Sequence record: OR896821.1
DNA length: 46,458 nt
Reading direction: 5' to 3' (one strand)
DNA from: Escherichia phage Phagiculus
A program made the position numbers and the translations under genes. Below, in pieces: positions 1 through 46,458 of the stretch. Under the pieces are notes generated by a model, which ran no database searches, was not told the DNA's origin, and was given only the letters and a program-made list of their open reading frames with translations. How positions within the stretch are numbered: the first letter of the stretch is position 1; each line of letters begins with the position of its first letter.

Positions 1-69
1 GTTGTTTGCGTTAGTGAATGAGCCGCCATTCTGAATGTTAACGCAGTAATCAAATGTATCTAATGCCAT
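1..69 (-). CDS. minor tail protein M-like, N-terminal 23 codons (gene split by window boundary; continues from 46180..46458)
   Basis: ATG at 69..67 on minus strand; reading runs off window start and continues in frame with window end; FGNGYEQRG and FFWKTPQGE resemble lambda gpM motifs. Confidence 0.7.
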   Translation of the reverse strand, partial: MALDTFDYCVNIQNGGSFTNANN

Positions 70-100
70 CTAAAATCCTTAGGGGCCGAAGCCCCATCAA

Positions 101-3073
101 TTAATTGTAACCCTTAAGAAAATTATAAAGCCTACCGCCTTGCTGCGCTGACTTCTCAAGCTCCTCAGCGACAATCAGTCTCACACCGCTCTCAATCGCC
201 TTAGCTTCTCCATCTGAGTTGCTTGAGCCGCCAACATTGACCGTAACTCCGCCAACGTTAACAGATGTTAAGCCGCCGCCAACAAGACCGCCATTCGCAT
301 AACCAGCGCTTAGATTGCCAACTGAGCCGCCATTAGCATATCCACGCATTAGCTTGTAAAGGTTTCCAACGCCAATCCTTGAAGTTGCCTCTTTTGTAAA
401 TACAAACTCTCCTTTGTGAACCGTGCCAGCTGGTTCGTACTTGCCACCGTTACCAGTGTAGCCGCCATCAGCGAAACCTAAAGCAGATATTAGCCCACTG
501 CCAGAGCTAGCTGCCGAGCCGCCACCAAAACTGCTGATAGTTGACTCAATAGCTTTAACTATAAGTAATTGAGTAGCAATCTTAGCGATCTGCTGAAGTA
601 TTGACGCTGCAAACTCCTTAAAGTTCGCCTTACCAGTAGTGAGGAGGCTTGTGATATTGTCTGTAATTCCAGTTAATACACTCTTTGTTAGATCGTAGCT
701 TATTTGGGCGAGGTTAGTTGCTTCAGCTGTGTAATCTTTAAATGCATCACTGGCGCCAGCAAGGAAGTCAGACCTTGCTAAATCCTCCTGCTTATAGAAA
801 GCCTCCTGAGCATCCCTAATTGCTTTATAGTCAGGGGAGTCAAGACTTCCACCCCTATTTAGCTGGTAAGATTCAGCTTTCGCCCTTTCTTGATTTCTGG
901 CATTCTCTATAGACCCGCTACCCCTATTGGATAGAGCAGCAGTCTGAGCAGCTAATTCTCTAGCCTTTTTAAGGTTATCGTCCTGAAGTTTATTCGCCCT
1001 TTCCTGCAAAACAATCTGATCGCCAAGTTCAGCTTTCTGTCTTGCCAATTCGAGAACCTTATCTTTCTCAATGAGAAGTCTGGCCTGCTCTCTTTTTATT
1101 GTACCAGCGTCCCGGCGCTCCTCGAGGATTGCAAACTTAGCTTCTTCGGCGAACAGCTGCTTGCGTTCATTACTGATTACGTCGCTAATCTGGCGGTGAT
1201 CTTTAAGAACCCTAAGCTGAGCCTCTAATGCAAGGACTCCAGACTCGTAGCTCAGCGTCAAATCTCTTTGGCTACCTACACCCTCCTTGCGCTTCTTGTT
1301 GGATTCCTCAATATCCTTAAGCTCCTGCTCTCTTGCCTTCCTACGCTTTTCAAATTCAGCGTCTGACTCACCCGTCCTTTGCTTCTCATCCTGAGAAGGC
1401 GTTACATAACCTAACTCACCTTTACGAATCCTAGCATCTCGCTCAGCGATTGACTTGATTAGCTCCTGATTGGCCTTCTCTATACCCTGGTTCTGCTCCT
1501 CAAACTGCTTAATTAGATCACTACCCACTCCTTTGGCCCCTGGTATCTTCTGGAAGGCCTTTAGAGAGGAAATCAAAAAGTCGTTGATGAGAATGTCACC
1601 CTGACCAATAAACAAACTGATTTGCTCAATTGTTTTAGCAACAACATCAGTGATAAGGTTGAGAGCGCCAAGCGTCCTGTTTCCAATGTCAGTCCAAATT
1701 CTTGATATGAAGTTCCTGAAGCCCTGCCATGCTCGCTCAAGTGGTGTAAGTGATTCGGCAACTTTAGTAAGGCGATTCTCCATAACATCAGCGAATAACT
1801 TAGTGGCAGCCGTTACAGCTTGCGTTTCACCTTGCGTAACCCTGATTTGCTCAATGTATTTAAGCTGACCTGCGGTTAAGAAGTTAAACTGCTTATCTAG
1901 CTCAGCAAGACCTTTGACCGGGTCATTTGCAATCTTGTCGAAGCTCTTAACGATATCTTCAGCTGAGTCACCAGTTACTGTGGCCCATCTAGCGGTTGCC
2001 TCTGTGATAATAGAAATCTGCGCTACAGTGCGATTGCCGCTAGCAACCAAACCTTTGGCAATCTCTTGACCAAGCCCCTGAGTTGCACCAGCAGCTTCTG
2101 ACGCGTTCCTGGCAAGATTCTGTATCGCAGCAGCAGATAAATTCGCATTCTGCCCAGTCAGTGTAAGAGTCTTTTCAAGCTGCGCCGTATTCTGGTATGC
2201 CTGGTAAGCCGACAATCCTAAAGCACCAAGAGCTACACCAAGCGCGCCAGCTGCAACTATAAAAGGATTCAATGCTGCAAGTGCAAATCTGAAGGTGTTA
2301 GCCACACCGCCAAAGCTATCTTTAATCTGTCCACCCTGCTGGATTGCAATCAACCAGATTGGAATACCGCCAGCGAGTGAGGTCCCGATATCTGTAATTT
2401 GCGCTGGCAACTGCCTGATTGCGTTTCTATACTCACCAGCGCTAAGTCCTGACTTTCTGAATGCACCGGACTGAGCCGACAATGCCGCAGAAGCTCTATT
2501 TGATGCATCAGCTATCTGATTAATAATAGGCGCCGCCTGGCTTGAAACACCCAACTCAGCAGCGCGAAGCTTAAGTAATTCCTCTCGAGTTAGTGTCGCC
2601 GCCTGCGCCTCCGCCTGCAAAGACTTAAGGAATCTTTCTGCCTGAGTCGCCGCTGTAGCTTTTGCCTTTGATGCCTCTATCGCCGCTCTGCCTTCCTCTG
2701 TCAAGGCGCGCTGATTCGTTCTCAGGCGATTTGTTTGCGTCTCCAGTGCCTCGCTTAAGCGGTAGAACTCAGCCTCTGGAACAACTCCAGCCGTAAAAGC
2801 CTTGTCCAGTGAGTTCGCGGCTTCCTGCAACTTACGCAGCTTTGATGCGGTCGGGTCGATTGCTGATTGTAAAGACTGAAAGGCGCTACGCTGCTCAGAA
2901 AGATAACGAGCTGTATCTCTTGCTTGATTTTTTGCTACCTGTTCGGCGTTAACGAAGCTACTAATTCCAGCTGCAGCTTGCTCGTTTGCGCGCTTAAATT
3001 CCTGCAACGACCTAGTGCCCTGGTCTACCTGCCTTACGTCTACGCCTAATGTAATTCCGGCAAATTCAGCCAT
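101..3073 (-). CDS. tail tape measure protein
   Basis: about 990 aa, coiled-coil rich, Gly-rich C-terminus, directly downstream of chaperone G/GT and upstream of M-L-K-I-J; GGAGG RBS before ATG at 3073 (ORF-track start at 3121 lies upstream of the terminator-like hairpin). Confidence 0.85.
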
Positions 3074-3083
3074 ATTACCTCCA

Positions 3084-3110
3084 TAAAAAAACCTCCACGA
3101 GGGAGGTTTA
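3084..3110 (-). terminator. intrinsic terminator-like hairpin between chaperone GT stop and tape measure start
   Basis: minus strand ACCTCC-CTCGT-GGAGGT followed by TTTTTTT, then GGAGG RBS. Confidence 0.45.
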
Positions 3111-3434
3111 TTTCTTAACATGCTGCATCATATCCAGAGCCTTATACTCAAGTATGCGCAGGTCGTTTAAAACCATCTCTTTATCTTTGACATTATACAC
3201 ATCAAAGAGAAATGGTAGTACTGAATAATCTAATCCTGTCGCGCCGTTCATCCCGACTCGCCATTGAGTAGCGGAAGCCTGATAGATATTCCATGCGCAC
3301 ATCATGTCATCATCGAAGAATAATTCCTCTGGCCCTTCATCTTCGTAATCTGAGCGGCGCATACCAATAGCTTCAAGTTCCGCATCTGTAGGCTCCTTCT
3401 GATACTGGAGGAATACGGCGCGTTTTAGTTTTTT
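3108..3434 (-). CDS. tail assembly chaperone T-frame extension (expressed as G-T fusion by -1 frameshift)
   Basis: -1 frame open from slippery site to stop at 3108; covers the ORF-track 84-aa ORF. Confidence 0.6.
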
Positions 3435-3742
3435 GCTCGCTGACCTGCGAGTGCCTGCATATATGCGTTAGTTAACGCCAGTACCGAAGCAGGGAAAAGA
3501 GAAACTAATTCCTCGATATTTTCATCATTAAAATCTTCCTCAAGGTTCCAGTCAGAGCAGATTTCCTTAACGAAGTCGTAATCCTTCAACCCTTCAGTCT
3601 GGAAGATTTCCTGAATCTCTTTAGCTTTACGGTGCTTTGCTGTAAAGATTACCTCAGCTTCCTCGCCGTTAATCATCTGGAATTTAACAGGCAGCTTAAA
3701 ATCAGGTAAAGCGCCAAGTGTTAATTTGAATTTTGCAGCCAT
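3425..3742 (-). CDS. tail assembly chaperone (lambda gpG-like)
   Basis: 105-aa acidic protein directly upstream of tape measure; AGGAG RBS; ends in frameshift site. Confidence 0.65.
   Translation of the reverse strand: MAAKFKLTLGALPDFKLPVKFQMINGEEAEVIFTAKHRKAKEIQEIFQTEGLKDYDFVKEICSDWNLEEDFNDENIEELVSLFPASVLALTNAYMQALAGQRAKN
3428..3434 (-). other. programmed -1 ribosomal frameshift slippery heptamer A_AAA_AAC
   Basis: minus-strand AAAAAAC immediately before the G stop codon; -1 frame continues open for about 107 codons. Confidence 0.6.
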
Positions 3743-3788
3743 CTCTCGATACTCCTATTGTTTGTTTGAGGTTTCTATTGTATTCATT

Positions 3789-4490
3789 TTATTTACTGTT
3801 AGCAAGGTATAGCGCTTTAGCAAAGCCTCTTGGGGTAAGGCTTCTAATCATCTTAGTTCTTGCGCTCTTCCCGCCAAGTTTAGCCCAGCCTGGATTATCG
3901 GATGAGTTAGCATTAACCATCTTATCCTCAGGCATAACAAAGCCGTTTCCAGTCCAGAGGCAAGTTTTCTTATTGTAAGTATCCCTTCCAGGAATTATCT
4001 CAGGGAAGAACGGGTGCTTGTCATCCTCATCAAGATAGCCACCAAAATCACAAGGATGGAAAGTGTGATTTGGCCTTCTCCACATCGATGACAATACGCT
4101 AACTGGGTTCTCTATCATATATGGAGCGTTAAAGTGATTGGCTATATACTCAGCAATTCTGCAAGTTGACACCGCCTTGCGCTGAAAATCAGGGTCTTTT
4201 TCACCCTTAGATTTAAAGTGTCTTGAACCCGATACAGCAAGGTCAGTACACGGAGGGAATGCAATTATTAAATCTGGCTCACCAAAATAGCCTTTAACAG
4301 CCAGGTCCGCGAAAGATGAATCAATCCATGCATTAATGTATGTTATGTTCTCATGCTGAATCTTTGAGTTGTATTTGGCGTAGTCACCGTGGTCAGCGTC
4401 GTCATAGTTAAAACAAATCACCTTGTGACCGTTTTCTGCCCACGGCTGAGCTGCGATACCTGAACCATCAAATAAGCTGAATACTAACAT
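3789..4490 (-). CDS. DNA (cytosine-5) methyltransferase-like protein
   Basis: motif I-like LFDGSGI, motif IV-like FPPCTD with Pro-Cys, motif VI-like IENPVS; GAGGG RBS before ATG at 4490; preceded by terminator. Confidence 0.5.
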   Translation of the reverse strand: MLVFSLFDGSGIAAQPWAENGHKVICFNYDDADHGDYAKYNSKIQHENITYINAWIDSSFADLAVKGYFGEPDLIIAFPPCTDLAVSGSRHFKSKGEKDPDFQRKAVSTCRIAEYIANHFNAPYMIENPVSVLSSMWRRPNHTFHPCDFGGYLDEDDKHPFFPEIIPGRDTYNKKTCLWTGNGFVMPEDKMVNANSSDNPGWAKLGGKSARTKMIRSLTPRGFAKALYLANSK

Positions 4491-4525
4491 TATTAAACCC
4501 TCTTGTTTTCGATGGGTCCAATATA

Positions 4526-4552
4526 ACAAAAAAGACCCCTAAGGGTCTTTGC
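4526..4552 (-). terminator. intrinsic terminator after major tail protein gene
   Basis: minus strand AGACCC-TTAG-GGGTCT followed by TTTTTT. Confidence 0.6.
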
Positions 4553-4564
4553 AAAAAGTGCTAT

Positions 4565-5215
4565 TTATGCTGCCAGGAAGCTGTAGCGTCCTCGTACCGT
4601 AATTGCTACGGATACAGTTTCGATTTCGTTAACAGAAACGTTTGGCGTTTCGTTGAATGCGATAGTGCCAGTCCACAAGCGAACTTCACCAGCCTTAGGT
4701 ACGTATGCGCGAATCGCCAGAAGTGCACCAGTCTCATCGTAGTTGCGAAGGATTGGGTAAATCGGGTTGGTGAAGTCGTGCGCAAAGGTGTAAGTGGTGT
4801 TAACAGCTGACTTATAAGTCGGAATCTGCTGCTCACGGTCATCTGCCAGACACTGATAGGTAACAAACTGCTGTTCACCGCCGTCAGTAGAAACATCCTG
4901 AATACAAGGCATTTCATACCAGCTAAGAATCTTGTAGATTACCGCGGTGCCGCCAGCAGGGAACTGCATAACGTCGCTAGTGTCGATACCTTCGACGGTA
5001 ATAGTTGTTGCAGTGGTGCTAACTACTCGCAGTTGCTTCTCGGAAAGCTTAGACCAGCTTGAGGATTCAACAACGATAAAGTCACCACTTGCAAAATCAG
5101 AAGCGTCAGCAACCGTCATTACTGGTTGGGCTGCGTTGCTTACTGCGGTTACCTGAACTGATTCTCCAGCTGAACCCTGGATAAAGATTTGAGTACCGTT
5201 ACTCAAGTGTGCCAT
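4565..5215 (-). CDS. major tail (tube) protein
   Basis: position between neck/tail-completion genes and chaperones; AAGGAG RBS before ATG at 5215; flanked downstream by strong terminator. Confidence 0.55.
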   Translation of the reverse strand: MAHLSNGTQIFIQGSAGESVQVTAVSNAAQPVMTVADASDFASGDFIVVESSSWSKLSEKQLRVVSTTATTITVEGIDTSDVMQFPAGGTAVIYKILSWYEMPCIQDVSTDGGEQQFVTYQCLADDREQQIPTYKSAVNTTYTFAHDFTNPIYPILRNYDETGALLAIRAYVPKAGEVRLWTGTIAFNETPNVSVNEIETVSVAITVRGRYSFLAA

Positions 5216-5229
5216 GTAAATCTCCTTAA

Positions 5230-5628
5230 TTAATCCATACGTACGTAGAATCGGATTGGGAAGAACCAACCAGACTGTGATTTAACCGCTGGGTGTACCA
5301 CCCCCCCTTCATATATATATCCGGTGCTTAGCATTGTACCATCGGCGAAAGCTTCTGACAATGACCCCGCTAATTGGCGAGCCCTATCAATTCCAAAACC
5401 TGGAGGGAAGAACAAAGAGACCTGAACCATACCAATATAGTATCTGCAAGTTCTCTGAAGACCCCATGTAACGGTATCAGCTTCAGTGTAATCAAACTTT
5501 AGCCACATCGAGCCATTCTTTGGCGGTGTAAAGTTGCAGTTTTCGTAAGAAACTGGCAGCGAGCCAGTAATATCAACAGCAACCCTGCTTACCAATTCGC
5601 GCGCAGCGATAGACATTTCATAGTGCAT
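5230..5628 (-). CDS. tail terminator / tail completion-like protein
   Basis: GGAAGG RBS; position in neck-tail block; start overlaps stop of upstream gene. Confidence 0.35.
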   Translation of the reverse strand: MHYEMSIAARELVSRVAVDITGSLPVSYENCNFTPPKNGSMWLKFDYTEADTVTWGLQRTCRYYIGMVQVSLFFPPGFGIDRARQLAGSLSEAFADGTMLSTGYIYEGGVVHPAVKSQSGWFFPIRFYVRMD

Positions 5629-6046
5629 TGCCGACCTTCCTTATTGCGTCGTTGAAATAGAATCCAAGCCTTTTACTTACAATTCCAAGTATCCCGTTAG
5701 GAGCCTGACCGGAGTAACCAAACTCTAGCGGAACAGAGTAGGTTAATGCATTGGTTATGTAAATTGTACTTGTAGCCCTGTCTCTTGCTAGCGCGTGAAT
5801 CTGTCGCCTGAGAGAATTTATGGTGTCAGCCCCATCCTTATCATAGTTGTTCAGGCTGATAAGTGATGGATTATTTCCGGTGGCTTGCCAGTTACCCTTG
5901 AATCTACCTGTATCAACAGGTGAGAGATTAACAATATCTCTTGCTGCGTTATTTAGGGCTTCATCGATAATCTCAGGTAGTGCCTCGGAAACCGAGTCAA
6001 TCCAGTCATCTATCTTTAACTTAAATAGAAGGTTTTCATTAGCCAT
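5618..6046 (-). CDS. HK97 gp10-like neck/tail-completion protein
   Basis: SPVDTGRFKGNW motif typical of the HK97 gp10 family; position. Confidence 0.45.
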   Translation of the reverse strand: MANENLLFKLKIDDWIDSVSEALPEIIDEALNNAARDIVNLSPVDTGRFKGNWQATGNNPSLISLNNYDKDGADTINSLRRQIHALARDRATSTIYITNALTYSVPLEFGYSGQAPNGILGIVSKRLGFYFNDAIRKVGNAL

Positions 6047-6446
6047 AAGTCGCAGCCCTCCGCAATACTGGTCGATATGCGATTACGGTTCCTGTTGGCT
6101 TAACTGGTCGAGGGTCAACTACCGTGTATGCTTCCTGGTCGACGTAGATGCGGTCACCTTCCGATATAACCGAATCAGCAGTAAAAATTCCACGACGGTC
6201 ACCGAAGATAATGATGTCACCATCAATGTCTCTTGCTTTGAACTCACGAATAACCCCCTTAACAGTATAAGAGCGGCCTGGAGACAAAACCTCACGTCCC
6301 GCCACAATCTGAACTGATGGAGCAGTTGTCGCCTCGAAAACACCATCACCATCTGACAGGAGGTTAATTCCTGTCTTTATCTGCTGTTGCAGAAGTCGAT
6401 GATCCATTAGCAGCACCCTCGCGATTTGCCCATAATAAGACCCCAA
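6039..6446 (-). CDS. head-tail joining (head closure-like) protein
   Basis: position between connector and gp10-like genes; overlapping gene boundaries. Confidence 0.35.
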   Translation of the reverse strand: MGSYYGQIARVLLMDHRLLQQQIKTGINLLSDGDGVFEATTAPSVQIVAGREVLSPGRSYTVKGVIREFKARDIDGDIIIFGDRRGIFTADSVISEGDRIYVDQEAYTVVDPRPVKPTGTVIAYRPVLRRAATYG

Positions 6447-6805
6447 CCGCCAAGTTTCTTGCGATAAAGCGCAAGATATAACTTGCCCCAGCTAGAACTA
6501 GATAAATCAGAAGAACTTTTAGTAGCAGTCGATGTGTCATATGTGATTGTGTACTCTCCAGAAAGTGAGTAGGACTTAACCCGATCAGATGATGTCTGGC
6601 TTGAGTCGTTCTGAGTCTTAAGTGCAATATCCTGACTAACCAGGTGTAACGTGTAGAATGCCAGAGCCTGAACCTTTTTGTCACCGAATCGCTCAAAGCA
6701 AACAAATAGCTTAGAAACTTCAACCCACGCGTTAAGAACTTCATCAGGCTGGCTTACTAAAGGTGGGTATAGCGTTCTCATGTATACAATTACTTCTTCG
6801 TTCAT
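6407..6805 (-). CDS. head-tail connector/adaptor-like protein
   Basis: position downstream of major capsid gene; GGAGG RBS. Confidence 0.35.
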   Translation of the reverse strand: MNEEVIVYMRTLYPPLVSQPDEVLNAWVEVSKLFVCFERFGDKKVQALAFYTLHLVSQDIALKTQNDSSQTSSDRVKSYSLSGEYTITYDTSTATKSSSDLSSSSWGKLYLALYRKKLGGWGLIMGKSRGCC

Positions 6806-6906
6806 CTTGTTCTACCTCCAGATAAATATCCAATTAACAATATTGCGCCAATTAAAGTTAATGGAGCAAAAAGAATCAATGTCATGACAAGAAAGAAAAT
6901 CAACAT
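6802..6906 (-). CDS. small hydrophobic peptide (34 aa, MLIFFLVMTLILFAPLTLIGAILLIGYLSGGRTR), not in ORF track
   Basis: GGAGG RBS 4 nt before ATG at 6906; stop TGA overlaps ATG of the next gene (ATGA coupling); single predicted TM helix. Confidence 0.4.
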   Translation of the reverse strand: MLIFFLVMTLILFAPLTLIGAILLIGYLSGGRTR

Positions 6907-6916
6907 GAAACCTCCA

Positions 6917-6945
6917 ATAAAAAAGGACGCCGAAGCGCCCATGTT
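6917..6945 (-). terminator. terminator-like hairpin with UUCG loop
   Basis: minus strand GGGCGC-TTCG-GCGTCC followed by TTTTTTATT. Confidence 0.45.
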
Positions 6946-6947
6946 TA

Positions 6948-7193
6948 TTATTTGTACTCGTTGCCAGTCTCGGCTTCAGAGATGGTCTTAGGCTCTTTTC
7001 GTTTGCGCTTGCTGGAAATCTCTTCTGCAATCTTTTTAGATTCTTTAGGGTCATCAGCAATTGTTATGCGACCCTCTGCGATAAGCTGCTTAATGCCAGC
7101 GCTAAGAACCTCAGTCTCAATAAAATCACCTGGAACGTAACCCTTACCATCAATCATGATAAAGCAAGCACCAGTATGTTCTAAACGAATCAT
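6948..7193 (-). CDS. hypothetical protein (81 aa, K/E-rich C-terminus)
   Basis: AAGGAG RBS before ATG at 7193. Confidence 0.4.
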   Translation of the reverse strand: MIRLEHTGACFIMIDGKGYVPGDFIETEVLSAGIKQLIAEGRITIADDPKESKKIAEEISSKRKRKEPKTISEAETGNEYK

Positions 7194-7255
7194 TTCAATC
7201 TCCTTTGTTATCTGTTAGTGGTGATTATAACTCATCGTTTTGGTTTCGTACAGAC

Positions 7256-7278
7256 GTAAAAAAGCCCTCCTAAGAGGG
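7256..7278 (-). terminator. intrinsic terminator after major capsid gene
   Basis: minus strand GCCCTC-TTAG-GAGGGC followed by TTTTTT; shares 22-nt element with 15635..15656. Confidence 0.6.
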
Positions 7279-7285
7279 CGATTTA

Positions 7286-8233
7286 TTAAGGGTAGGTAAT
7301 ACCCTTCAGTACAGATACGGTCAGCGGACGGTAGATAACCAGACCAGTAGACTTAGAAGTAACCGGATATTTAAAATGAAGGTCCTTAGGCTGACCCGGC
7401 AGCACATTGGTCGCTTCCGGAATCTCAATGCTGAGGTTCAGCGGATCTTTTTCAAACGCCAGTGCTGCTTTACCGCCCGCGCCATCGTAGTTATCCAGGA
7501 ACTGAAGGTAACGGATGGTAAGGCCAGGGTTGTTACGAGTAAACAGTTCACCATAACTAATGGTAGTACCAGCAACCAGGCCCTGCATTACTCGACGAGC
7601 GGATGCCGGAAGAATGATGTCAGTTACATGGTGAATGCCCTGGGTTGCAATTTCAACAGAATCAATCATTGAAGTAATATCATCAACCGCGTTCTTGGCA
7701 TCAGTCCAGCCACTTGCATTAGCAGTAATCTGGTTGACGTTAGGCGCGTTGAATACGCTGGTAATGCCATGAGGCGTAGAGCCTTGCCAAACCAGTTTAT
7801 CAAGCAGGTTGTCGTGAGCTTCAAATGCCAGCGCCTGTTTGCGAGATTGCAGAGGCTGACCAGTTGCAGCGCCAGCTTTGATTTCATCAACGGACACCAG
7901 GAAGGCGTTACCGAATCGGAAAACTTTGCCCTGCTTCTCAGTCATGAAAGCATCAACCAGCGGCAGGTCATCAGAGTAATCAGCGATAATCTGAGCGATA
8001 CCTACGCCATCGAATTCCGGGTATTCAAAGTATTTTGCGTGGCTTGGGATTTCGTTACTTACAGGGAAGATATTAACAACGGAGTTATCCGGGTATTCTT
8101 TCTCGTAGTTACGCTTGAGGGTTTCGGTAAGCTGCTTGACGGTCCAGATACCAGCCGCATCAGCCTTTTCGACGCCCATTTGCTCGAGGTGAGCCGTGAT
8201 TTTAGCCTGTTCGGCGTCTAACTTAATAGCCAT
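7286..8233 (-). CDS. major capsid protein
   Basis: 315 aa, position after scaffold/decoration genes, own sigma70-like promoter and strong terminator. Confidence 0.65.
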   Translation of the reverse strand: MAIKLDAEQAKITAHLEQMGVEKADAAGIWTVKQLTETLKRNYEKEYPDNSVVNIFPVSNEIPSHAKYFEYPEFDGVGIAQIIADYSDDLPLVDAFMTEKQGKVFRFGNAFLVSVDEIKAGAATGQPLQSRKQALAFEAHDNLLDKLVWQGSTPHGITSVFNAPNVNQITANASGWTDAKNAVDDITSMIDSVEIATQGIHHVTDIILPASARRVMQGLVAGTTISYGELFTRNNPGLTIRYLQFLDNYDGAGGKAALAFEKDPLNLSIEIPEATNVLPGQPKDLHFKYPVTSKSTGLVIYRPLTVSVLKGITYP

Positions 8234-8268
8234 TTTATCATCCTTTTAGTTAACAAGTTTACGAGTTC

Positions 8269-8296
8269 ATTATACACGAGTTTTAAGCCCGCGCAA
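8269..8296 (-). promoter_or_regulatory. sigma70-like promoter upstream of major capsid gene
   Basis: minus strand TTGCGC - 16 nt - TATAAT, 29 nt leader with AAGGA RBS. Confidence 0.4.
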
Positions 8297-8311
8297 TGGC
8301 GGGCATTAATC

Positions 8312-9853
8312 TTATGGCAGCTTGAATGTCTCAATCCTAATTGCGATGTTAAAACTAGTATCAGCTGGGCGCTGAAGGTGAAAAACATCAATCATTATAA
8401 TGTTTTTATCTCCCCAATCTCTAGCTGAGAATTGAATTCTTTTATATCCCCCACCAGTATAACCCGCAGGATCACCTACAACATACCTGCTAGTTCCTGC
8501 AATTGTGTGGTTTGACTGATATCTCTTAACTACGTCAGCGGATGGAAAGTTTACAACCTCAACATCAAAATACCTTCCTGCAATTGAGTTGCCTACAAAA
8601 GAGTACTCAATGTTATTCCCAACCCTTCTTACTGAAAAAGAGATGCCAGGGTTGTTTGGTATAGCTATAGCTGAGTAGCTTGTCGATACGGTAAGTTGAG
8701 TTGTATAAACTGGATTGTTTGTATTATTTTGACCTGCTGGACCCTGTGGGCCGGTTGCGCCAGTTTCGCCTTTTTCTCCTTTGTCGCCCTTTTCGCCCCT
8801 CTCTCCCTGTGGTCCTTGTGGCCCCACCGCTCCAGCAACGCCTCTAATGCCTTGCGGCCCTTGAATACCCTGAGGTCCAGTATCACCTTTTGGCCCTTGA
8901 GGACCGGCTGGTCCAGTAATACCCTGCAATCCTTGATCACCTTTTGGCCCCTGTTCACCTGGTAAACCTTGAATACCTTGCTGGCCCTGAACCCCTCTTG
9001 GACCCTGCTGTCCTGTTTCTCCTTTTTCACCTTGAGGGCCGATATCACCAGGGTCGCCTTTTTCACCCTTATCACCCTTCGTCCCCTGAGCGGCAAGAAC
9101 AACCCACAGAGGTGATACTCCAGGTTCCTCATCTTCTGCAATGTTGCTAACTGCGAAGTAGGTTGAGCCACCGTAAACTACGGTATCATCTTTTGCATAA
9201 CCAGTATCAGGAACCCATTGCCCACGGAATGTTAAACCAGCAGGCCCGACTTCGCCAGGATCACCTTTCTCACCAGTATCACCTTTTAATCCTTGCGGAC
9301 CTTGTGGGCCGATATCACCCCTATCTCCCTTGTCGCCTTTCAAGCCTGCTGGGCCTTGAATTCCCTGTGGACCTTGAATACCTTGAGGGCCAATTGGTCC
9401 TTGTGGACCTACCGCACCACGCTCACCTTTTTCCCCATCAGCGCCATCGTCACCCTTTGGACCCTGCGGACCCTCTGGTCCAACTTCCCCTCGTGGACCT
9501 TGAGGACCTTGCGGACCAGCCATTCCATCCCTGCCAGATGTTCCCTGAAACCCTTTAGTTAACGCAACTGCAAACTGATTTGACTCGGATGAAGGTTCGC
9601 CAAAAACCTCCCAACCTTCGTGAGTGATTTCGTTTACTCTATCAATTAGCTTTTGGCGACTGGTTGCACTCAGAACCATGAAGTCGGTAATATCTGCGTT
9701 AGTTCCCTTAGCTACAACCATGCCAATAGTGTTAGAGCCAGTGCCTGTTAATACTCTATCAAATGGCTGCCAACCTTCTGCAATTGCCTCTAGCACCTTG
9801 CGGCTAAGTGATGCCGTGTTACCAGCAAGGATTTGCCTAAATTCTAAAGCCAT
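8312..9853 (-). CDS. collagen-like repeat protein with embedded CBM5/12 (ChtBD3)-like segment
   Basis: two long Gly-X-Y runs (GPQGPQGPRGEVGPEGPQGPKGDDG... and GDKGEKGDPGDIGPQGEKG...) separated by WVPDTGYAKDDTVVYGGSTYFAV...PLW; non-collagen N- and C-terminal domains. Confidence 0.8.
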   Translation of the reverse strand: MALEFRQILAGNTASLSRKVLEAIAEGWQPFDRVLTGTGSNTIGMVVAKGTNADITDFMVLSATSRQKLIDRVNEITHEGWEVFGEPSSESNQFAVALTKGFQGTSGRDGMAGPQGPQGPRGEVGPEGPQGPKGDDGADGEKGERGAVGPQGPIGPQGIQGPQGIQGPAGLKGDKGDRGDIGPQGPQGLKGDTGEKGDPGEVGPAGLTFRGQWVPDTGYAKDDTVVYGGSTYFAVSNIAEDEEPGVSPLWVVLAAQGTKGDKGEKGDPGDIGPQGEKGETGQQGPRGVQGQQGIQGLPGEQGPKGDQGLQGITGPAGPQGPKGDTGPQGIQGPQGIRGVAGAVGPQGPQGERGEKGDKGEKGETGATGPQGPAGQNNTNNPVYTTQLTVSTSYSAIAIPNNPGISFSVRRVGNNIEYSFVGNSIAGRYFDVEVVNFPSADVVKRYQSNHTIAGTSRYVVGDPAGYTGGGYKRIQFSARDWGDKNIIMIDVFHLQRPADTSFNIAIRIETFKLP

Positions 9854-9908
9854 TTCATTTACTCCGTATTGGTTAATAGTACTAATGATTGTATCAGATT
9901 ATAGGCAA

Positions 9909-9929
9909 TAAAAAACCTCCCGAAGGAGG
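9909..9929 (-). terminator. intrinsic terminator between 177-aa gene and collagen-like gene
   Basis: minus strand CCTCC-TTCG-GGAGG followed by TTTTTT. Confidence 0.6.
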
Positions 9930-9936
9930 CTTTAAT

Positions 9937-10470
9937 TTAAAGAACCTTTACGCACAGTGTCTTGCCTGAAATGGTTTCACTCCTCAGTTTGCCAACTACA
10001 ACTGACGCCCTCATCTTTGTCCAGTCATCTGGAATCTTGTAGTAATCATAATATTTCTGGAGAGTGTAATCGTAACCCGTCCCAGAGAAAACAAGGTCAT
10101 CTGATGTGAAGTCATCCGATACAGATAAGTTTGAGATTATAACCTCGCCATCTTCAAGATGTTGATCAAGGATGTTCATGTATGACTCGGCGTACTGGTT
10201 TTCAAGCTGGGATCTGTCAATATTAACCGATAGGAGCCTAAATCTATCATAATTTAAAACTGATTTGCGGTTTGATAGAGTTACACTAGCCACCGACACC
10301 GACTCGGTAATAGCCTTAGTTCTTGCGTTAAATGATAATCCGTGATTAATTGAAAAGTTAGAATTTGATGAAGCGTCAGCTGTCGATGTATATCCTGATG
10401 CTGATAATTCATGAAAGAAAGAATTCATCTCACCAACACTAGAGAATGATACCGATATTTTCTTATACAA
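9937..10470 (-). CDS. hypothetical protein (177 aa), TTG start
   Basis: AAGGAG RBS 7 nt before TTG at 10470; bracketed by terminators. Confidence 0.5.
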   Translation of the reverse strand: MYKKISVSFSSVGEMNSFFHELSASGYTSTADASSNSNFSINHGLSFNARTKAITESVSVASVTLSNRKSVLNYDRFRLLSVNIDRSQLENQYAESYMNILDQHLEDGEVIISNLSVSDDFTSDDLVFSGTGYDYTLQKYYDYYKIPDDWTKMRASVVVGKLRSETISGKTLCVKVL

Positions 10471-10482
10471 TTTTATCTCCTT

Positions 10483-10506
10483 AAAACAAAAAGGCCCCGA
10501 AGGGCC
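10483..10506 (-). terminator. intrinsic terminator after decoration-like gene
   Basis: minus strand GGCCC-TTCG-GGGCC followed by TTTTTGTTTT. Confidence 0.55.
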
Positions 10507-10512
10507 AGTTAA

Positions 10513-11040
10513 TTAAGCAGTAGCTAATGCTGAATCTGCGGATTGAATCAGCTGAACTTCAACGATTGCACCATCGTAGCTTTCGCCTTGTTTAATTGGG
10601 TCGCTACCGTTGTTAGCATAAGCCGAAGCATAGCCACCAGCAAATGTAAAACCAGTTTCCCAAGTAGTGTCTGCCGCTTTAGCAACAACAACACCACTTG
10701 CGTTAACGAAAACCTTGCTACCAAAATCTGGTGCACTTGCTAGAGTAGTACGAACCCAGATACGACCATGAGTCATTACGTTAACCGCTTCATTTACGCG
10801 AGCAGTTCCGTCTGGAGTCTCGTAGTGGGATTTAACAACAACACCATAAGGTTTAACTGGTGTGCCAGTAACGACTGGAAGACCAACAACCTTGTGACCA
10901 TCTACAGGCTGAGCTGAGGTAACGCCAACAAAAGTGCCAACTGGAATTGCAGCAGTACCACCAACCACACAAGCACCATCAATATTATACAGGGAAGTAT
11001 CAGCTACCATGCCTGCCAGAGCTACGGAACGAATTGCCAT
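10513..11040 (-). CDS. head decoration/cement-like protein
   Basis: 175 aa Gly/Val/Ala-rich protein after scaffold gene; AAGGAG RBS. Confidence 0.4.
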   Translation of the reverse strand: MAIRSVALAGMVADTSLYNIDGACVVGGTAAIPVGTFVGVTSAQPVDGHKVVGLPVVTGTPVKPYGVVVKSHYETPDGTARVNEAVNVMTHGRIWVRTTLASAPDFGSKVFVNASGVVVAKAADTTWETGFTFAGGYASAYANNGSDPIKQGESYDGAIVEVQLIQSADSALATA

Positions 11041-11050
11041 TTAGGACTCC

Positions 11051-12154
11051 TTATTTTTTCAATTTAGCGAGGCGAGCTCGCGGGTCTAATTTCTTAGGCG
11101 CGTCGGCTGCATCGGATTTGTCAACGCCATCTACTTTAGCGCGTACTTCAGCCATTTTATCAGACTCTTTGGCGATATCAAAGGCTGCATCGATGTATGC
11201 ATCAGATTTCTCAGACACATTCAGGCCGGAAACCTCTTTAACGTAAGCAACTTTAATTTGCTTAGCGTCGAGTCCGTCACACTTAATGCCAACTTCGGTA
11301 GCTTTAGCAACCAGGTCAGCCATTACGGCGGAATCAGCTTTAAACTTCTCAATGGCTGCTTCGATTTCTTTATCCATGCCATCAACTTTAGCTTTCAGCA
11401 TATCCCGCTCTGCGGTGATGCCTTCAATCTTTTCTTTTGTATCTTTGGCATCTGCTTTGATAGCTTCGATGTGTGCCGCAACTTCTGGGGCGATTTCAAA
11501 CTCCTGTGCGCCATCCAGTTTAATTTTAACCATTTCTGAATCCTCTTTAGTTAATTGAACGTCATCATTATATGGGTTTTCTTGCTCACCGTCCAGATTA
11601 AGTTTGGCGACACCTGCGCGACCTTTATGGACTAGCGCGATATGATTCACTAAGATGTTAGTCTGAAGCGCGTCAAAGCGGACCCAATCAGAAGGGATTT
11701 CTTCCTGACTGGCATAATCACCATCCAGTTTATACTCTCCAGTCTCATTACTACCCCAGCCGCCAGTATTAACATCAACCGTGCTGTAACCTACTGACAA
11801 TTCGCCAGCATCTCCAGATTTAGCCTTTTCGATAGCCTCCTTGTCGTAAATTGTCAAAGGAACTACCACGTTAGAATCCTGACGCTGACCAACACCATTT
11901 ACAGAACCAACCACAGTCTCCTTTGCGTTGTCAGGGCTCACAAACACGTGACCTAAGGTTAGCGGCTTGCCCATATACGATTCCAGTGAATCGCTTTTAA
12001 AGACCTCTGAAGCAGGGCGAAATTCACGACGAACTCCACCATCTGCTGTTGCGTACTCCTGCACTCCGACACGCGCAACTACGGGCGTGTCGACCAGGAA
12101 TCCGTTTTCATCGAAGCGGGCCTTAACCCGCGCTGTATCGAAACGAATTGCCAT
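11051..12154 (-). CDS. capsid scaffolding protein (DUF2213-like N-terminus plus K/E/A/D-rich coiled-coil C-terminus)
   Basis: composition and position between portal and capsid genes. Confidence 0.5.
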   Translation of the reverse strand: MAIRFDTARVKARFDENGFLVDTPVVARVGVQEYATADGGVRREFRPASEVFKSDSLESYMGKPLTLGHVFVSPDNAKETVVGSVNGVGQRQDSNVVVPLTIYDKEAIEKAKSGDAGELSVGYSTVDVNTGGWGSNETGEYKLDGDYASQEEIPSDWVRFDALQTNILVNHIALVHKGRAGVAKLNLDGEQENPYNDDVQLTKEDSEMVKIKLDGAQEFEIAPEVAAHIEAIKADAKDTKEKIEGITAERDMLKAKVDGMDKEIEAAIEKFKADSAVMADLVAKATEVGIKCDGLDAKQIKVAYVKEVSGLNVSEKSDAYIDAAFDIAKESDKMAEVRAKVDGVDKSDAADAPKKLDPRARLAKLKK

Positions 12155-12192
12155 TAATTAACCCTCACCATAACCAGTGTAATTGATAAGCA

Positions 12193-13464
12193 TTAGATGA
12201 TTACCTCCTCTTCCGTAACCTGCGGCACAGCTTCTTGCTGCTCTACGTCACCATCAGTCAACTTAACTTCTGGCGCGATAACACGAATTGTATCACGAGC
12301 CTCGTTAACATTCATAACGCCAGCTGCAATTAATGCAGAAAGAGATTCAACGTTAGACCTCATCACTTCTGCCTTCTGTTCGTTGCTAGGCTGGTTTAGT
12401 GGGTTAAAGTCGATTGACCATTCTTGCTCTGTTACGATGAACGGTATTAAGAACTCAAGAATAGGCAGCAAATCAGCCTTTCGTTTACGGTCTACCAGTT
12501 TGTGGAATGTCTCAAGTGCCGTGTTCTGGCTAGATGAAACGCCGCCAACGTTCTTGGCCTTCAGTACAATTTCATGAATACCACTCAGGGCAACGATTCG
12601 GTCGAACTTAGCTGAAAGTAAATCCGTAACGCCAGAAGTTGAAGCTGTTAGTACGCTGTAATCCTCTGATTCCGCATCAATGCCAATCGTATTCGCCACG
12701 CCGCCATTGCTATCAACCTGAGCTAGTCGCAACCTTGCAGCTGCCACACCTTCAGAATCATCACAGATTTCAGCCAAACCCTTGACCTTCCATACTCCCT
12801 GCTGGCTACGCTTCATTAACTGAGTTGCATAGCTTTCGCACTGCTGGTAGTCCTGAATTGCATCAAGCAGGTCATTACTTAGTACTGTAGCACCCCAGCC
12901 ATCATTTTGTCGACGGAGTGTGTTAGGTACGCGCTCGCCATCGATGATATGAATGCGAGTATAGTGCACATCATAGAAAGTATCAGAGTCACCAGTAGTA
13001 ATTCGGTAGGTAACTGGCTTGCCAAAGCGTGAATTGCGCGGATTTTCCTCGCGTGTTTGAATCCTGACTTGCTGGCGATCATAAACCCTTACAGATTCCA
13101 GTTCTGCACCTTCACGAACCGGCTTAGTCAGGTCTCGATTGTCTCGGACGATTGCTACGATAGCCGAGCCGCCGAATAACCTGGCCCATGACCATGCATC
13201 AGTTATTGAATCTGATAGGTCAAGCTCATCCCAGCGCGACCAGAATGCGTCTTCATTCTCAATGCCGTCAATGTGAAACCCAGCACCAAGCCCTTCCTCT
13301 GGAATTACGTCGACAATGCGGCGAACTAGTGCGTTGTTTACGTATGCAGACTGTAATATAGCAGGAATACCAATACCAACAGAGCCAAACCGTCCAAAAA
13401 TCTCACTACCTGTACCTAAAGTGCCATCACCAAAGGTGTTTGCATAAGAATCAGCCTTTACCAT
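12193..13464 (-). CDS. portal protein
   Basis: about 420 aa, immediately downstream of terminase large subunit; GGAG RBS before ATG at 13464. Confidence 0.55.
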   Translation of the reverse strand: MVKADSYANTFGDGTLGTGSEIFGRFGSVGIGIPAILQSAYVNNALVRRIVDVIPEEGLGAGFHIDGIENEDAFWSRWDELDLSDSITDAWSWARLFGGSAIVAIVRDNRDLTKPVREGAELESVRVYDRQQVRIQTREENPRNSRFGKPVTYRITTGDSDTFYDVHYTRIHIIDGERVPNTLRRQNDGWGATVLSNDLLDAIQDYQQCESYATQLMKRSQQGVWKVKGLAEICDDSEGVAAARLRLAQVDSNGGVANTIGIDAESEDYSVLTASTSGVTDLLSAKFDRIVALSGIHEIVLKAKNVGGVSSSQNTALETFHKLVDRKRKADLLPILEFLIPFIVTEQEWSIDFNPLNQPSNEQKAEVMRSNVESLSALIAAGVMNVNEARDTIRVIAPEVKLTDGDVEQQEAVPQVTEEEVII

Positions 13465-13514
13465 GTGTTTCTCCAATAAAAAAGCCCCCATATAGAAGGC
13501 TAGTTTAGCACGGT

Positions 13515-15083
13515 TTATCTAATTCCAGCTAGTCGCTTCAGAGCTGCTTTAGGGTCATCTGCGAGGTTAAGTTCACAGTTGATAGCCATTGTTGTGGTAT
13601 CCACGATGTCATCATGAAGGTGACTGTCGTCAGCAGTGAATGCAGCAAACTCAGCAAGGAATGCAGGCAACCAGGGCGCAGACTCTGGCAAAATAACGTT
13701 ACCAGCCTTAATCTGAGGTAATGCACTCATTACTCGCGTAAGTTTGTCGCTGTCCGGAACAAACGGCTCTATAGGTGTTCTCATCGTTCTGCTTGCTGAC
13801 TGAATCAGTCCGATGCCAGACGCCTTCTTCTCGATGATAACTTTGCGAAGGATTCCGTCAATCTTATTCATTGAGCGGGCCTTAGCTTCAAACTCGACGA
13901 GAGTAGCCTCAAGTTCAGGCGCTTCCCATTTGCCGCGAACCATGTCAAGTAAGTAAGCCTTACGGTCCTTAACTCCCCACAGCTGGAATACGGAGAAGTC
14001 GCTATAGCTCTTAGTAGTCATCGCAGTGTCAGCCGTGATAAATCGGTAATCGTACTTAGCTGGAGGTCTGTTGTTCTCATCAATTCGAGCAAACCAGTCT
14101 ACGTTAACCAGGTTTCCACCTAGAGCCACTGGCTCCTGCTGGTACTGACTCATGAATGTGTAGTGGTCAGAGTCCATCATAGACACCAGGTCGTGAACAG
14201 ATTCCTTTTTAGGGAAGTAGCTATAATACTTCACGCCATCGCGTTCAACATATTCGCTTGATAGCACGTCATCAATGAATTGCTGCTTAATCCAATCAGG
14301 CAATGTATCGACGTAATCTTCAGTAACTAGCGCAGGAATCTTAACCACATCGAAGTCTATACCCATACCACCAGAAGTCATGAACCAAGTTGAGTCGTTC
14401 ACGTGCAAGCGCTGCTGGATGGAAAGAATTGGCGTGGCCTTACCTTTTACCGAACTTGCACGACGAGAGCGAACGGTGTTTTTAAGAAGCGTATGAACAG
14501 CCTCTCTGCGAACCTTGCTAAACATGTCGTCTGCTTTATCAATATCATCCAGCATTAAACAGCCGCTATAATTATCAGTGATATATCCCCCGCGAGCGCC
14601 AATTATCTGACCGCCAATCGCCTTAGAGATGGACTCAAACCTGACCTTTCCAGACTCATCAAGAACCTGAATCTCATCATCCTTGCATGTTCCAAACTTA
14701 GACGGGAATAACTCCTGGAACTCAGTTGACTTAATCAGGTCACGCACCCGCTTTGAGTTACGCTTCACCAGACTATCCGAGAACGATAAGTTAAGGTTCC
14801 TAACCTTTTGTAGCTTGAGCATTGAGTAGACTGGAAAGTGGATTGAAGTAATCTCAGTCTTACCAGCACCAGGCGCTACGTTAATGATTGTATCTTTGCG
14901 CTCGCCACTGATTACCTCGTCGATGATTCTGCAAAGGTACTTGTGATGCCAGTTGGGGATATAGCGTTCGCCCTGTGTTAGCTGAAACCACACCCGAAGG
15001 AATGCCTCGAAGTTGTGAGTGGATAAAGCTTTAACTGCCAGCTTTTCGGCTGGCGTCATATCTTCCCAAACTAGTGTATTCAT
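13515..15083 (-). CDS. terminase large subunit
   Basis: Walker A VAPGAGKTE; 522 aa; ATGA overlap with upstream small gene. Confidence 0.85.
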   Translation of the reverse strand: MNTLVWEDMTPAEKLAVKALSTHNFEAFLRVWFQLTQGERYIPNWHHKYLCRIIDEVISGERKDTIINVAPGAGKTEITSIHFPVYSMLKLQKVRNLNLSFSDSLVKRNSKRVRDLIKSTEFQELFPSKFGTCKDDEIQVLDESGKVRFESISKAIGGQIIGARGGYITDNYSGCLMLDDIDKADDMFSKVRREAVHTLLKNTVRSRRASSVKGKATPILSIQQRLHVNDSTWFMTSGGMGIDFDVVKIPALVTEDYVDTLPDWIKQQFIDDVLSSEYVERDGVKYYSYFPKKESVHDLVSMMDSDHYTFMSQYQQEPVALGGNLVNVDWFARIDENNRPPAKYDYRFITADTAMTTKSYSDFSVFQLWGVKDRKAYLLDMVRGKWEAPELEATLVEFEAKARSMNKIDGILRKVIIEKKASGIGLIQSASRTMRTPIEPFVPDSDKLTRVMSALPQIKAGNVILPESAPWLPAFLAEFAAFTADDSHLHDDIVDTTTMAINCELNLADDPKAALKRLAGIR

Positions 15084-15595
15084 AGCTTATCCATAATTGA
15101 TTCAAGTGCGGCCTTCATAACTTCTTCATCGTTAACAACAGCACTAGATGCGTTGTTGATGTTAACTTCTTGAGGCTTGTCGATACCTAAGTCTTTACCA
15201 ATCAGACTAGAGTTAACGATGTTATTCACACCCAGCTGATACTTCTGCTCAAAGATGACTGAATCTACAAACTCCATAACTTCAGAGAAGCCAGGGGATG
15301 AGCGCCAGTGGCTAATGGCATTTCCCGTAACCCCGCAAAATAATTGGAATCCGTTAATGGTGAAAACTCGCGGCTTATGAATAAGGTTCTCAGTAACAAT
15401 CCCCTGATGAGATGCAGTTTCAATAGCCTTAATTGCCTGGCTCTCTGCCCAAGTGAAATACCTTACCGCCATATCAAACAATTGCTCTGGCGTGAACTTG
15501 TGGTTAATCTTCAGGTTAGCAATATCTCCGTACTTCTTGTTGTAAAGCTCCTTGAAGTTACCAATCTTCTGGTGAATCTTCTTCTCTTCTTGCAT
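15080..15595 (-). CDS. terminase small subunit (putative)
   Basis: 171-aa ORF translationally coupled to terL; AAGGAGG RBS before ATG at 15595. Confidence 0.45.
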   Translation of the reverse strand: MQEEKKIHQKIGNFKELYNKKYGDIANLKINHKFTPEQLFDMAVRYFTWAESQAIKAIETASHQGIVTENLIHKPRVFTINGFQLFCGVTGNAISHWRSSPGFSEVMEFVDSVIFEQKYQLGVNNIVNSSLIGKDLGIDKPQEVNINNASSAVVNDEEVMKAALESIMDKL

Positions 15596-15643
15596 GCGAT
15601 ATTCCTCCTTTGTTGAAGGCCATTGTACCACAGCTACAGACGT

Positions 15644-15665
15644 AAAAAAGCCCTCCGAAGAGGGC
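15644..15665 (-). terminator. intrinsic terminator upstream of terS
   Basis: minus strand GCCCTC-TTCG-GAGGGC followed by TTTTTT. Confidence 0.6.
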
Positions 15666-15688
15666 GAAAGGTACAACAACGAGAGAGA

Positions 15689-15871
15689 TTAAATCAATTT
15701 GAGGGTGTCAATCTGAAACTTGTGCGTCTCCGGGTCCGCGCCAGAGAGCGCTTTACATTTAGCTACCGCTTCCTCTGAGGACTCCGCGGTAACGGACGCT
15801 TCAAAACGCTGCTTGCATGATGAGCATCTGCGGCCCATCTTGTAGATAGTCATTGCGACTTTATAGTTCAT
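15689..15871 (-). CDS. hypothetical protein (60 aa, Cys-containing)
   Basis: AAGGA RBS before ATG at 15871; the ORF-track start at 15919 would overlap the tRNA. Confidence 0.4.
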   Translation of the reverse strand: MNYKVAMTIYKMGRRCSSCKQRFEASVTAESSEEAVAKCKALSGADPETHKFQIDTLKLI

Positions 15872-15889
15872 GATGAGTATCCTTGAGTT

Positions 15890-15965
15890 TGGCGTTCCGC
15901 GCTGGACTCGAACCAGCAACTGAGACTTAGGAGGTCTCTGCGTTATCCCGTTACGCCAGCAGAAC
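15890..15965 (-). tRNA. tRNA-Arg (anticodon CCU)
   Basis: hand-folded cloverleaf: 7-bp acceptor GTTCTGC/GCGGAAC, D-stem GCGT/ACGC, anticodon stem GAGAC/GTCTC with loop CTCCTAA, T-arm GCTGG-TTCGAGT-CCAGC, discriminator G, encoded CCA. Confidence 0.8.
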
Positions 15966-16150
15966 TTAAATTATAGCCGGTTACGGAATCCGGCGGGCTT
16001 TCACAATGCCCCGACAAGTCCGACTTACATCATTTGCGCTGACTGCGGTAATGTGACTAGGTCTCCTCGACCAGTTGGGCGTTGCGCCCCTCTTATGTCC
16101 ACAAGGCAAATAATAAAGGCTCACACATTTAAGTGCAAGCCCTTTTGTTA

Positions 16151-16270
16151 TCAATCTGATTGTTTGCCTGCTTTTTGATCATCAGTAGCGGATGCAATCA
16201 TGTAGACGATAATGAACCCTAGTGACCAGATAATCCAGGGAAATGCTTCTGCGTATAATTGATTAGTCAT
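16151..16270 (-). CDS. small membrane peptide (39 aa, MTNQLYAEAFPWIIWSLGFIIVYMIASATDDQKAGKQSD), not in ORF track
   Basis: ATG overlaps stop of upstream gene; one predicted TM helix. Confidence 0.35.
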   Translation of the reverse strand: MTNQLYAEAFPWIIWSLGFIIVYMIASATDDQKAGKQSD

Positions 16271-16502
16271 AAATATTCGCCCCATCCTCTCGCTTTCCAC
16301 ATCTTCCGGCGATATATCCGCAGACCCAGACGAACTTCATCTTCTCGACGATTGTGCTGATTGGACTATGGTACTCACAGATTACAGCCTTCATTATATC
16401 GTTATCTTGCTTCTGCTTAGCGGTTAACTTTTCCACTGCGTCGTTTAGTTTCTTAGCCTGAGCACGCACTGCGTTGAATTGTGGTTGAGTAAGTCCGAAC
16501 AT
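16263..16502 (-). CDS. hypothetical protein (79 aa)
   Basis: ORF in early minus-strand block. Confidence 0.5.
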   Translation of the reverse strand: MFGLTQPQFNAVRAQAKKLNDAVEKLTAKQKQDNDIMKAVICEYHSPISTIVEKMKFVWVCGYIAGRCGKREDGANIYD

Positions 16503-16503
16503 G

Positions 16504-16638
16504 ATTAAGCCTTCTTATAAGATTGAATGTCGCCGCCGAGTACTTCGTGTTGCGCTTTGGCTGACTCATAGCTATCGTGTACTCGCTTATGCATCACGCT
16601 GTTAAACTTACCAGTGTAGTAGGTATGTACCCAAATCA
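16504..16638 (-). CDS. hypothetical small protein (44 aa)
   Basis: tightly packed with neighbours; weak GAGG RBS. Confidence 0.3.
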
Positions 16639-16756
16639 TTTTGCCGCCTCGTAATATTCAATTATACCGCCATAAAGGTTTTGTGCTGCAAGAGCTTGGC
16701 ACTCGAATGTATATGCTTCCATGCGAAGCCAGTTGCCGAACGTGTCATGACCAAAT

Positions 16757-16882
16757 CTATGGATGTACATTTTCTTTCTTCTCCCGCTCATGCCAAATGT
16801 TCATCAGTTCAAAGTATACCATTGCTTCATCACCATCTTTGGCTTCATCCATCATCTTCTTGCACCACTCGCTAGGATTCAT
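16757..16882 (-). CDS. hypothetical small protein (41 aa)
   Basis: ATG overlaps stop of upstream gene (TAATG). Confidence 0.3.
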   Translation of the reverse strand: MNPSEWCKKMMDEAKDGDEAMVYFELMNIWHEREKKENVHP

Positions 16883-17061
16883 TACTCAACCACCTTAATA
16901 TCTTTAACTAAAACCAGTAAACCATCAGATTCAATCTCGATCATAACCTCATTCCAAGCCTCAATTGCGTTTGATGCCTCAATGATGCGTGAGAATGGTC
17001 CGATACAGTTATAATCTTTATAGTTGTCGTACAAATCACCAGCAATAAAGTAAGTCTTCAT
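16882..17061 (-). CDS. hypothetical protein (59 aa)
   Basis: AGGAG RBS before ATG at 17061; downstream of conserved promoter module. Confidence 0.5.
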   Translation of the reverse strand: MKTYFIAGDLYDNYKDYNCIGPFSRIIEASNAIEAWNEVMIEIESDGLLVLVKDIKVVE

Positions 17062-17089
17062 ATTAATCTCCTGTCGTTTCAATAAAGTA

Positions 17090-17132
17090 ATAGTACCGCA
17101 TCCTTGCGATTGATGTTTAGCAATTCGTGCTA
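17090..17132 (-). promoter_or_regulatory. conserved promoter module (IR TAGCAC-N3-TTGCTA plus -10-like)
   Basis: plus-strand tagcaattcgtgcta at 17118..17132; minus-strand TACTAT 22 nt downstream; leader ATTGAAACGA. Confidence 0.55.
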
Positions 17133-17450
17133 TTTGCTCCAGTTATCCAGGTAATAACTATTGCTTACTACATGCTGAATCTTAGAGTAATCTCGATACT
17201 TATCAATAATCTCCTGAACGTGAGCGCCTCGCTGCTCATGGAACTCTACAGCCTTCTGAAGCGATACAATGGCCTCATTAATGTCAGTAGTATAATCCTT
17301 GTGTCGAGTGCGAATGCCGCTGCACAGAACCTTCTTTATGGCGTGCTGCAGTGCCGGGTCTGTTACTCCAAATGCTGCGATTACTCGATATACATCCACG
17401 GTAGTCTTGGTGCCATCAAGACCAATAATTTCTTTGTTGTACTTACTCAT
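17130..17450 (-). CDS. hypothetical protein (106 aa)
   Basis: ORF in early block. Confidence 0.55.
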   Translation of the reverse strand: MSKYNKEIIGLDGTKTTVDVYRVIAAFGVTDPALQHAIKKVLCSGIRTRHKDYTTDINEAIVSLQKAVEFHEQRGAHVQEIIDKYRDYSKIQHVVSNSYYLDNWSK

Positions 17451-17568
17451 ATCTCAATCCTCGTTATTGTGCCGCCATGCGTCTTCTGCATCAAAATGGC
17501 GTACTGCTCGCTTACATAGTGCAGCAACATTGGTATGCCGCTGCTGCTGAATGAGTGCTCATAGATTT

Positions 17569-17748
17569 TCACTTTAGAAGTGCTCTCTTCACTATCATAT
17601 AATCAAGCGTCGGGCCAATATCATCTTTCATTTGCCTTACAAACTCATTGGCTGACTTCTCATTGTCAAAGCATGAGCTAACGCCAGCAATCAAGCCATT
17701 ATTGTATAAGCAAACCAGGTAAATCCAGCTTTTGTAACCGTTAATCAT
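17569..17748 (-). CDS. hypothetical protein (59 aa)
   Basis: internal ATG at 17748 chosen to avoid 100-nt overlap with upstream gene. Confidence 0.4.
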   Translation of the reverse strand: MINGYKSWIYLVCLYNNGLIAGVSSCFDNEKSANEFVRQMKDDIGPTLDYMIVKRALLK

Positions 17749-17758
17749 TTTACATTCC

Positions 17759-17992
17759 TCACTTGTATTGACTAGCCAGCTGGCAACCTGATAGTGCCGT
17801 GCAAATCTTCTCGTACTCAAGCCAAGCCAAATCTTCCTCACACGATAGAACATCTTCAAACTCTTGATTGCAAATCTGCTCTACGACCTCTGTAAGCGAT
17901 TCTGACGCGGTAAACAACTTACGGTTGAGGCAATGCATTAGTACGGTTTTAATCTCGCTAGCTTGCTCTTCTGACAGGTTAATGGTAATCAT
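17759..17992 (-). CDS. hypothetical protein (77 aa)
   Basis: downstream of conserved promoter module. Confidence 0.5.
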   Translation of the reverse strand: MITINLSEEQASEIKTVLMHCLNRKLFTASESLTEVVEQICNQEFEDVLSCEEDLAWLEYEKICTALSGCQLASQYK

Positions 17993-18021
17993 CTTTACTT
18001 CCTCTCGTTTGGTATGTGCTT

Positions 18022-18064
18022 ATTATATGTAATGCCATCCGTGGCGTCTTAGCAATTCGTGCTA
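18022..18064 (-). promoter_or_regulatory. conserved promoter module
   Basis: tagcaattcgtgcta at 18050..18064; minus-strand TATAAT at 18027..18022. Confidence 0.55.
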
Positions 18065-18078
18065 TTTCCCAATCAGGA

Positions 18079-18576
18079 TTAATTCATCTCCTTAATCATA
18101 TCCTGGTACATCCGGATAGCTTTGATAGCGCCAGATAACTCATCACCTTCCATATCAACGATATTAGGGCTTAACTTCAGGATTCGCTCCTTAAAACTCT
18201 CAATTGCCTTTATCTCAATGTGCTCGTTAGTCTTGTTACGAACCCCTTCTTTAATTGCTCCTTTAATGAGGGTGATCTTCGCACAGTACTCAACCTCATC
18301 TTTGAACTCCATGTCACCAAAAGAAAGTCTAGCTCTGTAATCGGCGTCCTTCATTGACTCCATTCTGCTGGCAGTGTTTGCAACATAGGATGCTTTTAGC
18401 TTGGTAATCTCATAACGACCGCCTCGCTTGAAGTCAACATCAGAAGAGTCGAAGTCAACCTCTCCACCAAGCAGCTGATAAATCTTCTTGACCGGTACAT
18501 GGAACTCTTTGGCCTCAGACTTGAGTGCCTCATCAACCATACCTCGCACTACATCACCCAAAGTTGTATTGCTCAT
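18079..18576 (-). CDS. hypothetical protein (165 aa)
   Basis: first gene of the early minus-strand block. Confidence 0.55.
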   Translation of the reverse strand: MSNTTLGDVVRGMVDEALKSEAKEFHVPVKKIYQLLGGEVDFDSSDVDFKRGGRYEITKLKASYVANTASRMESMKDADYRARLSFGDMEFKDEVEYCAKITLIKGAIKEGVRNKTNEHIEIKAIESFKERILKLSPNIVDMEGDELSGAIKAIRMYQDMIKEMN

Positions 18577-19014
18577 GTCTTTCCCCTCTCGTTAAGTTAC
18601 ATCCATAATATAGCGGACTTATATACGTGTCAATAGCTGTGAAAAAAAATAGACATTGCATGTTTTTACGCTTTAGCCCATGAGAGCCCCGCCACTGCTG
18701 ACTGTGAATCGCTGTGCACAATGTAGATAGAATCCCGCCGGACCCCCTATATATATCTATATCCTTTCGGAGATATGAATATACATCATTGAGAGGAAAC
18801 ATATGGGTATCACCATTATGGCTATCTACACTATTTACATAACAATATTATAATAATAATAATAACTCTAAGTTGTTTATATATATAGATATTTTATTGT
18901 AACTAGCTGTAAATTTACGCGGATTGCGTAGATAAATTCCCGCGCGCGCATTTTTGTCTATAGCTTTAACTTCGTTTACGCGTATCGCATATAGATGAAG
19001 AAATTTAGCCGCAA

Positions 19015-19170
19015 ATGTGAGATGTGCAATCACCATCATCATTTCATTCAATCAATCCATCAATCATTGCAGAAATGGCAACAATCAACAAACCTGTTGC
19101 AATCGATGAAATATTGCTGTATTTGCAATAGTTATGTGAATCATTGCAATTACTGCAACAATCCATAAAT
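19015..19170. repeat. cluster of about 7 palindromic TTGCAA(T) sites (iteron-like)
   Basis: gtgcaatc, cattgcag, gttgcaatcg, tttgcaatag, cattgcaatt, ctgcaacaatc within about 150 bp. Confidence 0.5.
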
Positions 19171-19178
19171 CTAACGAA

Positions 19179-19222
19179 TAGCACTTTTTGCTAAAGACGA
19201 AACCACCATGATTGGGTATAGT
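19179..19222 (+). promoter_or_regulatory. conserved promoter module
   Basis: tagcactttttgcta then aagacg then TATAGT at 19217..19222; leader CCATCGAAACGAA. Confidence 0.6.
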
Positions 19223-19260
19223 TACTCCATCGAAACGAACCAAACACAGGAATCTGAATC

Positions 19261-19443
19261 ATGGCTAAGAAAATCAATAAAAACTCACCAGTAACTAAAG
19301 AAAACATGGTTGCTCTTCTGGTCCAGGAAGGCTACAACCTGGCCAATACTGAAGTCCTGGTAGATACATGGTTTAAAAAGATGGTTAGCGCGCACCCTGA
19401 AGACAACATTAAAGAACTGGCTTACTACTTTAAACACCTGTAA
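19261..19443 (+). CDS. hypothetical protein (60 aa)
   Basis: first gene after promoter module. Confidence 0.55.
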   Translation: MAKKINKNSPVTKENMVALLVQEGYNLANTEVLVDTWFKKMVSAHPEDNIKELAYYFKHL

Positions 19444-19456
19444 CAAATTGGGGCTT

Positions 19457-19675
19457 ATGTCCATTAAATTAACGATAGATGAGACTAAAATGAAAACATT
19501 ATTTAAGAATAAAGATGAAATTGTTGTAGGTGACACGATTATCATGAATGGGGAAATGCATACTATGGGAAAAGAGAGTTTCGGCAGAGATGAGTTTCTT
19601 GGTCGTACGATTCGCGGTGATAGCTTTGCGCTTGGTTATCGCATGGTTGAGGTGGTGGTTGATGTTAAGTTCTAA
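19457..19675 (+). CDS. hypothetical protein (73 aa)
   Basis: ATG at 19457; ORF-track start at 19448 is TTG. Confidence 0.45.
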   Translation: MSIKLTIDETKMKTLFKNKDEIVVGDTIIMNGEMHTMGKESFGRDEFLGRTIRGDSFALGYRMVEVVVDVKF

Positions 19676-19676
19676 A

Positions 19677-19719
19677 TAGCACTTTTTGTTAAAACAGGCA
19701 TTAAGAAAACGAGTATAGT
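19677..19719 (+). promoter_or_regulatory. conserved promoter module
   Basis: tagcactttttgtta, aaacag, TATAGT at 19714..19719. Confidence 0.55.
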
Positions 19720-19747
19720 TATCACATCAACAACGAGGAGATAGAAA

Positions 19748-19981
19748 ATGAAAGCAATAATTATCAACAACGAAATTAAGTTTGACGAAGATGCACTAAG
19801 CCTGGCTGATATGGGTTATGAGATTGGTGAAGAGGTTGAGGTTGCACATTGCAATTGTGATTGCGATTGTGGTTATTATTTCATATATGCAAAGCAAGAC
19901 GTCATTATCGATGGGATTGTCGCTGTAATTAAAGGTGAAGAAGTTCAGGTTAACTCAGAAGAAATTGAGGTGATTGCATGA
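19748..19981 (+). CDS. small Cys-rich protein (HCNCDCDCGYYF)
   Basis: GAGGAG RBS; ORF. Confidence 0.5.
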   Translation: MKAIIINNEIKFDEDALSLADMGYEIGEEVEVAHCNCDCDCGYYFIYAKQDVIIDGIVAVIKGEEVQVNSEEIEVIA

Positions 19982-20184
19982 AACTCTTATGCAAGAACGT
20001 GATTAAGGACTTCAGTCATGTGTTCGTTAGAGGTTCCGTATATGAATCTGAGGGCATGAAAGATAACTCATGCTTAGTTACTGGCGACCATCCACATAAG
20101 CGTCACGGTACATGGCAAGCGGTTAAAACCACACTTGGCGTTACAGTTCTCGGCATAGCAACTTTTACCATCATTGAGGAATAA
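19978..20184 (+). CDS. hypothetical protein (68 aa)
   Basis: ATGA overlap with upstream gene. Confidence 0.45.
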   Translation: MKLLCKNVIKDFSHVFVRGSVYESEGMKDNSCLVTGDHPHKRHGTWQAVKTTLGVTVLGIATFTIIEE

Positions 20185-20188
20185 AAAC

Positions 20189-20542
20189 ATGGCTACTACT
20201 ATCACAAAAAATTGGGTGTCTTCTGATAACAAACTATTTAAAGCTCGAGTTAAAGATGGTGTTGAGCAAATTAAAGCTAATGGCAAATGGGTAAATCTCA
20301 CTGATCGGGGGCGCTATGTTAAGACCAAGACTCTGCTCTGCACCTTTGTTGACCACAAGTCACCGCTCAAGAAGAGCTTCAAGGAAGGTAAGCGTTACCA
20401 GGTATACATGAATGCCTCAATAGGATTTTATGCCGGCTATATTTACGATGAGGATGGAGATGGGTGGCAACTCACCAGAGATGATGCGGTTGGCTTTGGT
20501 GTTAGCTATGGTCTTTACAGATTTGAGGAGCAATACAAATGA
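20189..20542 (+). CDS. hypothetical protein (118 aa)
   Basis: GAGGA RBS before ATG at 20189. Confidence 0.5.
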   Translation: MATTITKNWVSSDNKLFKARVKDGVEQIKANGKWVNLTDRGRYVKTKTLLCTFVDHKSPLKKSFKEGKRYQVYMNASIGFYAGYIYDEDGDGWQLTRDDAVGFGVSYGLYRFEEQYK

Positions 20543-20766
20543 TTCATGAACTAAAGATATTACCAGTACATTTTGATCCGGTAGATACTGGCCTTAAGCT
20601 GGCAGAGCTAAGAAAAAATGACAGAAATTTTTCTGTTGGTGATAAGTTGATACTCAAAGAGTTCCACGATGGTGCTTATACCGGAAGGATTACAATAAAA
20701 GAGGTATTACATATAGCTGATGTTTCCGAATATCTTCCAGGGTATGTTTTACTCTCAATGTATTAA
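20539..20766 (+). CDS. ASCH/DUF3850-like small protein
   Basis: MIHELKILPVHFDPV...LRKNDRNFSVGD pattern typical of the DUF3850 family. Confidence 0.45.
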   Translation: MIHELKILPVHFDPVDTGLKLAELRKNDRNFSVGDKLILKEFHDGAYTGRITIKEVLHIADVSEYLPGYVLLSMY

Positions 20767-20810
20767 TAGCACTTTTTGCTAATGACATTACCCGCCTCGG
20801 CGGGTATATT
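20767..20810 (+). promoter_or_regulatory. conserved promoter module
   Basis: tagcactttttgcta, -35-like ATGACA, TATATT; hairpin CCGCCTCGGCGG in spacer. Confidence 0.55.
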
Positions 20811-20842
20811 TATATCCATCGACAACGAAATAGAGAAATAAG

Positions 20843-22426
20843 ATGTTTGATTTTAACGATGACAAATTGACTGTTGAGCAAGTAATGGCTGTTGCCGCTC
20901 AGGATGGATTGCCTCCCTTACGCGTTGCTATTAATGCTAATGGATATCGCCAGTCTCAATCATTCTGGAAATCACCTGTAGAGATTGACTCTGCAAATGA
21001 TAAGTACCCTACCATCTCTCTTGGTAACGATTTTGATGTGGTTGGTAAGTTAGCTAATAACATTGCTCGCTCTGTTCAGTTCCCCGAGGCTTCAGCTTAC
21101 ATGCACTTCCTGGGTTGCATCTCTGCGGCAATGCTAGGCCGCTTTACGGTTGAGTATCATGGAACTCAGCAACCTACGGCTTTGTACGTGGTAACTAGCC
21201 AGCCCCCATCCACTGGTAAGTCAGCAATCAACTCATTAGCGATTGCGCCAATGGTTGCAGAGGTTGAGCGAATCAACGACCAACGTAAACGTGAACGCAA
21301 GAAGATTATGGCTAAGCTGTCTGCGTTGGCTAAAGAGATGAAACAGGAGAAGTCACCATCTGAAATGGCATCTCTCTTTGAAGAGAAAGAAGACCTGGAG
21401 GAGAAGCTTGAGAAGATGTGCGATGTTGTATTCCCTGTTTCCGACACAACACCCGAAGGTCTTGCTCGCATCAACAATCGCCAGGGTAACTTTGCGGTAA
21501 TCTCGGATGAGGCGACATCAGTAAACTCATTGCTTGGCATGACTTATGGCGATAGTAGCAAGAAGACAAACAGCGAACTAGTTCTTAAGGCGTGGGACTC
21601 TGGTAACGTATCAATCGCTCGTGCCAACGCAGAAAACAATATGAGTTTTGTTGCTTTAGGTTGCATCTCTGTAATCGCGCAGGATGAGACAATTAACGCA
21701 ATAATGGATGCTGGTGCTCGTGGTATCGGTGTATCAGAGCGTTTCTTATTAGTTCGTGAAAAATCATTCCTGGGCGAACGTGTATTTGTTAACGATAACG
21801 GTGAATCAACTTACGAGCCCATCGATAATGGACTGAAAGCTGATTACTTCCGCCTGGTTCATGAAATTATGTCAGAGGTTGATGTTAAGCTGACAATCAG
21901 TAACGGTGCAGCGCTTTACCTTAACCGCGCTCGTCAGGAAATGGAACCTCACCTCGGTGATGGAGGCAAATACTCTCACTCCATGCTACGTGGCGCTCTG
22001 GGCAAGTTTGATAAGCAGGTAATTCGTATTGCGGCAGTTCTTCATACAATTCGCAATTGGGTTAATCTTAATGGTGGTAGTCCGCAGAAAGAAAGAACAA
22101 TTGACCTTGATACTATGCAGGAAGCCATTGCGATTTTCCATGAACTTAGTAAGACTTATCTTTCATCTGCAAATGCGGCTGGTCATGCTGGTGATAATGC
22201 CGAGATGAATAAGCTGATTGATATTTTGATTAAGCAAGGCAAGGCATCCAAAGGAGTGGTGGGCATTCGTGCGCTTTACGAAGCTGCTCGCAAGGTAAAA
22301 CCATTTAACTCCCAGAATGGTACCATGTTAAAGATTAAAGAACACTTAATGCCAATGCTTGATGAAAAAAACTACACTTGCACAATAGGAGAGAAAATTT
22401 ATGTCAACCCTCGCTTGCTTAGCTGA
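20843..22426 (+). CDS. P-loop NTPase, DUF3987-like replication-associated protein
   Basis: Walker A-like QPPSTGKS and Walker B-like VISDEA. Confidence 0.55.
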   Translation: MFDFNDDKLTVEQVMAVAAQDGLPPLRVAINANGYRQSQSFWKSPVEIDSANDKYPTISLGNDFDVVGKLANNIARSVQFPEASAYMHFLGCISAAMLGRFTVEYHGTQQPTALYVVTSQPPSTGKSAINSLAIAPMVAEVERINDQRKRERKKIMAKLSALAKEMKQEKSPSEMASLFEEKEDLEEKLEKMCDVVFPVSDTTPEGLARINNRQGNFAVISDEATSVNSLLGMTYGDSSKKTNSELVLKAWDSGNVSIARANAENNMSFVALGCISVIAQDETINAIMDAGARGIGVSERFLLVREKSFLGERVFVNDNGESTYEPIDNGLKADYFRLVHEIMSEVDVKLTISNGAALYLNRARQEMEPHLGDGGKYSHSMLRGALGKFDKQVIRIAAVLHTIRNWVNLNGGSPQKERTIDLDTMQEAIAIFHELSKTYLSSANAAGHAGDNAEMNKLIDILIKQGKASKGVVGIRALYEAARKVKPFNSQNGTMLKIKEHLMPMLDEKNYTCTIGEKIYVNPRLLS

Positions 22427-22883
22427 TGTTTATTATGATGGTATAGATTTAGTCTGGGCTAGAGATATGGGACCAGCAATAATAAAGGGCAGTTATTGCG
22501 GAAACATTTCAAGGGGTGGGTACAAAAGGTTTTATCATGCAGGTAAACGGCTTAGTAATCACATTGTTATATGGAATATAGTAAATGGAGAAATACCTAA
22601 AGGAATGGAAATTGACCACATAAATCATGACAGATCTGAAAATAGAATAGAAAATTTAAGGCTGGTATCAAGACAGGAAAATGCAAAAAACAAAGGAATC
22701 TATAAAAGCAATACTAGCGGTTTTTCTGGGGTTACTATAGAAAAGAACGGCAAGTTTAAAGCAAGAATATCTGTGAGTGGTAAAAGGGTAGCGCTTGGAA
22801 CTTACATTGATTTTAATGATGCTTGCAACGCGATAATGAAAGCCAGATTGAAGTACAAATTCCACGAAAATCACGGAGGTTAA
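22401..22883 (+). CDS. HNH homing endonuclease with AP2-like domain
   Basis: EIDHINHDRSENRIENLRLVSRQEN; paralogous to 35967..36440. Confidence 0.8.
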   Translation: MSTLACLADVYYDGIDLVWARDMGPAIIKGSYCGNISRGGYKRFYHAGKRLSNHIVIWNIVNGEIPKGMEIDHINHDRSENRIENLRLVSRQENAKNKGIYKSNTSGFSGVTIEKNGKFKARISVSGKRVALGTYIDFNDACNAIMKARLKYKFHENHGG

Positions 22884-22886
22884 CTT

Positions 22887-23221
22887 TGTTTGTATTAGAT
22901 GTATTTAAATTCTGCGAAAGCTATGAGAGATTTAACCGCCAGCATTTGGCAAGGTTCATTTATCAACATAGAGAGTGCGAGAGACTTGCTAAGCTTGCTG
23001 GTGTTACAACTCGATACTTTGCATCAAGCTCTTCAAGGGAGTTCCTTGCAAGGTGTATGTCTGCTGGCTACATTGATGGAGTTAACAACTGGTATTGGGT
23101 GATAAGTAAAAGTCGCAGGCCGTTCGGTTTTGAGTTCAGGAGTTTTAGAGGAAATGATGAGGATTACATCAAGGAGATTATGAGCATTAACGAAATGTCA
23201 GATGATGAGTTGTTTAAATAG
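22887..23221 (+). CDS. hypothetical protein (about 112 aa), probable TTG start
   Basis: GGAGG RBS 6 nt before TTG. Confidence 0.35.
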
Positions 23222-23222
23222 A

Positions 23223-23247
23223 TAAAGGGGCTTACGCCCCTTTTTTA
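23223..23247. terminator. bidirectional terminator between convergent genes
   Basis: AGGGGC-TTAC-GCCCCT flanked by A-run and T-run. Confidence 0.55.
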
Positions 23248-23636
23248 TTGCCTACATATTTTAGTGAGAAGTAAGTCATTAGCCCCGCAATAAGCCCAGC
23301 CAGAATCCCCCAAGCAATAGAATCAACCCCAGAACTTTCGGAGCTATTAATCTCTATTTTTTCCGCATTAATTGAGTGCGCTGAGAGACCCGTAGCGGCT
23401 GTCTTTTTTCCGGCAGATGAATCTACATCCCTGTTAGTTGAGTTGCGCATATCGCTATCTGTGGCGCTAGATTTATCCGTTTGGTTAGATACTCCAACGC
23501 CAGTCTTTTGGTTAGACTCTCCAACCTGAGCAGTTGCTTCAATTCCATCTTTAGCAGGAAGTAAATCAGATACCGCAGAGAGGGCAGAGCAACCAGTCAG
23601 GAAGATAATTGCAGTTAGCGCAAGTGACTTAAGCAT
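23232..23636 (-). CDS. unimolecular spanin (T1 gp11-like)
   Basis: N-terminal lipobox LTGC, C-terminal TM helix, directly downstream of endolysin. Confidence 0.65.
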   Translation of the reverse strand: MLKSLALTAIIFLTGCSALSAVSDLLPAKDGIEATAQVGESNQKTGVGVSNQTDKSSATDSDMRNSTNRDVDSSAGKKTAATGLSAHSINAEKIEINSSESSGVDSIAWGILAGLIAGLMTYFSLKYVGNKKGA

Positions 23637-24100
23637 AGTTCCACCTCTGCATTTCTGCGGTTAACTAACCCTTTAGAAACAACCTTTTTGCCATTTACTG
23701 TAATCTTGTTGAACATCTTCAGCGCATTACATCCGCCATAAATGTCGCCCTGATTAATCTTTCTGATAGCCGTAGATTTACGCATAGCGCTTGTTCCGAC
23801 GTTAAAAGAGAAACTGTATAGTGCAGCCCTGGTATTAACCGGAACGTTCACATTCAATGCTTTATCAACAGCTAGTTGATGAATAGCTAGATGCTTAGCA
23901 AGGAGAGCATCACATTCTTTCTGTGTGTATGTCTTGCCTTTAATTACATCAGGGCCAGTAACCCCCTGGCATACCGTCCAAACACCAGCAACATCAAGGT
24001 ACGGCTTGTACTCAACGCCTTCATGCTTATTCAGGAATGGAACGGCAATGGCTATAGCGGAACCTACGGCGCCGCCAATAACTTTATTCTTTAGGTTCAT
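23615..24100 (-). CDS. SAR endolysin (GH24 lysozyme)
   Basis: E-x8-D-x5-T catalytic pattern (HEGVEYKPYLDVAGVWT) and N-terminal Gly/Ala-rich signal-anchor-release segment. Confidence 0.8.
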   Translation of the reverse strand: MNLKNKVIGGAVGSAIAIAVPFLNKHEGVEYKPYLDVAGVWTVCQGVTGPDVIKGKTYTQKECDALLAKHLAIHQLAVDKALNVNVPVNTRAALYSFSFNVGTSAMRKSTAIRKINQGDIYGGCNALKMFNKITVNGKKVVSKGLVNRRNAEVELCLSHLR

Positions 24101-24315
24101 TATTTACTCCTGATTCGCATAGCCTCACGAATATCTCCATCTTCAAGCGCCTTATGAAGTGCCTTACTGTCACGCCAGCGCAACCATGCGCCGAAAACAC
24201 CGAAGCACACAGCTATGATTAAGCCGATAATGCCGATTATTGTGTTGTCAGATAAGCCGCCACCCATAGCTACTCCGCTACCGGACAAAGCGGCTGCGTC
24301 GTAGAAATGTTTCAA
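24100..24315 (-). CDS. holin
   Basis: 71 aa, single TM, charged C-terminus, overlaps endolysin start. Confidence 0.6.
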   Translation of the reverse strand: MKHFYDAAALSGSGVAMGGGLSDNTIIGIIGLIIAVCFGVFGAWLRWRDSKALHKALEDGDIREAMRIRSK

Positions 24316-24377
24316 CTTGCGGCCTCCATTAGTTTATTTGAACAAATTTTACCAGACAATCCATCAAAACATGAACG

Positions 24378-24404
24378 AAAAAAGGGAGCCGATTAAGGCT
24401 CCCC
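24378..24404 (-). terminator. intrinsic terminator upstream of lysis cassette
   Basis: minus strand GGGAGCC-TTAATC-GGCTCCC followed by TTTTTT. Confidence 0.5.
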
Positions 24405-24429
24405 ATAGGTAAGTTTGTGAATTTATTTG

Positions 24430-24603
24430 TTAATCTGCAACAACAAAAGTCAGATAGTGCCCTTCAAGTGGTGAGTAAATCCATCTACCATCCTCACCAA
24501 GAATCTTGTACATATCACCATCTAAATGCTCAGCATTGTAAGGAGTGTCAATTTCAAATTGCATTGTTTTGGAATCGTTACGTACGCAGAATAATTTAGT
24601 CAT
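24430..24603 (-). CDS. hypothetical small protein (57 aa), not in ORF track
   Basis: GAGAG-type leader as in neighbours; plus-strand ORF 24417..24599 is its shadow. Confidence 0.35.
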   Translation of the reverse strand: MTKLFCVRNDSKTMQFEIDTPYNAEHLDGDMYKILGEDGRWIYSPLEGHYLTFVVAD

Positions 24604-24617
24604 TTTCAATCTCTCTA

Positions 24618-24806
24618 TTAACGGTTAATGCAAACAAGTGTTTCGGATTTAATTGGGAAGCTATTACCACCCTGCGTTTTAATCATTACGAATGTAACTG
24701 TTGGGTAGTGATTTAATTCTATGCTTTTGACTTTCTGTGGCGGGCAGTTAGTGAAAATAACCTCATCACCCACCTTAACATTATCAACTCTAATTGTCTG
24801 AATCAT
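24618..24806 (-). CDS. hypothetical protein (62 aa)
   Basis: ATGA overlap with upstream gene. Confidence 0.45.
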   Translation of the reverse strand: MIQTIRVDNVKVGDEVIFTNCPPQKVKSIELNHYPTVTFVMIKTQGGNSFPIKSETLVCINR

Positions 24807-24988
24807 TTCTCACCTAATGCAGTCAGGATTGCGTAAGCGATTTCACGCGCATTCTTTCCGGTAAGGTTAATAACGTCAACCTTAATATCTTCTTCGCTTG
24901 ATCCGTATGCCTGAGCAATTTTGAAAGTTTTACCAAAACCAACTTCTTTAACTTCGATCTGCGCATCTGATTGGGTGAACTTAGCCAT
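24803..24988 (-). CDS. hypothetical protein (61 aa)
   Basis: downstream of conserved promoter module. Confidence 0.5.
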   Translation of the reverse strand: MAKFTQSDAQIEVKEVGFGKTFKIAQAYGSSEEDIKVDVINLTGKNAREIAYAILTALGEK

Positions 24989-25020
24989 TTTCTATTTCCT
25001 CTCTCGTTTTCGATTTAGTG

Positions 25021-25063
25021 ATAATATCAGGTTTTTACTTTGTGTCTTTAGCAATTCGTGCTT
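25021..25063 (-). promoter_or_regulatory. conserved promoter module
   Basis: tagcaattcgtgctt (one mismatch); minus-strand TATTAT at 25026..25021; leader ATCGAAAACGAGAGAGG. Confidence 0.5.
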
Positions 25064-25205
25064 TTTCTAATGCTTCTTGAACTTCTTCAAAACTAGCAAT
25101 CAGCAAGCAAGCCATTACATTCTCATCAAATACTCGCCAACCTTTCCCGCTATATGCCGCTATGGTGTCGTGGTCGAAATAATTAATCTCGCTAGGTTTT
25201 AACAT
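25035..25205 (-). CDS. hypothetical protein (56 aa)
   Basis: internal ATG at 25205 adjacent to upstream stop. Confidence 0.4.
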   Translation of the reverse strand: MLKPSEINYFDHDTIAAYSGKGWRVFDENVMACLLIASFEEVQEALEKARIAKDTK

Positions 25206-25206
25206 A

Positions 25207-25431
25207 TCACACCTTCTTGGATTCGTTAGTGTAGCATTCAAGAATGATTTTCTTATCTTCAATTGAAAGTGATGAGTGATTTAACCAATCAACAATCGTA
25301 TTCACATCAAATCCTTCCAGGTAGATTGATTTACCTTGTTCACACAAATCAACTGAATTTGGTTTATCTGCTGCATCTGCGTTAACACTCGCCGCTGCCA
25401 TGAGGATTGTTGCAATAATCAGCTTCTTCAT
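25207..25431 (-). CDS. small secreted/periplasmic protein (signal peptide MKKLIIATILMAAASVNA)
   Basis: N-terminal signal peptide pattern; downstream of promoter module. Confidence 0.5.
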   Translation of the reverse strand: MKKLIIATILMAAASVNADAADKPNSVDLCEQGKSIYLEGFDVNTIVDWLNHSSLSIEDKKIILECYTNESKKV

Positions 25432-25463
25432 TTCTCTAACTCCATCTCGTTGTCGATGAAATA

Positions 25464-25507
25464 AATATAGCGCCTTTCGGCGCTATAGTCTTTAGCAAAA
25501 AGTGCTA
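25464..25507 (-). promoter_or_regulatory. conserved promoter module with hairpin in spacer
   Basis: tagcaaaaagtgcta at 25493..25507; ATAGCGCC-TTTC-GGCGCTAT hairpin; TATATT. Confidence 0.5.
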
Positions 25508-26644
25508 CTTAGTGAACATTTTAGGACGGCAGATGAATCGACCAACCTCGCCAAACTCTTTATGATAAATAATTACCGCAGCCTGACGCTGTGAACGCCA
25601 GCCTCCATTTGCACTGTATGCGTCAGGAGAGCCAAGCTGACCGTGAACCTCGTCAATACCCAAGTTAGTCTCTGTAATCTTCTGTGAGTGCCAGTGCCCT
25701 GAGTGGGTGTAAACATAATCACTAACACCAAAATCACGTCGCCAATCAGTAGCCATAACAGTCAATCGCGTTTCGGCTTTCCGCATCTGGTGGCCGTGAG
25801 TGTATCCAATCAAAGTAGAGCCAAACTTAGTAACCATCATAGCCGCGGGGCTTACGTCAACCGTGACTCGAGGCTCATCCTCATAGAATGCAGCAAGAGC
25901 GGCGCGAAGCCAAACCATACCAGATTCGTCGTGGTTGCCAGAAATTGTTTTAATATCAATAGTTTGGTGCTTCTCAAGCATCTTACGAATAGCTCGACGA
26001 ACAGACCTAATACAAACATAAACAATCTTAGCATAACGGCTGTCGCTGTCTAAAATATGACCGCTTGCAGGTGTCTTAGCCTCAAGTGAATCATAGTGAA
26101 TCAAGTCACCACCAAGTACAAGTACGGCATTCTTTGAGTTCGGCGCTTCATTTACAGCATAATCAAAGAAGTCATTCATTACCTTTTCTGCGGTTGCCGT
26201 GTCGTAGTTTTCACCACACTCATGCTTGTGAGCCATAGCGCCAATATGAAGGTCAAATACAGGGTACATAGCCAAAGTGTTTTCATCAAAAACTTTACCC
26301 TTAACTTCAACTGGTTCTTCTTTAGGTAACTCGGAGCAGAAAGCCTCTCGAGCTTGCTCCATCAACTGCTCAAGTCGCTCATTGTCAACGCTAGTCTTGA
26401 CCCACCGAATCTTCTCATTTCCTTCTGCGTCAATCATGGTTGATGTTCCCTTCACCATGTAACCATCTGGAACAAGCTTCTTAATGCCAGGATTTCCATG
26501 CAACTCACCAGCCTTAGCCAGCTTACTACGACGCAATTCAACATTGCGAATATTCATACCGTACTTCTCTGCGATTGCCTTGTTAGTCATTCCGTTCGCC
26601 AGTTCTTCACGAAGCTGTTCGTTGCTGATTTTTGCAGTTGCCAT
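25505..26644 (-). CDS. metallophosphoesterase (Mre11/SbcD-like) with N-terminal HTH
   Basis: FDLHIG, GGDLIH, GNHDE, GHWH motifs; N-terminal GMTNKAIAEKYGMNIRNVELRRSKL. Confidence 0.7.
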   Translation of the reverse strand: MATAKISNEQLREELANGMTNKAIAEKYGMNIRNVELRRSKLAKAGELHGNPGIKKLVPDGYMVKGTSTMIDAEGNEKIRWVKTSVDNERLEQLMEQAREAFCSELPKEEPVEVKGKVFDENTLAMYPVFDLHIGAMAHKHECGENYDTATAEKVMNDFFDYAVNEAPNSKNAVLVLGGDLIHYDSLEAKTPASGHILDSDSRYAKIVYVCIRSVRRAIRKMLEKHQTIDIKTISGNHDESGMVWLRAALAAFYEDEPRVTVDVSPAAMMVTKFGSTLIGYTHGHQMRKAETRLTVMATDWRRDFGVSDYVYTHSGHWHSQKITETNLGIDEVHGQLGSPDAYSANGGWRSQRQAAVIIYHKEFGEVGRFICRPKMFTK

Positions 26645-26726
26645 TTTTAAGTTCCTTAATTCATTACGATAAAGTATAAGATAGTAAAGCTAAACAGTGG
26701 TGCTAATGCTACTAGTGTTAGTGTTC

Positions 26727-27008
26727 TCATTCAACCTCTTTTAACCAGTAATCAATCAGCTCCGCACTAATTGCTAACTTCTGATCCAGGTCGGTCATGC
26801 AAAGGTTACCACAAGCTGGTGAGTAGTAAATCTGCACCCACTTACCTTCTTTAGTTTTTGCGTTAACATCCACATAGTCAGGAGGAAACCAGTCAGAGAT
26901 AGGTATCGCCATAAACTTTGCACCACTTTGTCCATGCACTAAATCGTAATGCTCAGGCTGAAAATCTAAACCCAACATATTTAACCCTTCGTTATCTTGA
27001 ACTTGCAT
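26727..27008 (-). CDS. hypothetical protein (93 aa)
   Basis: ORF. Confidence 0.45.
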   Translation of the reverse strand: MQVQDNEGLNMLGLDFQPEHYDLVHGQSGAKFMAIPISDWFPPDYVDVNAKTKEGKWVQIYYSPACGNLCMTDLDQKLAISAELIDYWLKEVE

Positions 27009-27223
27009 CCCTGAGATTTCAGGAACTCGTTAACATCAATACTCACACCAGGCTTAACTCTTACATGCTTTCTTGGCCTTTCTTCCATGTAAGAAAATTT
27101 ACCATTGAATACAACGCTAATATCTTTTATGTCAAAGAAGCGGGATATCTGTTTAATATCATCCTGCAATCCTGCCTCTCCACAGTGCGCCCATACAGCG
27201 GCGCGTCCGGTTTTAACTATCAT
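26981..27223 (-). CDS. hypothetical protein (80 aa)
   Basis: ORF. Confidence 0.45.
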   Translation of the reverse strand: MIVKTGRAAVWAHCGEAGLQDDIKQISRFFDIKDISVVFNGKFSYMEERPRKHVRVKPGVSIDVNEFLKSQGCKFKITKG

Positions 27224-27345
27224 AGGCCGTAAGCCATTTTTAAATATTCTCTAGCGCACATCCATGACCGTTCTGACTTACTCTTAACGGCATCTCTTGC
27301 GTAAACCTGTGCAATCTCGAACATCTCTCTGTCTACAATTTTCAT
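27220..27345 (-). CDS. hypothetical small protein (41 aa), not in ORF track
   Basis: TAATG and ATGA overlaps with both neighbours. Confidence 0.3.
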   Translation of the reverse strand: MKIVDREMFEIAQVYARDAVKSKSERSWMCAREYLKMAYGL

Positions 27346-27584
27346 TAATGCAACTCCTCGCACTCAAAGCTAAAAATAATCATGTCGTTATAATCAGTAA
27401 GGTAATACGAAGTGCCATCAAGTGACTTTTCAGCCTCGAAGACTTTTGCATCTCCCTTACTTTCAGTGAGGTAATACGAAGTGCCATCAAATGATTTTTC
27501 AGCCTCGAATACTCTTGTACCTCCCTTACTTTCAATCCACCTTGATAGTGCCATTGTTGGGTTTGTGATTACTATTTTCATCAT
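27345..27584 (-). CDS. hypothetical protein with internal 23-aa tandem repeat
   Basis: VFEAEKSFDGTSYYLTE / VFEAEKSLDGTSYYLTD. Confidence 0.5.
   Translation of the reverse strand: MMKIVITNPTMALSRWIESKGGTRVFEAEKSFDGTSYYLTESKGDAKVFEAEKSLDGTSYYLTDYNDMIIFSFECEELH
27397..27536. repeat. 69-bp tandem duplication (2 copies, near-identical) inside CDS
   Basis: ggtaatacgaagtgccatcaa...cctcgaa...cccttactttca repeated with period 69. Confidence 0.8.
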
Positions 27585-27802
27585 TTAAAATCCTCTGGGC
27601 AATCTTTTTTCATTTCTTCGATGTCTGCAACCATACGTTCACGCCATGTTTCGATATCTGTATTTAGATAATCTTCTTCAAAGCTCATGTCAATACAAAG
27701 TGATAAGTCCCATGGGTTTTTGTTATAACCAGATTTCTTTAGCTCCTCAACTGCCATTAACTTAAATACTTCCCATTGATTTTCAAAAGTAAAAATAGCC
27801 AT
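27581..27802 (-). CDS. hypothetical protein (73 aa)
   Basis: ORF. Confidence 0.45.
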   Translation of the reverse strand: MAIFTFENQWEVFKLMAVEELKKSGYNKNPWDLSLCIDMSFEEDYLNTDIETWRERMVADIEEMKKDCPEDFK

Positions 27803-27996
27803 TATTCTGATACCTCATCAAATTTTTCGCCGAATACGTTTTTAACAGTTTCTAAATCATCTTTGTAGGTTGGGCTAACTTCGAATGCGTAACCATCACC
27901 ATCATCAAGGACATAACCTTCTTCATTGATTACTAATTCATATTCGTAACCAGTCTTGCGTGATTCGTAGATTTTGCCAGTGTATATAGTAGTCAT
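27802..27996 (-). CDS. hypothetical protein (64 aa)
   Basis: ATG at 27996 after GAGAGAG leader; ORF-track start at 28044 overlaps the -10 element. Confidence 0.45.
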   Translation of the reverse strand: MTTIYTGKIYESRKTGYEYELVINEEGYVLDDGDGYAFEVSPTYKDDLETVKNVFGEKFDEVSE

Positions 27997-28032
27997 TTTG
28001 TTTCTCTCTCTGCGTTTCGTTTCGATGAAGTG

Positions 28033-28075
28033 ATAATACATCACTTCTCCGATTCGTCTTTAGCAATTAGTGCTA
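28033..28075 (-). promoter_or_regulatory. conserved promoter module
   Basis: tagcaattagtgcta at 28061..28075; aagacg; minus-strand TATTAT at 28038..28033; leader CATCGAAACGAAACG. Confidence 0.6.
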
Positions 28076-28450
28076 TTTTGATAAGTAATCCTCAATCGCC
28101 AGCTTAAACATTTCAAAACCGTAACAGATAGCTGCGTAACCTCCTGTTTCTGATACCTTTTCTAGGAAATCCTTTTGCTCCTTTGAAACCTTGCTATCTG
28201 ATTTTATTGCGCGCTTAAGTTCGATTGCCGCGAATCCATTTGGTCCAATCAGCAAGATATCTGAAACTCCCTTGATTACACCTTCCTGCTTATCCTTGAC
28301 GGCAGTTCCAATTGACTTCAGGCCTTCATTCTTGACGTGAAAGGCAAATATCTCAGGGTGGTTATGACGCACCCAAGCAATCGAATTAACCTGGTGAACA
28401 ACCTCTTTAGCTTTATCCGTGCTTGTCTTGTCGTGAAATACTTTAATCAT
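28073..28450 (-). CDS. VRR-NUC domain nuclease
   Basis: GVSDILLIGPNGFAAIELK D...E.K pattern; AAGGAG RBS before ATG at 28450. Confidence 0.5.
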   Translation of the reverse strand: MIKVFHDKTSTDKAKEVVHQVNSIAWVRHNHPEIFAFHVKNEGLKSIGTAVKDKQEGVIKGVSDILLIGPNGFAAIELKRAIKSDSKVSKEQKDFLEKVSETGGYAAICYGFEMFKLAIEDYLSK

Positions 28451-28451
28451 A

Positions 28452-30382
28452 TTAGAACTCCTTATTTGCCATGTTATCGCCACCTTTGGCGGTCTTACGG
28501 TGAGTTACTCGCTTTGGAGCCTGAATGTATTGTGCGAACTCCATAATCTTACGAGCATTGCGATATGCAGCCATGTATCTTTTAGCATTCATATCTACTA
28601 CATGCCCCTTAATTCCATTATTCAACCATAAAGTCTTGCATACTCGATGGTCCGACTCTACAAAGAAAACCTCCTGAGCCTTAAATGTCCCACCCATGCC
28701 GTCATCAAGGACGTAGTTGTAGATGATTCCTGATTGGTTCTTGGTGAGGCCAACTTTGAAATCAACAACATCAAACCAGTCATTTTTTCTATAATGTTTA
28801 CCGCTTAACTTCAGATTTGGGTCAAGCAAAGTGCAATCACAACCCCTGCAAATCTTGGCAGCTACGTCATTCTGAACTCCACAACCTTTAACGGTAATCT
28901 TTCCTGTGCGTGGGTCCTTCTGGTCTTCACAGGTGCGACTAACCCAGAAATATTCACAGCGATTGTTATTCTCATCAACATGCATACAGCGACGAGCATA
29001 AAAGCTATTCTCAGTTCCGCAAACTGGGCACTGCTTGGTTTCCTTGCCATTACTCTTGCGTAGCTGATATTGGGCCTGTTCAAGTATTGGGTTGAAGTAA
29101 AGCGCAGCCATTGAATCCATAGTTCCAGCGAAATCCAAAACAAGGTGGTCATTCTTGACCATTCCTTTATCTTCATGAAACTTTTTGAGTTTACGCATCC
29201 CTCGACCAAGAAGCTGAACAAGAAGTGTAAGGCTACCAATCTTGCGAAGAATAACGCTTGTATCCCATGTTGGTACGTTAACCCCAGTAGTCAGAGCCTG
29301 AACCTGGAAGCAGTATTTTATCTCTCCATTAAAGCACTTATCTAATAACTCTTTACGCTGCTTTTCACCAGTCTTGCCAGTAATAACGCAGAAAGTTTCC
29401 CCTTCTGGCAAGTAGCTAGCCGCTTCATGGCAATGTCTTTCACCAGCACAAGTAACCAGAACTCCGTTACGGTCTTTAGCAGCGAGCCAGACCTTCTTCA
29501 TTATCTCAGCTGTCATTGTTCCGGACTGCTGAATCTTCTTCTCCATTGCCTCAAGCTGAGCCTTTGTATAGTCCTGCACTCCATCATCTGCGGAAGTGTC
29601 GAACTCTGACAGGTCATAACCCATACCATCAGTGGCGCCAAAGTTTGTCGGTACTACGGAGCCGAACTCAACAAGATAATCTGTATCTATATTTGTAACA
29701 GTCTCGCGCCAGAACCCCATCTCCTTTTTGTTCTCAACGACAATTGGAGTGGTTCCACGGAAAGGTGAGCCAGTCAGGCCAAAGATACGCAGGTTCTTGC
29801 CATACTTGGCTCGGCAGCGTTCCATTAAAGTCAGGATGATAACTGTGTACTGGCTGCGACCTTTATCTGATGCCTGTTGCGCAGTTTCGTTGTTATCAAT
29901 TGCCTCTGCGATATCCTGGTCATCAACCATGTGACACTCATCAATAGCAACTACCGCAGGGCAAAAATCACCAAGTGACTTCTCAAGACCTCCAACTACC
30001 GTGCCCTCGGAGCCAACTACAATTGGGAAATAAGAAGACTTAATGCCAAGTCCTGAGCAATAGATAGAGTTAGGTACACCATAGTCAGAAATCTCAGAAG
30101 CATTCTGGCTAACTAACTCAGCCTGACGCGCGAGAACAAGCATTGGCAAGCCAAGTTCGGAGCAGCGCTTAGCGACCATGCCAAAAACAAGCGTCTTACC
30201 TGCGGAAACCGAAGCCATTGCGATGAATGGGTGCTCATAACGACCAATACGTTTTGCAATCTCATTGTACATTACACACTGATAGCTATAAGGAACCATG
30301 CCGTTTGATGAAGTGAATTTAGTTTGAATCTCTTTGATTTTATCTTCGCCAAGTTCTGCAATCTGTTTCTTAATATTAATCA
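28452..30382 (-). CDS. SF2 DEAD/DEAH-type helicase with C-terminal Cys-rich zinc-ribbon region
   Basis: Walker A SVSAGKTLV, Walker B AIDECHMV; CPVCG...C...C cluster; ORF-track start at 30431 is TTG and overlaps the promoter. Confidence 0.8.
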
Positions 30383-30394
30383 TGACCTTGCCAT

Positions 30395-30422
30395 TTGTTT
30401 CGTTTATGTATGGTGCTATAAT
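30395..30422 (+). promoter_or_regulatory. sigma70-like extended -10 promoter for HTH gene
   Basis: TTGTTT - 16 nt - TGcTATAAT on plus strand. Confidence 0.4.
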
Positions 30423-30459
30423 ACACGACAAGCGAAAACACTTTTAGCAAAAAATGCTA
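30418..30459 (-). promoter_or_regulatory. conserved promoter module (divergent with 30395..30422)
   Basis: tagcaaaaaatgcta at 30445..30459; minus-strand TATTAT at 30423..30418. Confidence 0.5.
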
Positions 30460-30469
30460 TCGAGGTTAA

Positions 30470-31016
30470 TATGTCAGAAAAAATTGCATTATCTACTGGT
30501 GAGATTGATAAGAGAACCACCAACGGAAACAACGGAATCTCTCGCAGTGAAGACAAGAAGCCACGCAAGCGCCCCAGTGGTTACTACGTATTAAAGGATG
30601 AGGTTAAGGCTGGTCTTAAGGCTAGGCTTGAGATTATCTTAGGATGCTTTGAATCAAAGGCAGATATGGCCAGGAAGTTGAAAGTGAGCCCTCAAGTGGT
30701 CGATCAGTGGTTTAAGCGTGGTTTTATATCAGTTGATGGCGCTTATAAAATGCATAAGTACATGAAGCGAACAGGGTTGGGTTATCGCGCCTCTTTTTGC
30801 AGACCAGACATCAAGTTCGATTCCAACGGCAAGCCACTACATAAGCGATGCCAGGACCGTAGAATGATGCGGGTAGTTACCGATAAAGAGTTGAAGATGA
30901 AGCCAATGGAAAAGAACTGGCGACAAAAGAAGAAGGAGAAAGCACTGAAGAAAATTCAGGAGAAGGAAGCTAGAGAGCATTGGATAAACGCCTTTTCAGA
31001 TATTGAGCACGAATAG
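30470..31016 (+). CDS. Cro/YdaS-like HTH DNA-binding protein with basic N-terminus and K/E-rich C-terminus
   Basis: KADMARKLKVSPQVVDQWFKRGFIS ... CRPDIKF pattern typical of the YdaS/Cro family. Confidence 0.5.
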
Positions 31017-31076
31017 TCAAAAAATACCACCTAAACGGTGGTATTTTTGTATGCAATGTAGATGAGGAGAGTAGAC

Positions 31077-31988
31077 ATGAACTACGATAAGAATGAAGTT
31101 ATTTCCAGAATGAAGGGGCTTTGGCCTGACGCTCTCGTTAAGCTGTGTGGGGTAAATCCAGCGGTATTCAAGAGCAGAAAGCATCAGCCATGCATCTACT
31201 GTGGAGGAACTGACAGGTTTCGATGGACAGACAAGGTTAATGAGCAGGGTGACGGAGGCGCTATCTGCAACCAGTGCGGCGCTGGTGATGGCATTAAGTG
31301 GATTGAGAAGATGAGGGGTGAGTCTTTTAGCGAGGCCGTAAATACTGTTGGTGAGTGGCTGAATCTCGTCCCTGTTGAAGTCGTTAACAAGGCAAACAAA
31401 TCCGCAAGCAGGGTTCAGCGCTATAAGAATGGCGCTCAATCATCTCCAGAATTAATAGAGAAGGTAATGTCTCGCACCAAGTCGGTAGAAATCACACAGC
31501 TAACGAGATATGAAGCCATTATTGCTGAGCGTGAATACAAAATAGGCATCAATGAGTCTGGAGAGGAAATTATAGCCGAGCAATGCTTTATGGTTTACGA
31601 GGATGGATTTGCTGACGAGCCTTGCAACGTAAAATTTATCAATGAAGAAGGTAATGAGTCATACCTTGCAAAAGATTATACACGCGGTTCGATAGTTCCG
31701 GTCAGTGAATGTAATGAAGGCTCTATCTATCTAACAGTTGGCTGGGTTAATGCAATGCATGTCGCGGAATGTACAGGAAGGACGACATATGACTGCCTAA
31801 CGCATTACAACCTAGAGATGGTTGCGTACGAACTCAGGAATAAAGACTGCCGCATAGCCTGCCTCAGAGATGATAAGGAGTCGCTTTATGTTGCTGACGA
31901 CAGGTGCATTAAAGTTGTTGTTCCAAATGGAAACTCATTCAAGAATGGATTGGAGAGAAAACTATATTCACCACAAGATTTAATCTAA
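31077..31988 (+). CDS. DNA primase (zinc-ribbon N-terminus)
   Basis: CIYCGGTDRFRWTD...CNQCGAGDG zinc-binding motif typical of phage primases. Confidence 0.6.
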   Translation: MNYDKNEVISRMKGLWPDALVKLCGVNPAVFKSRKHQPCIYCGGTDRFRWTDKVNEQGDGGAICNQCGAGDGIKWIEKMRGESFSEAVNTVGEWLNLVPVEVVNKANKSASRVQRYKNGAQSSPELIEKVMSRTKSVEITQLTRYEAIIAEREYKIGINESGEEIIAEQCFMVYEDGFADEPCNVKFINEEGNESYLAKDYTRGSIVPVSECNEGSIYLTVGWVNAMHVAECTGRTTYDCLTHYNLEMVAYELRNKDCRIACLRDDKESLYVADDRCIKVVVPNGNSFKNGLERKLYSPQDLI

Positions 31989-32010
31989 CCCTCTTCGGAG
32001 GGTTTTTTAT
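31986..32010 (+). terminator. intrinsic terminator after primase
   Basis: AACCCTC-TTCG-GAGGGTT followed by TTTTTT. Confidence 0.65.
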
Positions 32011-32060
32011 TGCAACCAATCTGATACAATAGGTTTTATCTATCAAAAAGGAGAAATAAC

Positions 32061-34745
32061 ATGGCAATTTATGACGCTGGCACAGCATCAATGACAGCTA
32101 ATGGCATTGTTACTGGCGTTGGTACTTCATGGCAACAACCTCTAACCCTCATTAGGGTTGGGGCTACAATGGTATTTAAAACAAATCCAGTTACCGCTGT
32201 AACAGTTGCTGAGATTATTAGCGACACAAGTATTCGTGCATTCAATACAAAATCAACTGTAGTTCCGGCTGGCACTCAGTACTTCATTTTGGCTCACGAT
32301 GGAATCACAGTTCAGGGACTGGCTCAAGACGTCGCTGAAACACTGCGTTACTACCAGTCACAAGAAACGAGCGTTGCCTCCTTGGTACAACTTGCGCAGT
32401 CTGGTGATTTTGACTTTGATCGCCTTGAGACTTTGGTTAATGAAGCTAAGTCAAGCGAGACAAACGCAGCATCAAGCGCATCGTCTGCGGCGGCAAGTCA
32501 GCAAGCGGCAGCAACAAGCCAGGCTCAGGCGGAATCAAGTGCCTCAAGTGCTCAGAGTGCATATAACAATACCGTTAATGCTATTGCTAATGCTGGGGAT
32601 GCATCAACCTTGGTTACTCTATCTGGATGGGGCATAGGTTCAAGTAGTGGAATGACACTTTTGGATTCTCTTGATTTTCAGAACTTTACTTTTGTAATCG
32701 GTGCTTACTATAGGGTTGCTTACTCAAATGTAACAAATGCGCCTCCTTCACTTGTCGTACCAACAACTGCAACCCTCGTTATAAATGTAACTAGCGGCGG
32801 AAGCGTAAACAATAGGGTTATGGATGTGGCAACATATACCGCATCTGACAATAACTTTAGGAAGTACAGCCTGTCATACAACGGCGCGCCAGGCTCTAGG
32901 GTTTTTTATGTTAGGGAGTCTATTTATTTGCCTGGTGGATCTGAAGTTGGTGGGGCTAACGCTCAAAGGGTTAGGGGTTTGCTTGATGTTTACTCAAAAG
33001 CTGAGTCTGATGCAGTGAGAACTATCGCGCTTGGTGGAACTGGTGCTACAACCGCTGCCGCTGCAAGGGAAAACCTTGATGTCTTCTCGCGCGATGAATC
33101 AAGACCCCAGCTTAAATCTTCATCATACCCAAATCTTCTTGATGCGATTACTGATGCAGTATCAAAGGGATATGATTTGTTGATTGACAGGGCAGAGAAT
33201 ATTACCCAGCCAATAAGACTGTCACTATCTGGAAGGGATTTCTCAATAAAAAGCACATCCGACGGTTGGATTAATTTTACACCATCTAATCCTAACACCT
33301 ATTATCAGGTTCTTACTTTTGACGGAACAGGTGTCGAGAGATTGATTACAGAAGTAAAAATTGATGGAGGAAAAGTTCGCGGTGTAGGTCGTGCAATATT
33401 GGGTATAGCGTCAAACTATGTGGCTTACCATAAAGAATCATCTGAAATGAGGAATATATCTGCTGGCGTTAACTGCACTGGCGCTAAGTTGCATGAGTGT
33501 GTTGGTGCTTATTATTATAATGTATTCCAGCAGCTTGCAAGTCAGGACTGGAGTGCTGGTGTTTATGGTTATGGCTGTGTTCCTATCGACTGCAAAACGG
33601 TAGTTATCTCTGGGTGCACGTTTGGTATTGAATCCATGCCTCTTGATCGACACGCAGTTTATTCTAGTTCAAGAGATGACGGAACGGGATACAATGATTT
33701 TGTTTTCGTTTCAAAAAACAACTGTTACATGCGTGATTATTCGTCAGAGACTGCGGAGACAACGTTTGAAAGGTGCTTTAAGTTCATTGGAACTAAAAAT
33801 GTTGTTGTTGATTCTAATGTTGTTATTGGTGGTTATGGCGGTGTCTTAATAACCTGCCGCAAGGACGATAGGGTTAACTATGTTGGTGTATCAAATAATA
33901 GCTTTAGAGTCTTCTCTTCTGGAGTTGAAGTTTCATACCAGGACGCAGCAGCTCAGAACCAATCAACAGCAACATGGTCAGTTGGAACTTTAAAAGTTAA
34001 CGACAACAGGTTTGATTTGACGACAAATGCGTCTGGTATATCGAATGGGATTGCGTGGAGGAATGTTGATAAAGTTTATGATTTCAATAATTACTACACT
34101 CAGCTTTCTTACCCATCCAGCACTGGTTTGACTGTCTTTTACCCGCGGTCTGATAGGATTAGGTCTTCACTCTTCATTTCCAAGGGTAGTCACTATTCAG
34201 GATTCAATAACATAACAAGGGAAATGGCGCCAACAGTAACTAGTATTGAATTAACCTGCCAGAACGCTGTTAGTTCACAGACTCCACTTAACGCGACAGG
34301 AGCAAATAACCAGTATGCTTTCGTAAGGTCTATAGATGGAAGTGCATCGTGGAGGACCTACACTGGGTCTTCAATACCTGGCTTTAGGTATTTTGACTCA
34401 ACATTAAATAAGGTTATATATAATACCGGAACTGGAACTTGGAATGATGAGAGTGGCTTTTTAAGTGTTGGCACGCTAGCATCAAGACCGGATGGTGTAC
34501 CTGTTAACTTTAGGTATTGGGAGGTGGATCAATCAAGGTATGTTGTCTGGACTGGCTCTACCTGGGTTTTATCAACAAAGTCATTCTCTCCAACACCTTT
34601 AGCTGCAACAACTGCTCAGATAAAAGCCATAGATAAAACAATACTTGGCTACGGGCATGTTGTTTATGATACTACAGCTAAAAAGCCAGCGTTCTTTGAC
34701 CAGCTTGCTCAGGCATGGAGGTATGCAGACGGAACGGCGATATAA
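32061..34745 (+). CDS. tail fibre protein
   Basis: 894 aa, Ser/Ala/Gln-rich fibrous segment, Gly/Ser/Thr/Asn-rich C-terminal region. Confidence 0.6.
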   Translation: MAIYDAGTASMTANGIVTGVGTSWQQPLTLIRVGATMVFKTNPVTAVTVAEIISDTSIRAFNTKSTVVPAGTQYFILAHDGITVQGLAQDVAETLRYYQSQETSVASLVQLAQSGDFDFDRLETLVNEAKSSETNAASSASSAAASQQAAATSQAQAESSASSAQSAYNNTVNAIANAGDASTLVTLSGWGIGSSSGMTLLDSLDFQNFTFVIGAYYRVAYSNVTNAPPSLVVPTTATLVINVTSGGSVNNRVMDVATYTASDNNFRKYSLSYNGAPGSRVFYVRESIYLPGGSEVGGANAQRVRGLLDVYSKAESDAVRTIALGGTGATTAAAARENLDVFSRDESRPQLKSSSYPNLLDAITDAVSKGYDLLIDRAENITQPIRLSLSGRDFSIKSTSDGWINFTPSNPNTYYQVLTFDGTGVERLITEVKIDGGKVRGVGRAILGIASNYVAYHKESSEMRNISAGVNCTGAKLHECVGAYYYNVFQQLASQDWSAGVYGYGCVPIDCKTVVISGCTFGIESMPLDRHAVYSSSRDDGTGYNDFVFVSKNNCYMRDYSSETAETTFERCFKFIGTKNVVVDSNVVIGGYGGVLITCRKDDRVNYVGVSNNSFRVFSSGVEVSYQDAAAQNQSTATWSVGTLKVNDNRFDLTTNASGISNGIAWRNVDKVYDFNNYYTQLSYPSSTGLTVFYPRSDRIRSSLFISKGSHYSGFNNITREMAPTVTSIELTCQNAVSSQTPLNATGANNQYAFVRSIDGSASWRTYTGSSIPGFRYFDSTLNKVIYNTGTGTWNDESGFLSVGTLASRPDGVPVNFRYWEVDQSRYVVWTGSTWVLSTKSFSPTPLAATTAQIKAIDKTILGYGHVVYDTTAKKPAFFDQLAQAWRYADGTAI

Positions 34746-34775
34746 AAAAAGCCCCTTAAGGGGCTTTATCTTTTA
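34744..34775. terminator. bidirectional terminator between tail fibre and SSB genes
   Basis: AAGCCCC-TTAA-GGGGCTT flanked by A-run and T-run. Confidence 0.65.
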
Positions 34776-34777
34776 CA

Positions 34778-35194
34778 TCAGAACGGGATGTCCTCATCGT
34801 CACTAAAGCGGCTTTGTTGCTGAGGTTGTTGTCGCTGCTGCTGAGGTTGTTTTTGCTGCTGTGGTGCTGATTCCCCACCACGCTGGCTAAACATCAATCG
34901 CGGGTTCTGCAACTCAAGTGTAATATATGTCTTACCATTATGTTTCCGCTCGTTAACTGCTAATGAATCACCGCTCACAGAGATAACCTTTCCTTCCTGG
35001 AAGGCTTCATCATACCAACTAATCTGCGCCTCGCTTGCAAAAAGCGTAATTCTGTAATTGGTATATTTACGCTCTCCATCTTTAGTCTTGTAAGATTCGC
35101 TCATCTCGATAGCGTACATCTTCCAGTTCCCTTTTGCATTCTGACCATCTTTAGTGTAAGGAGCCTTACGAATCTGACCTGTAATTACGTGCAT
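34778..35194 (-). CDS. ssb: single-stranded DNA-binding protein
   Basis: OB-fold-like N-terminus, Gln/Pro-rich linker, acidic tail SDDEDIPF. Confidence 0.8.
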   Translation of the reverse strand: MHVITGQIRKAPYTKDGQNAKGNWKMYAIEMSESYKTKDGERKYTNYRITLFASEAQISWYDEAFQEGKVISVSGDSLAVNERKHNGKTYITLELQNPRLMFSQRGGESAPQQQKQPQQQRQQPQQQSRFSDDEDIPF

Positions 35195-35241
35195 ATTATT
35201 CTCTCTTCTCGTTTGATTCTGGGGCCGAAGCCCCGTTTAAT

Positions 35242-35892
35242 TTAGAACTGCTCGATTGATTGTGATTCTACCGCTTCACTCGTTGCGTTTGCAACCTTTT
35301 TAGCGACTTCCTTTGGTTTCGATGGGTTGAATCCGCTTGCGGATGCCATTTTAATCTCAGCTTGCTTATCAATAATCGCCTTCTCTACGATACCCCACGT
35401 TGCCGCGTCAGCTTGTGACTTACATGATTTGTAGATTTCAATTAGCTCTTCTCGTGTCTCGGCCTTCTCAACTTCTCGCTTCCAGTCTTTTACGCTCTTA
35501 ACTGCCAGGTTGCCGTCATCATCAGCTTGACTTAAACCAAGCGCCGCCGTGATCGCATATCTCCGAGCATAAGTTAATGAAGAACCCGTACCTTGACAAT
35601 CATTCTTGGCTAACGGAACAATAGTTAAGAAAGCCACCCACTCCGCAGTCTCTGCATGATAAATTTTAGTCTCAACCTTTATTTGATTTGTTGCTTCGGT
35701 TTCCAACATGCTCTGGAACATCACCAGTCCACTATCCTCAAGACCTGGCTCTACAGCCGCCAAAACGTCATCCAGAGTTGCGTATTTGTTCTTAAGGTGT
35801 GAGTTTTGCTTTGACTTTTCAGCCTTTGCAAACTTGCTTTTAGCTTCGAATAGTGCCTTTAAAACGTTTGTGTTTTTATCGCTAGTATTCAT
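35242..35892 (-). CDS. Erf-family single-strand annealing protein
   Basis: GSSLTYARRYAITAALGL motif typical of the ERF family. Confidence 0.7.
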   Translation of the reverse strand: MNTSDKNTNVLKALFEAKSKFAKAEKSKQNSHLKNKYATLDDVLAAVEPGLEDSGLVMFQSMLETEATNQIKVETKIYHAETAEWVAFLTIVPLAKNDCQGTGSSLTYARRYAITAALGLSQADDDGNLAVKSVKDWKREVEKAETREELIEIYKSCKSQADAATWGIVEKAIIDKQAEIKMASASGFNPSKPKEVAKKVANATSEAVESQSIEQF

Positions 35893-35921
35893 CTCTGTCT
35901 CTCTTTTTTGTCGATTAGGTA

Positions 35922-35964
35922 ACTATACACCATCGATTTAATCCTGTTTTAGCTATTCGTGCTA
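35922..35964 (-). promoter_or_regulatory. conserved promoter module
   Basis: tagctattcgtgcta (one mismatch); minus-strand TATAGT at 35927..35922; leader CCTAATCGACAAAAAAGAGAGA. Confidence 0.5.
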
Positions 35965-35966
35965 TA

Positions 35967-36440
35967 TCATTCGTGATTTTCATGAAATCCAAGCTCTAAC
36001 AGCTTATTCCTTCTTGATTCCGCAGCATCACTCAATGAGTTAAAGTACCCACAGTGGTAATACTTACCATTACACCTAACTGACGCTTTATATTTATTCA
36101 TCCTTTTGCAAAAAGTTACACCTTGAACTCCAGTTTTTGAGTTTTTGCCTATTGATTTATTTTTATTGTTATCAGAGCAAGTGACAAGTCTAAGGTTTTC
36201 AATTCTGTTATCTCCATTATCATGATTTATATGATCAACTTGCATTCCTTTCGGTATTGGTCCGTTAAACATCTCCCATACAACCCTGTGAACAAAGTAT
36301 ATCTTCTTATCAAGACCAACTCTCTTATATCCTGTCTTTTCTACCCTCCCAGCCTCCCATCCGACACATATAACTCTTGATGGCTTAACCTTCCAAAATA
36401 TTAAACCTTCACTGTAATCAAACCAATCATGCCAATTCAT
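35967..36440 (-). CDS. HNH homing endonuclease with AP2-like domain
   Basis: QVDHINHDNGDNRIENLRLVTCSDNNKNK; C-terminal ELGFHENH. Confidence 0.8.
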   Translation of the reverse strand: MNWHDWFDYSEGLIFWKVKPSRVICVGWEAGRVEKTGYKRVGLDKKIYFVHRVVWEMFNGPIPKGMQVDHINHDNGDNRIENLRLVTCSDNNKNKSIGKNSKTGVQGVTFCKRMNKYKASVRCNGKYYHCGYFNSLSDAAESRRNKLLELGFHENHE

Positions 36441-37386
36441 ATTTTTTCATCTCATATTCTGGTATCTGCAAATCCATCTCTGTTTCGCCAAATCCGTAAC
36501 CAGGCCAAATATCAAGTTTCTTGCATTGCTTGTACACAGAAAGCGCGCTCATATACTGCAATCTACCAACCTTTAATTGCTCCTTGGTTATCGTGTAGCA
36601 CATTGGCAAGAAAGGGCTTTTCTTCTCCTGGCAAAGAAGCTGTACAACAACTTTACGTTTTTCACCAAAGGCGCGAACAAACAAATCATGTTGAAGCGAC
36701 ATTTTTAGCAAGTAACCATGCTTGAATGCCAATCTCCCAAATCCAGACGGAGAAGCATCACTAGTCGTCTTGTAATCTCGGATGTAAACAACATCATCAA
36801 CAACATCAACATGGTCCAGTCGAACCTTTACGCCGCACTCGTTAATCTCACCGAAGATTGATAACTCTCTCTGAGCGGTCTTGCTGTTTACTATAGCGTT
36901 GTAAGCCGGAATGCCACATAACACGTCTCGCATCGCCTGTACAGTGTCAAAGTCTTTAGCTGATACAATCTCGCGCCCATTTGCTTTAGCCTCGCTAGAG
37001 CGCTGAATATCCCACCATACGTTAAGTGATTCCCCACTCAGAGCCAACATCTCCATCAACTCCGGGTAATCCTTACCAGATGTCCCAGCAATTCCCATAG
37101 ACTTCAATCGAGTTGCCAATGCTGCCTTGCTGGTAATAAGGTCTTCAAATTCTTCCTGTGATGGTTGGCGATAGTAAGTCGCATCAAATACAGAGTTCTC
37201 AAGAATAACCGTATGGGCTAATGTACCGAACTTTAAAGCCTTACTGCTATCATCATGCTCTGCAAACTTATACGCCGCTGGACAAGTTGAGAATATGTGA
37301 GCCAGGCCAGAGCCTGACACATGGTCAGACTCCTGATGGTAGGCTTCGTTGGTTAACTCATCGTTAGTGTAAACCTTGAAGCTCAT
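36427..37386 (-). CDS. PD-(D/E)XK-type exonuclease (recombination partner of Erf)
   Basis: VRLDHVD...IRDYKT D-(D/E)-x-K pattern; adjacent to erf and ssb. Confidence 0.6.
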   Translation of the reverse strand: MSFKVYTNDELTNEAYHQESDHVSGSGLAHIFSTCPAAYKFAEHDDSSKALKFGTLAHTVILENSVFDATYYRQPSQEEFEDLITSKAALATRLKSMGIAGTSGKDYPELMEMLALSGESLNVWWDIQRSSEAKANGREIVSAKDFDTVQAMRDVLCGIPAYNAIVNSKTAQRELSIFGEINECGVKVRLDHVDVVDDVVYIRDYKTTSDASPSGFGRLAFKHGYLLKMSLQHDLFVRAFGEKRKVVVQLLCQEKKSPFLPMCYTITKEQLKVGRLQYMSALSVYKQCKKLDIWPGYGFGETEMDLQIPEYEMKKYELA

Positions 37387-37390
37387 AATC

Positions 37391-37585
37391 TTATTCCTTA
37401 ACCTTAATAATCTTCATCACAGAACCGAGTTCCTCGTCTGTGACGTGCGCATACTCTATTGCCTCTTGCTTCGTTTCAAATCTTGCAGCTTCTGATTTAT
37501 TACTTGTGTAACCAGAGCCATCTACGCAGTAGTAGCAAGTGCCAAAAATAGGATTGTTTCGCTCTTGAATAATGAAGTATGCCAT
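37391..37585 (-). CDS. hypothetical protein (64 aa)
   Basis: ORF. Confidence 0.45.
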   Translation of the reverse strand: MAYFIIQERNNPIFGTCYYCVDGSGYTSNKSEAARFETKQEAIEYAHVTDEELGSVMKIIKVKE

Positions 37586-37661
37586 CTCTATATCTCTCTC
37601 TGCTTGTGTGAGTTAACTATGCCATCCGTTGCTAACTTTATCCAATCGGTTTTGCCTATTG

Positions 37662-37877
37662 TTAACTAACCTTTGGAGGATTTGGTGCTAGCATGTAATG
37701 AGTCACGTCATCAATCTCTTCACAACCAAGAGTAGTGAAGCACCTGTACTTTTTAAAAGTTTTAGGATCAACTAAGTAATTCCAATAAGCAGGCATCACG
37801 CCATAACTTCTTGAATTAACAATAATAAATACTTGGTCATCACTTGGCTTTTCGTCTTTAACATCAACCCATTTCAT
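37662..37877 (-). CDS. hypothetical protein (71 aa)
   Basis: ORF. Confidence 0.45.
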   Translation of the reverse strand: MKWVDVKDEKPSDDQVFIIVNSRSYGVMPAYWNYLVDPKTFKKYRCFTTLGCEEIDDVTHYMLAPNPPKVS

Positions 37878-37951
37878 AATTAATACCCATATATATTATT
37901 TAAATTAATTATATAATAATTTAATTTTTATTATCCAATCGGTTTTGCCTA

Positions 37952-38602
37952 TTAGTTCAGTTTCAAAATCTCGCTATTTTTATCAACCAGCTTATTAATT
38001 AACTCATCCTTATCAGCCAGCTTATGGCAAAGAGTCTCACACTGAGCCTGATATGAGTAAACCAACTCTTGCGAGTCAAAGTATCTACCTGATTCAAACT
38101 TCAATTCGTACATCTTTTTGTCAACCTCCTCGCCATCTGAAGCCTTGTCGATGTACTTATAGATAATCTTCTCAAGTTTATAAACTTCATCCTCAGCGCG
38201 GTTTCTAGCAGCAATCTCTTTCGTAGTCTGCATCTTCTCCTTTAGAACCAGGTCGTAAGAAACCATCTTAGCTACATGCTCTTTCAGTAACTTGTTTTCC
38301 CGCTCAAGCTGCTTAATCTTTTTAATCATGTTCATTCGCGCTTTCGCGCTGTACTTCGCAACAAGGCATAACGCGTGGTCCTTGTCGAGTAAAGCTACCT
38401 TGTGAGTCTGTCCTTTGTTGTTATATTCACGGTCCCGAAATTCGGGAGCGTGATTCTCTCCATAAAGATCAATGTACATTTCTTTTGCTGCATTAAAGAC
38501 ATGCTCATGCCTTTGACCAACAACTCCAGCAATATCAAAGGTGGTCATTGTAATTTCTTCATCAGTATTCATTAAGTTCATTGTTTGCTCTCTTATTGTC
38601 AC
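37952..38602 (-). CDS. Rha-like phage regulatory protein with coiled-coil C-terminus
   Basis: TTFDIAGVVGQRHEHVF ... KVALLDKDHALCLVAKYSAKAR pattern typical of the Rha family. Confidence 0.45.
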   Translation of the reverse strand: MTIREQTMNLMNTDEEITMTTFDIAGVVGQRHEHVFNAAKEMYIDLYGENHAPEFRDREYNNKGQTHKVALLDKDHALCLVAKYSAKARMNMIKKIKQLERENKLLKEHVAKMVSYDLVLKEKMQTTKEIAARNRAEDEVYKLEKIIYKYIDKASDGEEVDKKMYELKFESGRYFDSQELVYSYQAQCETLCHKLADKDELINKLVDKNSEILKLN

Positions 38603-38651
38603 TGCTCAAATCTGAGCAGACTGGCAAGCACTATTGCCGCCGCTGAGTTAA

Positions 38652-38693
38652 ATATACCCGTTCAGAAGCATCCTGTTTTGACTAATCGTGCTA
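38652..38693 (-). promoter_or_regulatory. degenerate conserved promoter module
   Basis: tgactaatcgtgcta (half-site degenerate); aaacag; GTATAT; leader contains hairpin CTGCTCA-AATC-TGAGCAG. Confidence 0.35.
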
Positions 38694-38869
38694 TTTTGTA
38701 TACCAGCGTAAAACTATCCAATTTACAGATTCCCCCACCTGCAACACCGCCATCACTTGATGTAACCGATGTATATAGAGTAAACAAGAAAAAATCACCC
38801 ACATCTATATCTATAGATAAATGCAGGTATGTATATGCTCGTAAAAATGAAGATTATACGCCCATCGCC

Positions 38870-39272
38870 TCATGAGCCCGCACCAACACTGGATGTAACT
38901 CATGTAAACGCTGTAACAGTAGTTTTTGCGCCCCTATCTATATATCCATATGCATTTGGCAACACCAGAAACAGAACTTAGTCATTTCAAAAAAACATAT
39001 CAACACAACCATAGAAGGTAGTTACACTATATACAAACAAATATAGTAATAATAATAATTACTCTAAACCCTTATTATATAAGGATTCTTTAGTGTAACT
39101 AATGCGTATCTGCGCGTAAAAAGCGTATACAATTTCCCGCGGGTCAGGATTGCATACATCGATTTACATAGGTTACGCGTATATCAAATAGCACGATTTG
39201 CTAAAGACTGACTGAAGCACCTTTGGTATAGTTACTCCATCGAAACGAAAAACACTTAATAAGGATTCAAAA
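38870..39272. repeat. AT-rich control region B, paralogous to 18670..19260
   Basis: same ordered sequence blocks as region A, ending in conserved promoter module. Confidence 0.6.
39189..39232 (+). promoter_or_regulatory. conserved promoter module
   Basis: tagcacgatttgcta, aagact, TATAGT at 39227..39232; leader TACTCCATCGAAACGAA identical to the one at 19222..19250. Confidence 0.6.
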
Positions 39273-39377
39273 ATGACTAACTTCGCAACCAACGTACTGG
39301 CTTTCACCTTCGGCGTGGCGACTACCAGCTTCTTCGTTTGGGTTCTTCTTCTGGCTAGCAACTTTAAAGGATTCTAA
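39273..39377 (+). CDS. small membrane peptide (34 aa, MTNFATNVLAFTFGVATTSFFVWVLLLASNFKGF), not in ORF track
   Basis: AAGGA RBS 8 nt before ATG; one TM helix; stop 1 nt before lipoprotein ATG. Confidence 0.4.
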   Translation: MTNFATNVLAFTFGVATTSFFVWVLLLASNFKGF

Positions 39378-39378
39378 T

Positions 39379-39600
39379 ATGAAAAAGTTAATCGTTATCG
39401 CGGCAATGATGTTAGGCGGATGCTCTACGATGCCAGAGCGCACTTGTACGGCGATTTATGAGTCTGGTGGTATGAGTTACTCGGTTTATGTTTTTGGCAC
39501 GCAGAAGCGCGGCGAGGAGATTTTACTGAGGGCTGGGTATCCATTCTCGTTTCATTACGTGTCTGAGCGGAATTTTAGAGACCACGATTGTGGCGGTTGA
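39379..39600 (+). CDS. small lipoprotein (Cor/Llp-like superinfection exclusion candidate)
   Basis: signal peptide with lipobox LGGC (MKKLIVIAAMMLGGCS); 73 aa; convergent with the tail tip gene cluster. Confidence 0.5.
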   Translation: MKKLIVIAAMMLGGCSTMPERTCTAIYESGGMSYSVYVFGTQKRGEEILLRAGYPFSFHYVSERNFRDHDCGG

Positions 39601-39604
39601 TAAA

Positions 39605-39628
39605 GAAAAAGCCCCGAAAGGGGCTTAG
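39605..39628. terminator. bidirectional terminator between convergent genes
   Basis: AAGCCCC-GAAA-GGGGCTT with flanking A-run. Confidence 0.6.
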
Positions 39629-40296
39629 TCGTATGCGGCGGTATATATTGCTGTAACTCTAGCACCGTTTGTCGTTCCACCAGAAGCCTGCGTGCCATTT
39701 ATCAATGGAACTGCATTTATCCTAGTCTGTGATCCATTGTATCTACAGGATATGCCAGCAGTAGCCGACCTTATTATCTGCTGACCATTCTGAACCTGAT
39801 AAACGTTAAGAGTGCCAAGAGCGGCTGGGCAAACAGCTACGCTTCCGCTGTAAGTTCTATCTATGTCTATACCTCGCCCATCAACGGTAAACAAATCGCT
39901 AAGAACCTTACTCTCATTAGTGAGGACTAATTTGCCTGCTGAATCCCATATAGCCATACCCCATTGCGGAAGTGATTGCGGAAATATAGCAAAAACATAA
40001 GCCGTCAAGCTAAAAGCCTGCCCTGCATAGTTTGTTCCACTAATGTAAATGGTTCCGGCATTAGCGCCTTCAGTAATGTTGTACGCTATAACTGCAACGC
40101 CTTGAGAAGGGCTGCTTGTCTTAATAAATACACTTACCGGATAAGTGGAATTGAAAGGCAGGTACTGAGTAACGCTATGTGCCGCCGAATTCCCAGATGA
40201 CTGGAATGTGTACTTCCCGTAGAGGCAGAATGGAGTTGAAGCTGGAGTTATGAATGGGTTTCCATTAACATCAATTATTGCACCATAATCAGCCAT
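39625..40296 (-). CDS. tail-associated protein (223 aa)
   Basis: downstream of J; N-terminus MADYGAIIDVNGN paralogous to neighbour. Confidence 0.45.
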   Translation of the reverse strand: MADYGAIIDVNGNPFITPASTPFCLYGKYTFQSSGNSAAHSVTQYLPFNSTYPVSVFIKTSSPSQGVAVIAYNITEGANAGTIYISGTNYAGQAFSLTAYVFAIFPQSLPQWGMAIWDSAGKLVLTNESKVLSDLFTVDGRGIDIDRTYSGSVAVCPAALGTLNVYQVQNGQQIIRSATAGISCRYNGSQTRINAVPLINGTQASGGTTNGARVTAIYTAAYD

Positions 40297-40601
40297 TAGT
40301 TCTTCTCCAGGTAGACTACCATTTTACACTTAGTCGCAGGATAGTAACCATCAGCCGCCGCATTACCTGGGGCTATCGTTATTGTGTTTCCGCTAGCGAC
40401 TATATATCTTCCGTTGTTAGGTCCTGATTCATCCAACGTTATAAAGTACCCAACTTTATACCCAGTTGGTATCTGGTATGAGTAACTACCTGATGTTTGA
40501 CCCGTGGCAAGATCTACAAACGCAACCACCGTCACAGGCTTAATCCCATAGTTATTGTAATTACCATTCGCGTCATATGTAGCAATGCCATACTCAGCCA
40601 T
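40296..40601 (-). CDS. tail-associated protein (101 aa)
   Basis: downstream of J; N-terminus MAEYGIATYDANGN. Confidence 0.45.
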   Translation of the reverse strand: MAEYGIATYDANGNYNNYGIKPVTVVAFVDLATGQTSGSYSYQIPTGYKVGYFITLDESGPNNGRYIVASGNTITIAPGNAAADGYYPATKCKMVVYLEKN

Positions 40602-40648
40602 AATTTACTCCTATTAAAAAAGGCAAATCCATTTGCCAATTATATCAA

Positions 40649-43600
40649 TTAGAAAGTACCAGTCAAACGACCAATCTGTACGCGAAGCCTTCCGTTTGCA
40701 TCAGCAACTGAAATGGTCTGGTTTGTCTGCTTCATCCTGCCTTCTCCAGCCGTAAATCCGTTGTTTTCGAAAGTTCCAGCTTTATCAAGCCTCCATCCAG
40801 TATTGTTTGCGACAAAGTTGTTAGACTGAATCGCGTTGCCAATCTTAGCGTTAGTGATTGAACCGTCCTGAATCACCGCGCTTTGGATGAATACCTGGTT
40901 GTTCTCGACAACGAAAGGCAGCGACCACTGACCGGAACCCTGGCTAATGCCGTTACTGATTGCAAATCTGTTAGCATCAAAGATGAACTGACTTCTAACA
41001 TTACCACCAGATCCAACAAGCTCCATACTCATGCCCGCGCCGTACTCCATTCCCTGATACTTAAGGCCAAGCTTAACACCATACTGAACACCAACACCTT
41101 CAGCCGTCGCGTAAGTATCTAGCTTCTCATTAAGAGCGGCTTCATTTTCCCCAAGCCTTGCGCTTAATGCCGTGTCAGCTGTAGCCCTTGCTTCAGTCTC
41201 TGTTGCCAGCGCTGTTTCGATGGTTGTAATCTGTCCTACAATCTCATCATCTATCTGCGCTTTAAGCTGCGTAAGGGCCTCTACACGAGCCTGTGTTTCA
41301 TCAGCTATCAGATTTACAGCCTGTCGATATTCCGCCTTCCTTGCGCCGTTTTCGCGTGTCATAATCCGAACATCAATATCGTTTGCCAGAGCGTTCTCAA
41401 TGATTGCCTCGGCCTGGTTTTGAATATCAGTGTTTGAATTAATGGCATTCTGAAGAAGGTATTTGTAACCATCAGAATCTTCAATATCAACCTTGATTTC
41501 ACCAATGATTGCAGTTACATCATCAGAAGCCATGCCTCTAACAAACTCAGTCCATTGAGAAACGTTGCCGATTCTGTCAATGGCCCTAGCCCTGTACCAT
41601 CTTACGTTGCCTGCCGGAAGAGTAGTGTGCCAGTACTCATACTGAGGGTATGGAACAAGGCTCAGTAATGAAGCATTCTCGGGAGAATAAGTACCGTCAC
41701 CATTATCAGGAACTTGCTGCAACTCAACATATGCAGTATCCGCACTGTTCTCGCCAAAGCCCCACTTAACTCTGATGCCAAATACCTCATCATCTGAAGC
41801 GGTTATTACAGCTAACGGTTCAGGCTCGCCAATCTTTCCAGTCAGAGAAACGGTTACGATTTCAGACCATGCGGAAACTGATTTCTGGTCAGTAACAGCT
41901 CGCACCCTAACGTCATAGATGCCAGCGTAGATGCCCTCAATATCAACCTCGGTGTTGGCAGTCTCCGGTACGTTAATCCAGTTACCGTTATTCTTACGCC
42001 ACTGCACGTTGTATGTTTTTGCATACTGCACTTTGTCGTAACCAATAACCATCGTTTCAACGCTTAATCCCTGAACAACCTTACTGTAGCTTGATACTCT
42101 TAGGTTCTCTGGTGGCAAGATTCTGTCAGGGTCAACGATACTTGTTGGTCTGTCATCGATGTTCACACCGTAGTCAATCTCATCGTACTTGTTCGGGTCA
42201 TACTGCACGGCGGTAATGTTGTATTGGAATGAATCATCTCCGTCAGTATTTGCTTTTTGAATCCCTGTCACCACATATTGCTGCAAAGCCAGATTCTGCT
42301 TATCAATTGCGAATACTGTGTCAGGCTGCGGATTGAAGCTAAACGCGGTGTTAAGTTCAATCGTTAACTTATCCTGAGATACAGAGGCAATAGTGCGGTA
42401 CTCTGGGCTTCCGTCCGGCTTGTTAATCAGAATCCTGTCGCCAGGTTCAGCATCAATCGCGAATGGAACGAAAACTTGCAAACCAGAAGCCTCAACGATA
42501 CGACCGGAAAGGTTTAGCGTGTAGTTGCTTGACCAAGCCTGGTCATTAACAGCAATAACATCACCAACCATTGGAATCATGCCTTCAAGACCAGTGGTGA
42601 AGCTGATTGTTTCGCTTCTCAGGTTCGTCTTCAGCAACCAGCGACCCCTACGGTTCGCTTCACTCCTTCGCGTACAGCCAATGGCAGAAAGGTCAACTGG
42701 ATTAAATCCAAATCTGCGCGTAGCCTCGAGCTCGAATACTGGCTCAATATCTTGCTGGTAGTTGTTCTGCTCATCATCAAACTGGACGTTAGCGGTAGTG
42801 TACAGGCTCTTGTCGCTTGAGAATGTGCGGCTAAACAATCCATCCACAACGTTATCGTTTGTGAATACGTAGCTCGGCTGACGCGGTTTATCAACAACAA
42901 TACCAATCTTCTCGCCATCATAAAAAGTAAGACCACGGAAGATTGAGCAAATATCACGAATAAGCTGATATGCCTCTACCTTCTGTTGGATAACTACGTC
43001 GCACAAGTAGCGAGGCTCCAAACCACCCTTACCGTCAGGAACCATCTGGTCACAGAATTGTGCGGCTTCATACAGCCCCCACTTATCAATCTCAACACCA
43101 AGCTCGCGCTGGTCAAGGCCGTATCGCTGACTAACCACCAGGTCATAAAGAACCCATGCCGGGTTATTTGACCACGCCATCTTGAAAGTTCCATCCCAAG
43201 TGCCGCTATACTGCCGCGTCTCTGGGTTGTAGTTTGTTGGAACTCTAATCAACTTCCATTTCTTCTTAATGGCGATAGTCGGGATGCCATTTGGGAATAG
43301 GTCAGAGCTAAACTCAACATAAACTAAAGCGGTTAGTGGATACCGGAATTTTGCATCAATTACTTCCTGGTAGGTTGTAATCTGCATACCGTTAACTAGT
43401 GTGCTACTCGTTGAGTCGGGAGTTATCTTACGAATGCGGACAAGAGCACTACTAAACTCGGCTGGTAAATTGACACGGATAGAGCGGTCATAACCCGTTG
43501 TAGTCTTACCGTTAGCCACGCCTCTAGTATATTGGGTGTACGCTCCGCCATTAACAGATAAATCAATTGCATACTCACACGTTGTGCCATTTAAATCTCC

Positions 43601-44005
43601 ATTACTTTCCTGCTTAACAAGACGAGGCCAGAATAACTTCACTCGAATCGCTGAAAGCTGATTGTTAGTTACTGAAATGATGTACGGGGTATCATTATTG
43701 ATTTCTCTGGATACCTGGAACTCAGATGATGCCCCATCAAGACCCGCAATGTAATTTTGCGATTGCGTGCCAGGGCGAAACTGAGCGCTTACACCTTCAT
43801 AGTTGAAAGAGTTATCCGCGTTCTGAACGGGAACATCTGCAAGGTACAAATCCTTAAGTGAGAAGCTAGAGTCAACCTCGCCATCGGCAACAGCAAGCAG
43901 AACCTTAATCTTGTTCAGTGAAATCAGGTTATCTTCTTGCTCAACTGGTGTGTGTGTCTTTTGACTACCACCCTTGCTTCCGTAAATCTTTGGCAAATCG
44001 GCCAT
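40649..44005 (-). CDS. tail tip / host specificity protein J-like (central tail fibre)
   Basis: about 1120 aa; N-terminal SKGGSQKTHTPVEQEDN resembles lambda J; fibronectin-like middle region; start among three close ATGs (44044/44035/44005). Confidence 0.85.
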   Translation of the reverse strand: MADLPKIYGSKGGSQKTHTPVEQEDNLISLNKIKVLLAVADGEVDSSFSLKDLYLADVPVQNADNSFNYEGVSAQFRPGTQSQNYIAGLDGASSEFQVSREINNDTPYIISVTNNQLSAIRVKLFWPRLVKQESNGDLNGTTCEYAIDLSVNGGAYTQYTRGVANGKTTTGYDRSIRVNLPAEFSSALVRIRKITPDSTSSTLVNGMQITTYQEVIDAKFRYPLTALVYVEFSSDLFPNGIPTIAIKKKWKLIRVPTNYNPETRQYSGTWDGTFKMAWSNNPAWVLYDLVVSQRYGLDQRELGVEIDKWGLYEAAQFCDQMVPDGKGGLEPRYLCDVVIQQKVEAYQLIRDICSIFRGLTFYDGEKIGIVVDKPRQPSYVFTNDNVVDGLFSRTFSSDKSLYTTANVQFDDEQNNYQQDIEPVFELEATRRFGFNPVDLSAIGCTRRSEANRRGRWLLKTNLRSETISFTTGLEGMIPMVGDVIAVNDQAWSSNYTLNLSGRIVEASGLQVFVPFAIDAEPGDRILINKPDGSPEYRTIASVSQDKLTIELNTAFSFNPQPDTVFAIDKQNLALQQYVVTGIQKANTDGDDSFQYNITAVQYDPNKYDEIDYGVNIDDRPTSIVDPDRILPPENLRVSSYSKVVQGLSVETMVIGYDKVQYAKTYNVQWRKNNGNWINVPETANTEVDIEGIYAGIYDVRVRAVTDQKSVSAWSEIVTVSLTGKIGEPEPLAVITASDDEVFGIRVKWGFGENSADTAYVELQQVPDNGDGTYSPENASLLSLVPYPQYEYWHTTLPAGNVRWYRARAIDRIGNVSQWTEFVRGMASDDVTAIIGEIKVDIEDSDGYKYLLQNAINSNTDIQNQAEAIIENALANDIDVRIMTRENGARKAEYRQAVNLIADETQARVEALTQLKAQIDDEIVGQITTIETALATETEARATADTALSARLGENEAALNEKLDTYATAEGVGVQYGVKLGLKYQGMEYGAGMSMELVGSGGNVRSQFIFDANRFAISNGISQGSGQWSLPFVVENNQVFIQSAVIQDGSITNAKIGNAIQSNNFVANNTGWRLDKAGTFENNGFTAGEGRMKQTNQTISVADANGRLRVQIGRLTGTF

Positions 44006-44053
44006 ATCATATAACCTCGTTATTTGTTTAACCATTTGTGACATTCTACACTA

Positions 44054-44077
44054 AATAAAAAACCCGCACTAGGCGGG
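44054..44077 (-). terminator. terminator-like hairpin between I and J genes
   Basis: minus strand ACCCGC-CTAGT-GCGGGT followed by TTTTTTATTT. Confidence 0.5.
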
Positions 44078-44084
44078 TTGTGAT

Positions 44085-44651
44085 TTAACTAATATCTTCA
44101 CTATAACTTCCTGCGCTAAACACTGAGCCGCCAACAGTCCTGTATCCATATGGCAGGCAAACCGGATAACCAGCTGCGACCGTGTTTACTGCGGATCCGA
44201 ATGCGTATGAAGCCCTGTTGCTTGTCTGCGATGCCTGTTGGTTAAGACCTGTGGCCTGCGGAGCTAAAAGCTGAGCCACCCCACCAGCCAGTAAACCCAC
44301 AGCAACCGGCAGAAGTACAGGGAAAAAGTAAGAGGCAACAAGAAGCACACCTCCGAGGATGGTCTGGAATAAACCGCCAGACTTACGACCTTGCGGCACA
44401 GGTATGATGCGAAGTTCATTAACCGCCTTGAAGTCCTTAACCTGGTGCTCGCTCAGGTTCTTTCCGTCTGCAAATACTGCAAATCTGGTATTCTGTCCAA
44501 CGTGGCTGCCCATAAACTCCTTAAATCCAGGAACCACAACGCACATTGCACGAATAGCTTCGTCAACAGAGTTAACAGCCAGCTCATGCATCTTTCCAAA
44601 TTTACGCCCAAGAGATAGGCCTAACTTAATCTTAATCTTTTTCTGGATCAT
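44085..44651 (-). CDS. tail assembly protein I-like
   Basis: position after K; hydrophobic Gly/Ala/Leu-rich C-terminal half. Confidence 0.6.
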   Translation of the reverse strand: MIQKKIKIKLGLSLGRKFGKMHELAVNSVDEAIRAMCVVVPGFKEFMGSHVGQNTRFAVFADGKNLSEHQVKDFKAVNELRIIPVPQGRKSGGLFQTILGGVLLVASYFFPVLLPVAVGLLAGGVAQLLAPQATGLNQQASQTSNRASYAFGSAVNTVAAGYPVCLPYGYRTVGGSVFSAGSYSEDIS

Positions 44652-45369
44652 AACTAACCTCCAATGGTAAATCTTTATGGCGAACCACTCTGACAGTCCG
44701 CTCACGATAGTAATCTCCGTACAAATCAACCTTGCTCATTCTTCCGTAAAGGTGATGAAGGAACTTGTTATCACCTAGGTAAATCCCTGCGTGATTAGTT
44801 TTCTCGCTCTGAATCTGCATCATAATCATTGCGCCAGGCACTAACTCTGATTCTACGAAGCCCTCTTTAACCCAGTTTTCATCGTAAATGTTATCTGGGT
44901 ATTGGTTCTCCCACCACGGATAATCGACCCGGTAGTCGCTCAGCCTAACTCCATAATTGCCGTGGTAAGCCATAATGAGAGACCAGCAATCGAAACTACC
45001 AAGACCCCACGGTCTACCAGCAAGTGGCATTCTTTCCGGCTGAATAACTCGTAAGTCACCTTCAGGGACACTAACAATAATGTAAGGCAACTCGCACTCA
45101 TTACAGCTACATATGTCGGCAGCGCTGGGTCTAGTCGTAGCGCCATCACCAGTGTGAGAATGGACGACATAAACAATATTGCTTTCATCTGAAATCTCCA
45201 TGTATTCTTTAGCGTCTAAGATGAATGATTGCTCTGGTGTTTTTGAGCGATTGGTAATTCGGTGATACTTCTGAGACTTTCCCGTCTGAGTCACGACACC
45301 GCAGCACTCTTGAGGATAAACTTCATTGGCGTGTCGGAATATGTCGATTTTTACGTTTGGATTAATCAT
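44632..45369 (-). CDS. tail assembly protein K-like (JAB/MPN plus NlpC/P60)
   Basis: JAMM-like VHSHTGDGATTRPSAAD and Cys/His NlpC/P60-like C-terminus. Confidence 0.8.
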   Translation of the reverse strand: MINPNVKIDIFRHANEVYPQECCGVVTQTGKSQKYHRITNRSKTPEQSFILDAKEYMEISDESNIVYVVHSHTGDGATTRPSAADICSCNECELPYIIVSVPEGDLRVIQPERMPLAGRPWGLGSFDCWSLIMAYHGNYGVRLSDYRVDYPWWENQYPDNIYDENWVKEGFVESELVPGAMIMMQIQSEKTNHAGIYLGDNKFLHHLYGRMSKVDLYGDYYRERTVRVVRHKDLPLEVSYDPEKD

Positions 45370-45378
45370 TTGCTCACC

Positions 45379-46134
45379 TTAGTTCTGATTGTTTTTAGCC
45401 TGCAGGCTTGCCGCCGCACACCCGCCGAAATCCAACTGATTGTTTGCTCCAAATCTAAGCTTACAGGCCGTAACTGTTCCGGCACAGAAGTCTTGAGATG
45501 GGTCAGCTACAGGGTTGTTATCTTTGTCGAAGTATCTGTTACCCATGTATCCGCATCCGTTACCGCTTCGATACCAGCCGCGTTGAGACCAGTAGCATAC
45601 TGACTGGGTTAGTCGCGCCGGAATGTAAATACCATCCATATCCATTGGGCTAGTTAACTCAAAGGATGCCGTCTTGTAGTCTACATGCTTAGGTCGCTCA
45701 ATGAAGTAAACCAGCTTTCGGTAATCCCCATCAGCGATGGTCCCATCTTCATTAATGTTCTCTCTCATCGTAATCCAGATTGTTACTTTAGCCTGAACCA
45801 GCCCGTTATAGGTTCGGATTAATGCCGAGATGTTCTGATCAACGTTTGATACCACCAATGTCACCTTGTTTGCTTTACCATCAGATGTCATGTTGATACC
45901 CTGGATACCGAAAGGTCGCGGGCCGTACTCTTCACCACGGAAGATAATATTCTTAACCGGAAGCGGTGTGCCATTCATCTGTGCTTCCATGATTTCTTCC
46001 GGCGTGTAGCTAATGTTCTCACCGTGGAACCTGTAAGTCCTGGCGCCAAACTTACTACCATCAACTTCAATAAGTGTCACAACCTCACCAGGGAATAGTG
46101 ACTGCAACTGATTTTCAAACTTTACACTAGCCAT
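45379..46134 (-). CDS. minor tail protein L-like
   Basis: 251 aa with C-terminal conserved Cys cluster; position between M and K. Confidence 0.75.
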   Translation of the reverse strand: MASVKFENQLQSLFPGEVVTLIEVDGSKFGARTYRFHGENISYTPEEIMEAQMNGTPLPVKNIIFRGEEYGPRPFGIQGINMTSDGKANKVTLVVSNVDQNISALIRTYNGLVQAKVTIWITMRENINEDGTIADGDYRKLVYFIERPKHVDYKTASFELTSPMDMDGIYIPARLTQSVCYWSQRGWYRSGNGCGYMGNRYFDKDNNPVADPSQDFCAGTVTACKLRFGANNQLDFGGCAAASLQAKNNQN

Positions 46135-46150
46135 ATAAACCTCAATAAAA

Positions 46151-46175
46151 AAGCCCCTCGTAGGGGCTTAGTATA
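46151..46175 (-). terminator. terminator-like hairpin between M and L genes
   Basis: minus strand AAGCCCC-TACG-AGGGGCTT followed by TTTTTTATT, then GAGG RBS. Confidence 0.5.
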
Positions 46176-46179
46176 TCAC

Positions 46180-46458
46180 TTAACTGGCTGACGTGAACAC
46201 TTCAGTAAATGAGCATGTTACAGTCTGCACTCCGCTAGAAACAGGTGATGCTCCGATACTATCCTGGGATACTACGAAGATTCTCGTTTCTCCCTGCGGA
46301 GTCTTCCAGAAGAATGGAGTTAAGATATGATTCTCCATGAACTCAATTACTTCGTTGAATCTATTCCCAGTGTATGCGATTGCGTAGGTCCTTTTGTTCG
46401 TTCGATACCCTCCAGTTCCACGCTGCTCATAGCCATTACCAAATGAAACGACTCTTAC
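46180..46458 (-). CDS. minor tail protein M-like, C-terminal 92 codons (gene split by window boundary)
   Basis: stop TAA at 46180..46182; open to window end; in frame with 1..69. Confidence 0.7.
   Translation of the reverse strand, partial: VRVVSFGNGYEQRGTGGYRTNKRTYAIAYTGNRFNEVIEFMENHILTPFFWKTPQGETRIFVVSQDSIGASPVSSGVQTVTCSFTEVFTSAS

Follow-up and report, generated by a model that had tools for sequence, protein, structure and literature searches.

Between its capsid cement gene and its major capsid gene, the Escherichia phage Phagiculus carries two extra genes, one for a protein of 177 aa and one for a collagen-like protein of 513 aa. We asked how these genes came to lie in the head module, whether the collagen-like protein is a component of the head or of the tail, and whether its smaller neighbor works with it. 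The window analyzed is the whole stretch of 46,458 nucleotides deposited as OR896821.1, the genome of a T1-like coliphage of the virulent family Drexlerviridae. As originally predicted, both extra open reading frames are present on the minus strand and are flanked by genes identified by Pfam as decoration and capsid genes, in the transcriptional order cement, 177-aa, 513-aa and major capsid. The features of the locus are as follows.

10513–11040, minus strand: capsid cement/decoration gene, 175 aa, upstream flank (PF22758 Phage_cement, E = 5.6e-26; phrog_1989)
10493–10506, minus strand: intrinsic terminator after the cement gene, GGCCC-UUCG-GGGCC then UUUUUGUUUU (-10.8 kcal/mol)
9937–10470, minus strand: 177-aa gene, TTG start, Shine-Dalgarno AAGGAG 7 nt upstream
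9910–9933, minus strand: intrinsic terminator after the 177-aa gene, AAAGCCUCC-UUCG-GGAGGUUUUUU (-12.3 kcal/mol, z -2.5)
9898–9903, minus strand: TATAAT hexamer upstream of the fiber gene, a candidate -10 read from the sequence by eye
8312–9853, minus strand: 513-aa collagen-like fiber gene (phrog_5073, full length)
8287–8304, minus strand: GC hairpin after the fiber gene, GCCCGC-CAUUGC-GCGGGC (-14.2 kcal/mol)
8269–8296, minus strand: capsid-gene promoter TTGCGC-N16-TATAAT (TTGCGC 8296–8291, 16-nt spacer, TATAAT 8274–8269)
7286–8233, minus strand: major capsid protein gene, 315 aa, downstream flank (PF09950, E = 7.8e-37; phrog_264)
9926–10530, minus strand: insertion/replacement segment 1 relative to ACG-M12 (blastn breakpoints), holding the 177-aa gene and the post-cement terminator
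8299–9892, minus strand: insertion segment 2 relative to ACG-M12 (blastn breakpoints), the fiber-gene cassette

The tail genes lie away from this slot, with the major tail gene at 4565–5269, the tape measure gene at 101–3121, J at 40649–44044 and the M/L/K/I-like genes at 44085–46134; the 513-aa gene is thus inside the head module and not among them. An Rfam scan of 7000–11200 gave no match reaching the gathering score. No DNA tandem repeats were found in the collagen region, so the region is no recent amplification at the DNA level.

Two accessory insertions in a variable slot

Comparison of the locus with related phages supported the proposal that the two genes are an accessory insertion. 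In ACG-M12 and about 30 other relatives the cement gene is followed directly by the capsid gene, and relative to ACG-M12 both extra genes are clean insertions, with exact boundaries given by blastn. Segment 2 is set precisely between the region of the terminator and the -35 element of the capsid-gene promoter, and Phagiculus 9893–9925 and 7008–8298 are contiguous in L003, at 2642/2641 (blastn). Segment 1 doubles as a mosaic junction with MM01. Our survey of the slot covered 80 related loci, 76 of which had both flanks (approximately 30 of these 76 empty). Wherever the cargo could be identified across the 80 loci, it was of the head-decoration type. T1 carries a second cement paralogue with Big_2 Ig domains, other relatives carry GDSL esterases matching phrog_9703 'head decoration', and a further kind consists of short fibers of 224–229 aa with the same tandem anchor as the 513-aa protein (HMM E ~1e-18; phrog_1954 'virion structural protein'). 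We propose that the interval between cement and capsid genes serves the Drexlerviridae as a site for interchangeable capsid-surface cargo.

Domain architecture of the 513-aa protein

The 513-aa protein consists of two DUF1737 repeats, 36 Gly-X-Y triplets, a knob, 40 further triplets and a beta-sandwich tip, encoded as follows.

9545–9853, minus strand: aa 1–103, DUF1737 twice in tandem (motifs EGWQPF and EGWEVF), proposed to anchor the fiber to the capsid
9230–9553, minus strand: aa 101–208, collagen block 1, 36 Gly-X-Y triplets, ~31 nm as triple helix
9086–9229, minus strand: aa 209–256, CBM5/12-like knob, sub-threshold CBM_5_12 profile match
8726–9085, minus strand: aa 257–376, collagen block 2, 40 triplets, ~34 nm
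8315–8725, minus strand: aa 377–513, distal all-beta tip (AF2 model), exchanged horizontally among phage families

The two long Gly-X-Y blocks noted in the original prediction are both uninterrupted and match Pfam Collagen (PF01391) with an E-value of 1.3e-36 and 124.5 bits against a cut-off of 27.2. Judging from these repeats and by analogy with EPclA, for which circular dichroism and MALLS results have been published (PMC3368898), the protein probably forms a homotrimeric triple helix. The intervening knob of 48 aa had been read as a CBM5/12 chitin-binding segment. Its alignment does span nearly the whole CBM_5_12 profile (PF02839, positions 1–43 of 44), but with E = 4.7e-4 and 20.6 bits it falls short of the gathering score of 26.2 bits; the match is a weak one, and a full-length Pfam scan at E <= 0.01 does not report it. 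Among 15 homologues, Y219 and W250 do not vary, D223, V225 and P244 hardly do, and many related collagen proteins carry a precomputed PF02839 assignment. The phrog_5073 profile covers aa 1–509 (E = 3.1e-132); its label, 'tail fiber', is annotation only.

The DUF1737 repeats were overlooked in the first reading of the sequence. DUF1737 (PF08410), with a cut-off of 24 bits, scores 29.1 when the full protein is scanned and 35.6 with aa 1–106, while the single halves score 18.2 and 21.0 bits (E = 2e-3 and 3e-4), each below Pfam's cut-off. An alignment by eye with residues 1–57 of phi24B gp84 is consistent with one helix and three antiparallel strands per repeat. The EGWQP core is common to both proteins and the Tyr42 anchoring 'tooth' of gp84 is conserved in neither Phagiculus repeat (by eye). 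Comparison of the N-terminal domain with PDB sequences returned chance-level matches only, and a word-index search with the 106-aa N-terminal fragment gave no match, the query probably being too short; homologues of the anchor were instead found by tblastn against phages and with a home-made HMM. In phi24B, cryo-EM has revealed the DUF1737 domain of gp84 as a hexamer plugging the central pore of the hexon (bioRxiv 10.64898/2026.04.10.717836). The capsid protein of phi24B belongs to PF13252 and that of Phagiculus to PF09950, with no detectable sequence similarity between the two, so docking of DUF1737 on the Phagiculus capsid would be an extrapolation across capsid protein families.

At the other end of the protein, the tip was modeled with good confidence (pLDDT 84.6, pTM 0.80). 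Foldseek found no match to this model in the PDB at E <= 1e-3. No fold family could be named, as only generic beta-sandwiches were returned (Asf1, MATH, TM ~0.35), and the structural matches in BFVD are phage fiber tips. In sequence, the tip is 96% identical to the side tail fiber of the Vequintavirinae W70/A73, 93% to UDF157lw and 88% to the podophage PAS7, its homologues in Vequintavirinae and PAS7 sitting in tail-fiber or tailspike neighborhoods. The anchor follows a different pattern: that of UDF157lw is 39% identical to the Phagiculus anchor despite the 93% identity of the tips, and the closely matching anchor of e4/1c (97%) is joined to a different tip. The fibers of Phagiculus and MM01 are 98% identical overall and 100% in their tips. 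In the T4-like phage VR7, a collagen homologue directly adjoins two hoc genes. Sequence identities thus indicate that anchor and tip have separate histories and have been exchanged as modules.

Head fiber or tail fiber

The collagen-like protein had been expected in virions, and in a homologous phage this is the case. Rogue1 gp21, a syntenic homologue with 43% identity over aa 1–348, was identified by mass spectrometry with 59.5% coverage in one of ~6 Coomassie bands of CsCl-purified virions (PMC3496638). A band visible by staining is easier to reconcile with tens to hundreds of copies than with a handful of tail fibers. Electron microscopy of Rogue1 reported no head fibers (PMC3496638), and proteomics of AHP24, in which seven excised bands were analyzed, does not list the collagen homologue, a result that is not decisive (PMC4070988).

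The earlier suggestion of a capsid fiber is favored by the DUF1737 anchor and by the cargo found in the slot of relatives. The position of the gene in the head module, the VR7 homologue next to the hoc genes and the precedent of SPP1 gp12 point the same way. We consider it probable, with reservations, that the 513-aa protein is a trimeric head fiber whose six DUF1737 domains would plug the center of a hexon, and not the 'tail fiber' of its annotation. Attachment at the hexon center, the 3 x 2 = 6 geometry and the binding of glycans are all parts of this reading that we infer.

On the other hand, both phrog_5073 and RefSeq name the family 'tail fiber protein', and the protein could be a tail-associated fiber, lateral or at the neck/collar. 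Its N-terminal domain would then attach to the tail tip, to the gpJ region or to the connector between head and tail, and its distal tip would recognize a surface glycan as the primary receptor-binding module. Such a role would suit the close counterparts of the tip, which are encoded among tail fibers in Vequintavirinae (96% identity) and near a tailspike in a podophage (88%), and the Col-knob-Col-tip layout, which is like that of the EPclB tail fibers of Stx prophages (PMC3368898). Moreover, the Phagiculus genome contains no open reading frame of at least 200 aa resembling a lateral tail fiber after gpJ, and the 513-aa protein could therefore fill that role. We nevertheless regard a tail location as unlikely. 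The labels are annotation transfers without experiments, and the same family is also mislabelled 'DNA polymerase I'. The anchor is a DUF1737 domain, so far shown only as a capsid binder, and a Pfam scan for PF08400 or another tail-fiber N-terminal domain found none in the 513-aa protein. Finally, the gene lies within the head module in a slot otherwise holding head decorations, and the Rogue1 homologue is visible as a Coomassie band.

The 177-aa protein

The smaller protein had been described as having no recognizable motif, and it has no match in Pfam or PHROG, while PDB sequences returned chance-level hits only. It falls into 3 clusters among 1.84 billion representatives. Syntenic homologues in L008 and L013 are 37% identical over the full length. 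The gene is real, very rare and fast-diverging. Its structural model is of low confidence (pLDDT 63, the other four models 34–47); in this model the protein has the same predicted fold as the 186-aa protein at the same position in MM01, with which it shares no sequence similarity. A predicted beta-alpha-beta3 x 2 arrangement and weak Foldseek matches to the N-terminal domains of Jk06 and phiJLA23 (E = 0.09–0.44) prompted the idea of a tandem DUF1737-like protein, which was dropped given an hhalign probability of 2.5% and the low confidence of the model.

The 177-aa protein could be a chaperone or assembly factor dedicated to the collagen-like fiber, comparable to tail-fiber assembly proteins. 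Its gene adjoins the fiber gene on the same strand, a tandem-DUF1737 fiber gene also follows its homologues in L008, L013 and DTL, and MM01 has a protein of the same predicted fold at this position. We find this role improbable. Rogue1, phiKP26, AHS24 and phiEB49 have the fiber gene without such a partner, and Rogue1 still incorporates its fiber; the 177-aa protein is dispensable for the fiber. Furthermore, the near-identical fibers of Phagiculus and MM01 (98%, tips 100%) have partners without sequence similarity, and the 177-aa family accompanies two different fiber types. The 177-aa gene is, rather, an independent, optional and rapidly replaced accessory gene in the same slot. As to its product, another capsid-associated or assembly-related protein is our guess, and a weak one.

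Transcription signals around the inserted genes

Terminator-like sites are enriched in 6000–13000 (12, against 5.5 +/- 2.2 in shuffled sequences). A terminator had been predicted after each of the extra genes. Taking as criterion a GC-rich hairpin immediately followed by a U-run, we found such sites at 10506–10493 and at 9933–9910 (stem ~9930–9916, U-run 9915–9910) but not at 8304–8287. The prediction thus stands for the 177-aa gene; in relatives lacking the insert, the homologous terminator is the one behind the cement gene. After the 513-aa gene the hairpin runs into CUUAAAACU, without a U-tract, and its 3' arm overlaps the -35 element of the capsid-gene promoter. That promoter is present with the spacing originally described, but it lies outside the insert. 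It is kept in relatives both with and without inserts, and its conservation in the latter marks it as ancestral rather than as a part of the cassette. An extended -10 element was ruled out for it, as GTG, not TGN, precedes TATAAT. The promoter scan did not report the TATAAT at 9898–9903, for which no convincing -35 was found, and the interval from the cement terminator to the 177-aa gene contains no promoter and, ahead of that gene's ribosome-binding site, has no room for one.

The candidate signals of autonomous expression are a U-run terminator after the 177-aa gene and a lone TATAAT before the fiber gene. The absence of the genes from many relatives, close ones included, the hairpins or terminators on their flanks and the lower GC content of the 177-aa region (0.41 vs ~0.46) recall a classical moron, in which both would be non-structural host-directed cargo, for example a collagen-like adhesin or an immune-evasion factor produced for the bacterium, with promoters of their own. 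However, the original term 'moron-like' fits poorly and this reading is very improbable: the Drexlerviridae are virulent, a non-structural benefit to a lysogen is not apparent, virions contain a homologue of the 513-aa protein and the 513-aa gene is structural, the 177-aa gene has no room for a promoter, and the strong promoter is that of the capsid gene and is older than the insertion.

A model for the collagen-like fiber

We suggest that the 513-aa protein is an optional virion protein whose two collagen segments would wind into triple helices, joining three chains in a thin fiber of ~70 nm. Two DUF1737 repeats per chain would give six per trimer, and these could form a ring like that of the six separate domains on the central pore of the phi24B hexon, so that having two anchors per chain would reconcile a 3-fold fiber with a 6-fold site. 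The fiber would project from the capsid, bearing three CBM5/12-like knobs halfway along and ending in a trimeric beta-sandwich tip. Knobs and tip may bind glycans on the E. coli surface or in mucus or biofilm, which would enlarge the capture radius and provide a reversible primary adsorption, as has been proposed for T4 Hoc, T5 pb10, the phi29 head fibers and SPP1 gp12. The anchor would be inherited with the head module and the tip swapped by recombination with the tail fibers of unrelated coliphages.

A more general scheme is possible, though we hold it only tentatively: the Drexlerviridae may practice a plug-and-play capsid display, in which the duplicated DUF1737 anchor is a pseudo-6-fold plug for exchangeable collagen, coiled-coil or other fibers, with tips traded with the tail fibers of myo-, podo- and T4-like coliphages. 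Exchangeable modules for host recognition would then sit on the capsid as well as on the tail and determine the first, reversible step of adsorption. Head fibers would include widespread proteins now annotated as 'tail fiber' or 'DNA polymerase', and a propagated mis-annotation would be corrected.

If the 513-aa protein is capsid-borne, the docking of DUF1737 on capsids, a very recent finding, would extend to a second family of capsid proteins and to siphophages, and two anchors per chain would be a simple structural answer to a mismatch of 3-fold and 6-fold symmetry. Part of host recognition would lie on the head, in a hot-swappable slot of a therapeutically popular coliphage family. The head fiber would also be a natural scaffold on which to build phage display or an engineered host range, with the tail untouched. 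The fiber gene is carried by many O157 biocontrol phages.

Comparison with known systems

Several known proteins resemble the collagen-like fiber in part. T4 Hoc, T5 pb10 and phi29 gp8.5 are likewise dispensable adhesins of the capsid surface, and Hoc and pb10 sit at hexon centers. In contrast to the Phagiculus protein, Hoc and pb10 are Ig-like monomers, gp8.5 is an alpha-helical trimer at quasi-3-fold sites, and none of them has collagen or DUF1737. SPP1 gp12, a very small protein (~6.6 kDa), differs in scale from the Phagiculus protein, which has 513 aa, 76 triplets and three globular modules. At the quasi-6-fold hexon center, gp12 forms a collagen-like trimer that is dispensable and has been suggested to aid adhesion (PMC7602432), and it provides a precedent for collagen-like trimers at hexon centers.

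The EPclB-type tail fibers share two collagen segments split by a small globular repeat and a C-terminal trimerizing cap, and recombinant EPclA forms trimers with a triple-helix melting transition at 42 C (PMC3368898). Their N-terminus, however, is PfN (PF08400) with a coiled coil attaching to the tail (PMC3368898), their knob is Phage_fiber_2 and their C-terminus PfC, and PfN, Phage_fiber_2 and PfC were not detected in the Phagiculus protein. Rogue1 gp21 (phrog_5073) is of the same family, in the same genomic position and with the same anchor-Col-knob-Col-tip layout, and is a virion protein; its tip differs and its anchor is ~39% identical. The published annotation of gp21 recognizes neither DUF1737 nor a head role.

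phi24B gp84, a NanS-p esterase, differs in having one DUF1737 per chain and forming a hexamer, whereas Phagiculus has two per chain and presumably a trimeric fiber. Its cargo is an SGNH esterase, apparently cleaved off, instead of a collagen fiber, its gene adjoins stx outside the head module, and its phage is a T=9 podovirus with a PF13252 capsid where Phagiculus is a siphovirus with PF09950. The two are nevertheless alike in that an N-terminal DUF1737 with the EGWQP core is fused to outward-facing carbohydrate-directed cargo, and just as phi24B has a separate cement protein at its three-capsomer junctions, Phagiculus also encodes a separate cement protein.

Insertion of a fibre cassette into the head module

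The closest records to the window are MM01 and e4/1c, phages of the Rogunavirinae (Drexlerviridae). The head genes listed here all lie on the minus strand and are given in transcription order.

Head genes of the window
13515-15083 (-), large terminase
12193-13491 (-), portal
11051-12154 (-), DUF2213 protease/scaffold
10513-11040 (-), cement protein (PF22758)
9937-10470 (-), 177-aa ORF
8312-9853 (-), 513-aa ORF (fibre gene)
7286-8233 (-), major capsid protein (PF09950)

The lambda-like tail genes are located away from the fibre gene.

Tail genes of the window
4565-5269, major tail gene
101-3121, tape measure gene
44085-46134, minor tail genes
40649-44044, central fibre J

The place between the major tail and tape measure genes is usually taken by tail assembly chaperones; here it contains a 246-aa ORF (3789-4529, minus strand) that hits phrog_757, a DNA methyltransferase family, at E 2e-88. 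Directly downstream of J is a 223-aa 'membrane associated protein' (39625-40296, minus strand; phrog_425, category moron/host takeover), and no lateral-tail-fibre-like ORF of at least 200 aa follows J in the window.

The 177-aa and 513-aa ORFs had been predicted to be an extra insertion between the decoration-like and capsid genes. Both were found where predicted, as were the two Gly-X-Y blocks of the longer product and a TTGCGC-N16-TATAAT promoter, and blastn against ACG-M12 gave the insertion exact boundaries. This relative carries neither gene and passes from cement to capsid gene directly, with a 123-nt spacer. Since window positions 7008-8298 and 9893-9925 adjoin each other in ACG-M12, the fibre cassette (8299-9892) is cleanly inserted, with the post-cement terminator region on one side and the -35 region of the capsid promoter on the other. 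In the same comparison 37 nt are replaced by another segment (9926-10530), which contains the 177-aa gene.

The view of the insertion as a moron that brings promoters and terminators of its own needs correcting. The capsid gene does have its own promoter, but the motif (ATTGCGYGG...CTCGTGTATAAT) is kept in at least 11 relatives, insert-less ones among them, and is thus ancestral and lies outside the insert. Good-quality hairpins with U-runs are found 3' of the cement gene and 3' of the 177-aa gene. The hairpin 3' of the 513-aa gene lacks a U-tract. The -35 region of the capsid promoter makes up its 3' arm, and only its 5' arm (GCCCGC) came with the insert. A below-threshold Rfam match to PhotoRC-I (10493-10535, minus strand; 25.2 bits, E 0.0018, where the gathering score is 45) covers the cement-gene terminator and most likely merely reflects its hairpin.

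Modular architecture of the fibre protein

Residues 1-103 of the 513-aa protein, overlooked in the original prediction, consist of two DUF1737 repeats. The Gly-X-Y blocks comprise 36 (aa 101-208) and 40 (aa 257-376) unbroken triplets, corresponding to about 31 nm and 34 nm if triple helical. The proposed CBM5/12 segment between them (48 aa) matches nearly the whole CBM_5_12 profile, but its score of 20.6 bits falls below the cut-off of 26.2. Its aromatic positions Y219 and W250 do not vary across homologues, and a precomputed PF02839 domain is found on many related collagen proteins in a large database. We treat this knob as CBM5/12-like rather than as a demonstrated member of the family.

The DUF1737 anchor was found only in Drexlerviridae (34 records), with 97-98% identity to MM01 and e4/1c and approximately 39-42% to the remainder. 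The tip (aa 376-513) is distributed differently: it is identical in MM01 (100%), 96% identical in Vequintavirinae W70 and A73, 88% in Autographiviridae phage PAS7 and 55% in a T4-like Kosakonia phage, and no homologue was detected in e4/1c. In UDF157lw the tip is 93% identical though the anchor is only 39% identical. An AF2 model of the tip (pLDDT 84.6, pTM 0.80) is a ten-strand all-beta domain with no PDB match at E <= 1e-3; it matches predicted phage fibre tips with TM 0.63-0.84, and those of JS10 ('tail fiber-like'), BECP10 (collagen-like) and AHP42 are among them. The behaviour of the distal end is that of an exchangeable, putatively ligand-binding module.

Cargo of the slot among relatives

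The cement-to-capsid gap was measured in 80 IMG/VR loci with a cement protein. About 30 loci have nothing in this slot (119-210 nt). In T1 and many others a second cement paralogue is present, frequently extended at its C-terminus by one or two Big_2 Ig domains, as in the T1-like loci L032 (7503-8270) and L043 (7504-8520), an arrangement that would be a Hoc-like display on a cement scaffold. Several loci contain a GDSL/SGNH esterase of 347-463 aa matching phrog_9703 'head decoration'; in four of these genes (L019 7798-8841, L022 8119-9411, L023 7562-8854 and L052 7546-8937) no DUF1737 was detected. Collagen proteins are found in e4/1c, AHS24, phiKP26, Sf12, Sd1 and L052, and phiEB49, DTL and others have a short, Ala-rich fibre of 224-229 aa (phrog_1954, 'virion structural protein'). 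The same anchor is used by no fewer than two kinds of fibre, as an HMM for the N-terminal tandem domain recovers collagen proteins and short fibres alike (E 1e-17 to 1e-42), with no other matches within these slot loci. The slot serves as a site where cargo for the capsid surface is encoded.

Two loci have broken fibre genes. In AHS24-like L020 (6392-7277) a 150-aa piece with the anchor and collagen start overlaps a separate 151-aa tip ORF, and in L008 (919-1608) a stop lies between the anchor and the remainder; these could be real truncations, frameshifts or sequencing errors. A propagated 'DNA polymerase' label (phrog_22681) stems from the 150-aa piece.

The 177-aa gene

The 177-aa ORF is a genuine gene, and its position is conserved. 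An exhaustive HMMER search of 1.84 billion representatives returned three clusters, of which one is the protein itself, one a fragment of 80 aa and one a protein of 177 aa with 37% identity. The latter and a third homologue in L013 show the order cement, terminator, 177-aa-type gene, terminator, tandem-DUF1737 short fibre. NCBI places the start at an internal ATG (Met15), for a product of 163 aa; the TTG start, which has an AAGGAG Shine-Dalgarno, yields 177 aa and is probably correct, because alignments with the two homologues begin at residue 4. Using hhalign, the protein was linked to a 161-aa gene of DTL (81% probability, E 1e-5). The sole significant BFVD match of its poor AF2 model (pLDDT 63) is a 186-aa MM01 protein in the same position (E 8e-6, TM about 0.6), to which BLASTP finds no similarity and which itself matches a 129-aa gene of e4/1c (hhalign, 97.7% probability).

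Identity to MM01 is 93.6% over 7000-9939 (capsid and fibre genes), absent across 9940-10618 and approximately 72% beyond (cement and protease genes), which places the 177-aa gene on a sharp mosaic junction; recombination between head modules of these phages takes place inside the decoration slot. The gene does not co-vary with the fibre and is not needed for it, as Rogue1, phiKP26 and phiEB49 are without it. No more can be said than that the decoration slot has here an accessory gene which is optional and prone to recombination; capsid association of its product is a weak guess.

Proposed capsid location and comparison with known systems

The collagen-like protein had been proposed as a virion component, and this holds through its Rogue1 homologue gp21, encoded between cement gp20 and capsid gp22. 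MALDI mass spectrometry identified gp21 with 59.5% coverage in a 52.7-kDa band of purified virions, whose gel had about six bands in total (PMC3496638). In phi24B, the DUF1737 domain of the NanS-p esterase gp84 forms a hexamer by cryo-EM, plugged in the hexon central pore, beside a separate cement protein at three-capsomer junctions (bioRxiv 10.64898/2026.04.10.717836). By eye, the gp84 N-terminus (...LAKRITQKLKEGWQPYGSAL...) aligns with both repeats of the window protein (repeat 1, ...LSRKVLEAIAEGWQPFDRVL...; repeat 2, ...RQKLIDRVNEITHEGWEVFGEP...). A further precedent is SPP1 gp12, a collagen-like trimer at hexon centres (PMC7602432). In T4-like VR7 (L004 4833-8191) a collagen-repeat homologue lies immediately upstream of two hoc-like genes, a gene order suggesting that the heads of T4-like phages, too, may bear collagen fibres. 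From five lines of evidence, namely DUF1737 docking, the gp84 alignment, gp21 in virions, the position and homology of its gene, and the VR7 and SPP1 parallels, we infer that the 513-aa protein is a head fibre. With two DUF1737 repeats per chain, a trimer would supply six domains, fitting the hexameric ring of phi24B.

That the protein is instead a tail fibre seems unlikely, and we retain this reading because the nearest relatives of the tip outside the family are placed among tail fibres and because the capsid reading has its caveats: the phi24B capsid protein belongs to PF13252, with no sequence similarity to the PF09950 protein of the window, the Tyr42 'tooth' of gp84 is not conserved in the window repeats, and no head fibres are reported in micrographs of these phages (Rogue1 electron microscopy).

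The GDSL/SGNH esterases of the slot recall the capsid-borne NanS-p esterase of phi24B. Our literature and database search found no description of the combination of tandem anchor, long collagen fibre and tail-fibre-type tip in a hot-swappable head slot; singly, each element is already on record: the protein family, the decoration of capsids by collagen-like proteins (SPP1 gp12) and the docking of DUF1737 on capsids.

What the first reader, a model, noticed from the sequence alone, without database searches (positions are those of the whole stretch)
8269..8296. Dedicated sigma70-like promoter for the major capsid gene inside the late operon
A TTGCGC - 16 bp - TATAAT element lies 30 nt upstream of the capsid start codon, overlapping a stem-loop that follows the collagen-like gene. 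An internal promoter could boost capsid protein stoichiometry independently of upstream readthrough.
Basis: seen in the sequence. Interest (0 to 1): 0.4.

Follow-up and report, generated by a model that had tools for sequence, protein, structure and literature searches.

The report
Conserved capsid-gene promoter in T1-like phage
The motif is real and is very probably a working host-type promoter placed directly in front of the major capsid gene, but the same element is found across the whole T1-like phage family and is already annotated as a predicted promoter in several relatives, so it is ordinary.

Summary
On the minus strand, TTGCGC (8296-8291), a 16-nt spacer and TATAAT (8274-8269) lie in the 78-nt gap between a collagen-like gene (8312-9853) and the major capsid gene (7286-8233). 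The -35 sits in the loop and 3' arm of a stable hairpin (8304-8287). The -10 ends 35 nt before the ATG, not 30.

The consensus match alone is not beyond chance. The site ranks 15th in the window, and shuffled sequence gives 23-40 equally good sites.

The evidence is comparative. TTGNNN-16-TANNNT lies just upstream of the capsid gene in 78 of 80 related Drexlerviridae loci, against 3.7% of control windows. The other two loci have a 17-nt spacer. This holds down to 48% capsid identity and whatever gene lies upstream. At least 64 of 80 loci also have a canonical terminator right after the capsid gene.

So the capsid gene is its own promoter-gene-terminator unit, the "transcripton" layout already proposed for T1. 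Predicted promoters are annotated at the homologous site in the T1, SU57 and AHS24 records. I found no transcription-start mapping for any T1-like phage.

The hairpin lacks a U-tract and shows modest covariation. It is more likely a 3' stem-loop or weak terminator of the upstream gene than a canonical terminator.

Verdict: real, supported, already known in kind, low interest.

The parts
8291..8296 (-). -35 hexamer TTGCGC (3 of 6 matches to TTGACA, the TTG being kept)
   Evidence: Read directly from the sequence. TTG at this position with a 16-nt spacing is invariant in all Rtp-like relatives and in 78 of 80 loci overall.
8275..8290 (-). 16-nt spacer GGGCTTAAAACTCGTG. There is no canonical extended -10, because the TG is one position off.
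   Evidence: The stretch AAAACTCGTG is invariant among 11 Rtp-like sequences but is replaced in the L004, L008-L010 and L013 lineages.
8269..8274 (-). -10 hexamer TATAAT (6 of 6)
   Evidence: It is invariant in all 15 Rtp-like sequences examined. T1-like relatives carry TATTAT, TATCAT, TATTCT or TATATT preceded by TGn.
8260..8262 (-). Predicted transcription start (G8262 to A8260), 7-9 nt after the -10, giving a 5' UTR of about 27-29 nt
   Evidence: Inference from the usual sigma-70 geometry. Not measured.
8241..8245 (-). Shine-Dalgarno AAGGA, 7 nt before the ATG
   Evidence: AAAAGGA is conserved in the Rtp-like relatives.
7286..8233 (-). Major capsid protein gene (315 aa)
   Evidence: Matches phrog_264 (E = 8e-89) and Pfam PF09950 (E = 8e-37).
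8287..8304 (-). Hairpin GCCCGC-CATTGC-GCGGGC overlapping the -35. Its 3' tail is UUAAAACUC, with no U-tract.
   Evidence: Free energy is -11.5 kcal/mol for the core and -13.2 with the UUAA/UUAA extension. The A-U/G-C covariation and a variant held by G.U pairs are. The MM01 record annotates it as an ARNold terminator.
7258..7279 (-). Canonical intrinsic terminator after the capsid gene: GCCCTC-TTAG-GAGGGC followed by UUUUUU
   Evidence: -12.4 kcal/mol. A hairpin with a T-run follows the capsid stop codon in at least 64 of 80 relatives.
8312..9853 (-). Upstream collagen-like gene (513 aa, with a DUF1737-like N-terminal region), occupying a variable slot
   Evidence: Pfam Collagen (E = 1e-36) and DUF1737 (E = 9e-7). 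The slot's content differs among relatives.

Best explanation
The element is most likely a functional promoter read by the host's sigma-70 RNA polymerase. It restarts transcription just ahead of the major capsid gene. Together with the strong intrinsic terminator right after that gene, it makes the capsid gene a short monocistronic unit inside the late gene array.

Transcription arriving from the upstream head genes has already passed two canonical terminators (10506-10493 and 9929-9916) and the stem-loop at 8304-8287. Without its own promoter, the protein needed in the most copies per virion would depend on leftover read-through.

The perfect -10, the retained TTG of the -35 and the 16-nt spacer predict a start near 8262-8260. 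The resulting leader of about 28 nt carries the ribosome-binding site.

The stem-loop written over the -35 lies upstream of that start, so it is absent from promoter-derived mRNA. It acts, if at all, only on transcripts of the collagen-like gene, as a 3'-end stabiliser or weak terminator.

What is shown: the sequence anatomy, the family-wide conservation, and the bracketing terminator. What is inferred: RNA polymerase use, the start site, promoter strength, timing, and the role of the hairpin.
For: Anatomy at the stated coordinates.

Conservation of the promoter:
- TTGNNN-16-TANNNT lies within 130 nt upstream of the capsid gene in 78 of 80 IMG/VR loci, against 140 of 3817 (3.7%) control windows of the same loci. 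There are 55 distinct sequences, with capsid identity down to 48%.
- The two exceptions carry TTGCAC-17-TATCAT.
- In Rtp-like lineages whose upstream gene and flanking sequence differ, the -35 changes in its last three bases (TTGCGC, TTGCGT, TTGCTA, TTGCCG, TTGATT). TTG, the spacing and TATAAT stay fixed. That is the pattern expected of a promoter rather than of an RNA structure.
- The element stays attached to the capsid gene whether the gene upstream is the cement protein, a collagen-like protein or another protein.

Terminators:
- A terminator with a U-tract follows the capsid gene in the window and in at least 64 of 80 loci.
- Canonical terminators lie upstream, at 10506-10493 and 9929-9916.

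Prior annotation and literature:
- A predicted promoter is annotated at the homologous place in T1 (15062-15089, before the capsid gene at 15140), in SU57, and in AHS24, AHP42 and AKS96.
- The TLS paper notes that T1-like phages encode no RNA polymerase or sigma factor. [quoted passage not shown]
Against: - No transcription start has been mapped for this or any related phage.
- The match to consensus is not better than chance by itself.
- The -35 is weak (3 of 6), the spacer is one base short of the optimum, and there is no canonical extended -10. Activity on bare sigma-70 holoenzyme could therefore be modest, or could depend on a factor.
- The prior annotations are software predictions. They disagree on the -35: the AHS24 record gives TTATCA with an N29 spacer.
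- Relatedness of the compared phages inflates the apparent conservation within the Rtp-like group.
Confidence: 0.75

Rival explanations
1. The promoter is real but is not a plain constitutive sigma-70 promoter. Its perfect -10 with a poor -35 would need a phage-encoded factor, or a late-infection state of the polymerase or template, so that it fires only late.
For: - The -35 matches at only 3 of 6 positions.
- The two neighbouring intergenic gaps also carry a perfect TATAAT with poor -35 regions, at 9903-9898 and 7229-7224. This suggests a class defined by the -10.
- The spacer AAAACTCGTG is more conserved among Rtp-like phages than sigma-70 requires.
- In T1-like relatives, the spacer of the capsid promoter carries the family's 18-21-nt repeat in reverse orientation.
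Against: - No sigma factor or RNA polymerase is known in T1-like phages (PMC11447400).
- TTG at -35 with fixed spacing is conserved, which argues that sigma region 4 still contacts it.
- The window's capsid promoter does not contain the repeat.
- Spacer conservation may only reflect recent common ancestry.
Confidence: 0.15
2. There is no promoter. The conserved block is a feature of a polycistronic late mRNA, such as a processing site or translation-control leader for the capsid gene, and the hexamers only resemble a promoter.
For: - The segment from the -10 to the ATG is very highly conserved among Rtp-like phages, more than the region upstream of the -35.
- The consensus match alone is at chance level.
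Against: - The conserved positions are exactly TTG and TAnnnT at a fixed 16-17-nt spacing, while the spacer sequence is replaced in several lineages. RNA elements do not predict this pattern.
- There is no significant fold: the z-score for the region is -1.5.
- No Rfam family matches here.
- Canonical terminators upstream would leave little read-through to process.
Confidence: 0.07
3. The main functional element is the hairpin, acting as an intrinsic terminator of the collagen-like gene as annotated in MM01. The overlapping hexamers are incidental.
For: - The stem is stable and GC-rich, at -11.5 to -13.2 kcal/mol.
- ARNold called it a terminator in MM01.
- One pair covaries, A-U in 6 sequences and G-C in 4. 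UDF157lw keeps the stem through two G.U pairs, which work only in RNA of this strand.
Against: - There is no U-tract: the tail is UUAAAACUC, and its UUAA pairs back to an upstream UUAA.
- The 5' arm is missing or reduced in Rtp, L007 and CEB_EC3a, yet their TTGCGT-16-TATAAT is intact.
- Lineages with other hairpins place them beside the -35, not over it (L004, L013).
- The two roles are not exclusive, so this rival can explain only the hairpin, not the conserved hexamers.
Confidence: 0.03

Closest known systems
Predicted promoter upstream of the major capsid gene of coliphage T1 (AY216660, feature 15062-15089) and the T1 'transcripton' layout
   Same: - The position is the same, immediately 5' of the orthologous capsid gene.
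- The hexamers are of the same kind with the same 16-nt spacing: TTGACG-16-TATTAT in T1.
- The capsid gene is followed by a terminator.
- An auxiliary decoration-type gene sits just upstream.
- The TLS paper describes the T1 late region as modules flanked by terminators with RpoD-dependent promoters.
   Different: - T1 has a better -35 (5 of 6), an extended -10 (TGc), an A-rich stretch upstream, and the family repeat in reverse orientation in its spacer.
- In T1 the hairpin with its U-tract lies downstream of the -10. In the window the hairpin lies over the -35 and has no U-tract.
- The T1 feature is a software prediction (PePPER) and has not been mapped.
Predicted promoters in Rtp-like phages SU57 (BPROM) and AHS24, AHP42 and AKS96
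   Same: The element is homologous, with the same CCATTGCG(C/T)GG..AAAACTCGTGTATAAT sequence 36-38 nt before the capsid ATG.
   Different: - SU57 has no collagen-like gene upstream and has a separate canonical terminator before the promoter.
- The AHS24 annotators chose a different, implausible -35 (N29 spacer).
- The window's closest relative for this region, MM01, annotates only the hairpin, as a terminator.
Phage T7 gene 10: phi10 promoter, capsid gene, T-phi terminator (from general knowledge, not tested here)
   Same: The logic is the same: the most abundant virion protein gets its own strong promoter just upstream and a terminator just downstream within the late region.
   Different: T7 uses its own single-subunit RNA polymerase and a 23-bp phage promoter. 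Here the hexamers are of the host sigma-70 type.
Phage lambda late operon (from general knowledge)
   Same: Both are siphovirus head-tail gene arrays transcribed by host RNA polymerase.
   Different: Lambda uses one late promoter with Q antitermination, no internal promoters, and translational control of stoichiometry. The window shows alternating terminators and promoter-like sites.

Membership tests
Bacterial sigma-70 (RpoD) promoter | -10 hexamer close to TATAAT, with A at position 2 and T at position 6 | tested here: met
   TATAAT at 8274-8269, 6 of 6.
Bacterial sigma-70 (RpoD) promoter | -35 hexamer close to TTGACA | tested here: inconclusive
   TTGCGC matches at 3 of 6. The tool's scanner, which needs at least 4 of 6, does not list it. 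However, the TTG is invariant in relatives.
Bacterial sigma-70 (RpoD) promoter | Spacer of 16-18 nt | tested here: met
   16 nt in the window. 16 nt in 78 of 80 relatives and 17 nt in the other two.
Bacterial sigma-70 (RpoD) promoter | Intergenic, in sense orientation, at a workable distance from a start codon, and kept there in relatives | tested here: met
   35 nt from the -10 to the ATG in the window, and 36-51 nt in relatives. Found in 97.5% of loci against 3.7% of control windows.
Bacterial sigma-70 (RpoD) promoter | A primary transcript 5' end about 7 nt after the -10; binding and open-complex formation by the holoenzyme | not testable with these tools
   No start-site data for T1-like phages turned up in the paper library.
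Rho-independent (intrinsic) terminator (for the hairpin 8304-8287) | GC-rich stem-loop | tested here: met
   Six G-C/C-G pairs, -11.5 kcal/mol.
Rho-independent (intrinsic) terminator (for the hairpin 8304-8287) | U-rich tract directly after the stem | tested here: not met
   The tail is UUAAAACUC. By contrast, UUUUUU follows the stems at 7279-7264 and 9929-9916. The scanner flags the hairpin only on the opposite strand.
Drexlerviridae repeat-associated promoter class (repeat ATAGCACnnnTTGCTAAA about 20 nt before a -10) | Presence of the 18-21-nt repeat upstream of the -10 | tested here: not met
   There are 13 repeat sites in the window and none lies in 8234-8311. The capsid promoter therefore belongs to a repeat-less class.

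The most novel reading that the evidence does not exclude
The hairpin and the -35 form one dual-coded, co-evolving element. An RNA stem-loop that ends or insulates the mRNA of the variable auxiliary (collagen-like) gene is written over the -35 of the capsid promoter. The sixth base of the -35 is then fixed by RNA pairing (TTGCGC with GCCCGC, against TTGCGT with GCCCAC) rather than by sigma-70.

The capsid promoter would also belong to a second, repeat-less promoter class (perfect -10, weak -35), distinct from the 13 repeat-associated promoters. That would give the phage a two-class timing programme on an unmodified host polymerase.
Probability: 0.25. Interest if true: 0.35.

Novelty: already known. 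Interest (0 to 1): 0.15.

Why it matters
The practical value is for annotation and engineering. The analysis gives a well-supported promoter call and a predicted start site for the capsid gene of a Rogunavirinae-like phage whose closest relative for this region (MM01) annotates only a terminator there. It also shows that a promoter-capsid gene-terminator unit is a family-wide trait of Drexlerviridae. Because no T1-like phage has a mapped transcriptome, the comparative footprint here tells an experimenter exactly where to look. It does not change how phage late gene expression is understood.

Tried and rejected
- **Consensus scanning as evidence.** The tool's scanner misses the site and its hits are not enriched over shuffles. 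My weight-matrix scan ranks the site 15th, with 23-40 equally good sites in shuffles. I therefore did not use consensus match as support.
- **Repeated phage-specific promoter.** Searching the window for other copies of the 17-mer AAAACTCGTGTATAATG found only this one, allowing up to 3 mismatches.
- **Motif search in IMG/VR.** The 17-mer gave 39 stretches. Only 7 are Rtp-like genomes, and in all 7 the match lies just upstream of the capsid gene. The other 32 encode no capsid homologue and look like chance matches in a very large collection.
- **Extended -10.** The TG lies at -14/-13, one position off the canonical TGn, so I make no such claim.
- **Known RNA families.** Nothing matches at the feature.
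- **Fold of the whole intergenic region.** Not significant, z = -1.5.
- **Membership in the family's repeat-associated promoter class.** Rejected, because the repeat is absent here.
- **An antisense promoter opposite the T1-like capsid promoter.** The conserved TAACA(C/T)AAAAA block upstream of the -35 turned out to be the stop codon of the upstream gene followed by an A-tract. The antisense -10 candidates lack the final T.
- **Literature search for transcription-start data in T1-like phages.** Nothing found. The T1 genome paper (PMID 14972552) and the id I tried for the Rtp genome paper (PMC1367250) returned nothing.
- **The promoter-like site TAGAGA-18-TATAAT at 8423-8394.** It lies inside the collagen-like gene and is probably a chance match. 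I did not check its conservation.

Full report
**What the window is**

The window is a T1-like siphovirus genome of the family Drexlerviridae, nearest the Rogunavirinae.
- Its head-gene region is 94% identical to Escherichia phage vB_EcoS_MM01 and 88% identical to phage e4/1c.
- Over the first 24 kb, no phage record covers more than 40% of it, at about 78-82% identity.
- The structural genes run on the minus strand. In order they are terminase (13515-15083), portal (12193-13491), protease (11051-12154), cement/decoration protein (10513-11040), a 177-aa ORF (9937-10470), a collagen-like protein (8312-9853) and the major capsid protein (7286-8233).

**The observation**

Read on the minus strand, the 78-nt gap between the collagen-like gene and the capsid gene reads:

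TAA gattaat GCCCGC CATTGC GCGGGC ttaaaactcgtg TATAAT gaactcgtaaacttgttaactaAAAGGAtgataaa ATG

- The -35 TTGCGC is at 8296-8291, the spacer is 16 nt, and the -10 TATAAT is at 8274-8269.
- The -35 lies in the loop and 3' arm of the hairpin 8304-8287.
- The pattern is unique in the window.

**Is it more than chance?**

By consensus match alone it is not.
- The -35 has only 3 of 6 matches, so the built-in scanner does not list the site. That scanner's hits are in any case not enriched over shuffles.
- An approximate sigma-70 weight matrix ranks the site 15th in the window, while shuffled sequence gives 23-40 sites at least as good.

Position helps. Three of the nine sense-strand TATAAT hexamers in the 15.7-kb late region fall within its 579 intergenic nucleotides (P = 0.004).

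**Comparative evidence**

I collected 80 loci encoding relatives of the capsid protein, at 97% to 48% identity, and read the DNA upstream of each.
- TTGNNN-16-TANNNT occurs within 130 nt upstream of the capsid gene in 78 of 80 loci. The other two have TTGCAC-17-TATCAT.
- The same pattern occurs in 3.7% of control windows from the same loci.
- Among Rtp-like phages, TATAAT, TTG and the 16-nt spacing never change. The last three bases of the -35 do change (TTGCGC, TTGCGT, TTGCTA, TTGCCG, TTGATT). In some lineages the whole spacer and everything upstream also differ.
- The gene upstream differs too: the cement protein in Rtp and SU57, collagen-like proteins in the window, MM01, e4/1c and L013, and other proteins in L004 and L008-L010. 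T1 has an Ig-like decoration protein there.
- The element therefore travels with the capsid gene. Its conservation pattern is that of a promoter, not of an RNA structure or a coding remnant.
- T1-like relatives have a stronger version: TTGAC(C/G) or TTGCAC, 16 nt, then TGnTAT(T/C)AT, preceded by an A-tract.

**The other end of the unit**

- The capsid gene is followed by GCCCTC-TTAG-GAGGGC and UUUUUU at 7279-7258.
- With a strict perfect-stem test, 64 of 80 relatives have a hairpin with a T-run within 70 nt of the capsid stop codon.
- Upstream, canonical terminators follow the cement gene (10506-10493) and the 177-aa ORF (9929-9916).
- The capsid gene is thus bracketed as promoter-gene-terminator, downstream of sites that should already have reduced read-through.

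**The hairpin**

- It is stable, at -11.5 kcal/mol for the core and -13.2 with the flanking UUAA/UUAA pairs. Its tail is UUAAAACUC, so it fails the U-tract criterion of an intrinsic terminator. ARNold nevertheless called it a terminator in MM01.
- In an alignment of 11 Rtp-like sequences, 86% of cells are paired. One pair switches between A-U (6 sequences) and G-C (4 sequences). UDF157lw keeps six pairs through two G.U wobbles, which work only in sense-strand RNA.
- The sample is small and the sequences are related, so this is suggestive only.
- In Rtp, L007 and CEB_EC3a the outer 5' arm is gone and a separate canonical terminator lies upstream, yet the promoter is intact.
- I read the hairpin as a 3' stem-loop or weak terminator of the auxiliary gene's transcript that happens to overlap the -35. 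It lies upstream of the predicted start, so it is absent from promoter-derived capsid mRNA.

**What was already known**

- The T1 reference record annotates a promoter at 15062-15089, directly before its capsid gene. It is one of five promoters annotated in that genome.
- SU57 annotates a BPROM promoter at the homologous place.
- AHS24, AHP42 and AKS96 annotate a promoter using the same TATAAT (Niu et al. 2014, PMC4070988).
- The TLS paper (PMC11447400) states that T1-like phages encode no polymerase or sigma factor. [quoted passage not shown]
- All of these are predictions. I found no mapped transcription start for any T1-like phage.

**Mechanism proposed**

Host sigma-70 holoenzyme initiates near G8262-A8260 and reads through a leader of about 28 nt carrying AAGGA (8245-8241). 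It transcribes the capsid gene and stops at 7279-7258, giving an mRNA of about 1 kb. The conserved sequence architecture is shown. Initiation, strength and timing are inferred.

The weak -35, together with perfect -10 hexamers in the two neighbouring gaps (9903-9898 and 7229-7224; the latter is conserved in Rtp-like phages), leaves room for a factor-dependent or late-specific variant of this model.

**Verdict**

The feature is a homologue of promoters already predicted in sister phages, within an architecture already proposed for T1. Novelty: already known. Interest: low.

Noticed in passing
window 4547-4564(-), 17116-17133(-), 18048-18065(-), 19178-19195(+), 19676-19693(+), 20766-20783(+), 25047-25064(-), 25491-25508(-), 28059-28076(-), 30443-30460(-), 35948-35965(-), 38677-38694(-), 39188-39205(+): There are 13 copies of the Drexlerviridae repeat ATAGCACnnnTTGCTAAA, against 2.2 expected by chance. 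Each contains the dyad TAGCA-N5-TGCTA. Every copy is followed 19-21 nt later by a TAnnnT hexamer (13 of 13, against a 12% background), then by a CATCGA(A/C)AACGA-like leader motif, a ribosome-binding site and an ATG. With the -10 hexamer at -12 to -7, the dyad centre falls near -42. The repeat therefore looks like the -35-region element, or a class-II-type activator site, of the phage's main promoter class. The TLS paper lists such repeats but leaves their role open (stoperator, enhancer or UP element).
   Followed up: partly
window 4564-4520(-), 25508-25460(-), 20766-20812(+): In three repeat-associated promoters, a terminator-like GC hairpin sits inside the stretch between the repeat and the -10. 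The T-run after the hairpin merges into the TATATT -10. Terminator and promoter are thus compressed into one overlapping module, analogous to the hairpin over the -35 at the capsid promoter.
   Followed up: no
L083 (T1) 15069-15086 and 15095-15121; TLS DR7 with T35; loci L014-L082: In T1-like phages the capsid promoter carries the family repeat in reverse orientation, filling the spacer and supplying the TGnTAT of the -10. In the TLS list, DR7 is on the opposite strand to the neighbouring late-region terminators, which are listed as 'pos'. A hairpin with a U-tract, annotated as a terminator, starts right after the -10, so the predicted start lies inside its 5' arm. It might stop only upstream transcripts, or act as a 5' stabilising stem-loop. 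A factor that binds the repeat would sit between -35 and -10 here and would repress the promoter.
   Followed up: partly
window 8312-9853(-); compare L083 14282-15049 and loci L004, L008-L010, L013: The slot between the cement/decoration gene and the capsid gene is variable. It holds a collagen-like protein here and in MM01, e4/1c, UDF157lw, AugustePiccard and L013, and an Ig-like decoration protein in T1. In L008-L010 it holds proteins that appear to share the N-terminal region (judged by eye), and it is empty in Rtp and SU57. The window's protein has a DUF1737-like N-terminal region. Its position suggests a head fibre or auxiliary decoration protein rather than the 'tail fiber' named in PHROGs and in the e4/1c record.
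   Followed up: partly
window 9936-9854(-) and 7285-7194(-): Two further terminator-then-TATAAT junctions flank the finding. The first is GCCTCCTTCGGGAGG, UUUUUU, then TATAAT (9903-9898), before the collagen-like gene. The second is the capsid terminator, then ACGTCTGTAC, 17 nt, then TATAAT (7229-7224), before the 81-aa gene. The second -10 is conserved in Rtp-like phages. The first decays to TATCAT or CGTCAT where no collagen gene follows.
   Followed up: partly
window 7249-7281 and 15635-15667: The terminator after the capsid gene, together with its ACGTCTGTA flank, has a 97%-identical second copy near the start of the small-terminase ORF (15080-15679). A terminator/promoter module appears to be reused at two places in the late region.
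   Followed up: no
window 8282-8276 and 8267-8261 (-): A 7-nt direct repeat, AACTCGT, flanks the -10 (AACTCGT-G-TATAAT-G-AACTCGT). It is exact in the window, MM01 and Rtp, and degenerate in other relatives (AATCCGT, AACCCGT). It could be chance or a small binding site.
   Followed up: no
window 27394-27531: A tandem duplication of a 69-nt unit, the two copies 90% identical.
   Followed up: no
window 18786-18905 and 38982-39101: A 120-nt dispersed direct repeat, 70% identical, lies in two regions that also hold repeat-associated promoters and high-scoring promoter-like sites (for example TTGACA-17-TATTAT at 18633-18605).
   Followed up: no
whole window: The genome is a mosaic. The head-gene region is 94% identical to MM01, but no phage record covers more than 40% of the first 24 kb, at about 78-82% identity. 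Sites scoring as good sigma-70 promoters are fewer than in mononucleotide shuffles (15 against 23-40 at the score of this site). This hints at avoidance of spurious promoters, but only 10 shuffles were run.
   Followed up: partly

What the first reader, a model, noticed from the sequence alone, without database searches (positions are those of the whole stretch)
15890..15965. tRNA-Arg(CCU) directly upstream of the terminase genes
A cloverleaf with anticodon CCU, reading the AGG codon that is rare in enterobacteria, is encoded on the late strand between the early genes and a small gene preceding terS. A phage tRNA at the head of the packaging/structural operon could supplement a limiting host tRNA during late expression.
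Basis: seen in the sequence. Interest (0 to 1): 0.5.

Follow-up and report, generated by a model that had tools for sequence, protein, structure and literature searches.

The report
Phage tRNA-Arg(CCU) reading rare AGG
This is a genuine arginine tRNA gene in a T1-like coliphage that reads the AGG codon, which the phage uses about eight times more often than E. coli; the same gene, with the same explanation, is already published for relatives such as Rogue1, so the finding is correct but ordinary.

Summary
ARAGORN and Rfam both call a 76-nt tRNA-Arg(CCU) at 15890-15965 on the minus strand, the same strand as terS and terL. Its cloverleaf is the minimum-energy fold. It is kept in 10 distinct homologues, with three compensatory pairs.

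The window is a divergent Rogunavirinae-like (T1-like) phage. About 40 relatives carry this tRNA at the same site. The Rogue1 paper already describes it as "recognizing the rare codon AGG".

Codon counts fit supplementation of AGG decoding:
- AGG is 10.0 per mil in the window, 1.3 in an E. coli sample and 5.0 in tRNA-less T1.
- It is enriched in late structural genes (11.6 vs 6.9 per mil, p=0.005), mainly the tape measure and distal tail-fibre modules.
- CCU carriers use AGG more than UCU carriers do.

The "head of the late operon" claim needs correcting. A small ORF, a conserved intrinsic terminator and a conserved extended -10 promoter lie between the tRNA and terS.

Side finding: a conserved, covarying two-hairpin element, possibly pseudoknotted, sits just 5' of the tRNA. 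It precedes different tRNA cargo in relatives and persists in T1, which has no tRNA. Its function is unknown.

The parts
15890..15965 (-). tRNA-Arg(CCU) gene, 76 nt, with encoded CCA. The anticodon is at 15931..15929.
   Evidence: ARAGORN. Rfam RF00005, 56.9 bits. MFE fold is a cloverleaf. Covariation in homologues.
15976..16013 (-). Conserved two-hairpin leader element. 5' flank CG, then P1 GGGC-AUUGUGAAA-GCCC, then P2 GCCGG-AUUCCGUAA-CCGGC. A pseudoknot between the flank CG and the CG of L2 is possible.
   Evidence: Alignments. Hand-registered pair counts. Formal count: 99.2% paired vs 72.5% in shuffles, and 8 of 11 pairs changed on both sides. A model built on UCU-type copies scores this window copy only 12.7 bits, E about 1. 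No Rfam match at E<=10.
15966..15975 (-). 10-nt linker (UAUAAUUUAA) between the leader and the tRNA 5' end. Presumably a short RNase P leader.
   Evidence: Sequence. The linker is A/U-rich and semi-conserved in relatives.
16110..16138 (-). Promoter-like site, TTGCAC-N17-TATTAT. It aligns with the better conserved TTGAC(C/G)-N17/18-TAGTAT + CGTAGAC of relatives. It overlaps a hairpin at 16144..16115.
   Evidence: Alignment and sequence. It falls below the scan tool's -35 threshold (3 of 6), so it was not listed. Inferred, not shown.
15689..15871 (-). 60-aa ORF of unknown function (PHROG 2919; homologue of Rogue1_0014, rtp17 and T1 gp56). Its Shine-Dalgarno sequence lies in the tRNA 3' trailer.
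   Evidence: PHROG hit, E=3e-26. Annotation of relatives. Sequence.
15644..15665 (-). Intrinsic terminator, GCCCUC-UUCG-GAGGGC followed by U6. It lies between the tRNA/ORF unit and terS.
   Evidence: Terminator scan. Conserved in Rogue1, Sd1, JK06, AKS96, Sf12 and L099. T1 annotates a terminator at the same place.
15622..15630 (-). Extended -10-like element, TGgTACAAT, directly upstream of the terS Shine-Dalgarno sequence (15609..15604).
   Evidence: Conserved block. TGGTATAAT in L099. Promoter function is inferred.
15080..15595 (-). terS (small terminase subunit). terL follows at 15083..13515.
   Evidence: PHROG 606, E=4e-57, and PHROG 38, E=1e-108.

Best explanation
The gene encodes a functional tRNA-Arg with anticodon CCU. 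Host RNA polymerase transcribes it as part of a short unit: promoter-like site, structured leader, tRNA, 60-aa ORF, terminator. Host enzymes process it, with RNase P cutting at the 5' end; the CCA is already encoded. Host ArgRS charges it, since the tRNA carries A20, C35, U36 and G73. It then adds to the very small host pool of AGG-reading tRNA (argW, plus wobble reading by argU). This allows the phage's AGG-rich genes to be translated without stalling, chiefly the tape measure protein and the distal, host-range parts of the tail fibres. Shown here: the gene, its fold, its conservation, the identity nucleotides and the codon statistics. Inferred: transcription, processing, charging and the fitness benefit.
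For: The tRNA is real and under structural selection. A20, C35 and U36 are invariant across all homologues, and the discriminator is always a purine.

AGG per mil in ORFs of at least 100 aa: window 10.0, Rogue1 12.4, RTP 8.6, T1 (no tRNA) 5.0, E. coli 50-kb sample 1.27.

Within the window, late structural genes have 11.6 per mil against 6.9 elsewhere (Fisher p=0.0047). As a share of Arg codons this is 25% against 14% (p=0.0012). AGG clusters in the tape measure (20 codons), the side tail fibre (25, of which 24 lie after codon 218) and J (13, of which 12 lie after codon 460).

Across relatives, eight CCU carriers have AGG 10.0-14.1 per mil and AGG/(AGG+AGA) of 0.49-0.73. Five UCU carriers have 4.7-10.8 and 0.38-0.55. 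Three phages without an Arg tRNA have 5.0-6.9.

The same slot always holds an AGR-reading tRNA when it holds an Arg tRNA. The CCU anticodon also occurs on a second, argU/RTP-type backbone in metagenomic contig L099, which points to selection for AGG reading as such.

The Rogue1 authors published the same reading (PMC3496638).
Against: All of the evidence is correlative, and the phages compared are phylogenetically clustered. Causality could run the other way, with the tRNA simply relaxing selection against AGG. The most highly expressed late genes avoid AGG and AGA entirely: major head 7286..8233, major tail 4565..5269 and scaffold/protease 11051..12154. Supplementation is therefore either incomplete or matters only for moderately expressed tail genes. 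T1 manages with 5 per mil AGG and no tRNA. No expression signal is proven, and the promoter-like site in the window is weak by consensus.
Confidence: 0.7

Rival explanations
1. Counter-defence or replenishment. The tRNA replaces host tRNA-Arg that is depleted during infection, either by tRNA-targeting nucleases (colicin D-type enzymes cleave tRNA-Arg anticodon loops) or by general host RNA shut-off. Its main role would not be to match codon usage.
For: The general hypothesis is published for phage tRNAs (PMC10264068). T1 and RTP carry polynucleotide kinase in the same small-ORF region, and RTP also has an Stp-like PrrC activator there, so the family does interact with tRNA-cleaving systems. 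The tRNA body differs strongly from argW (63% identity) and has a different anticodon stem.
Against: The 7-nt anticodon loop CUCCUAA and the 38/39 junction are identical to those of E. coli argW. The diagnostic signature used in that paper, anticodon-loop mutations, is therefore absent. No Pnk or other tRNA-repair gene was found among the window's upstream small ORFs. This idea does not explain why AGG usage tracks the anticodon type.
Confidence: 0.15
2. Near-neutral cargo. The slot behind the conserved leader is a recombination hot spot where tRNA genes come and go, and this tRNA persists without a measurable benefit.
For: The cargo varies widely: Arg-CCU, Arg-UCU, Trp+Arg, Arg+Val, Ser-GCU, and none in T1.
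Against: Purifying selection on the structure, with compensatory changes, is seen over about 20% sequence divergence. The identity elements are invariant. The CCU anticodon arose on a second backbone. Codon usage is co-adapted to the anticodon.
Confidence: 0.08
3. Mainly a cis-acting role. The tRNA serves as an RNase P/RNase E processing signal that separates the leader from the downstream ORF mRNA, or forms part of a regulatory cassette together with the leader. Decoding would be secondary.
For: The tRNA is embedded 10 nt after a conserved structured leader and 19 nt before the next ORF's start codon, and that ORF's Shine-Dalgarno sequence lies in the tRNA trailer.
Against: T1 keeps the leader and the ORFs without any tRNA. 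A pure processing signal would not need conserved ArgRS identity elements or an anticodon matched to codon usage.
Confidence: 0.07

Closest known systems
tRNA-Arg(CCU) of Rogunavirinae phages (Rogue1, JK06, AHP24/AHS24/AHP42/AKS96, Sd1, Sf12, phiEB49)
   Same: Same gene at the same site, between the small ORFs and the rtp17-like ORF upstream of terS. Identity is 92-97%, or 80% for the Opt-719 group. The anticodon and the identity nucleotides are the same. The published interpretation is the same: 'recognizing the rare codon AGG' (PMC3496638; PMC4070988).
   Different: No database copy is identical; the best is 97.4%. The window has G17 where all the others have A17. The surrounding genome is divergent: the best hit covers 41% of the query at 77% identity.
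tRNA-Arg(UCU) of RTP-type (Braunvirinae) T1-like phages
   Same: Same slot behind the same leader element, and it also reads an AGR codon. Identity to the window tRNA is 74%, with a similar T arm and 3' acceptor strand.
   Different: The anticodon is UCU. The D arm and anticodon arm are argU-like, with 82% identity to E. coli argU and an identical anticodon arm. It is not annotated in the RTP RefSeq record.
E. coli argW, tRNA-Arg(CCU)
   Same: Same anticodon, an identical 7-nt anticodon loop CUCCUAA, A20 present, and a 4-nt variable loop.
   Different: Only 63% identical. No blastn match was found in 5,426 E. coli genomes. The anticodon stem differs, and the discriminator is G73 against A73. 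The phage gene is therefore not a recent copy of the host gene.
Codon-compensating tRNAs of virulent phages (the T4 and T5 clusters; Bailly-Bechet et al. 2007, as cited in PMC10264068)
   Same: A virulent phage with lower G+C than its host carries a tRNA for a codon that it uses much more often than the host does.
   Different: This is a single tRNA rather than a cluster. It sits in a dedicated slot behind a conserved structured leader.
HK022 put antiterminator RNA (compared with the leader element only)
   Same: Two adjacent stem-loops with a 0-1 nt junction, downstream of a promoter and upstream of a co-directional operon punctuated by intrinsic terminators.
   Different: put RNAs are about 70 nt, with two long stems and a base triplex (PMC9378689). 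This element is 36-40 nt, with 4- and 5-bp stems. No sequence similarity was established and no function has been tested. This is an analogy, not family membership.

Membership tests
tRNA (Rfam RF00005) | Covariance-model score above the curated gathering threshold | tested here: met
   56.9 bits against a threshold of 29, with the full-length model 1-71 matched.
tRNA (Rfam RF00005) | Cloverleaf with 7/4/5/5-bp stems and the conserved tertiary nucleotides (U8, A14, G18G19, U33, T54-psi55-C56, A58) | tested here: met
   The cloverleaf is the MFE fold. The nucleotides are visible. 99.5% of cells are paired in homologues, with 3 compensatory pairs.
tRNA-Arg, isoacceptor CCU | Anticodon C34-C35-U36 | tested here: met
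   ARAGORN reports anticodon cct. It is invariant in all 11 phage homologues.
tRNA-Arg, isoacceptor CCU | E. coli ArgRS identity elements: A20, C35, U36 or G36, and a purine at position 73. This list comes from established knowledge and was not re-derived here. | tested here: met
   A20, C35 and U36 are invariant; position 73 is G or A. This tests presence in the sequence only.
tRNA-Arg, isoacceptor CCU | Actual expression, 5'/3' processing and arginylation | not testable with these tools
   This needs a Northern blot or tRNA-seq and a charging assay.
Codon-compensating phage tRNA | The cognate codon is much more frequent in the phage than in the host | tested here: met
   AGG is 10.0 per mil in the window and 1.27 in the E. 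coli sample.
Codon-compensating phage tRNA | The cognate codon is enriched in late or highly expressed genes | tested here: inconclusive
   The late structural block is enriched (11.6 vs 6.9 per mil, p=0.005). However, the major head, major tail and scaffold genes have no AGG at all.
Codon-compensating phage tRNA | Presence and type of the tRNA covary with codon usage among relatives | tested here: met
   CCU carriers 10.0-14.1 per mil, UCU carriers 4.7-10.8, none 5.0-6.9. This is descriptive only: the sample is small and phylogenetically clustered.
Nuclease-evading phage tRNA (van den Berg et al. 2023) | The anticodon loop differs from the host isoacceptor at or near the cleavage site | tested here: not met
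   The loop CUCCUAA and the A38/G39 junction are identical to argW.
HK022 put-type antiterminator RNA (for the leader element) | About 70 nt, with two long stem-loops and a triplex in stem I | tested here: not met
   The element is 36-40 nt, with 4- and 5-bp stems. The put description comes from PMC9378689.
HK022 put-type antiterminator RNA (for the leader element) | Confers terminator read-through on RNA polymerase in cis | not testable with these tools
   This needs reporter assays or in vitro transcription.

The most novel reading that the evidence does not exclude
The interesting object may be the slot rather than the tRNA. A compact, possibly pseudoknotted two-hairpin RNA is conserved across Drexlerviridae subfamilies. 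It lies downstream of a conserved promoter and upstream of a terminator followed by the late genes. It persists in T1, which has no tRNA, and is duplicated in one metagenomic relative. It could be a new cis-acting RNA, for example a processing or stability element or a small put-like antiterminator. Such an element would control expression of what follows and would define a site where AGR/AGY-reading tRNAs are repeatedly swapped in, including an independent UCU-to-CCU anticodon switch.
Probability: 0.25. Interest if true: 0.6.

Novelty: already known. Interest (0 to 1): 0.22.

Why it matters
The tRNA itself adds little. It is one more, somewhat divergent, copy of a gene already annotated in about 40 T1-like phages and already interpreted as an AGG decoder.

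This analysis adds quantitative support for that interpretation: codon counts, enrichment in late genes and tail fibres, co-variation of the anticodon with AGG/AGA preference, and a second backbone that acquired CCU. It also corrects the operon picture.

If the conserved leader element proves functional, it would offer a tractable small system. It could be used to study how virulent siphoviruses express and exchange tRNA cargo, and possibly how T1-like phages transcribe through their many late-operon terminators.

Tried and rejected
1. My first bracket string for the tRNA alignment was out of register with the gapped columns and gave a meaningless 38% paired. It was redone in register.
2. I tested for a recent host origin. 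blastn of the tRNA against 5,426 E. coli genomes found nothing, so this was rejected.
3. RNAalifold on a MAFFT alignment of the leader predicted no pairs, and a second MAFFT attempt also split the stems. The cause is mis-registration between groups with different loop lengths. I therefore used a hand-registered, loop-stripped alignment, which is biased towards the structure.
4. A covariance model built from UCU-type leaders found an untrained copy (39 bits) and T1 (21 bits, E=0.005). It scored the window's copy only 12.7 bits (E about 1), at the level of antisense-tRNA noise. For the window, the leader therefore rests on synteny and covariation, not on model score.
5. I considered the leader as a tRNA remnant, because blastn of the T1 element hit records annotated tRNA-Ser. 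The match in fact lies upstream of those tRNAs, and Rfam gives no tRNA hit there even at E<=10, so this was rejected.
6. I considered the leader as a homologue of HK022 put and rejected it on size and architecture.
7. The TATAAT at 15975..15970 cannot be the tRNA promoter. It is window-specific, has no -35 element, and would start transcription inside the tRNA.
8. The metagenome scan with terS returned only 7 loci, of which one was informative. The IMG/VR scan with terL returned about 13 close relatives, mostly phages already in GenBank.
9. A search for Pnk or tRNA-repair genes among the window's upstream small ORFs found none.

Full report
OBSERVATION. ARAGORN finds a single tRNA in the 46,458-bp window: tRNA-Arg, anticodon cct, at 15890..15965 on the minus strand. 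Rfam's tRNA model scores it 56.9 bits (gathering score 29, E=9e-10 for the whole window) and no other family reaches threshold. Read on the minus strand, the gene is GUUCUGC-UG-GCGU-AACGGGAUA-ACGC-A-GAGAC-CUCCUAA-GUCUC-AGUU-GCUGG-UUCGAGU-CCAGC-GCGGAAC-G-CCA. The CCA is encoded and the anticodon lies at 15931..15929. The cloverleaf is both the minimum-energy and the centroid fold.

WHAT THE WINDOW IS. The region matches T1-like siphoviruses of the Drexlerviridae, subfamily Rogunavirinae (Rogue1, JK06, Sd1, Sf12 and others), at about 81% identity. Over 25 kb the best genome hit covers only 41% of the query at 77% identity, so this is a divergent member of the group. PHROG searches confirm several genes:
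- terS at 15595..15080;
- terL at 15083..13515;
- major head protein at 8233..7286;
- tape measure at 3121..101;
- a fibre-like protein at 9853..8312;
- central fibre J at 44044..40649;
- a side tail fibre at 32061..34745;
- primase at 31062..31988.
The 60-aa ORF that follows the tRNA (15871..15689) belongs to PHROG 2919, function unknown. It is homologous to Rogue1_0014, rtp17 and T1 gp56.

CONSERVATION AND PRIOR KNOWLEDGE. Forty phage records hold a homologue of the tRNA at 80-97% identity. None is identical, and most are annotated tRNA-Arg. Across 10 distinct sequences the cloverleaf pairs in 99.5% of cells. Three pairs change on both sides (11-24, 27-43, 49-65), and pairing collapses to 26-47% when the register is slid. 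A20, C35 and U36 are invariant and the discriminator is G or A. From established knowledge, these are the E. coli ArgRS identity elements.

[quoted passage not shown] The AHP24-group paper lists "1 arginyl-tRNA" (PMC4070988). The finding is therefore already known for homologues.

ORIGIN. The tRNA has no blastn match in 5,426 complete E. coli genomes. It is 63% identical to argW (CCU), 64% to argU (UCU) and 74% to the tRNA-Arg(UCU) of phage RTP. The RTP tRNA is 82% identical to argU and has an identical anticodon arm. The phage tRNA's 7-nt anticodon loop, CUCCUAA, is identical to that of argW.

FUNCTION: CODON EVIDENCE. I used greedily chosen non-overlapping ORFs of at least 100 aa. This method is crude, but it was applied identically to every sequence. 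AGG per mil is 10.0 in the window, 12.4 in Rogue1, 8.6 in RTP, 5.0 in T1 and 1.27 in a 50-kb E. coli K-12 sample. In the window AGG makes up 21% of Arg codons, against 2% in E. coli.

Within the window, the late structural genes carry 88 AGG in 7,618 codons (11.6 per mil), against 6.9 per mil in the rest (Fisher p=0.0047). As a share of Arg codons this is 25% against 14% (p=0.0012).

The distribution is very uneven. The tape measure has 20 AGG, the side tail fibre 25, J 13, the fibre-like protein 8 and the primase 7. The major head protein, the major tail protein, the scaffold/protease and the 10513..11040 gene have no AGG or AGA at all. In the side fibre, 24 of 25 AGG codons lie after codon 218. 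In J, 12 of 13 lie after codon 460. These are the distal, host-range parts, whereas the conserved N-terminal modules use CGN.

Across relatives:
- eight CCU carriers show AGG 10.0-14.1 per mil and AGG/(AGG+AGA) of 0.49-0.73;
- five UCU carriers show 4.7-10.8 per mil and 0.38-0.55;
- three phages without an Arg tRNA (T1, L027, L028) show 5.0-6.9 per mil.
A bias towards A+T alone would favour AGA over AGG, as seen in T1 and RTP. AGG at or above AGA is specific to CCU carriers.

A metagenomic relative, L099 (terS 80% identical), carries a CCU anticodon on the argU/RTP-type backbone: ACGAC-CUCCUAA-GUCGU. That indicates an independent U34-to-C34 switch. All of this fits AGG supplementation, but it remains correlative, and the compared phages are not phylogenetically independent.

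ARCHITECTURE: CORRECTING THE "HEAD OF THE OPERON" PICTURE. On the minus strand the order is as follows:
- a tiny hydrophobic ORF, 16270..16151;
- a hairpin, 16144..16115, overlapping a promoter-like TTGCAC-N17-TATTAT, 16138..16110;
- about 95 nt of spacer;
- a two-hairpin leader, 16013..15976;
- a 10-nt linker;
- the tRNA, 15965..15890;
- 18 nt containing the Shine-Dalgarno sequence of the next gene;
- the 60-aa ORF, 15871..15689;
- a strong intrinsic terminator, GCCCUC-UUCG-GAGGGC-U6, 15665..15644;
- TGgTACAAT, an extended -10 element, 15630..15622;
- AGGAGG, 15609..15604;
- the terS start codon ATG at 15595.

The block of terminator, extended -10 and Shine-Dalgarno sequence is conserved in Rogue1, Sd1, JK06, AKS96 and Sf12 and in L099. 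T1 annotates a rho-independent terminator at the same place. The tRNA is thus separated from terS by a terminator, and terS has its own promoter-like element.

A caveat applies. The late block of the window contains at least seven strong sites on the same strand with a hairpin followed by a T-run (15665, 13501, 10506, 7279, 6940, 4550, 3109). T1's late region is annotated likewise. Terminators in these phages may therefore attenuate transcription rather than mark absolute operon ends.

THE SLOT AND ITS LEADER (side finding). Relatives carry different tRNAs at this site:
- Sd1 has Trp(CCA) plus Arg(CCU);
- phiEB49 has Arg(CCU) plus Val(AAC);
- RTP and four IMG/VR contigs have Arg(UCU), which is not annotated in the RTP RefSeq record;
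- LF82-11 and the Klebsiella phage HazelMika have Ser(GCU);
- T1 has none.

Immediately 5' of the cargo, every one of them has a two-hairpin element, including T1 at 7693..7732. It consists of a 4-bp P1 with a variable 7-11-nt loop and a 5-bp P2 with an 8-10-nt loop that ends in (C/G)GUAA. The exception is copy 2 in L099, whose loop ends CAUAA.

In a hand-registered, loop-stripped alignment of 11 distinct sequences, 99.2% of cells pair, against 72.5% in shuffles (0 of 500 shuffles reach the observed value). Eight of 11 pairs change on both sides, and slid registers give 33-54%.

Two further positions covary. The two flank nucleotides just 5' of P1 pair with the CG of loop 2. This pairing changes G-C to C-G in the Rogue1 group, and C-G to U-A in the second, tandem copy found in L099. 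That suggests a small pseudoknot.

Several caveats apply. The alignment was fitted to the structure. MAFFT with RNAalifold fails on this element. A covariance model built on UCU-type copies finds an untrained copy at 39 bits and T1 at 21 bits (E=0.005), but scores the window's copy only 12.7 bits, E about 1. No Rfam family matches it at E<=10.

Upstream, T1, Rogue1, RTP, LF82-11 and HazelMika share a promoter-like TTGAC(C/G)-N17/18-TA(G/A/C)(T/A)AT followed by CGTAGAC. The window's version is weaker.

The element is not a tRNA remnant, since the "tRNA-Ser" blast hits lie upstream of those tRNAs. It is not a homologue of HK022 put, which is about 70 nt with long stems and a triplex (PMC9378689). 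Its function is unknown. The candidates are a processing or stability element for the leader-tRNA-ORF transcript, or a small cis-acting modifier of transcription upstream of the terminator-rich late genes. Neither can be tested here.

RIVALS. The counter-defence idea holds that phage tRNAs replace or evade host tRNA cleavage (PMC10264068). It is not excluded, but it lacks its diagnostic signature, because the anticodon loop is identical to argW. No Pnk or tRNA-repair gene was found in the window's upstream ORFs, unlike T1 and RTP. The neutral-cargo idea is contradicted by purifying and compensatory evolution and by the second CCU backbone. A purely cis-acting processing role is contradicted by T1, which keeps the leader and the ORFs without a tRNA, and by the conserved identity elements.

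VERDICT. The tRNA itself is already known and ordinary. The conserved leader that defines a variable tRNA-cargo slot is the only part that might be new, and it deserves an experimental look.

Noticed in passing
window 15976..16013 (minus strand); also L015 (T1) 7693..7732, L016 (RTP) 4845..4883, L097 704..741, L098 699..736: A conserved two-hairpin element, possibly pseudoknotted, lies directly 5' of the tRNA slot in several Drexlerviridae subfamilies. It shows strong covariation (8 of 11 pairs changed on both sides). It is present in T1, which has no tRNA, and matches no Rfam family. Its function is unknown.
   Followed up: partly
L099 58..96 and 128..165 (metagenome contig Ga0079226_10038288): The leader element is tandemly duplicated here. 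In copy 2 the flank and loop-2 positions change together (C...G to U...A), which supports a pseudoknot.
   Followed up: partly
L099 175..252: A tRNA-Arg with a CCU anticodon sits on the argU/RTP-type backbone (ACGAC-CUCCUAA-GUCGU). This indicates an independent UCU-to-CCU anticodon switch in the same slot.
   Followed up: partly
L016 (RTP, NC_007603) 4893..4969: ARAGORN finds a tRNA-Arg(UCU) in the gap between rtp15 and rtp16 that the RefSeq record does not annotate. It is 82% identical to E. coli argU and has an identical anticodon arm.
   Followed up: yes
L004 (Sd1) 1122..1195; L005 (phiEB49) 1278..1354; L097/L098 tRNA-Ser(GCU); L027 tRNA-Asp + tRNA-Ser: The slot holds variable tRNA cargo in relatives: Trp, Val, Ser(GCU) or Asp, next to or instead of Arg. 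It behaves like an exchange hot spot.
   Followed up: partly
window 15622..15665 (minus strand): A strong terminator (GCCCUC-UUCG-GAGGGC-U6) is followed immediately by an extended -10 element (TGgTACAAT) and the terS Shine-Dalgarno sequence. The block is conserved in all close relatives and in L099, and T1 annotates a terminator at the same position.
   Followed up: yes
window minus strand: 15665, 13501, 10506, 7279, 6940, 4550, 3109: The co-directional late gene block is punctuated by at least seven strong sites with a hairpin followed by a T-run, as annotated in T1. This raises the question of how late transcription reads through them.
   Followed up: no
window 16151..16270 (minus strand): A tiny hydrophobic ORF (39 aa, MTNQLYAEAFPWIIWSLGFIIVYMIASATDDQKAGKQSD) overlaps the stop of the preceding gene. 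A 22-aa counterpart (MTELSIWFLAGMLTWIYFVVMA) is conserved but not annotated in the Rogue1 group. There is no PHROG hit.
   Followed up: partly
L014 (Rogue1) 3249..3371; L008 (IMM-001) 1121..1246: Some annotated 'hypothetical protein' CDSs in relatives overlap the structured leader (Rogue1_0013) or the tRNA itself (an IMM-001 CDS). These are probably spurious gene calls.
   Followed up: no
window 32061..34745 (+) and 40649..44044 (-): AGG codons concentrate in the distal parts of the side tail fibre (24 of 25 after codon 218) and of J (12 of 13 after codon 460). Only the N-terminal 340 aa or so of the side fibre match T1-like families. This suggests exchanged host-range modules with a different codon usage.
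   Followed up: partly
whole window: The window appears to be a complete, circularly permuted genome of a divergent Rogunavirinae-like phage. The best database genome (Sd1 or JK06) covers only 38-41% of the first 25 kb, at about 77% identity.
   Followed up: partly
L015 (T1) 4948..5478; L016 (RTP) 1444..1983 and 2432..2524: T1 and RTP carry polynucleotide kinase in the small-ORF region upstream of the slot, and RTP also has an Stp-like PrrC activator there. No counterpart was detected in the window's upstream ORFs.
   Followed up: partly

What the first reader, a model, noticed from the sequence alone, without database searches (positions are those of the whole stretch)
17090..39232. Family of 12 promoter modules sharing inverted repeat TAGCAC-N3-TTGCTA
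Twelve intergenic sites on both strands share the same oriented architecture: a 15-bp inverted repeat TAGCA-N5-TGCTA, then AAGACN or AAACAG where a -35 would sit, then a TATAGT/TATAAT/TATTAT hexamer 22-23 bp after the repeat. Each lies 30-60 bp upstream of a start codon. The -35-like element is weak and the palindrome is centred near -43, the geometry of a class II activator site, so this looks like a phage-specific regulon controlled by one DNA-binding protein. Sites: 17118, 18050, 19179, 19677, 20767, 25049, 25493, 28061, 30445, 35950, 38679 (degenerate), 39189.
Basis: partly seen in the sequence, partly recalled or inferred. Interest (0 to 1): 0.85.

Follow-up and report, generated by a model that had tools for sequence, protein, structure and literature searches.

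The report
Phage promoters carrying host marbox sites
The repeated motif is real and marks 13-14 promoters of a T1-like phage, but it is not a phage-specific palindrome: it matches the E. coli "marbox" in sequence, orientation and spacing, so the phage's early genes are probably switched on by the host stress and antibiotic-resistance activators MarA, SoxS and Rob.

Summary
All 12 sites exist, and there is a 13th full copy at 4549(-) and a degenerate 14th at 31005(+). TAGCA-N5-TGCTA occurs 8 times against 0.06 expected. Every copy is co-oriented with the gene downstream and lies 21-23 nt before a -10 hexamer.

The window is a T1-like phage (Drexlerviridae). The repeat is already published for phage TLS as a 21-nt direct repeat of unknown function.

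What appears to be new is its identity. The element fits the host marbox consensus AYnGCACnnWnnRYYAAAY / gcannwwntgnnaaa, in forward orientation. It ends 17-19 nt (family mode 18) before the -10 and replaces the -35. This is the architecture of class II MarA/SoxS/Rob promoters, and E. coli micF has the same 18-nt spacing.

Two unrelated phages (IME_EC2 and C130_2) carry the same element at the same spacing but lack the T1 Cro-like regulator. None of these phages encodes a MarA-like protein.

All evidence is computational; protein binding and transcription starts are untested.

The parts
4520..4564 (-). Marbox 4545-4564 (ATAGCACTTTTTGCAAAGAC), 19-nt spacer holding a terminator hairpin, -10 TATATT 4520-4525 preceded by TGt. 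Upstream of the DNA methyltransferase gene 3789..4490.
17090..17133 (-). Module. Marbox 17114-17133 (ATAGCACGAATTGCTAAACA, 0 mismatches to both published consensus forms), 18 nt, -10 TACTAT 17090-17095. Upstream of the 59-aa gene 16882..17061.
18022..18065 (-). Module. Marbox 18046-18065, 18 nt, -10 TATAAT 18022-18027. Upstream of the 77-aa gene 17759..17992 (DUF7180).
19178..19222 (+). Module. Marbox 19178-19197, 19 nt, -10 TATAGT 19217-19222, then TACTCC-A(+1)TCGAAACGAA. Upstream of the gene 19261..19443.
19676..19719 (+). Module. Marbox 19676-19695 (TTGTTA variant), 18 nt, -10 TATAGT 19714-19719. Upstream of 19748..19981 and three further small genes.
20766..20810 (+). Module. Marbox 20766-20785, 19-nt spacer holding the terminator hairpin 20789-20806, -10 TATATT 20805-20810. 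Upstream of the helicase gene 20843..22426.
25021..25064 (-). Module. Marbox 25045-25064 (AAAGCAC...), 18 nt, -10 TATTAT 25021-25026. Upstream of 24803..24988.
25464..25508 (-). Module. Marbox 25489-25508, 19-nt spacer holding the terminator hairpin 25466-25487, -10 TATATT 25464-25469. Upstream of 25207..25431. The TAG of the element is the stop codon of the upstream exonuclease gene.
28033..28076 (-). Module. Marbox 28057-28076, 18 nt, -10 TATTAT 28033-28038. Upstream of 27802..27996 and the genes after it.
30418..30460 (-). Module. Marbox 30441-30460 (GCAT variant), 17 nt, -10 TATTAT 30418-30423. Upstream of the helicase gene 28452..30383. It lies back to back with the promoter of the regulator gene.
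31004..31047 (+). Degenerate 14th module. TGAGCACGAATAGTCAAAAA, 18-nt spacer with hairpin, TATTTT. Upstream of the primase gene 31062..31988. Relatives have a full module at this place.
35922..35965 (-). Module. Marbox 35946-35965, 18 nt, -10 TATAGT 35922-35927. Upstream of the Erf-like gene 35242..35892 and the SSB gene.
38651..38694 (-). Module that is degenerate as a palindrome but only 1 mismatch from the marbox consensus. Marbox 38675-38694, 18 nt, -10 TATATT 38651-38656. Upstream of the Rha/Ant-like gene 37952..38581. It lacks the leader box.
39188..39232 (+). Module. Marbox 39188-39207, 19 nt, -10 TATAGT 39227-39232. Upstream of a 34-aa membrane peptide gene 39273..39377 and the lipoprotein gene 39379..39600.
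30395..30422 (+). Canonical sigma-70-type promoter of the regulator gene: TTGTTT, 16 nt, TG-c-TATAAT (30417-30422). Its -10 overlaps the -10 of module 30445 on the other strand. The marbox would then lie at about +16..+35 of this transcript, in reverse orientation.
30471..31016 (+). Cro/cI-type HTH protein (181 aa, phrog_2856), a core Drexlerviridae gene. It is a candidate second reader or competitor at the sites, not required by the main explanation.

Best explanation
The repeats are class II marbox promoters. Each module has four parts. (1) A 20-bp asymmetric site, A-T-A-GCAC-nnW-TT-G-Y-T-AAA-nn, which is a near-consensus binding site for the host's monomeric AraC-family activators MarA, SoxS and Rob (RamA in Klebsiella and Salmonella). 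(2) A 17-19 nt spacer of free sequence, which in about half the copies holds the terminator hairpin of the upstream gene. (3) A good -10 hexamer. (4) A CA start site 6 nt further on, followed by an A-rich leader. The site sits where a -35 would be (predicted centre about -40.5) and points towards the -10, as at micF. Inferred mechanism: the host activator bound there contacts sigma-70 region 4 and the alpha C-terminal domain and recruits host RNA polymerase in place of a -35 contact. The phage's replication, recombination, methylase and small accessory genes would then be transcribed without any phage protein, and more strongly when MarA, SoxS, Rob or RamA are active (bile salts, salicylate, oxidants, or mar/ram resistance mutants). 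What is shown: the sequence, orientation, spacing, lack of a -35, and family-wide and cross-family conservation. What is inferred: that MarA/SoxS/Rob bind, that they activate, and where transcription starts.
For: Published definitions. The marbox is AYnGCACnnWnnRYYAAAY, 'degenerate and asymmetrical' (PMC3709825). It is also given as gcannwwntgnnaaa, 'not a palindrome', with class II meaning forward orientation overlapping the -35 (PMC12052159). Class II sites cluster near -41 and lack a recognisable -35 (mean 1.9 matches, none above 3), with a canonical -10 and start site (PMC10268841). MarA helices read CAC(G/T) and AAA seven bases apart, and micF is CACT-7X-AAA at about -41 (PMC8811837). Window. 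8 modules match gcannwwntgnnaaa perfectly against 0.57 in shuffles. 7 match the 19-mer with at most 1 mismatch, and the window has 8 such hits in all against 1.03 in shuffles. All 14 sites are within 1 mismatch of the 15-mer and have a -10 at 17-19 nt. Family. Of 329 distinct modules, 255 match the 15-mer perfectly and 71 have one mismatch. Degenerate positions behave as the consensus prescribes: Y2 is T .84/C .13, W10 is A .52/T .48, R13 is G .99, Y14 is C .59/T .38. Searching 72 related loci with the published consensus alone gives 272 distinct perfect hits, and 204 of them have a -10-like hexamer exactly 18 nt downstream. E. coli K-12 micF has marbox ACAGCACTGAATGTCAAAAC, then 18 nt, TAGAAT, 7 nt and the annotated +1, with the same spacing and orientation. 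The mean -35 match at 17-bp spacing is 1.84. The generic sigma-70 scan flags only 2 of 13 modules and finds no excess of canonical promoters, 42 against 45.8 expected. Reader not phage-encoded. No MarA-like gene in the window or in 193 phage loci totalling 2.37 Mb. The motif stays invariant while the phage HTH helix varies. IME_EC2 (Murrayvirus) has 7 sites, 6 with a -10 at 18-19 nt. C130_2 (Hungariovirus) has 8 sites, all with a -10, against 0.37 sites and 0.00 with a -10 in shuffles. Both lack the Cro-like regulator, and the only proteins they share with the window are enzymes. All hosts listed for the family are Enterobacterales, the group in which MarA, SoxS, Rob and RamA read the marbox.
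Against: No binding, transcription-start or expression data exist for any T1-like phage. T1-like phages grow well in ordinary laboratory culture without mar/sox/rob inducers, so basal Rob or MarA activity, or an activator-independent basal level, would have to suffice (my own knowledge, not tested). Positions 3 (A .98) and 11 (T .98) are far more conserved than the marbox consensus requires, and position 19 is not Y. A3 pairs with T15 in the TAGCA/TGCTA pseudo-dyad, which could reflect a second, dimeric reader. That set was partly selected with a phage-derived PWM, which inflates conservation. A Cro-like HTH gene with a strong canonical promoter sits right next to one copy in every Drexlerviridae clade sampled. 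IME_EC2 and C130_2 share early-region enzymes and a similar -10/start context with T1-like phages. Their modules may therefore have arrived by horizontal transfer, and a small shared protein below tblastn sensitivity cannot be excluded.
Confidence: 0.65

Rival explanations
1. The 15-mer is a dyad operator for a phage-encoded dimeric HTH activator, the Cro-like protein 30471..31016. This protein is made early from its own canonical promoter, then activates all modules from a class II position and represses itself.
For: The arms TAGCA/TGCTA are 10 bp apart centre to centre. A3 and T15 are conserved beyond what the marbox requires. The protein has a Cro/cI-type HTH: homologs carry Pfam P22_Cro/YdaS domains, a PDB profile hit to P22 Cro has E 0.03, and the fold matches Xfaso-1 and N15 Cro with target-normalised TM 0.65-0.74. 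It has a long C-terminal helix that could dimerise. It occurs in 824 phage records. In 48 distinct sequences its promoter is canonical (39 with TATAAT, 3-5 of 6 matches at -35) and the element lies at about +16 of its leader, an autoregulatory layout.
Against: The element is consistently asymmetric (C7 and T11 of the 20-nt frame are not complementary) and always oriented with transcription, which a symmetric dimer does not explain. There is no covariation: helix 3 varies (QVVDQW, QAVEEW, SLLTIW, ATLYEW, KTVYGW) against an unchanged motif. IME_EC2 and C130_2 have the same element and spacing without this protein. The position of the copy next to the gene is already explained by the divergent helicase promoter.
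Confidence: 0.15
2. The sites are operators for shut-off rather than activation, in the manner of a stoperator or Cro. The modules fire on their own early, and a phage protein later binds the element to silence them or to block read-through.
For: The TLS authors raised this idea (PMC11447400). The sites are oriented and intergenic. A Cro-like gene is present.
Against: The modules lack both a -35 (mean 1.84 matches) and, mostly, an extended -10 (75 of 307), so they look dependent on an activator. A repressor or roadblock site does not need a position fixed to +/-1 nt from the -10 in about 300 promoters. The same absence of a shared phage protein applies.
Confidence: 0.07
3. The element is an UP element or intrinsically curved DNA that acts directly on the alpha C-terminal domain, with no specific transcription factor.
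For: A/T tracts flank and centre the element at roughly 10-bp phasing (AAA, nnW, AAA). The TLS authors proposed UP-like elements.
Against: G4, C5, A6, C7 and G13 of the 20-nt frame are at 0.91-1.00 frequency. UP elements are A/T-rich and read through the minor groove, so they do not require fixed G/C positions (established knowledge).
Confidence: 0.05

Closest known systems
Class II MarA/SoxS/Rob (RamA) promoters of Enterobacteriaceae, e.g. micF, lpxL P1, rfaY P1
   Same: The same 20-bp asymmetric consensus, the same forward orientation, the same 18-nt distance from marbox to -10 as micF, no recognisable -35, and an ordinary -10.
   Different: The sites are on virulent phage genomes, in 13-21 copies per genome. 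They are much closer to consensus than most chromosomal sites: the E. coli screen had to allow 2 mismatches to recover about 70% of known targets. Positions 3 and 11 are also nearly invariant. The spacer often contains the terminator of the upstream gene. Binding by the host factors is untested.
The 21-nt direct repeats of phage TLS, aaATAGCACnnnTTGnTAAAA (German, Misra, Kropinski and co-authors, 2024, PMC11447400), also noted there for T1, Rtp and Rogue1
   Same: The same element, in the same orientation relative to genes and at the same distance from start codons, about 76 nt.
   Different: That paper left the function open (stoperator, enhancer-binding site or UP element) and reported only three sigma-70-like promoters. 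It did not link the repeat to a fixed -10 or to the marbox.
Lambda cI at OR2/PRM and Mu Mor at Pm: phage-encoded dimers centred near -42 to -43.5
   Same: An activator site that overlaps or replaces a weak -35. A Cro/cI-type HTH gene lies next to one copy, transcribed divergently.
   Different: Those sites are symmetric dyads read by phage dimers. This element is asymmetric, does not covary with the phage HTH, and occurs in phages that lack that protein.
T4-type PeSL cassettes (promoter-early stem-loops) that flank small accessory genes (from my own knowledge; not checked in the paper library)
   Same: A repeated promoter-plus-hairpin cassette between small variable early genes. Some modules lie at sharp homology breaks between relatives, and complete modules turn up in unrelated phage contigs.
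   Different: The promoter type differs. The enrichment of homology breakpoints at modules is only about two-fold and is confounded with gene boundaries.

Membership tests
Class II marbox (MarA/SoxS/Rob) promoter | A 20-bp asymmetric site fitting AYnGCACnnWnnRYYAAAY / gcannwwntgnnaaa | tested here: met
   Window: 8 perfect matches to the 15-mer (0.57 in shuffles), and all 14 sites within 1 mismatch. Family: 255 of 329 perfect, and the degenerate positions behave as Y, W and R. Consensus forms taken.
Class II marbox (MarA/SoxS/Rob) promoter | Forward orientation: the consensus reads 5'-GCAC...AAA-3' towards the -10 on the transcribed-gene strand | tested here: met
   All 14 window sites and all intergenic sites in IME_EC2 and C130_2 point towards the gene downstream. 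The orientation is the same as at micF.
Class II marbox (MarA/SoxS/Rob) promoter | The site overlaps the -35 position, centred near -41 | tested here: inconclusive
   Relative to the -10 hexamer the criterion is met: a 17-19 nt gap, family mode 18, identical to micF. That gives a centre of about -40.5 if transcription starts at the conserved CA. No start site has been mapped.
Class II marbox (MarA/SoxS/Rob) promoter | No recognisable -35 hexamer, with a normal -10 | tested here: met
   Mean 1.84 matches to TTGACA at 17-bp spacing, against the published 1.9. 303 of 329 distinct copies have a -10 with A at -11 and T at -7.
Class II marbox (MarA/SoxS/Rob) promoter | Bound and activated by MarA, SoxS, Rob or RamA | not testable with these tools
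   This needs EMSA or footprinting, in vitro transcription, and reporter or phage assays in rob marA soxS mutants.
Dyad operator of a phage Cro/cI-type HTH dimer | A symmetric site that co-occurs and co-varies with its cognate regulator | tested here: not met
   Only the 5-bp arms are symmetric, and C7/T11 are fixed and non-complementary. There is no covariation with helix 3. The element is present in two phages that lack the regulator.
Sigma-54 promoter (TGGCAC-N5-TTGCW) | GG and GC doublets 12 bp apart, with the start about 12 nt after the GC | tested here: not met
   The sequence shows AG, not GG, and the AG-to-GC distance is 10 bp, not 12. The conserved -10 and CA lie 22-30 nt further on. 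The sigma-54 consensus is from established knowledge.
UP element | An A/T-rich -59 to -38 region without fixed G/C positions | tested here: not met
   G4, C5, A6, C7 and G13 are at 0.91-1.00 frequency.
Mycobacteriophage L5-type stoperator | Asymmetric repressor sites oriented with transcription, with position not tied to promoter elements, plus a cognate repressor | tested here: not met
   Orientation is met. However, the position is locked to the -10 within +/-1 nt, and no repressor is shared among the phages that carry the element.

The most novel reading that the evidence does not exclude
The sites are read by two parties. Host MarA/SoxS/Rob monomers use the asymmetric marbox features to fire the promoters at the start of infection. 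The phage Cro-like dimer, made from its own canonical promoter, uses the superimposed TAGCA-N5-TGCTA pseudo-dyad (the extra-conserved A3 and T15) to compete with them and switch the early genes off, or to keep them on when the host activators are inactive. As a side effect, 13-21 near-consensus marboxes on a replicating genome would soak up MarA/SoxS/Rob and blunt the host's efflux and stress response. T1-like and Klebsiella Webervirus phages would then grow differently on multidrug-resistant mar/ram mutants.
Probability: 0.2. Interest if true: 0.85.

Novelty: new member of a known kind. Interest (0 to 1): 0.72.

Why it matters
T1-like phages (Drexlerviridae) are a large family, with 824 records here carrying the family's core regulator gene. 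They include Klebsiella phages considered for therapy, and how they control transcription has been an open question: the 2024 TLS re-annotation found only three sigma-70-like promoters and an unexplained repeat. If the repeat is a class II marbox, most early and middle transcription of this family, and of at least two unrelated groups of coliphages, is wired to the host regulators that drive multidrug resistance. That gives simple, testable predictions. Phage early gene expression, latent period and burst size should respond to salicylate, bile salts, oxidants and marR/ramR/soxR resistance mutations, and should fall in rob marA soxS mutants. It would also supply a set of compact, near-consensus MarA/SoxS/Rob-dependent promoters, and an explanation for a repeat seen in the T1 genome since 2004.

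Tried and rejected
1. Sigma-54 promoter. The resemblance to TGGCAC-N5-TTGC fails on the GG doublet and is 2 bp short.

2. The promoter-proximal TTGCTA acting as a -35. It lies 22-23 nt from the -10, and nothing is conserved 17 nt after it.

3. It occurs in only 124 records, mostly in one subfamily.

4. Covariation between the Cro-like helix 3 and the motif. None was found across 19 helix variants.

5. A phage-encoded MarA-like protein. tblastn found nothing in the window or in 193 loci. A marginal hit in IME_EC2 (E 0.001) is out of frame with gp22, and no ORF exists in that frame.

6. Transcriptome or start-site data for T1-like phages. None was found. The one preprint that mentions Drexlerviridae did RNA-seq on a T5-like phage.

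7. Prior literature linking marboxes to phage promoters. None in the library. The T1 (Virology 2004) and Rtp (PMC1367250) genome papers could not be read, so an earlier remark there cannot be excluded.

8. Modules as mosaic recombination junctions. Ends of homology are about two-fold enriched in module spans (9.7-11.8% against 4.8% by length), but this is confounded with gene boundaries, so it is only suggestive.

9. Structure of the regulator. The model is confident (pLDDT 85) and shows an HTH core, but the PDB fold hits all have E above 0.03 and say nothing about the DNA target.

Full report
**What the window is.** The 46.5-kb window is a T1-like siphovirus of the family Drexlerviridae, of the Rogue1/JK06 type. 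Its best relatives are about 80-83% identical over 45-51% of the 17-40 kb region. The annotation of phage AHS24 supplies gene names. Coordinates 17-39 kb hold the replication, recombination, lysis and small accessory genes. The flanks hold the structural genes.

**Checking the observation.** TAGCA-N5-TGCTA occurs 8 times against 0.06 expected. The other four listed sites are 1-3 mismatches from TAGCAC-N3-TTGCTA. When oriented, all twelve share one layout: aaaTAGCAC-N3-TTGCTA-AA(G/A)AC, then a -10-like hexamer 21-23 nt after the 15-mer, then a ribosome-binding site and ATG.

A PWM scan adds a complete 13th copy at 4549(-) in the structural region, upstream of a DNA methyltransferase gene. It also finds a decayed 14th at 31005(+) upstream of the primase gene. 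All copies point the same way as the gene downstream. They are intergenic or overlap only the stop codon of the upstream gene.

Two details were missed. The 'palindrome' is consistently asymmetric. There is also a partly conserved CA-TCGAAACGAAA stretch that begins 6 nt after the -10.

**Prior knowledge.** The 2024 re-annotation of phage TLS describes this same element as a 21-nt direct repeat, aaATAGCACnnnTTGnTAAAA. It has 21 copies, lies about 76 nt before start codons and runs in the direction of transcription. The authors also saw it in T1, Rtp and Rogue1. They found only three sigma-70-like promoters and proposed stoperators, enhancer-binding sites or UP elements (PMC11447400). The repeat itself is therefore not new. 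Its function is open.

**Family-wide anatomy.** I fetched 72 IMG/VR loci around homologs of the window's putative regulator. They yielded 404 modules, about 330 of them distinct.

- 303 of 329 distinct copies have a -10 with A at -11 and T at -7. It lies 22 nt (230 copies), 21 nt (55) or 23 nt (18) after the 15-mer.
- The -10 is followed by tacc.CA-tcgAAAc.
- 47% of spacers fold into a hairpin of -4 kcal/mol or better, against 15% of shuffled spacers. In 116 of 142 such cases the 3' end of the hairpin abuts the -10. The terminator of the upstream gene is thus built into the promoter spacer, as at 20789-20806 and 25466-25487 in the window.
- A generic sigma-70 scan finds no excess of canonical promoters (42 against 45.8 expected) and flags only 2 of the 13 modules.

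**The phage HTH candidates.** The protein 37952..38581 is Rha/Ant-like but occurs in only 124 phage records, so it is an accessory gene.

The protein 30471..31016 (181 aa, phrog_2856) occurs in 824 records across all T1-like clades. It has a Cro/cI-type HTH core, supported by three results:

- Pfam P22_Cro/YdaS domains on its homologs.
- A PDB profile hit to P22 Cro at E 0.03.
- A confident AlphaFold model whose residues 43-101 match Xfaso-1 and N15 Cro.

In every clade one module lies about 40 nt upstream of this gene and drives the divergent helicase gene. The regulator gene itself has a canonical promoter: TATAAT in 39 of 48 distinct sequences, and 3-5 of 6 matches at -35. Its -10 overlaps the module's -10 back to back.

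This looked like an autoregulatory switch. However, the putative recognition helix varies widely while the DNA motif does not change at all.

**The marbox.** The asymmetry led me to compare the element with the E. coli marbox. The literature gives the following:

- AYnGCACnnWnnRYYAAAY, 'degenerate and asymmetrical' (PMC3709825).
- gcannwwntgnnaaa, 'not a palindrome' (PMC12052159).
[quoted passage not shown] Such sites cluster near -41, with no recognisable -35 (mean 1.9 matches) but a normal -10 and start site (PMC10268841).
- MarA reads CAC(G/T) and AAA seven bases apart, and micF is CACT-7X-AAA at about -41 (PMC8811837).

The phage element, framed from the A before TAGCAC to 4 nt past the 15-mer, fits every specified position except the last.

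- In the window, 8 modules match the 15-mer consensus perfectly (0.57 in shuffles). All 14 sites are within one mismatch.
- In the family, 255 of 329 are perfect. Y2, W10, R13 and Y14 show exactly the permitted alternatives.
- Searching the 72 loci with the published consensus alone returns 272 distinct perfect sites. 204 of them have a -10-like hexamer exactly 18 nt downstream.
- E. coli K-12 micF reads marbox, 18 nt, TAGAAT, 7 nt, then the annotated +1, with the same spacing and orientation.
- The mean -35 match of the phage modules is 1.84.

**Who reads it.** No MarA-like gene exists in the window or in 2.37 Mb of related phage DNA.

A scan of IMG/VR for the exact element found complete modules in contigs that are not T1-sized. 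Two were identified and examined as complete genomes:

| Phage | Genus | Marbox sites | Sites with a -10 at 17-19 nt | Cro-like regulator | MarA-like gene |
|---|---|---|---|---|---|
| IME_EC2 | Murrayvirus | 7 | 6 | none (best E 0.74) | none |
| C130_2 | Hungariovirus | 8 | 8 (shuffles: 0.37 sites, 0.00 with a -10) | none (best E above 2) | none |

Both are about 41.5-kb phages with P22-type tail-needle and DNA-ejection genes. The only proteins shared by all three phage groups are enzymes: methyltransferase, helicase and its small neighbour, primase, Erf and exonuclease VIII.

A host-encoded reader that is conserved across Enterobacterales is therefore the most economical explanation. It also accounts for the invariance of the motif across phages of Escherichia, Klebsiella, Salmonella and other genera.

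**Caveats.**

- Nothing here shows binding or activation, and no transcription starts are mapped.
- Positions 3 and 11 are more conserved than the marbox requires, and A3 pairs with T15 in the pseudo-dyad. A second, dimeric reader such as the Cro-like protein therefore remains possible, as a competitor or back-up.
- The cross-family copies share the -10 and start context, so they may have spread as cassettes.
- I found no paper linking marboxes to phage promoters, but the T1 and Rtp genome papers were not readable.

**Verdict.** The class II promoter geometry is supported. The 'phage-specific palindrome read by a phage HTH' is not. The best reading is a regulon of class II marbox promoters that plugs the early genes of T1-like phages into the host MarA/SoxS/Rob system. 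That makes these sites new members of a known kind of promoter, in an unexpected place, and the idea can be tested directly.

Noticed in passing
window 20789-20806(+), 25466-25487(-), 4526-4547(-), 17095-17110(-); family-wide in L002-L073: The terminator hairpin of the upstream gene is often built into the promoter spacer, with the -10 hexamer acting as its T-rich tail. 47% of family spacers fold at -4 kcal/mol or better against 15% of shuffled ones, and in 116 of 142 such cases the hairpin abuts the -10.
   Followed up: partly
window, 6 nt after each -10, e.g. 19229-19241, 28014-28026, 39239-39251: A partly conserved start-site and leader box, CA-TCGA(A/C)AACGAAA, follows the -10 in most modules. 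It recurs in C130_2 and in 176-178 kb contigs, but not in IME_EC2 or at E. coli micF. Its role (start-site context, unstructured A-rich leader, or a second binding site) is unexplained.
   Followed up: partly
window 30395-30422(+), and the equivalent place in L002-L073: The Cro-like regulator gene has a canonical sigma-70-type promoter (TTGnnn, 16-17 nt, TATAAT; TTGTCA-N16-TATAAT in the Klebsiella phages). Its -10 overlaps, on the opposite strand, the -10 of the helicase module, so the two promoters should exclude each other.
   Followed up: partly
window 30471-30620 (protein residues 10-50): The most conserved part of the Cro-like protein is not the HTH. It is an N-terminal stretch, (E/K)(I/V)DKRTxNGNNGTxRGxDKKPRKRPxGYYVLKDEVKAGL, which is predicted to be disordered up to about residue 30 and contains an AT-hook-like PRKRP. 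No function is known.
   Followed up: no
window 24316-24430(-) upstream of the holin gene; 31987-32060(+) upstream of the tail-fibre gene: Genes without a module appear to use extended -10 promoters instead: TGgTAAAAT before the holin gene and TGaTACAAT before the tail-fibre gene, each just after a terminator hairpin. This suggests a second promoter class for the lysis and late genes.
   Followed up: no
window 19095-19165: The divergent intergenic region next to module 19179 contains repeated TTGCAAT/ATTGCAA motifs (TTGCAATCG.., TATTTGCAATAG.., CATTGCAATTACTGCAAC). These could be another regulatory site or the promoter of the leftward genes 18079..19051.
   Followed up: no
L117 (contig of 178,768 bp), L127 (176,227 bp), L092 (61,437 bp): Single complete T1-type modules occur in very different phage-sized contigs, two of them with the CATCGAAACGAAAC leader. 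In L127 the -10 is about 29 nt from the marbox, not 18. This suggests that promoter cassettes move between phage families.
   Followed up: partly
window modules 20767, 25049, 25493: There are sharp homology breaks between relatives at some modules. At 25493, for example, the flank upstream of the module aligns in about 53 relatives, while the gene it drives (25207..25431) aligns in none. This fits modules acting as mosaic junctions, but overall the enrichment of breakpoints is only about two-fold.
   Followed up: partly
window 15890-15965(-): A tRNA-Arg gene (anticodon CCT) lies between the small early genes and the terminase region, as reported for related Rogunavirus phages.
   Followed up: no
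window 23224-23243 and 34748-34767: Two bidirectional terminator hairpins (AAAGGGGC..GCCCCTTT and AAAGCCCC..GGGGCTTT) lie at the points where oppositely transcribed gene blocks converge.
   Followed up: no

What the first reader, a model, noticed from the sequence alone, without database searches (positions are those of the whole stretch)
18670..19260. Two paralogous AT-rich control regions (A at 18670..19260, B at 38870..39272)
Two intergenic regions about 20 kb apart share the same ordered blocks (CATGAGxCCC..CCCCTATATATATC, a (TAA)4-5 microsatellite followed by ACTCTAA, GTAACTA, a GC palindrome TTCCCGCGCGCG / TTCCCGCGGG, TACGCGTAT) and both end in a conserved promoter module driving a plus-strand gene. 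Both sit where transcription switches from the minus to the plus strand. They are too diverged to be terminal redundancy and contain no convincing CDS, so they may be duplicated regulatory hubs, replication origins or small-RNA loci.
Basis: seen in the sequence. Interest (0 to 1): 0.65.

Follow-up and report, generated by a model that had tools for sequence, protein, structure and literature searches.

The report
Duplicated origin-like element in T1-like phage
Two non-coding regions 20 kb apart in this T1-like phage genome carry the same roughly 155-bp scaffold of short phased repeats around an easily melted AT-rich stretch, which looks like a replication origin present in two copies and gives a testable candidate for the origin that has not yet been found in this phage family.

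Summary
Regions A (18577-19260) and B (38603-39272) are paralogous beyond their promoter. They share 66% identity over 264 nt (E 4e-25), and alignment with the promoter excluded scores z=30 against shuffles.

The window is a Drexlerviridae (T1-like, Rogunavirinae) genome. The same pair of regions occurs in every relative examined.

What is conserved is a skeleton, not the sequence:
- two TACA units 9 nt apart;
- a 58-nt AT-rich tract with (TAA)4-5, among the three least stable duplex stretches of the window;
- four YGTA units of opposite orientation, phased about 11/10/9 nt;
- 54 nt further on, the palindrome TACGCGTA.

These positions agree within 1 nt between A and B. There is no conserved ORF, no shared RNA structure and no Rfam match.

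The "promoter module" is the known genome-wide 21-nt repeat of T1-like phages. A alone carries a conserved TTGCAA-rich block where several public records have their ends, so it is a candidate pac site.

Best explanation (confidence 0.5): iteron-plus-unwinding-element origins of the self-loading-helicase type. The phage encodes an MCM-like DUF3987 helicase with a predicted C-terminal winged helix, downstream of A. Distant homologues of this helicase lie next to analogous iteron/AT-rich regions.

The main rival is a shared operator array for a phage regulator. Nothing has been tested experimentally.

The parts
18605..18633 (-). Leftward sigma-70-type promoter of region A (TTGACA-17-TATTAT). It drives the DUF7174 gene at 18079-18576.
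   Evidence: Matches 11 of 12 consensus positions. Gene family.
18680..18760 (+). Distal left block of A (CATGAG...CCCCCTATATATATC). It includes TGTG/TGTG/TGTA units about 10 nt apart at 18703-18725. Paralogous to B 38871-38947.
   Evidence: Left parts alone score z=5.9.
18827..18839 (+). A: two TACA units (the inverse of TGTA), starting at 18827 and 18836, 9 nt apart.
   Evidence: A pair 9 nt apart is present in 15 of the 19 cores compared; the C119/Opt79/EB49-type A cores show a single unit.
18840..18897 (+). A: 58-nt AT-rich tract containing (TAA)5 (18851-18865), CTCTAA and TATATATATA. Candidate DNA-unwinding element.
   Evidence: Second least stable 40- and 60-mer of the window, z 4.5-5.0. 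The 58-nt length is conserved.
18898..18930 (+). A: phased YGTA array. TGTA at 18898, TGTA at 18908, a degenerate unit near 18918, CGTA at 18927.
18977..18984 (.). A: palindrome TACGCGTA, 54 nt after the last array unit. It is also the mosaic junction with the closest relative.
   Evidence: TACGCGTA occurs only at A and B in the window. Spacing. Junction.
19030..19165 (.). A-specific TTGCAA/TGCA-rich block, absent from B. Candidate pac / terminase recognition region.
   Evidence: 80-88% identity across Drexlerviridae genera. Six TGCA against 0.7 expected. Position 1 of the T1 record, and the ends of the SU57, CEB_EC3a, UDF157lw and OzMSK records, map to window 18990-19120 (inference).
19177..19222 (+). 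A: 21-nt repeat promoter module (19177-19198) plus the -10 hexamer TATAGT (19217-19222). It drives the plus-strand operon starting at 19261, which includes the DUF3987 helicase.
   Evidence: The repeat is described in PMC11447400.
38675..38697 (-). B: leftward copy of the 21-nt repeat module, upstream of the Rha-like gene at 37952-38602.
   Evidence: family D3. Gene family.
38871..38947 (+). Distal left block of B. It has three TGTAA units 9 nt apart (38894, 38903, 38912), then CCCCTATCTATATATCC.
39023..39035 (+). B: two TACA units at 39023 and 39032, 9 nt apart. GTTACAC here is the inverted partner of GTGTAAC at 39093.
39036..39093 (+). B: 58-nt AT-rich tract containing (TAA)4 (39047-39058), CTCTAA and TTATTATATAA. 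Candidate DNA-unwinding element.
   Evidence: Third least stable stretch of the window, z 4.1-4.3. Length.
39094..39127 (+). B: intact phased array. TGTA at 39094, CGTA at 39105, 39115 and 39124 (spacing 11, 10, 9).
   Evidence: The only four-unit phased array in the window; none in 30 dinucleotide shuffles.
39155..39181 (.). B: inverted TACR units at 39155, 39165 and 39174, ending in the palindrome TACGCGTA (39174-39181). The palindrome's CGTA lies 54 nt after the fourth direct unit.
39187..39232 (+). B: 21-nt repeat promoter module (39187-39208) plus the -10 hexamer TATAGT (39227-39232). It drives a 34-aa ORF (39273) and the Cor-like lipoprotein (39379-39600).
   Evidence: Cor annotation in relatives.
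20843..22426 (+). Candidate initiator-helicase: a DUF3987 protein with an MCM-like AAA+ core and a C-terminal winged helix, encoded 1.6 kb downstream of A.

Best explanation
Each region contains one copy of an origin-type DNA element. Two inverted and about four direct copies of a short iteron (core YGTA, fuller form GYGTAW) flank a 58-bp AT-rich, low-stability tract. An auxiliary palindrome made of two overlapping iteron cores (TACG|CGTA) lies five helical turns away.

Proposed mechanism:
1. A phage-encoded winged-helix protein binds the phased units on one face of the DNA, on both sides of the AT tract. The leading candidate is the MCM-like DUF3987 helicase encoded in the operon that starts at A.
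2. Negative supercoiling from the flanking divergent promoters helps the (TAA)n/TATATA tract to melt.
3. The helicase loads itself, and the phage primase and SSB with host polymerase III start DNA synthesis.

B is the well-preserved copy. A is a looser copy fused to a TTGCAA-rich block that probably serves packaging (pac). The genome therefore has either two origins or one two-part origin.

Shown here: the paralogy, the conserved skeleton, its uniqueness in the genome, the low duplex stability, the lack of coding or RNA signal, the predicted fold of the helicase, and analogous elements beside distant homologues of that helicase.

Inferred: which protein binds, the melting step, and any replication activity at all.
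For: 1. Skeleton conserved while sequence drifts.
- In the window the unit starts are 18827, 18836, 18898, 18908, (18918), 18927, 18981 in A and 39023, 39032, 39094, 39105, 39115, 39124, 39178 in B. The spans are 154 and 155 nt, at only about 63-66% identity.
- Across 19 cores from 11 phages the left pair is 9 nt apart in 15 (the C119/Opt79/EB49-type A cores show a single unit). The right array is 11(12)/10/9. The gap between the arrays is exactly 58 nt in 13 cores although (TAA)n varies from 9 to 24 nt, and 62-66 nt in the other 6. The distance from the array to the palindrome is 43-44 or 53-54 nt, a difference of one helical turn.

2. A cores from related phages are only 50-60% identical to each other, as far apart as A is from B, yet they keep these motifs. 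Conservation in A forms islands: AT tract 0.77, array 0.66, palindrome 0.84, spacers about 0.4.

3. The element is unique in the genome. TACGCGTA and (TAA)4 occur only in A and B. The intact phased array occurs only in B, and only in A and B of Sf12, with none in shuffles. The nhmmer profile gives two hits only.

4. The AT tracts of A and B are two of the three least stable duplex stretches in 46 kb.

5. The pair is old. Within-genome A-B similarity is found in Sf12, C119, Opt-79, phiEB49, AHP42 and CJ19 and in T1 (z=8.7). T1 and T1-like regions show the same pattern of TACR arrays, AT tract and YGTA units.

6. Candidate initiator.
- The protein at 20843-22426 is DUF3987.
- SaPI Rep helicases use a C-terminal winged helix to bind 5-6-nt iterons placed on each side of an AT-rich region in opposite orientations (PMC9371898).

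7. Independent lineages. DUF3987 helicases 36-41% identical to this one lie next to intergenic regions with lineage-specific iterons around AT-rich tracts.
- L031 and L032: GGGGT mostly left and ACCCC mostly right of the AT tract, holding 12 of the 15-16 copies in each locus.
- L033: eight GGGTA followed by four TACCC. The unit TGGGTAA is one base from GYGTAA.
- L028/L029: (TAG)4, TATATA and a TATATATCAAGGACTT motif like that of Sf12 A.
- L030: (TAA)9 followed by TATATTTATATAG about 600 nt upstream of the helicase.

8. The origin of T1-like phages is reported as not found (PMC11447400; PMC7718038).
Against: - There are no experimental data of any kind. Binding, melting and initiation are all inferred.
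- B is not next to the helicase gene. In SaPIs the ori directly follows rep.
- In B the palindrome abuts the promoter repeat (centred near -68 by my reading of the sequence). That position is equally typical of a transcription-factor site.
- In A the third array unit is degenerate, and the inverted TACR units that precede the palindrome in B are missing. A could be a decaying copy.
- The iteron core is only 4-5 nt, so individual sites are weak evidence. Only their phasing and conservation carry weight.
- GC skew follows the transcription direction and says nothing about replication.
- In L033 and in Drexlerviridae the region is also near the small terminase gene, so linkage to packaging is not excluded.
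- The T1 genome paper and the older T1 replication literature could not be read.
Confidence: 0.5

Rival explanations
1. Shared operator or enhancer array. A phage DNA-binding regulator binds the phased YGTA/TACR units in both divergent promoter regions. Candidates are the HTH regulator at 30324-31016 and the Rha-like protein at 37952-38602. Binding would switch the two early control regions on or off together, with no role in replication. The AT tract would act as bent or UP-like DNA.
For: - Both elements lie between divergent promoters.
- In B the palindrome lies 5 nt upstream of the 21-nt promoter repeat.
- Phased direct repeats at 10-11 nt are typical of winged-helix transcription factors (general knowledge).
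- A Rha-like regulator gene is adjacent to B.
Against: - The arrays are absent from the other roughly 9 copies of the promoter module.
- In A the palindrome is about 190 nt from the rightward promoter.
- T1 has no Rha gene beside its B region yet keeps the same pattern of units.
- A fixed-length, minimally stable 58-nt AT tract between oppositely oriented arrays, and analogous elements beside distant DUF3987 helicase genes, are better explained by an origin.
- The two roles are not mutually exclusive.
Confidence: 0.25
2. Packaging or recombination site. The shared core is recognised by the small terminase, making B a secondary pac-like site, or it is a recombination hot spot linked to genome ends.
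For: - A overlaps the region where T1 and several other records have their ends.
- PMC7718038 places pac in the corresponding untranslated region.
- There is a mosaic junction exactly at the palindrome in the closest relative.
- Known pac sites such as that of P1 also have short repeats flanking a central region (own knowledge).
Against: - The strongly conserved, end-associated part of A is the TTGCAA block, which B lacks.
- B carries the best-preserved core, yet no record end or terminal repeat maps to it.
- T1 is described as packaging from one pac site (PMC11447400).
Confidence: 0.08
3. Duplicated sequence with no current function: remnants of an old duplication of an intergenic region, kept only by chance or by low complexity.
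For: - The regions are AT-rich and partly low in complexity.
- A cores are very divergent between phages.
Against: - The pair is kept across several subfamilies.
- Unit spacing is conserved to the nucleotide while spacers have drifted to about 40% column identity.
- The B core is as conserved (86-91%) as the adjacent Cor coding sequence.
Confidence: 0.05
4. A small RNA or small protein gene duplicated in both regions.
For: - Consensus scans find -35/-10-like hexamers around the (TAA)n tract.
- The B-only alignment folds better than column shuffles (-30 against -11 kcal/mol).
- A 67-aa minus-strand ORF lies at 18848-19051.
Against: - The joint A+B alignment has essentially no consensus structure.
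- The B hairpin CCTTATTATATAAGG is not kept in CJ19 or in the A cores.
- No terminator follows the cores.
- Rfam gives nothing meaningful.
- 1-nt indels occur among B orthologues, and open frames are broken in 5 of 8.
- No ORF hits Pfam or PHROGs.
Confidence: 0.03

Closest known systems
Replication origins of SaPI/PICI islands and SCCmec, served by self-loading Rep/Cch helicases
   Same: - Short 5-6-nt iterons lie in several copies on both sides of a central AT-rich region, in opposite orientations.
- The initiator is a hexameric AAA+ helicase (SF3 or MCM-like) with a C-terminal winged helix (PMC9371898).
- The phage here has an MCM-like helicase with a predicted winged helix.
   Different: - Here there are two copies per genome, 20 kb apart, and neither directly follows the helicase gene.
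- The arrays are strictly phased (11/10/9), with a fixed 58-nt AT tract containing a trinucleotide microsatellite and a distal palindrome.
- The helicase family is DUF3987, and the primase is a separate gene.
- Binding is untested.
Satellite phage P4 origin: ori plus crr bound by the alpha primase-helicase (own knowledge; primary papers could not be read)
   Same: - Two separated cis elements in one genome carry the same short repeats.
- The replication protein set is related: a primase with a zinc ribbon of the primase-helicase type.
   Different: - P4 alpha is a single fused primase, helicase and origin-binding protein of another Pfam family (PF03288, per PMC8628076).
- In P4 the two elements are about 4.5 kb apart (own knowledge). 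Here they are 20 kb apart.
- Whether both copies are needed in cis here is unknown.
T4 and T7 origins (a promoter plus a downstream unwinding element; several origins per genome; T4 reviewed in PMC3016281, listed)
   Same: - More than one origin per lytic phage genome.
- Association with promoters and an AT-rich unwinding element.
   Different: - T4 and T7 origins are transcribed and primed by an R-loop or transcript, and they lack iteron arrays.
- Here the AT tract lies between divergent promoters, and no flanking promoter reads through it.
The 21-nt direct repeat of TLS, T1, Rtp and Rogue1 (aaATAGCACnnnTTGnTAAAA; PMC11447400)
   Same: [quoted passage not shown]
   Different: It is a genome-wide element with 7-11 copies in the window. 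It does not define the A/B paralogy, and its function is stated as unknown in that paper.
pac sites of headful-packaging phages (T1, P22, P1, SPP1)
   Same: The A-specific TTGCAA block coincides with the ends of several public records and with position 1 of the T1 record.
   Different: - This applies only to the extra block in A, not to the element shared with B.
- No cleavage data exist for this phage.

Membership tests
Iteron/AT-rich origin of a self-loading winged-helix helicase (SaPI-type ori) | Multiple copies of a 5-6-nt repeat clustered in a non-coding region | tested here: met
   - B has 15 YGTA/TACR units in 330 nt (z=4.9). A has 11 (z=3.1).
- A phased four-unit array is found only at these loci, with none in shuffles.
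Iteron/AT-rich origin of a self-loading winged-helix helicase (SaPI-type ori) | A central AT-rich region with repeats on each side pointing in opposite directions | tested here: met
   - Two TACA units, then a 58-nt AT tract, then four YGTA units, in both A and B and in most of the 19 cores compared.
- The tract is among the three least stable stretches of the window.
Iteron/AT-rich origin of a self-loading winged-helix helicase (SaPI-type ori) | Element located immediately beside the initiator gene | tested here: inconclusive
   - A heads the operon that contains the DUF3987 gene but lies 1.6 kb upstream of it.
- B is 17 kb away.
- Distant homologues do have such regions directly adjacent.
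Iteron/AT-rich origin of a self-loading winged-helix helicase (SaPI-type ori) | Initiator combines an AAA+ hexameric helicase core with a C-terminal winged helix | tested here: met
   - This rests on a predicted structure only, with pLDDT 89.
Iteron/AT-rich origin of a self-loading winged-helix helicase (SaPI-type ori) | Specific binding of the initiator to the repeats, origin melting, and replication that depends on the element | not testable with these tools
   Needs EMSA or footprinting, KMnO4 probing, and plasmid-amplification or marker-frequency assays.
P4-type two-part origin (ori + crr) | Two separated cis elements sharing the initiator's repeats | tested here: met
   There are exactly two profile hits per genome, and both share the same skeleton.
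P4-type two-part origin (ori + crr) | Fused alpha-type primase, helicase and origin-binding protein | tested here: not met
   - The primase (31062-31988, Zn_Ribbon_Prim) and the DUF3987 helicase (20843-22426) are separate genes.
- P4 alpha belongs to PF03288.
P4-type two-part origin (ori + crr) | Both elements required in cis | not testable with these tools
   Needs deletion genetics.
Structured small RNA | Conserved secondary structure with covariation, its own terminator, or membership of a known family | tested here: not met
   - RNAalifold on 17 cores gives -2.2 / -1.0 kcal/mol.
- No terminator inside the cores.
- No Rfam match.
Protein-coding gene | Reading frame conserved among orthologues, or a hit to a protein family | tested here: not met
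   - Frames are broken in 5 of 8 B orthologues and there are 1-nt indels.
- Nine ORFs have no Pfam or PHROG hit.
Terminal redundancy / long direct repeat | Near-identical copies | tested here: not met
   66% identity over 264 nt.
21-nt direct repeat of T1-like phages (promoter module only) | Consensus aaATAGCACnnnTTGnTAAAA, oriented with transcription, about 76 nt upstream of a start codon | tested here: met
   - Copies at 19177-19198 and 39187-39208 have 0 mismatches to AATAGCACnnnTTGCTAAAGAC.
- There are 7 copies in the window.
- They lie 84-86 nt from the start codons.
- Consensus from PMC11447400.
pac site (TTGCAA block of A only) | Site of the first terminase cut, where virion DNA ends begin | not testable with these tools
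   - Indirect evidence only.
- Five public records end within the equivalent of window 18990-19120.
- The SU57 end was set from a step in read coverage (PMC7718038).

The most novel reading that the evidence does not exclude
Drexlerviridae genomes carry a two-site origin system. The conserved B element and the looser, pac-linked A element would both be bound by the phage's MCM-like DUF3987 helicase through its winged helix. The two sites would either cooperate over 20 kb, as ori and crr do in P4, or fire at different stages, for example one coupled to packaging at A. The fixed-length tract containing a (TAA)n/(TAG)n trinucleotide repeat would be a defined single-strand loading platform shared by DUF3987-helicase phages.
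Probability: 0.2. Interest if true: 0.75.

Novelty: new variant of a known kind. Interest (0 to 1): 0.6.

Why it matters
T1 is one of the classic coliphages, and T1-like phages are notorious laboratory and fermentation contaminants. Even so, recent genome papers state that no replication origin has been found in them (PMC11447400, PMC7718038).

This analysis gives exact, testable coordinates for a candidate origin in two copies, a candidate initiator (an MCM-like DUF3987 helicase), and a simple sequence pattern that can be searched for in other phages encoding this helicase family: oppositely oriented short repeats around a fixed-length AT tract with a trinucleotide repeat.

If confirmed, it would extend the self-loading helicase origin known from staphylococcal islands to a large family of virulent enterobacterial phages. 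It would also assign a function to DUF3987.

Tried and rejected
- Small RNA: rejected.
- Small protein: rejected.
- tRNA remnant: rejected. ARAGORN finds only tRNA-Arg at 15890-15965.
- GC-skew origin mapping: uninformative. The skew simply follows the coding strand.
- Host-type origin signals: no DnaA box (TTATCCACA) anywhere in the window, and no GATC in A or B.
- Exact-pattern scan of viral contigs with the shared leader: only 3 loci, of little use.
- Protein-anchored scans of viral contigs: 8 loci with Cor, none with the DUF7174 protein. Public phage records were used instead.
- PDB sequence search with the helicase: nothing. A structure prediction was needed.
- Literature: the T1 genome paper, the Rtp paper and the P4 alpha paper are not held. 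Searches for a T1-like transcriptome or a mapped origin found nothing relevant.
- The GC palindrome and the CCTTAT..ATAAGG hairpin noted in the window are not conserved in relatives and were dropped as functional features.
- The TTGCTA hexamer as the -35 of the module: rejected by my own count on the sequence. It lies 23 nt from TATAGT. The hexamer at 17 nt is AAGAC(T/G), so the repeat sits at about -38 to -59.
Full report
**Identity of the window.** The window is a near-complete genome of a T1-like siphovirus (Drexlerviridae, Rogunavirinae). It is about 80-83% identical over roughly 40-48% of a 25-kb query to Jk06, AHS24/AHP24, C119 and Rogue1.

Region A (18577-19260) lies between a minus-strand DUF7174 gene (18079-18576) and a plus-strand operon starting at 19261. 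Region B (38603-39272) lies between a minus-strand Rha-like gene (37952-38602) and a plus-strand pair: a 34-aa ORF and a Cor-like lipoprotein.

In the T1 reference record the equivalent of A spans the record junction (48675-48836 plus 1-538), where the annotated 2.8-kb terminal repeat starts. The equivalent of B is 29851-30377, between cor and the exonuclease gene.

All listed blocks are present. blastn gives 66% identity over 264 nt (A 18744-18994 against B 38931-39191, E 4e-25), plus 80% over 80 nt for the promoter and leader. With the promoter module removed, the local alignment score is 65 against 13.0 +/- 1.7 for dinucleotide shuffles (z=30). The left parts alone give z=5.9.

**The promoter module is a known, genome-wide element.** AATAGCACnnnTTGCTAAAGAC occurs seven times in the window at up to 3 mismatches, against 0.01 expected, and weaker copies exist. 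It is the 21-nt direct repeat described for TLS, T1, Rtp and Rogue1. That paper lists its function as an open question (PMC11447400).

**The pair is old and family-wide.** Within-genome A-B similarity is found in Sf12, C119, Opt-79, phiEB49, AHP42 and CJ19: 63-72% over 94-394 nt. It is also found in T1 (z=8.7).

The two copies evolve very differently:
- B cores are 87-97% identical among Rogunavirinae.
- A cores from the same phages are only 50-60% identical to each other, no closer than A is to B.
- The B core is about as conserved (86-91%) as the adjacent Cor coding sequence (84-86%), while the left flank of B is mosaic.
- The closest relative found is a metagenomic contig whose helicase is 96% identical. 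Its A region is about 90% identical to the window's A only to the right of TTACGCGT (18977). To the left just the motifs survive.

**What is conserved is a skeleton.**
- Right of the AT tract are four YGTA units (fuller form GYGTAW) with start-to-start spacing of 11(12), 10 and 9 nt. The third unit is degenerate in the window's A and in some other A cores.
- The palindrome TACG|CGTA follows 43-44 or 53-54 nt later. These two distances differ by one helical turn.
- Left of the tract are TACR units, the inverse of YGTA. GTTACAC on the left faces GTGTAAC on the right. A pair 9 nt apart is present in 15 of 19 cores; the C119/Opt79/EB49-type A cores show a single unit.
- The gap between the last left unit and the first right unit is exactly 58 nt in all eight B cores and in five A types. 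This holds although the (TAA)n run varies from 9 to 24 nt. The gap is 62-66 nt in the other A types.
- In the window the unit starts are 18827, 18836, 18898, 18908, (18918), 18927, 18981 in A. In B they are 39023, 39032, 39094, 39105, 39115, 39124, 39178. The spans are 154 and 155 nt.
- B has extra inverted units at 39155 and 39165, and a distal TGTAA triplet at 38894, 38903 and 38912.
- Column conservation in A forms islands: AT tract 0.77, array 0.66, palindrome 0.84, spacers about 0.4.
- T1 and T1-like regions show the same pattern with other numbers and spacings. One example is GGCGTAATTT GGCGTAATTT TGTATACGAT in T1 A. Another is three TACA units 9 nt apart before the AT tract in T1 B.

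**The element is unique and easily melted.**
- TACGCGTA and (TAA)4 occur only in A and B. There is no DnaA box in the window and no GATC in either region.
- The intact phased array occurs only in B of the window, and only in A and B of Sf12. None appears in 30 dinucleotide shuffles.
- A profile of the 17 cores hits the window twice only.
- The AT tracts of A and B are two of the three least stable duplex stretches in 46 kb, with z 4-5.

**It is not RNA and not protein.**
- RNAalifold on the 17 cores finds essentially no shared structure (-2.2 / -1.0 kcal/mol).
- The B-only alignment does fold better than column shuffles. However, those sequences are about 90% identical, and the hairpins are not kept in CJ19 or in the A cores.
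- Rfam gives nothing meaningful, and there is no terminator inside the cores.
- Open frames are not preserved among orthologues, and no ORF hits Pfam or PHROGs.

**A candidate binding protein.**
- The operon that starts at A encodes a 527-aa DUF3987 protein at 20843-22426 (Pfam E 9e-42).
- SaPI Rep proteins are self-loading helicases whose C-terminal winged helix binds 5-6-nt iterons. Those iterons lie on both sides of an AT-rich region in opposite orientations (PMC9371898). That is the architecture seen here.

**Independent comparative support.** DUF3987 helicases 36-41% identical to this one, from other phage contigs, lie next to large non-coding regions built the same way but with their own repeats:
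- L031 and L032: GGGGT mostly on the left and ACCCC mostly on the right of an AT tract. Each region holds 12 of the 15-16 copies in its locus.
- L033: eight GGGTA followed by four TACCC. The unit TGGGTAA is one base from GYGTAA.
- L028/L029: directly downstream of the helicase, with (TAG)4, CCCTATATATAAC, and a TATATATCAAGGACTT motif close to the TATATATTAAGGACTT of Sf12 A.
- L030: (TAA)9 followed by TATATTTATATAG about 600 nt upstream of the helicase.

So the association of the helicase gene with an iteron/AT-rich region recurs, and the repeat sequence changes with the helicase.

**The extra block in A.** Between the palindrome and the promoter, A has a TTGCAA/TGCA-rich block (19030-19165) that B lacks. 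It is the most conserved part of A across genera (80-88%).

Position 1 of the T1 record falls inside the homologous block. By my mapping of hit coordinates, the record ends of SU57, CEB_EC3a, UDF157lw and OzMSK correspond to window positions of about 19011, 18993, 19035 and 19119. The SU57 end was set from a step in read coverage, and its authors place pac in this untranslated region (PMC7718038). I read this block as the likely pac region. This is an inference.

**Interpretation.** The most economical reading is that A and B each carry an origin-type assembly site of iterons plus an unwinding element. B is the well-kept copy, and A is a looser copy joined to pac.

Whether there are two independent origins or one two-part origin cannot be decided here. 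P4's ori plus crr is the precedent for a two-part origin (own knowledge).

The main rival is a shared operator array for a phage regulator. The two roles could also coexist. Two genome papers state that the origin of T1-like phages has not been found, and I found no description of this paired element in the papers I could search. The T1 genome paper itself could not be read.

**Verdict.**
- Observation: confirmed.
- Best explanation: duplicated iteron/AT-rich origin-like element, confidence 0.5.
- Novelty: a new variant of a known kind.
- Interest: 0.6.

Noticed in passing
window 37878-37951, with repeats at 37640-37661 and 37933-37954: A 74-nt spacer of almost pure A+T, the least stable duplex of the whole window. 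It lies between the Rha-like gene and a 71-aa minus-strand ORF (37662-37877). A 22-nt direct repeat, TATCCAATCGGTTTTGCCTATT, brackets the ORF and the spacer, as if a small cassette had been inserted. It contains no YGTA array.
   Followed up: partly
window 19030-19165: TTGCAA/TGCA-rich block found only in A. It is 80-88% conserved across Drexlerviridae genera. Several public records, including position 1 of T1, end in or next to it. It is a likely pac region.
   Followed up: partly
window 18977 / L027 1360-2066: Sharp mosaic junction at the TACGCGT palindrome. The closest relative is about 90% identical to the right of it and about 50% identical to the left.
   Followed up: partly
L002 (Sf12) 47313-47647 and 1-123: The linear Sf12 record repeats about 257 nt of region A across its two ends, giving a second copy of the array and of ACGTGTAT. 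This could be a short tandem duplication or an assembly or linearisation artefact.
   Followed up: no
window 17113, 19177, 20765, 25044, 25488, 28056, 39187 (plus weaker copies at 4545, 18046, 35946, 38675): Copies of the 21-nt repeat AATAGCACnnnTTGCTAAAGAC. By my count on the sequence, the repeat sits at about -38 to -59 from the likely start site. Its TTGCTA is 23 nt from the -10 hexamer, so it is not a normal -35. This suggests an activator or UP-like role.
   Followed up: partly
window 19212-19239 and 39222-39249: The 28-nt leader TT(G/T)GGTATAGTTACTCCATCGAAACGAA is 96% identical between A and B in this phage. In most relatives it is typical of B only, which hints at gene conversion between the two regions.
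   Followed up: no
window 27394-27531: Two tandem copies of a 69-nt unit, 90% identical (family D9).
   Followed up: no
window 7249-7281 and 15635-15667: A 33-nt repeat, 97% identical, containing a GC hairpin (AAAAAGCCCTCC..GAGGGC) that looks like a duplicated terminator (family D15).
   Followed up: no
window 8312-9853 (minus strand): A 513-aa ORF full of 9-nt periodic repeats consistent with collagen-like Gly-X-Y repeats (families D1, D2, D5, D10).
   Followed up: no
L031 60-640; L032 1205-1700; L033 1085-1845; L028 11076-11609; L030 1-610: Origin-like regions with iterons around AT-rich tracts beside distant DUF3987 helicase genes in unrelated phage contigs. Each has its own repeat (GGGGT, GGGTA or CCCCAG). 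Two have a (TAA)n or (TAG)n microsatellite.
   Followed up: partly
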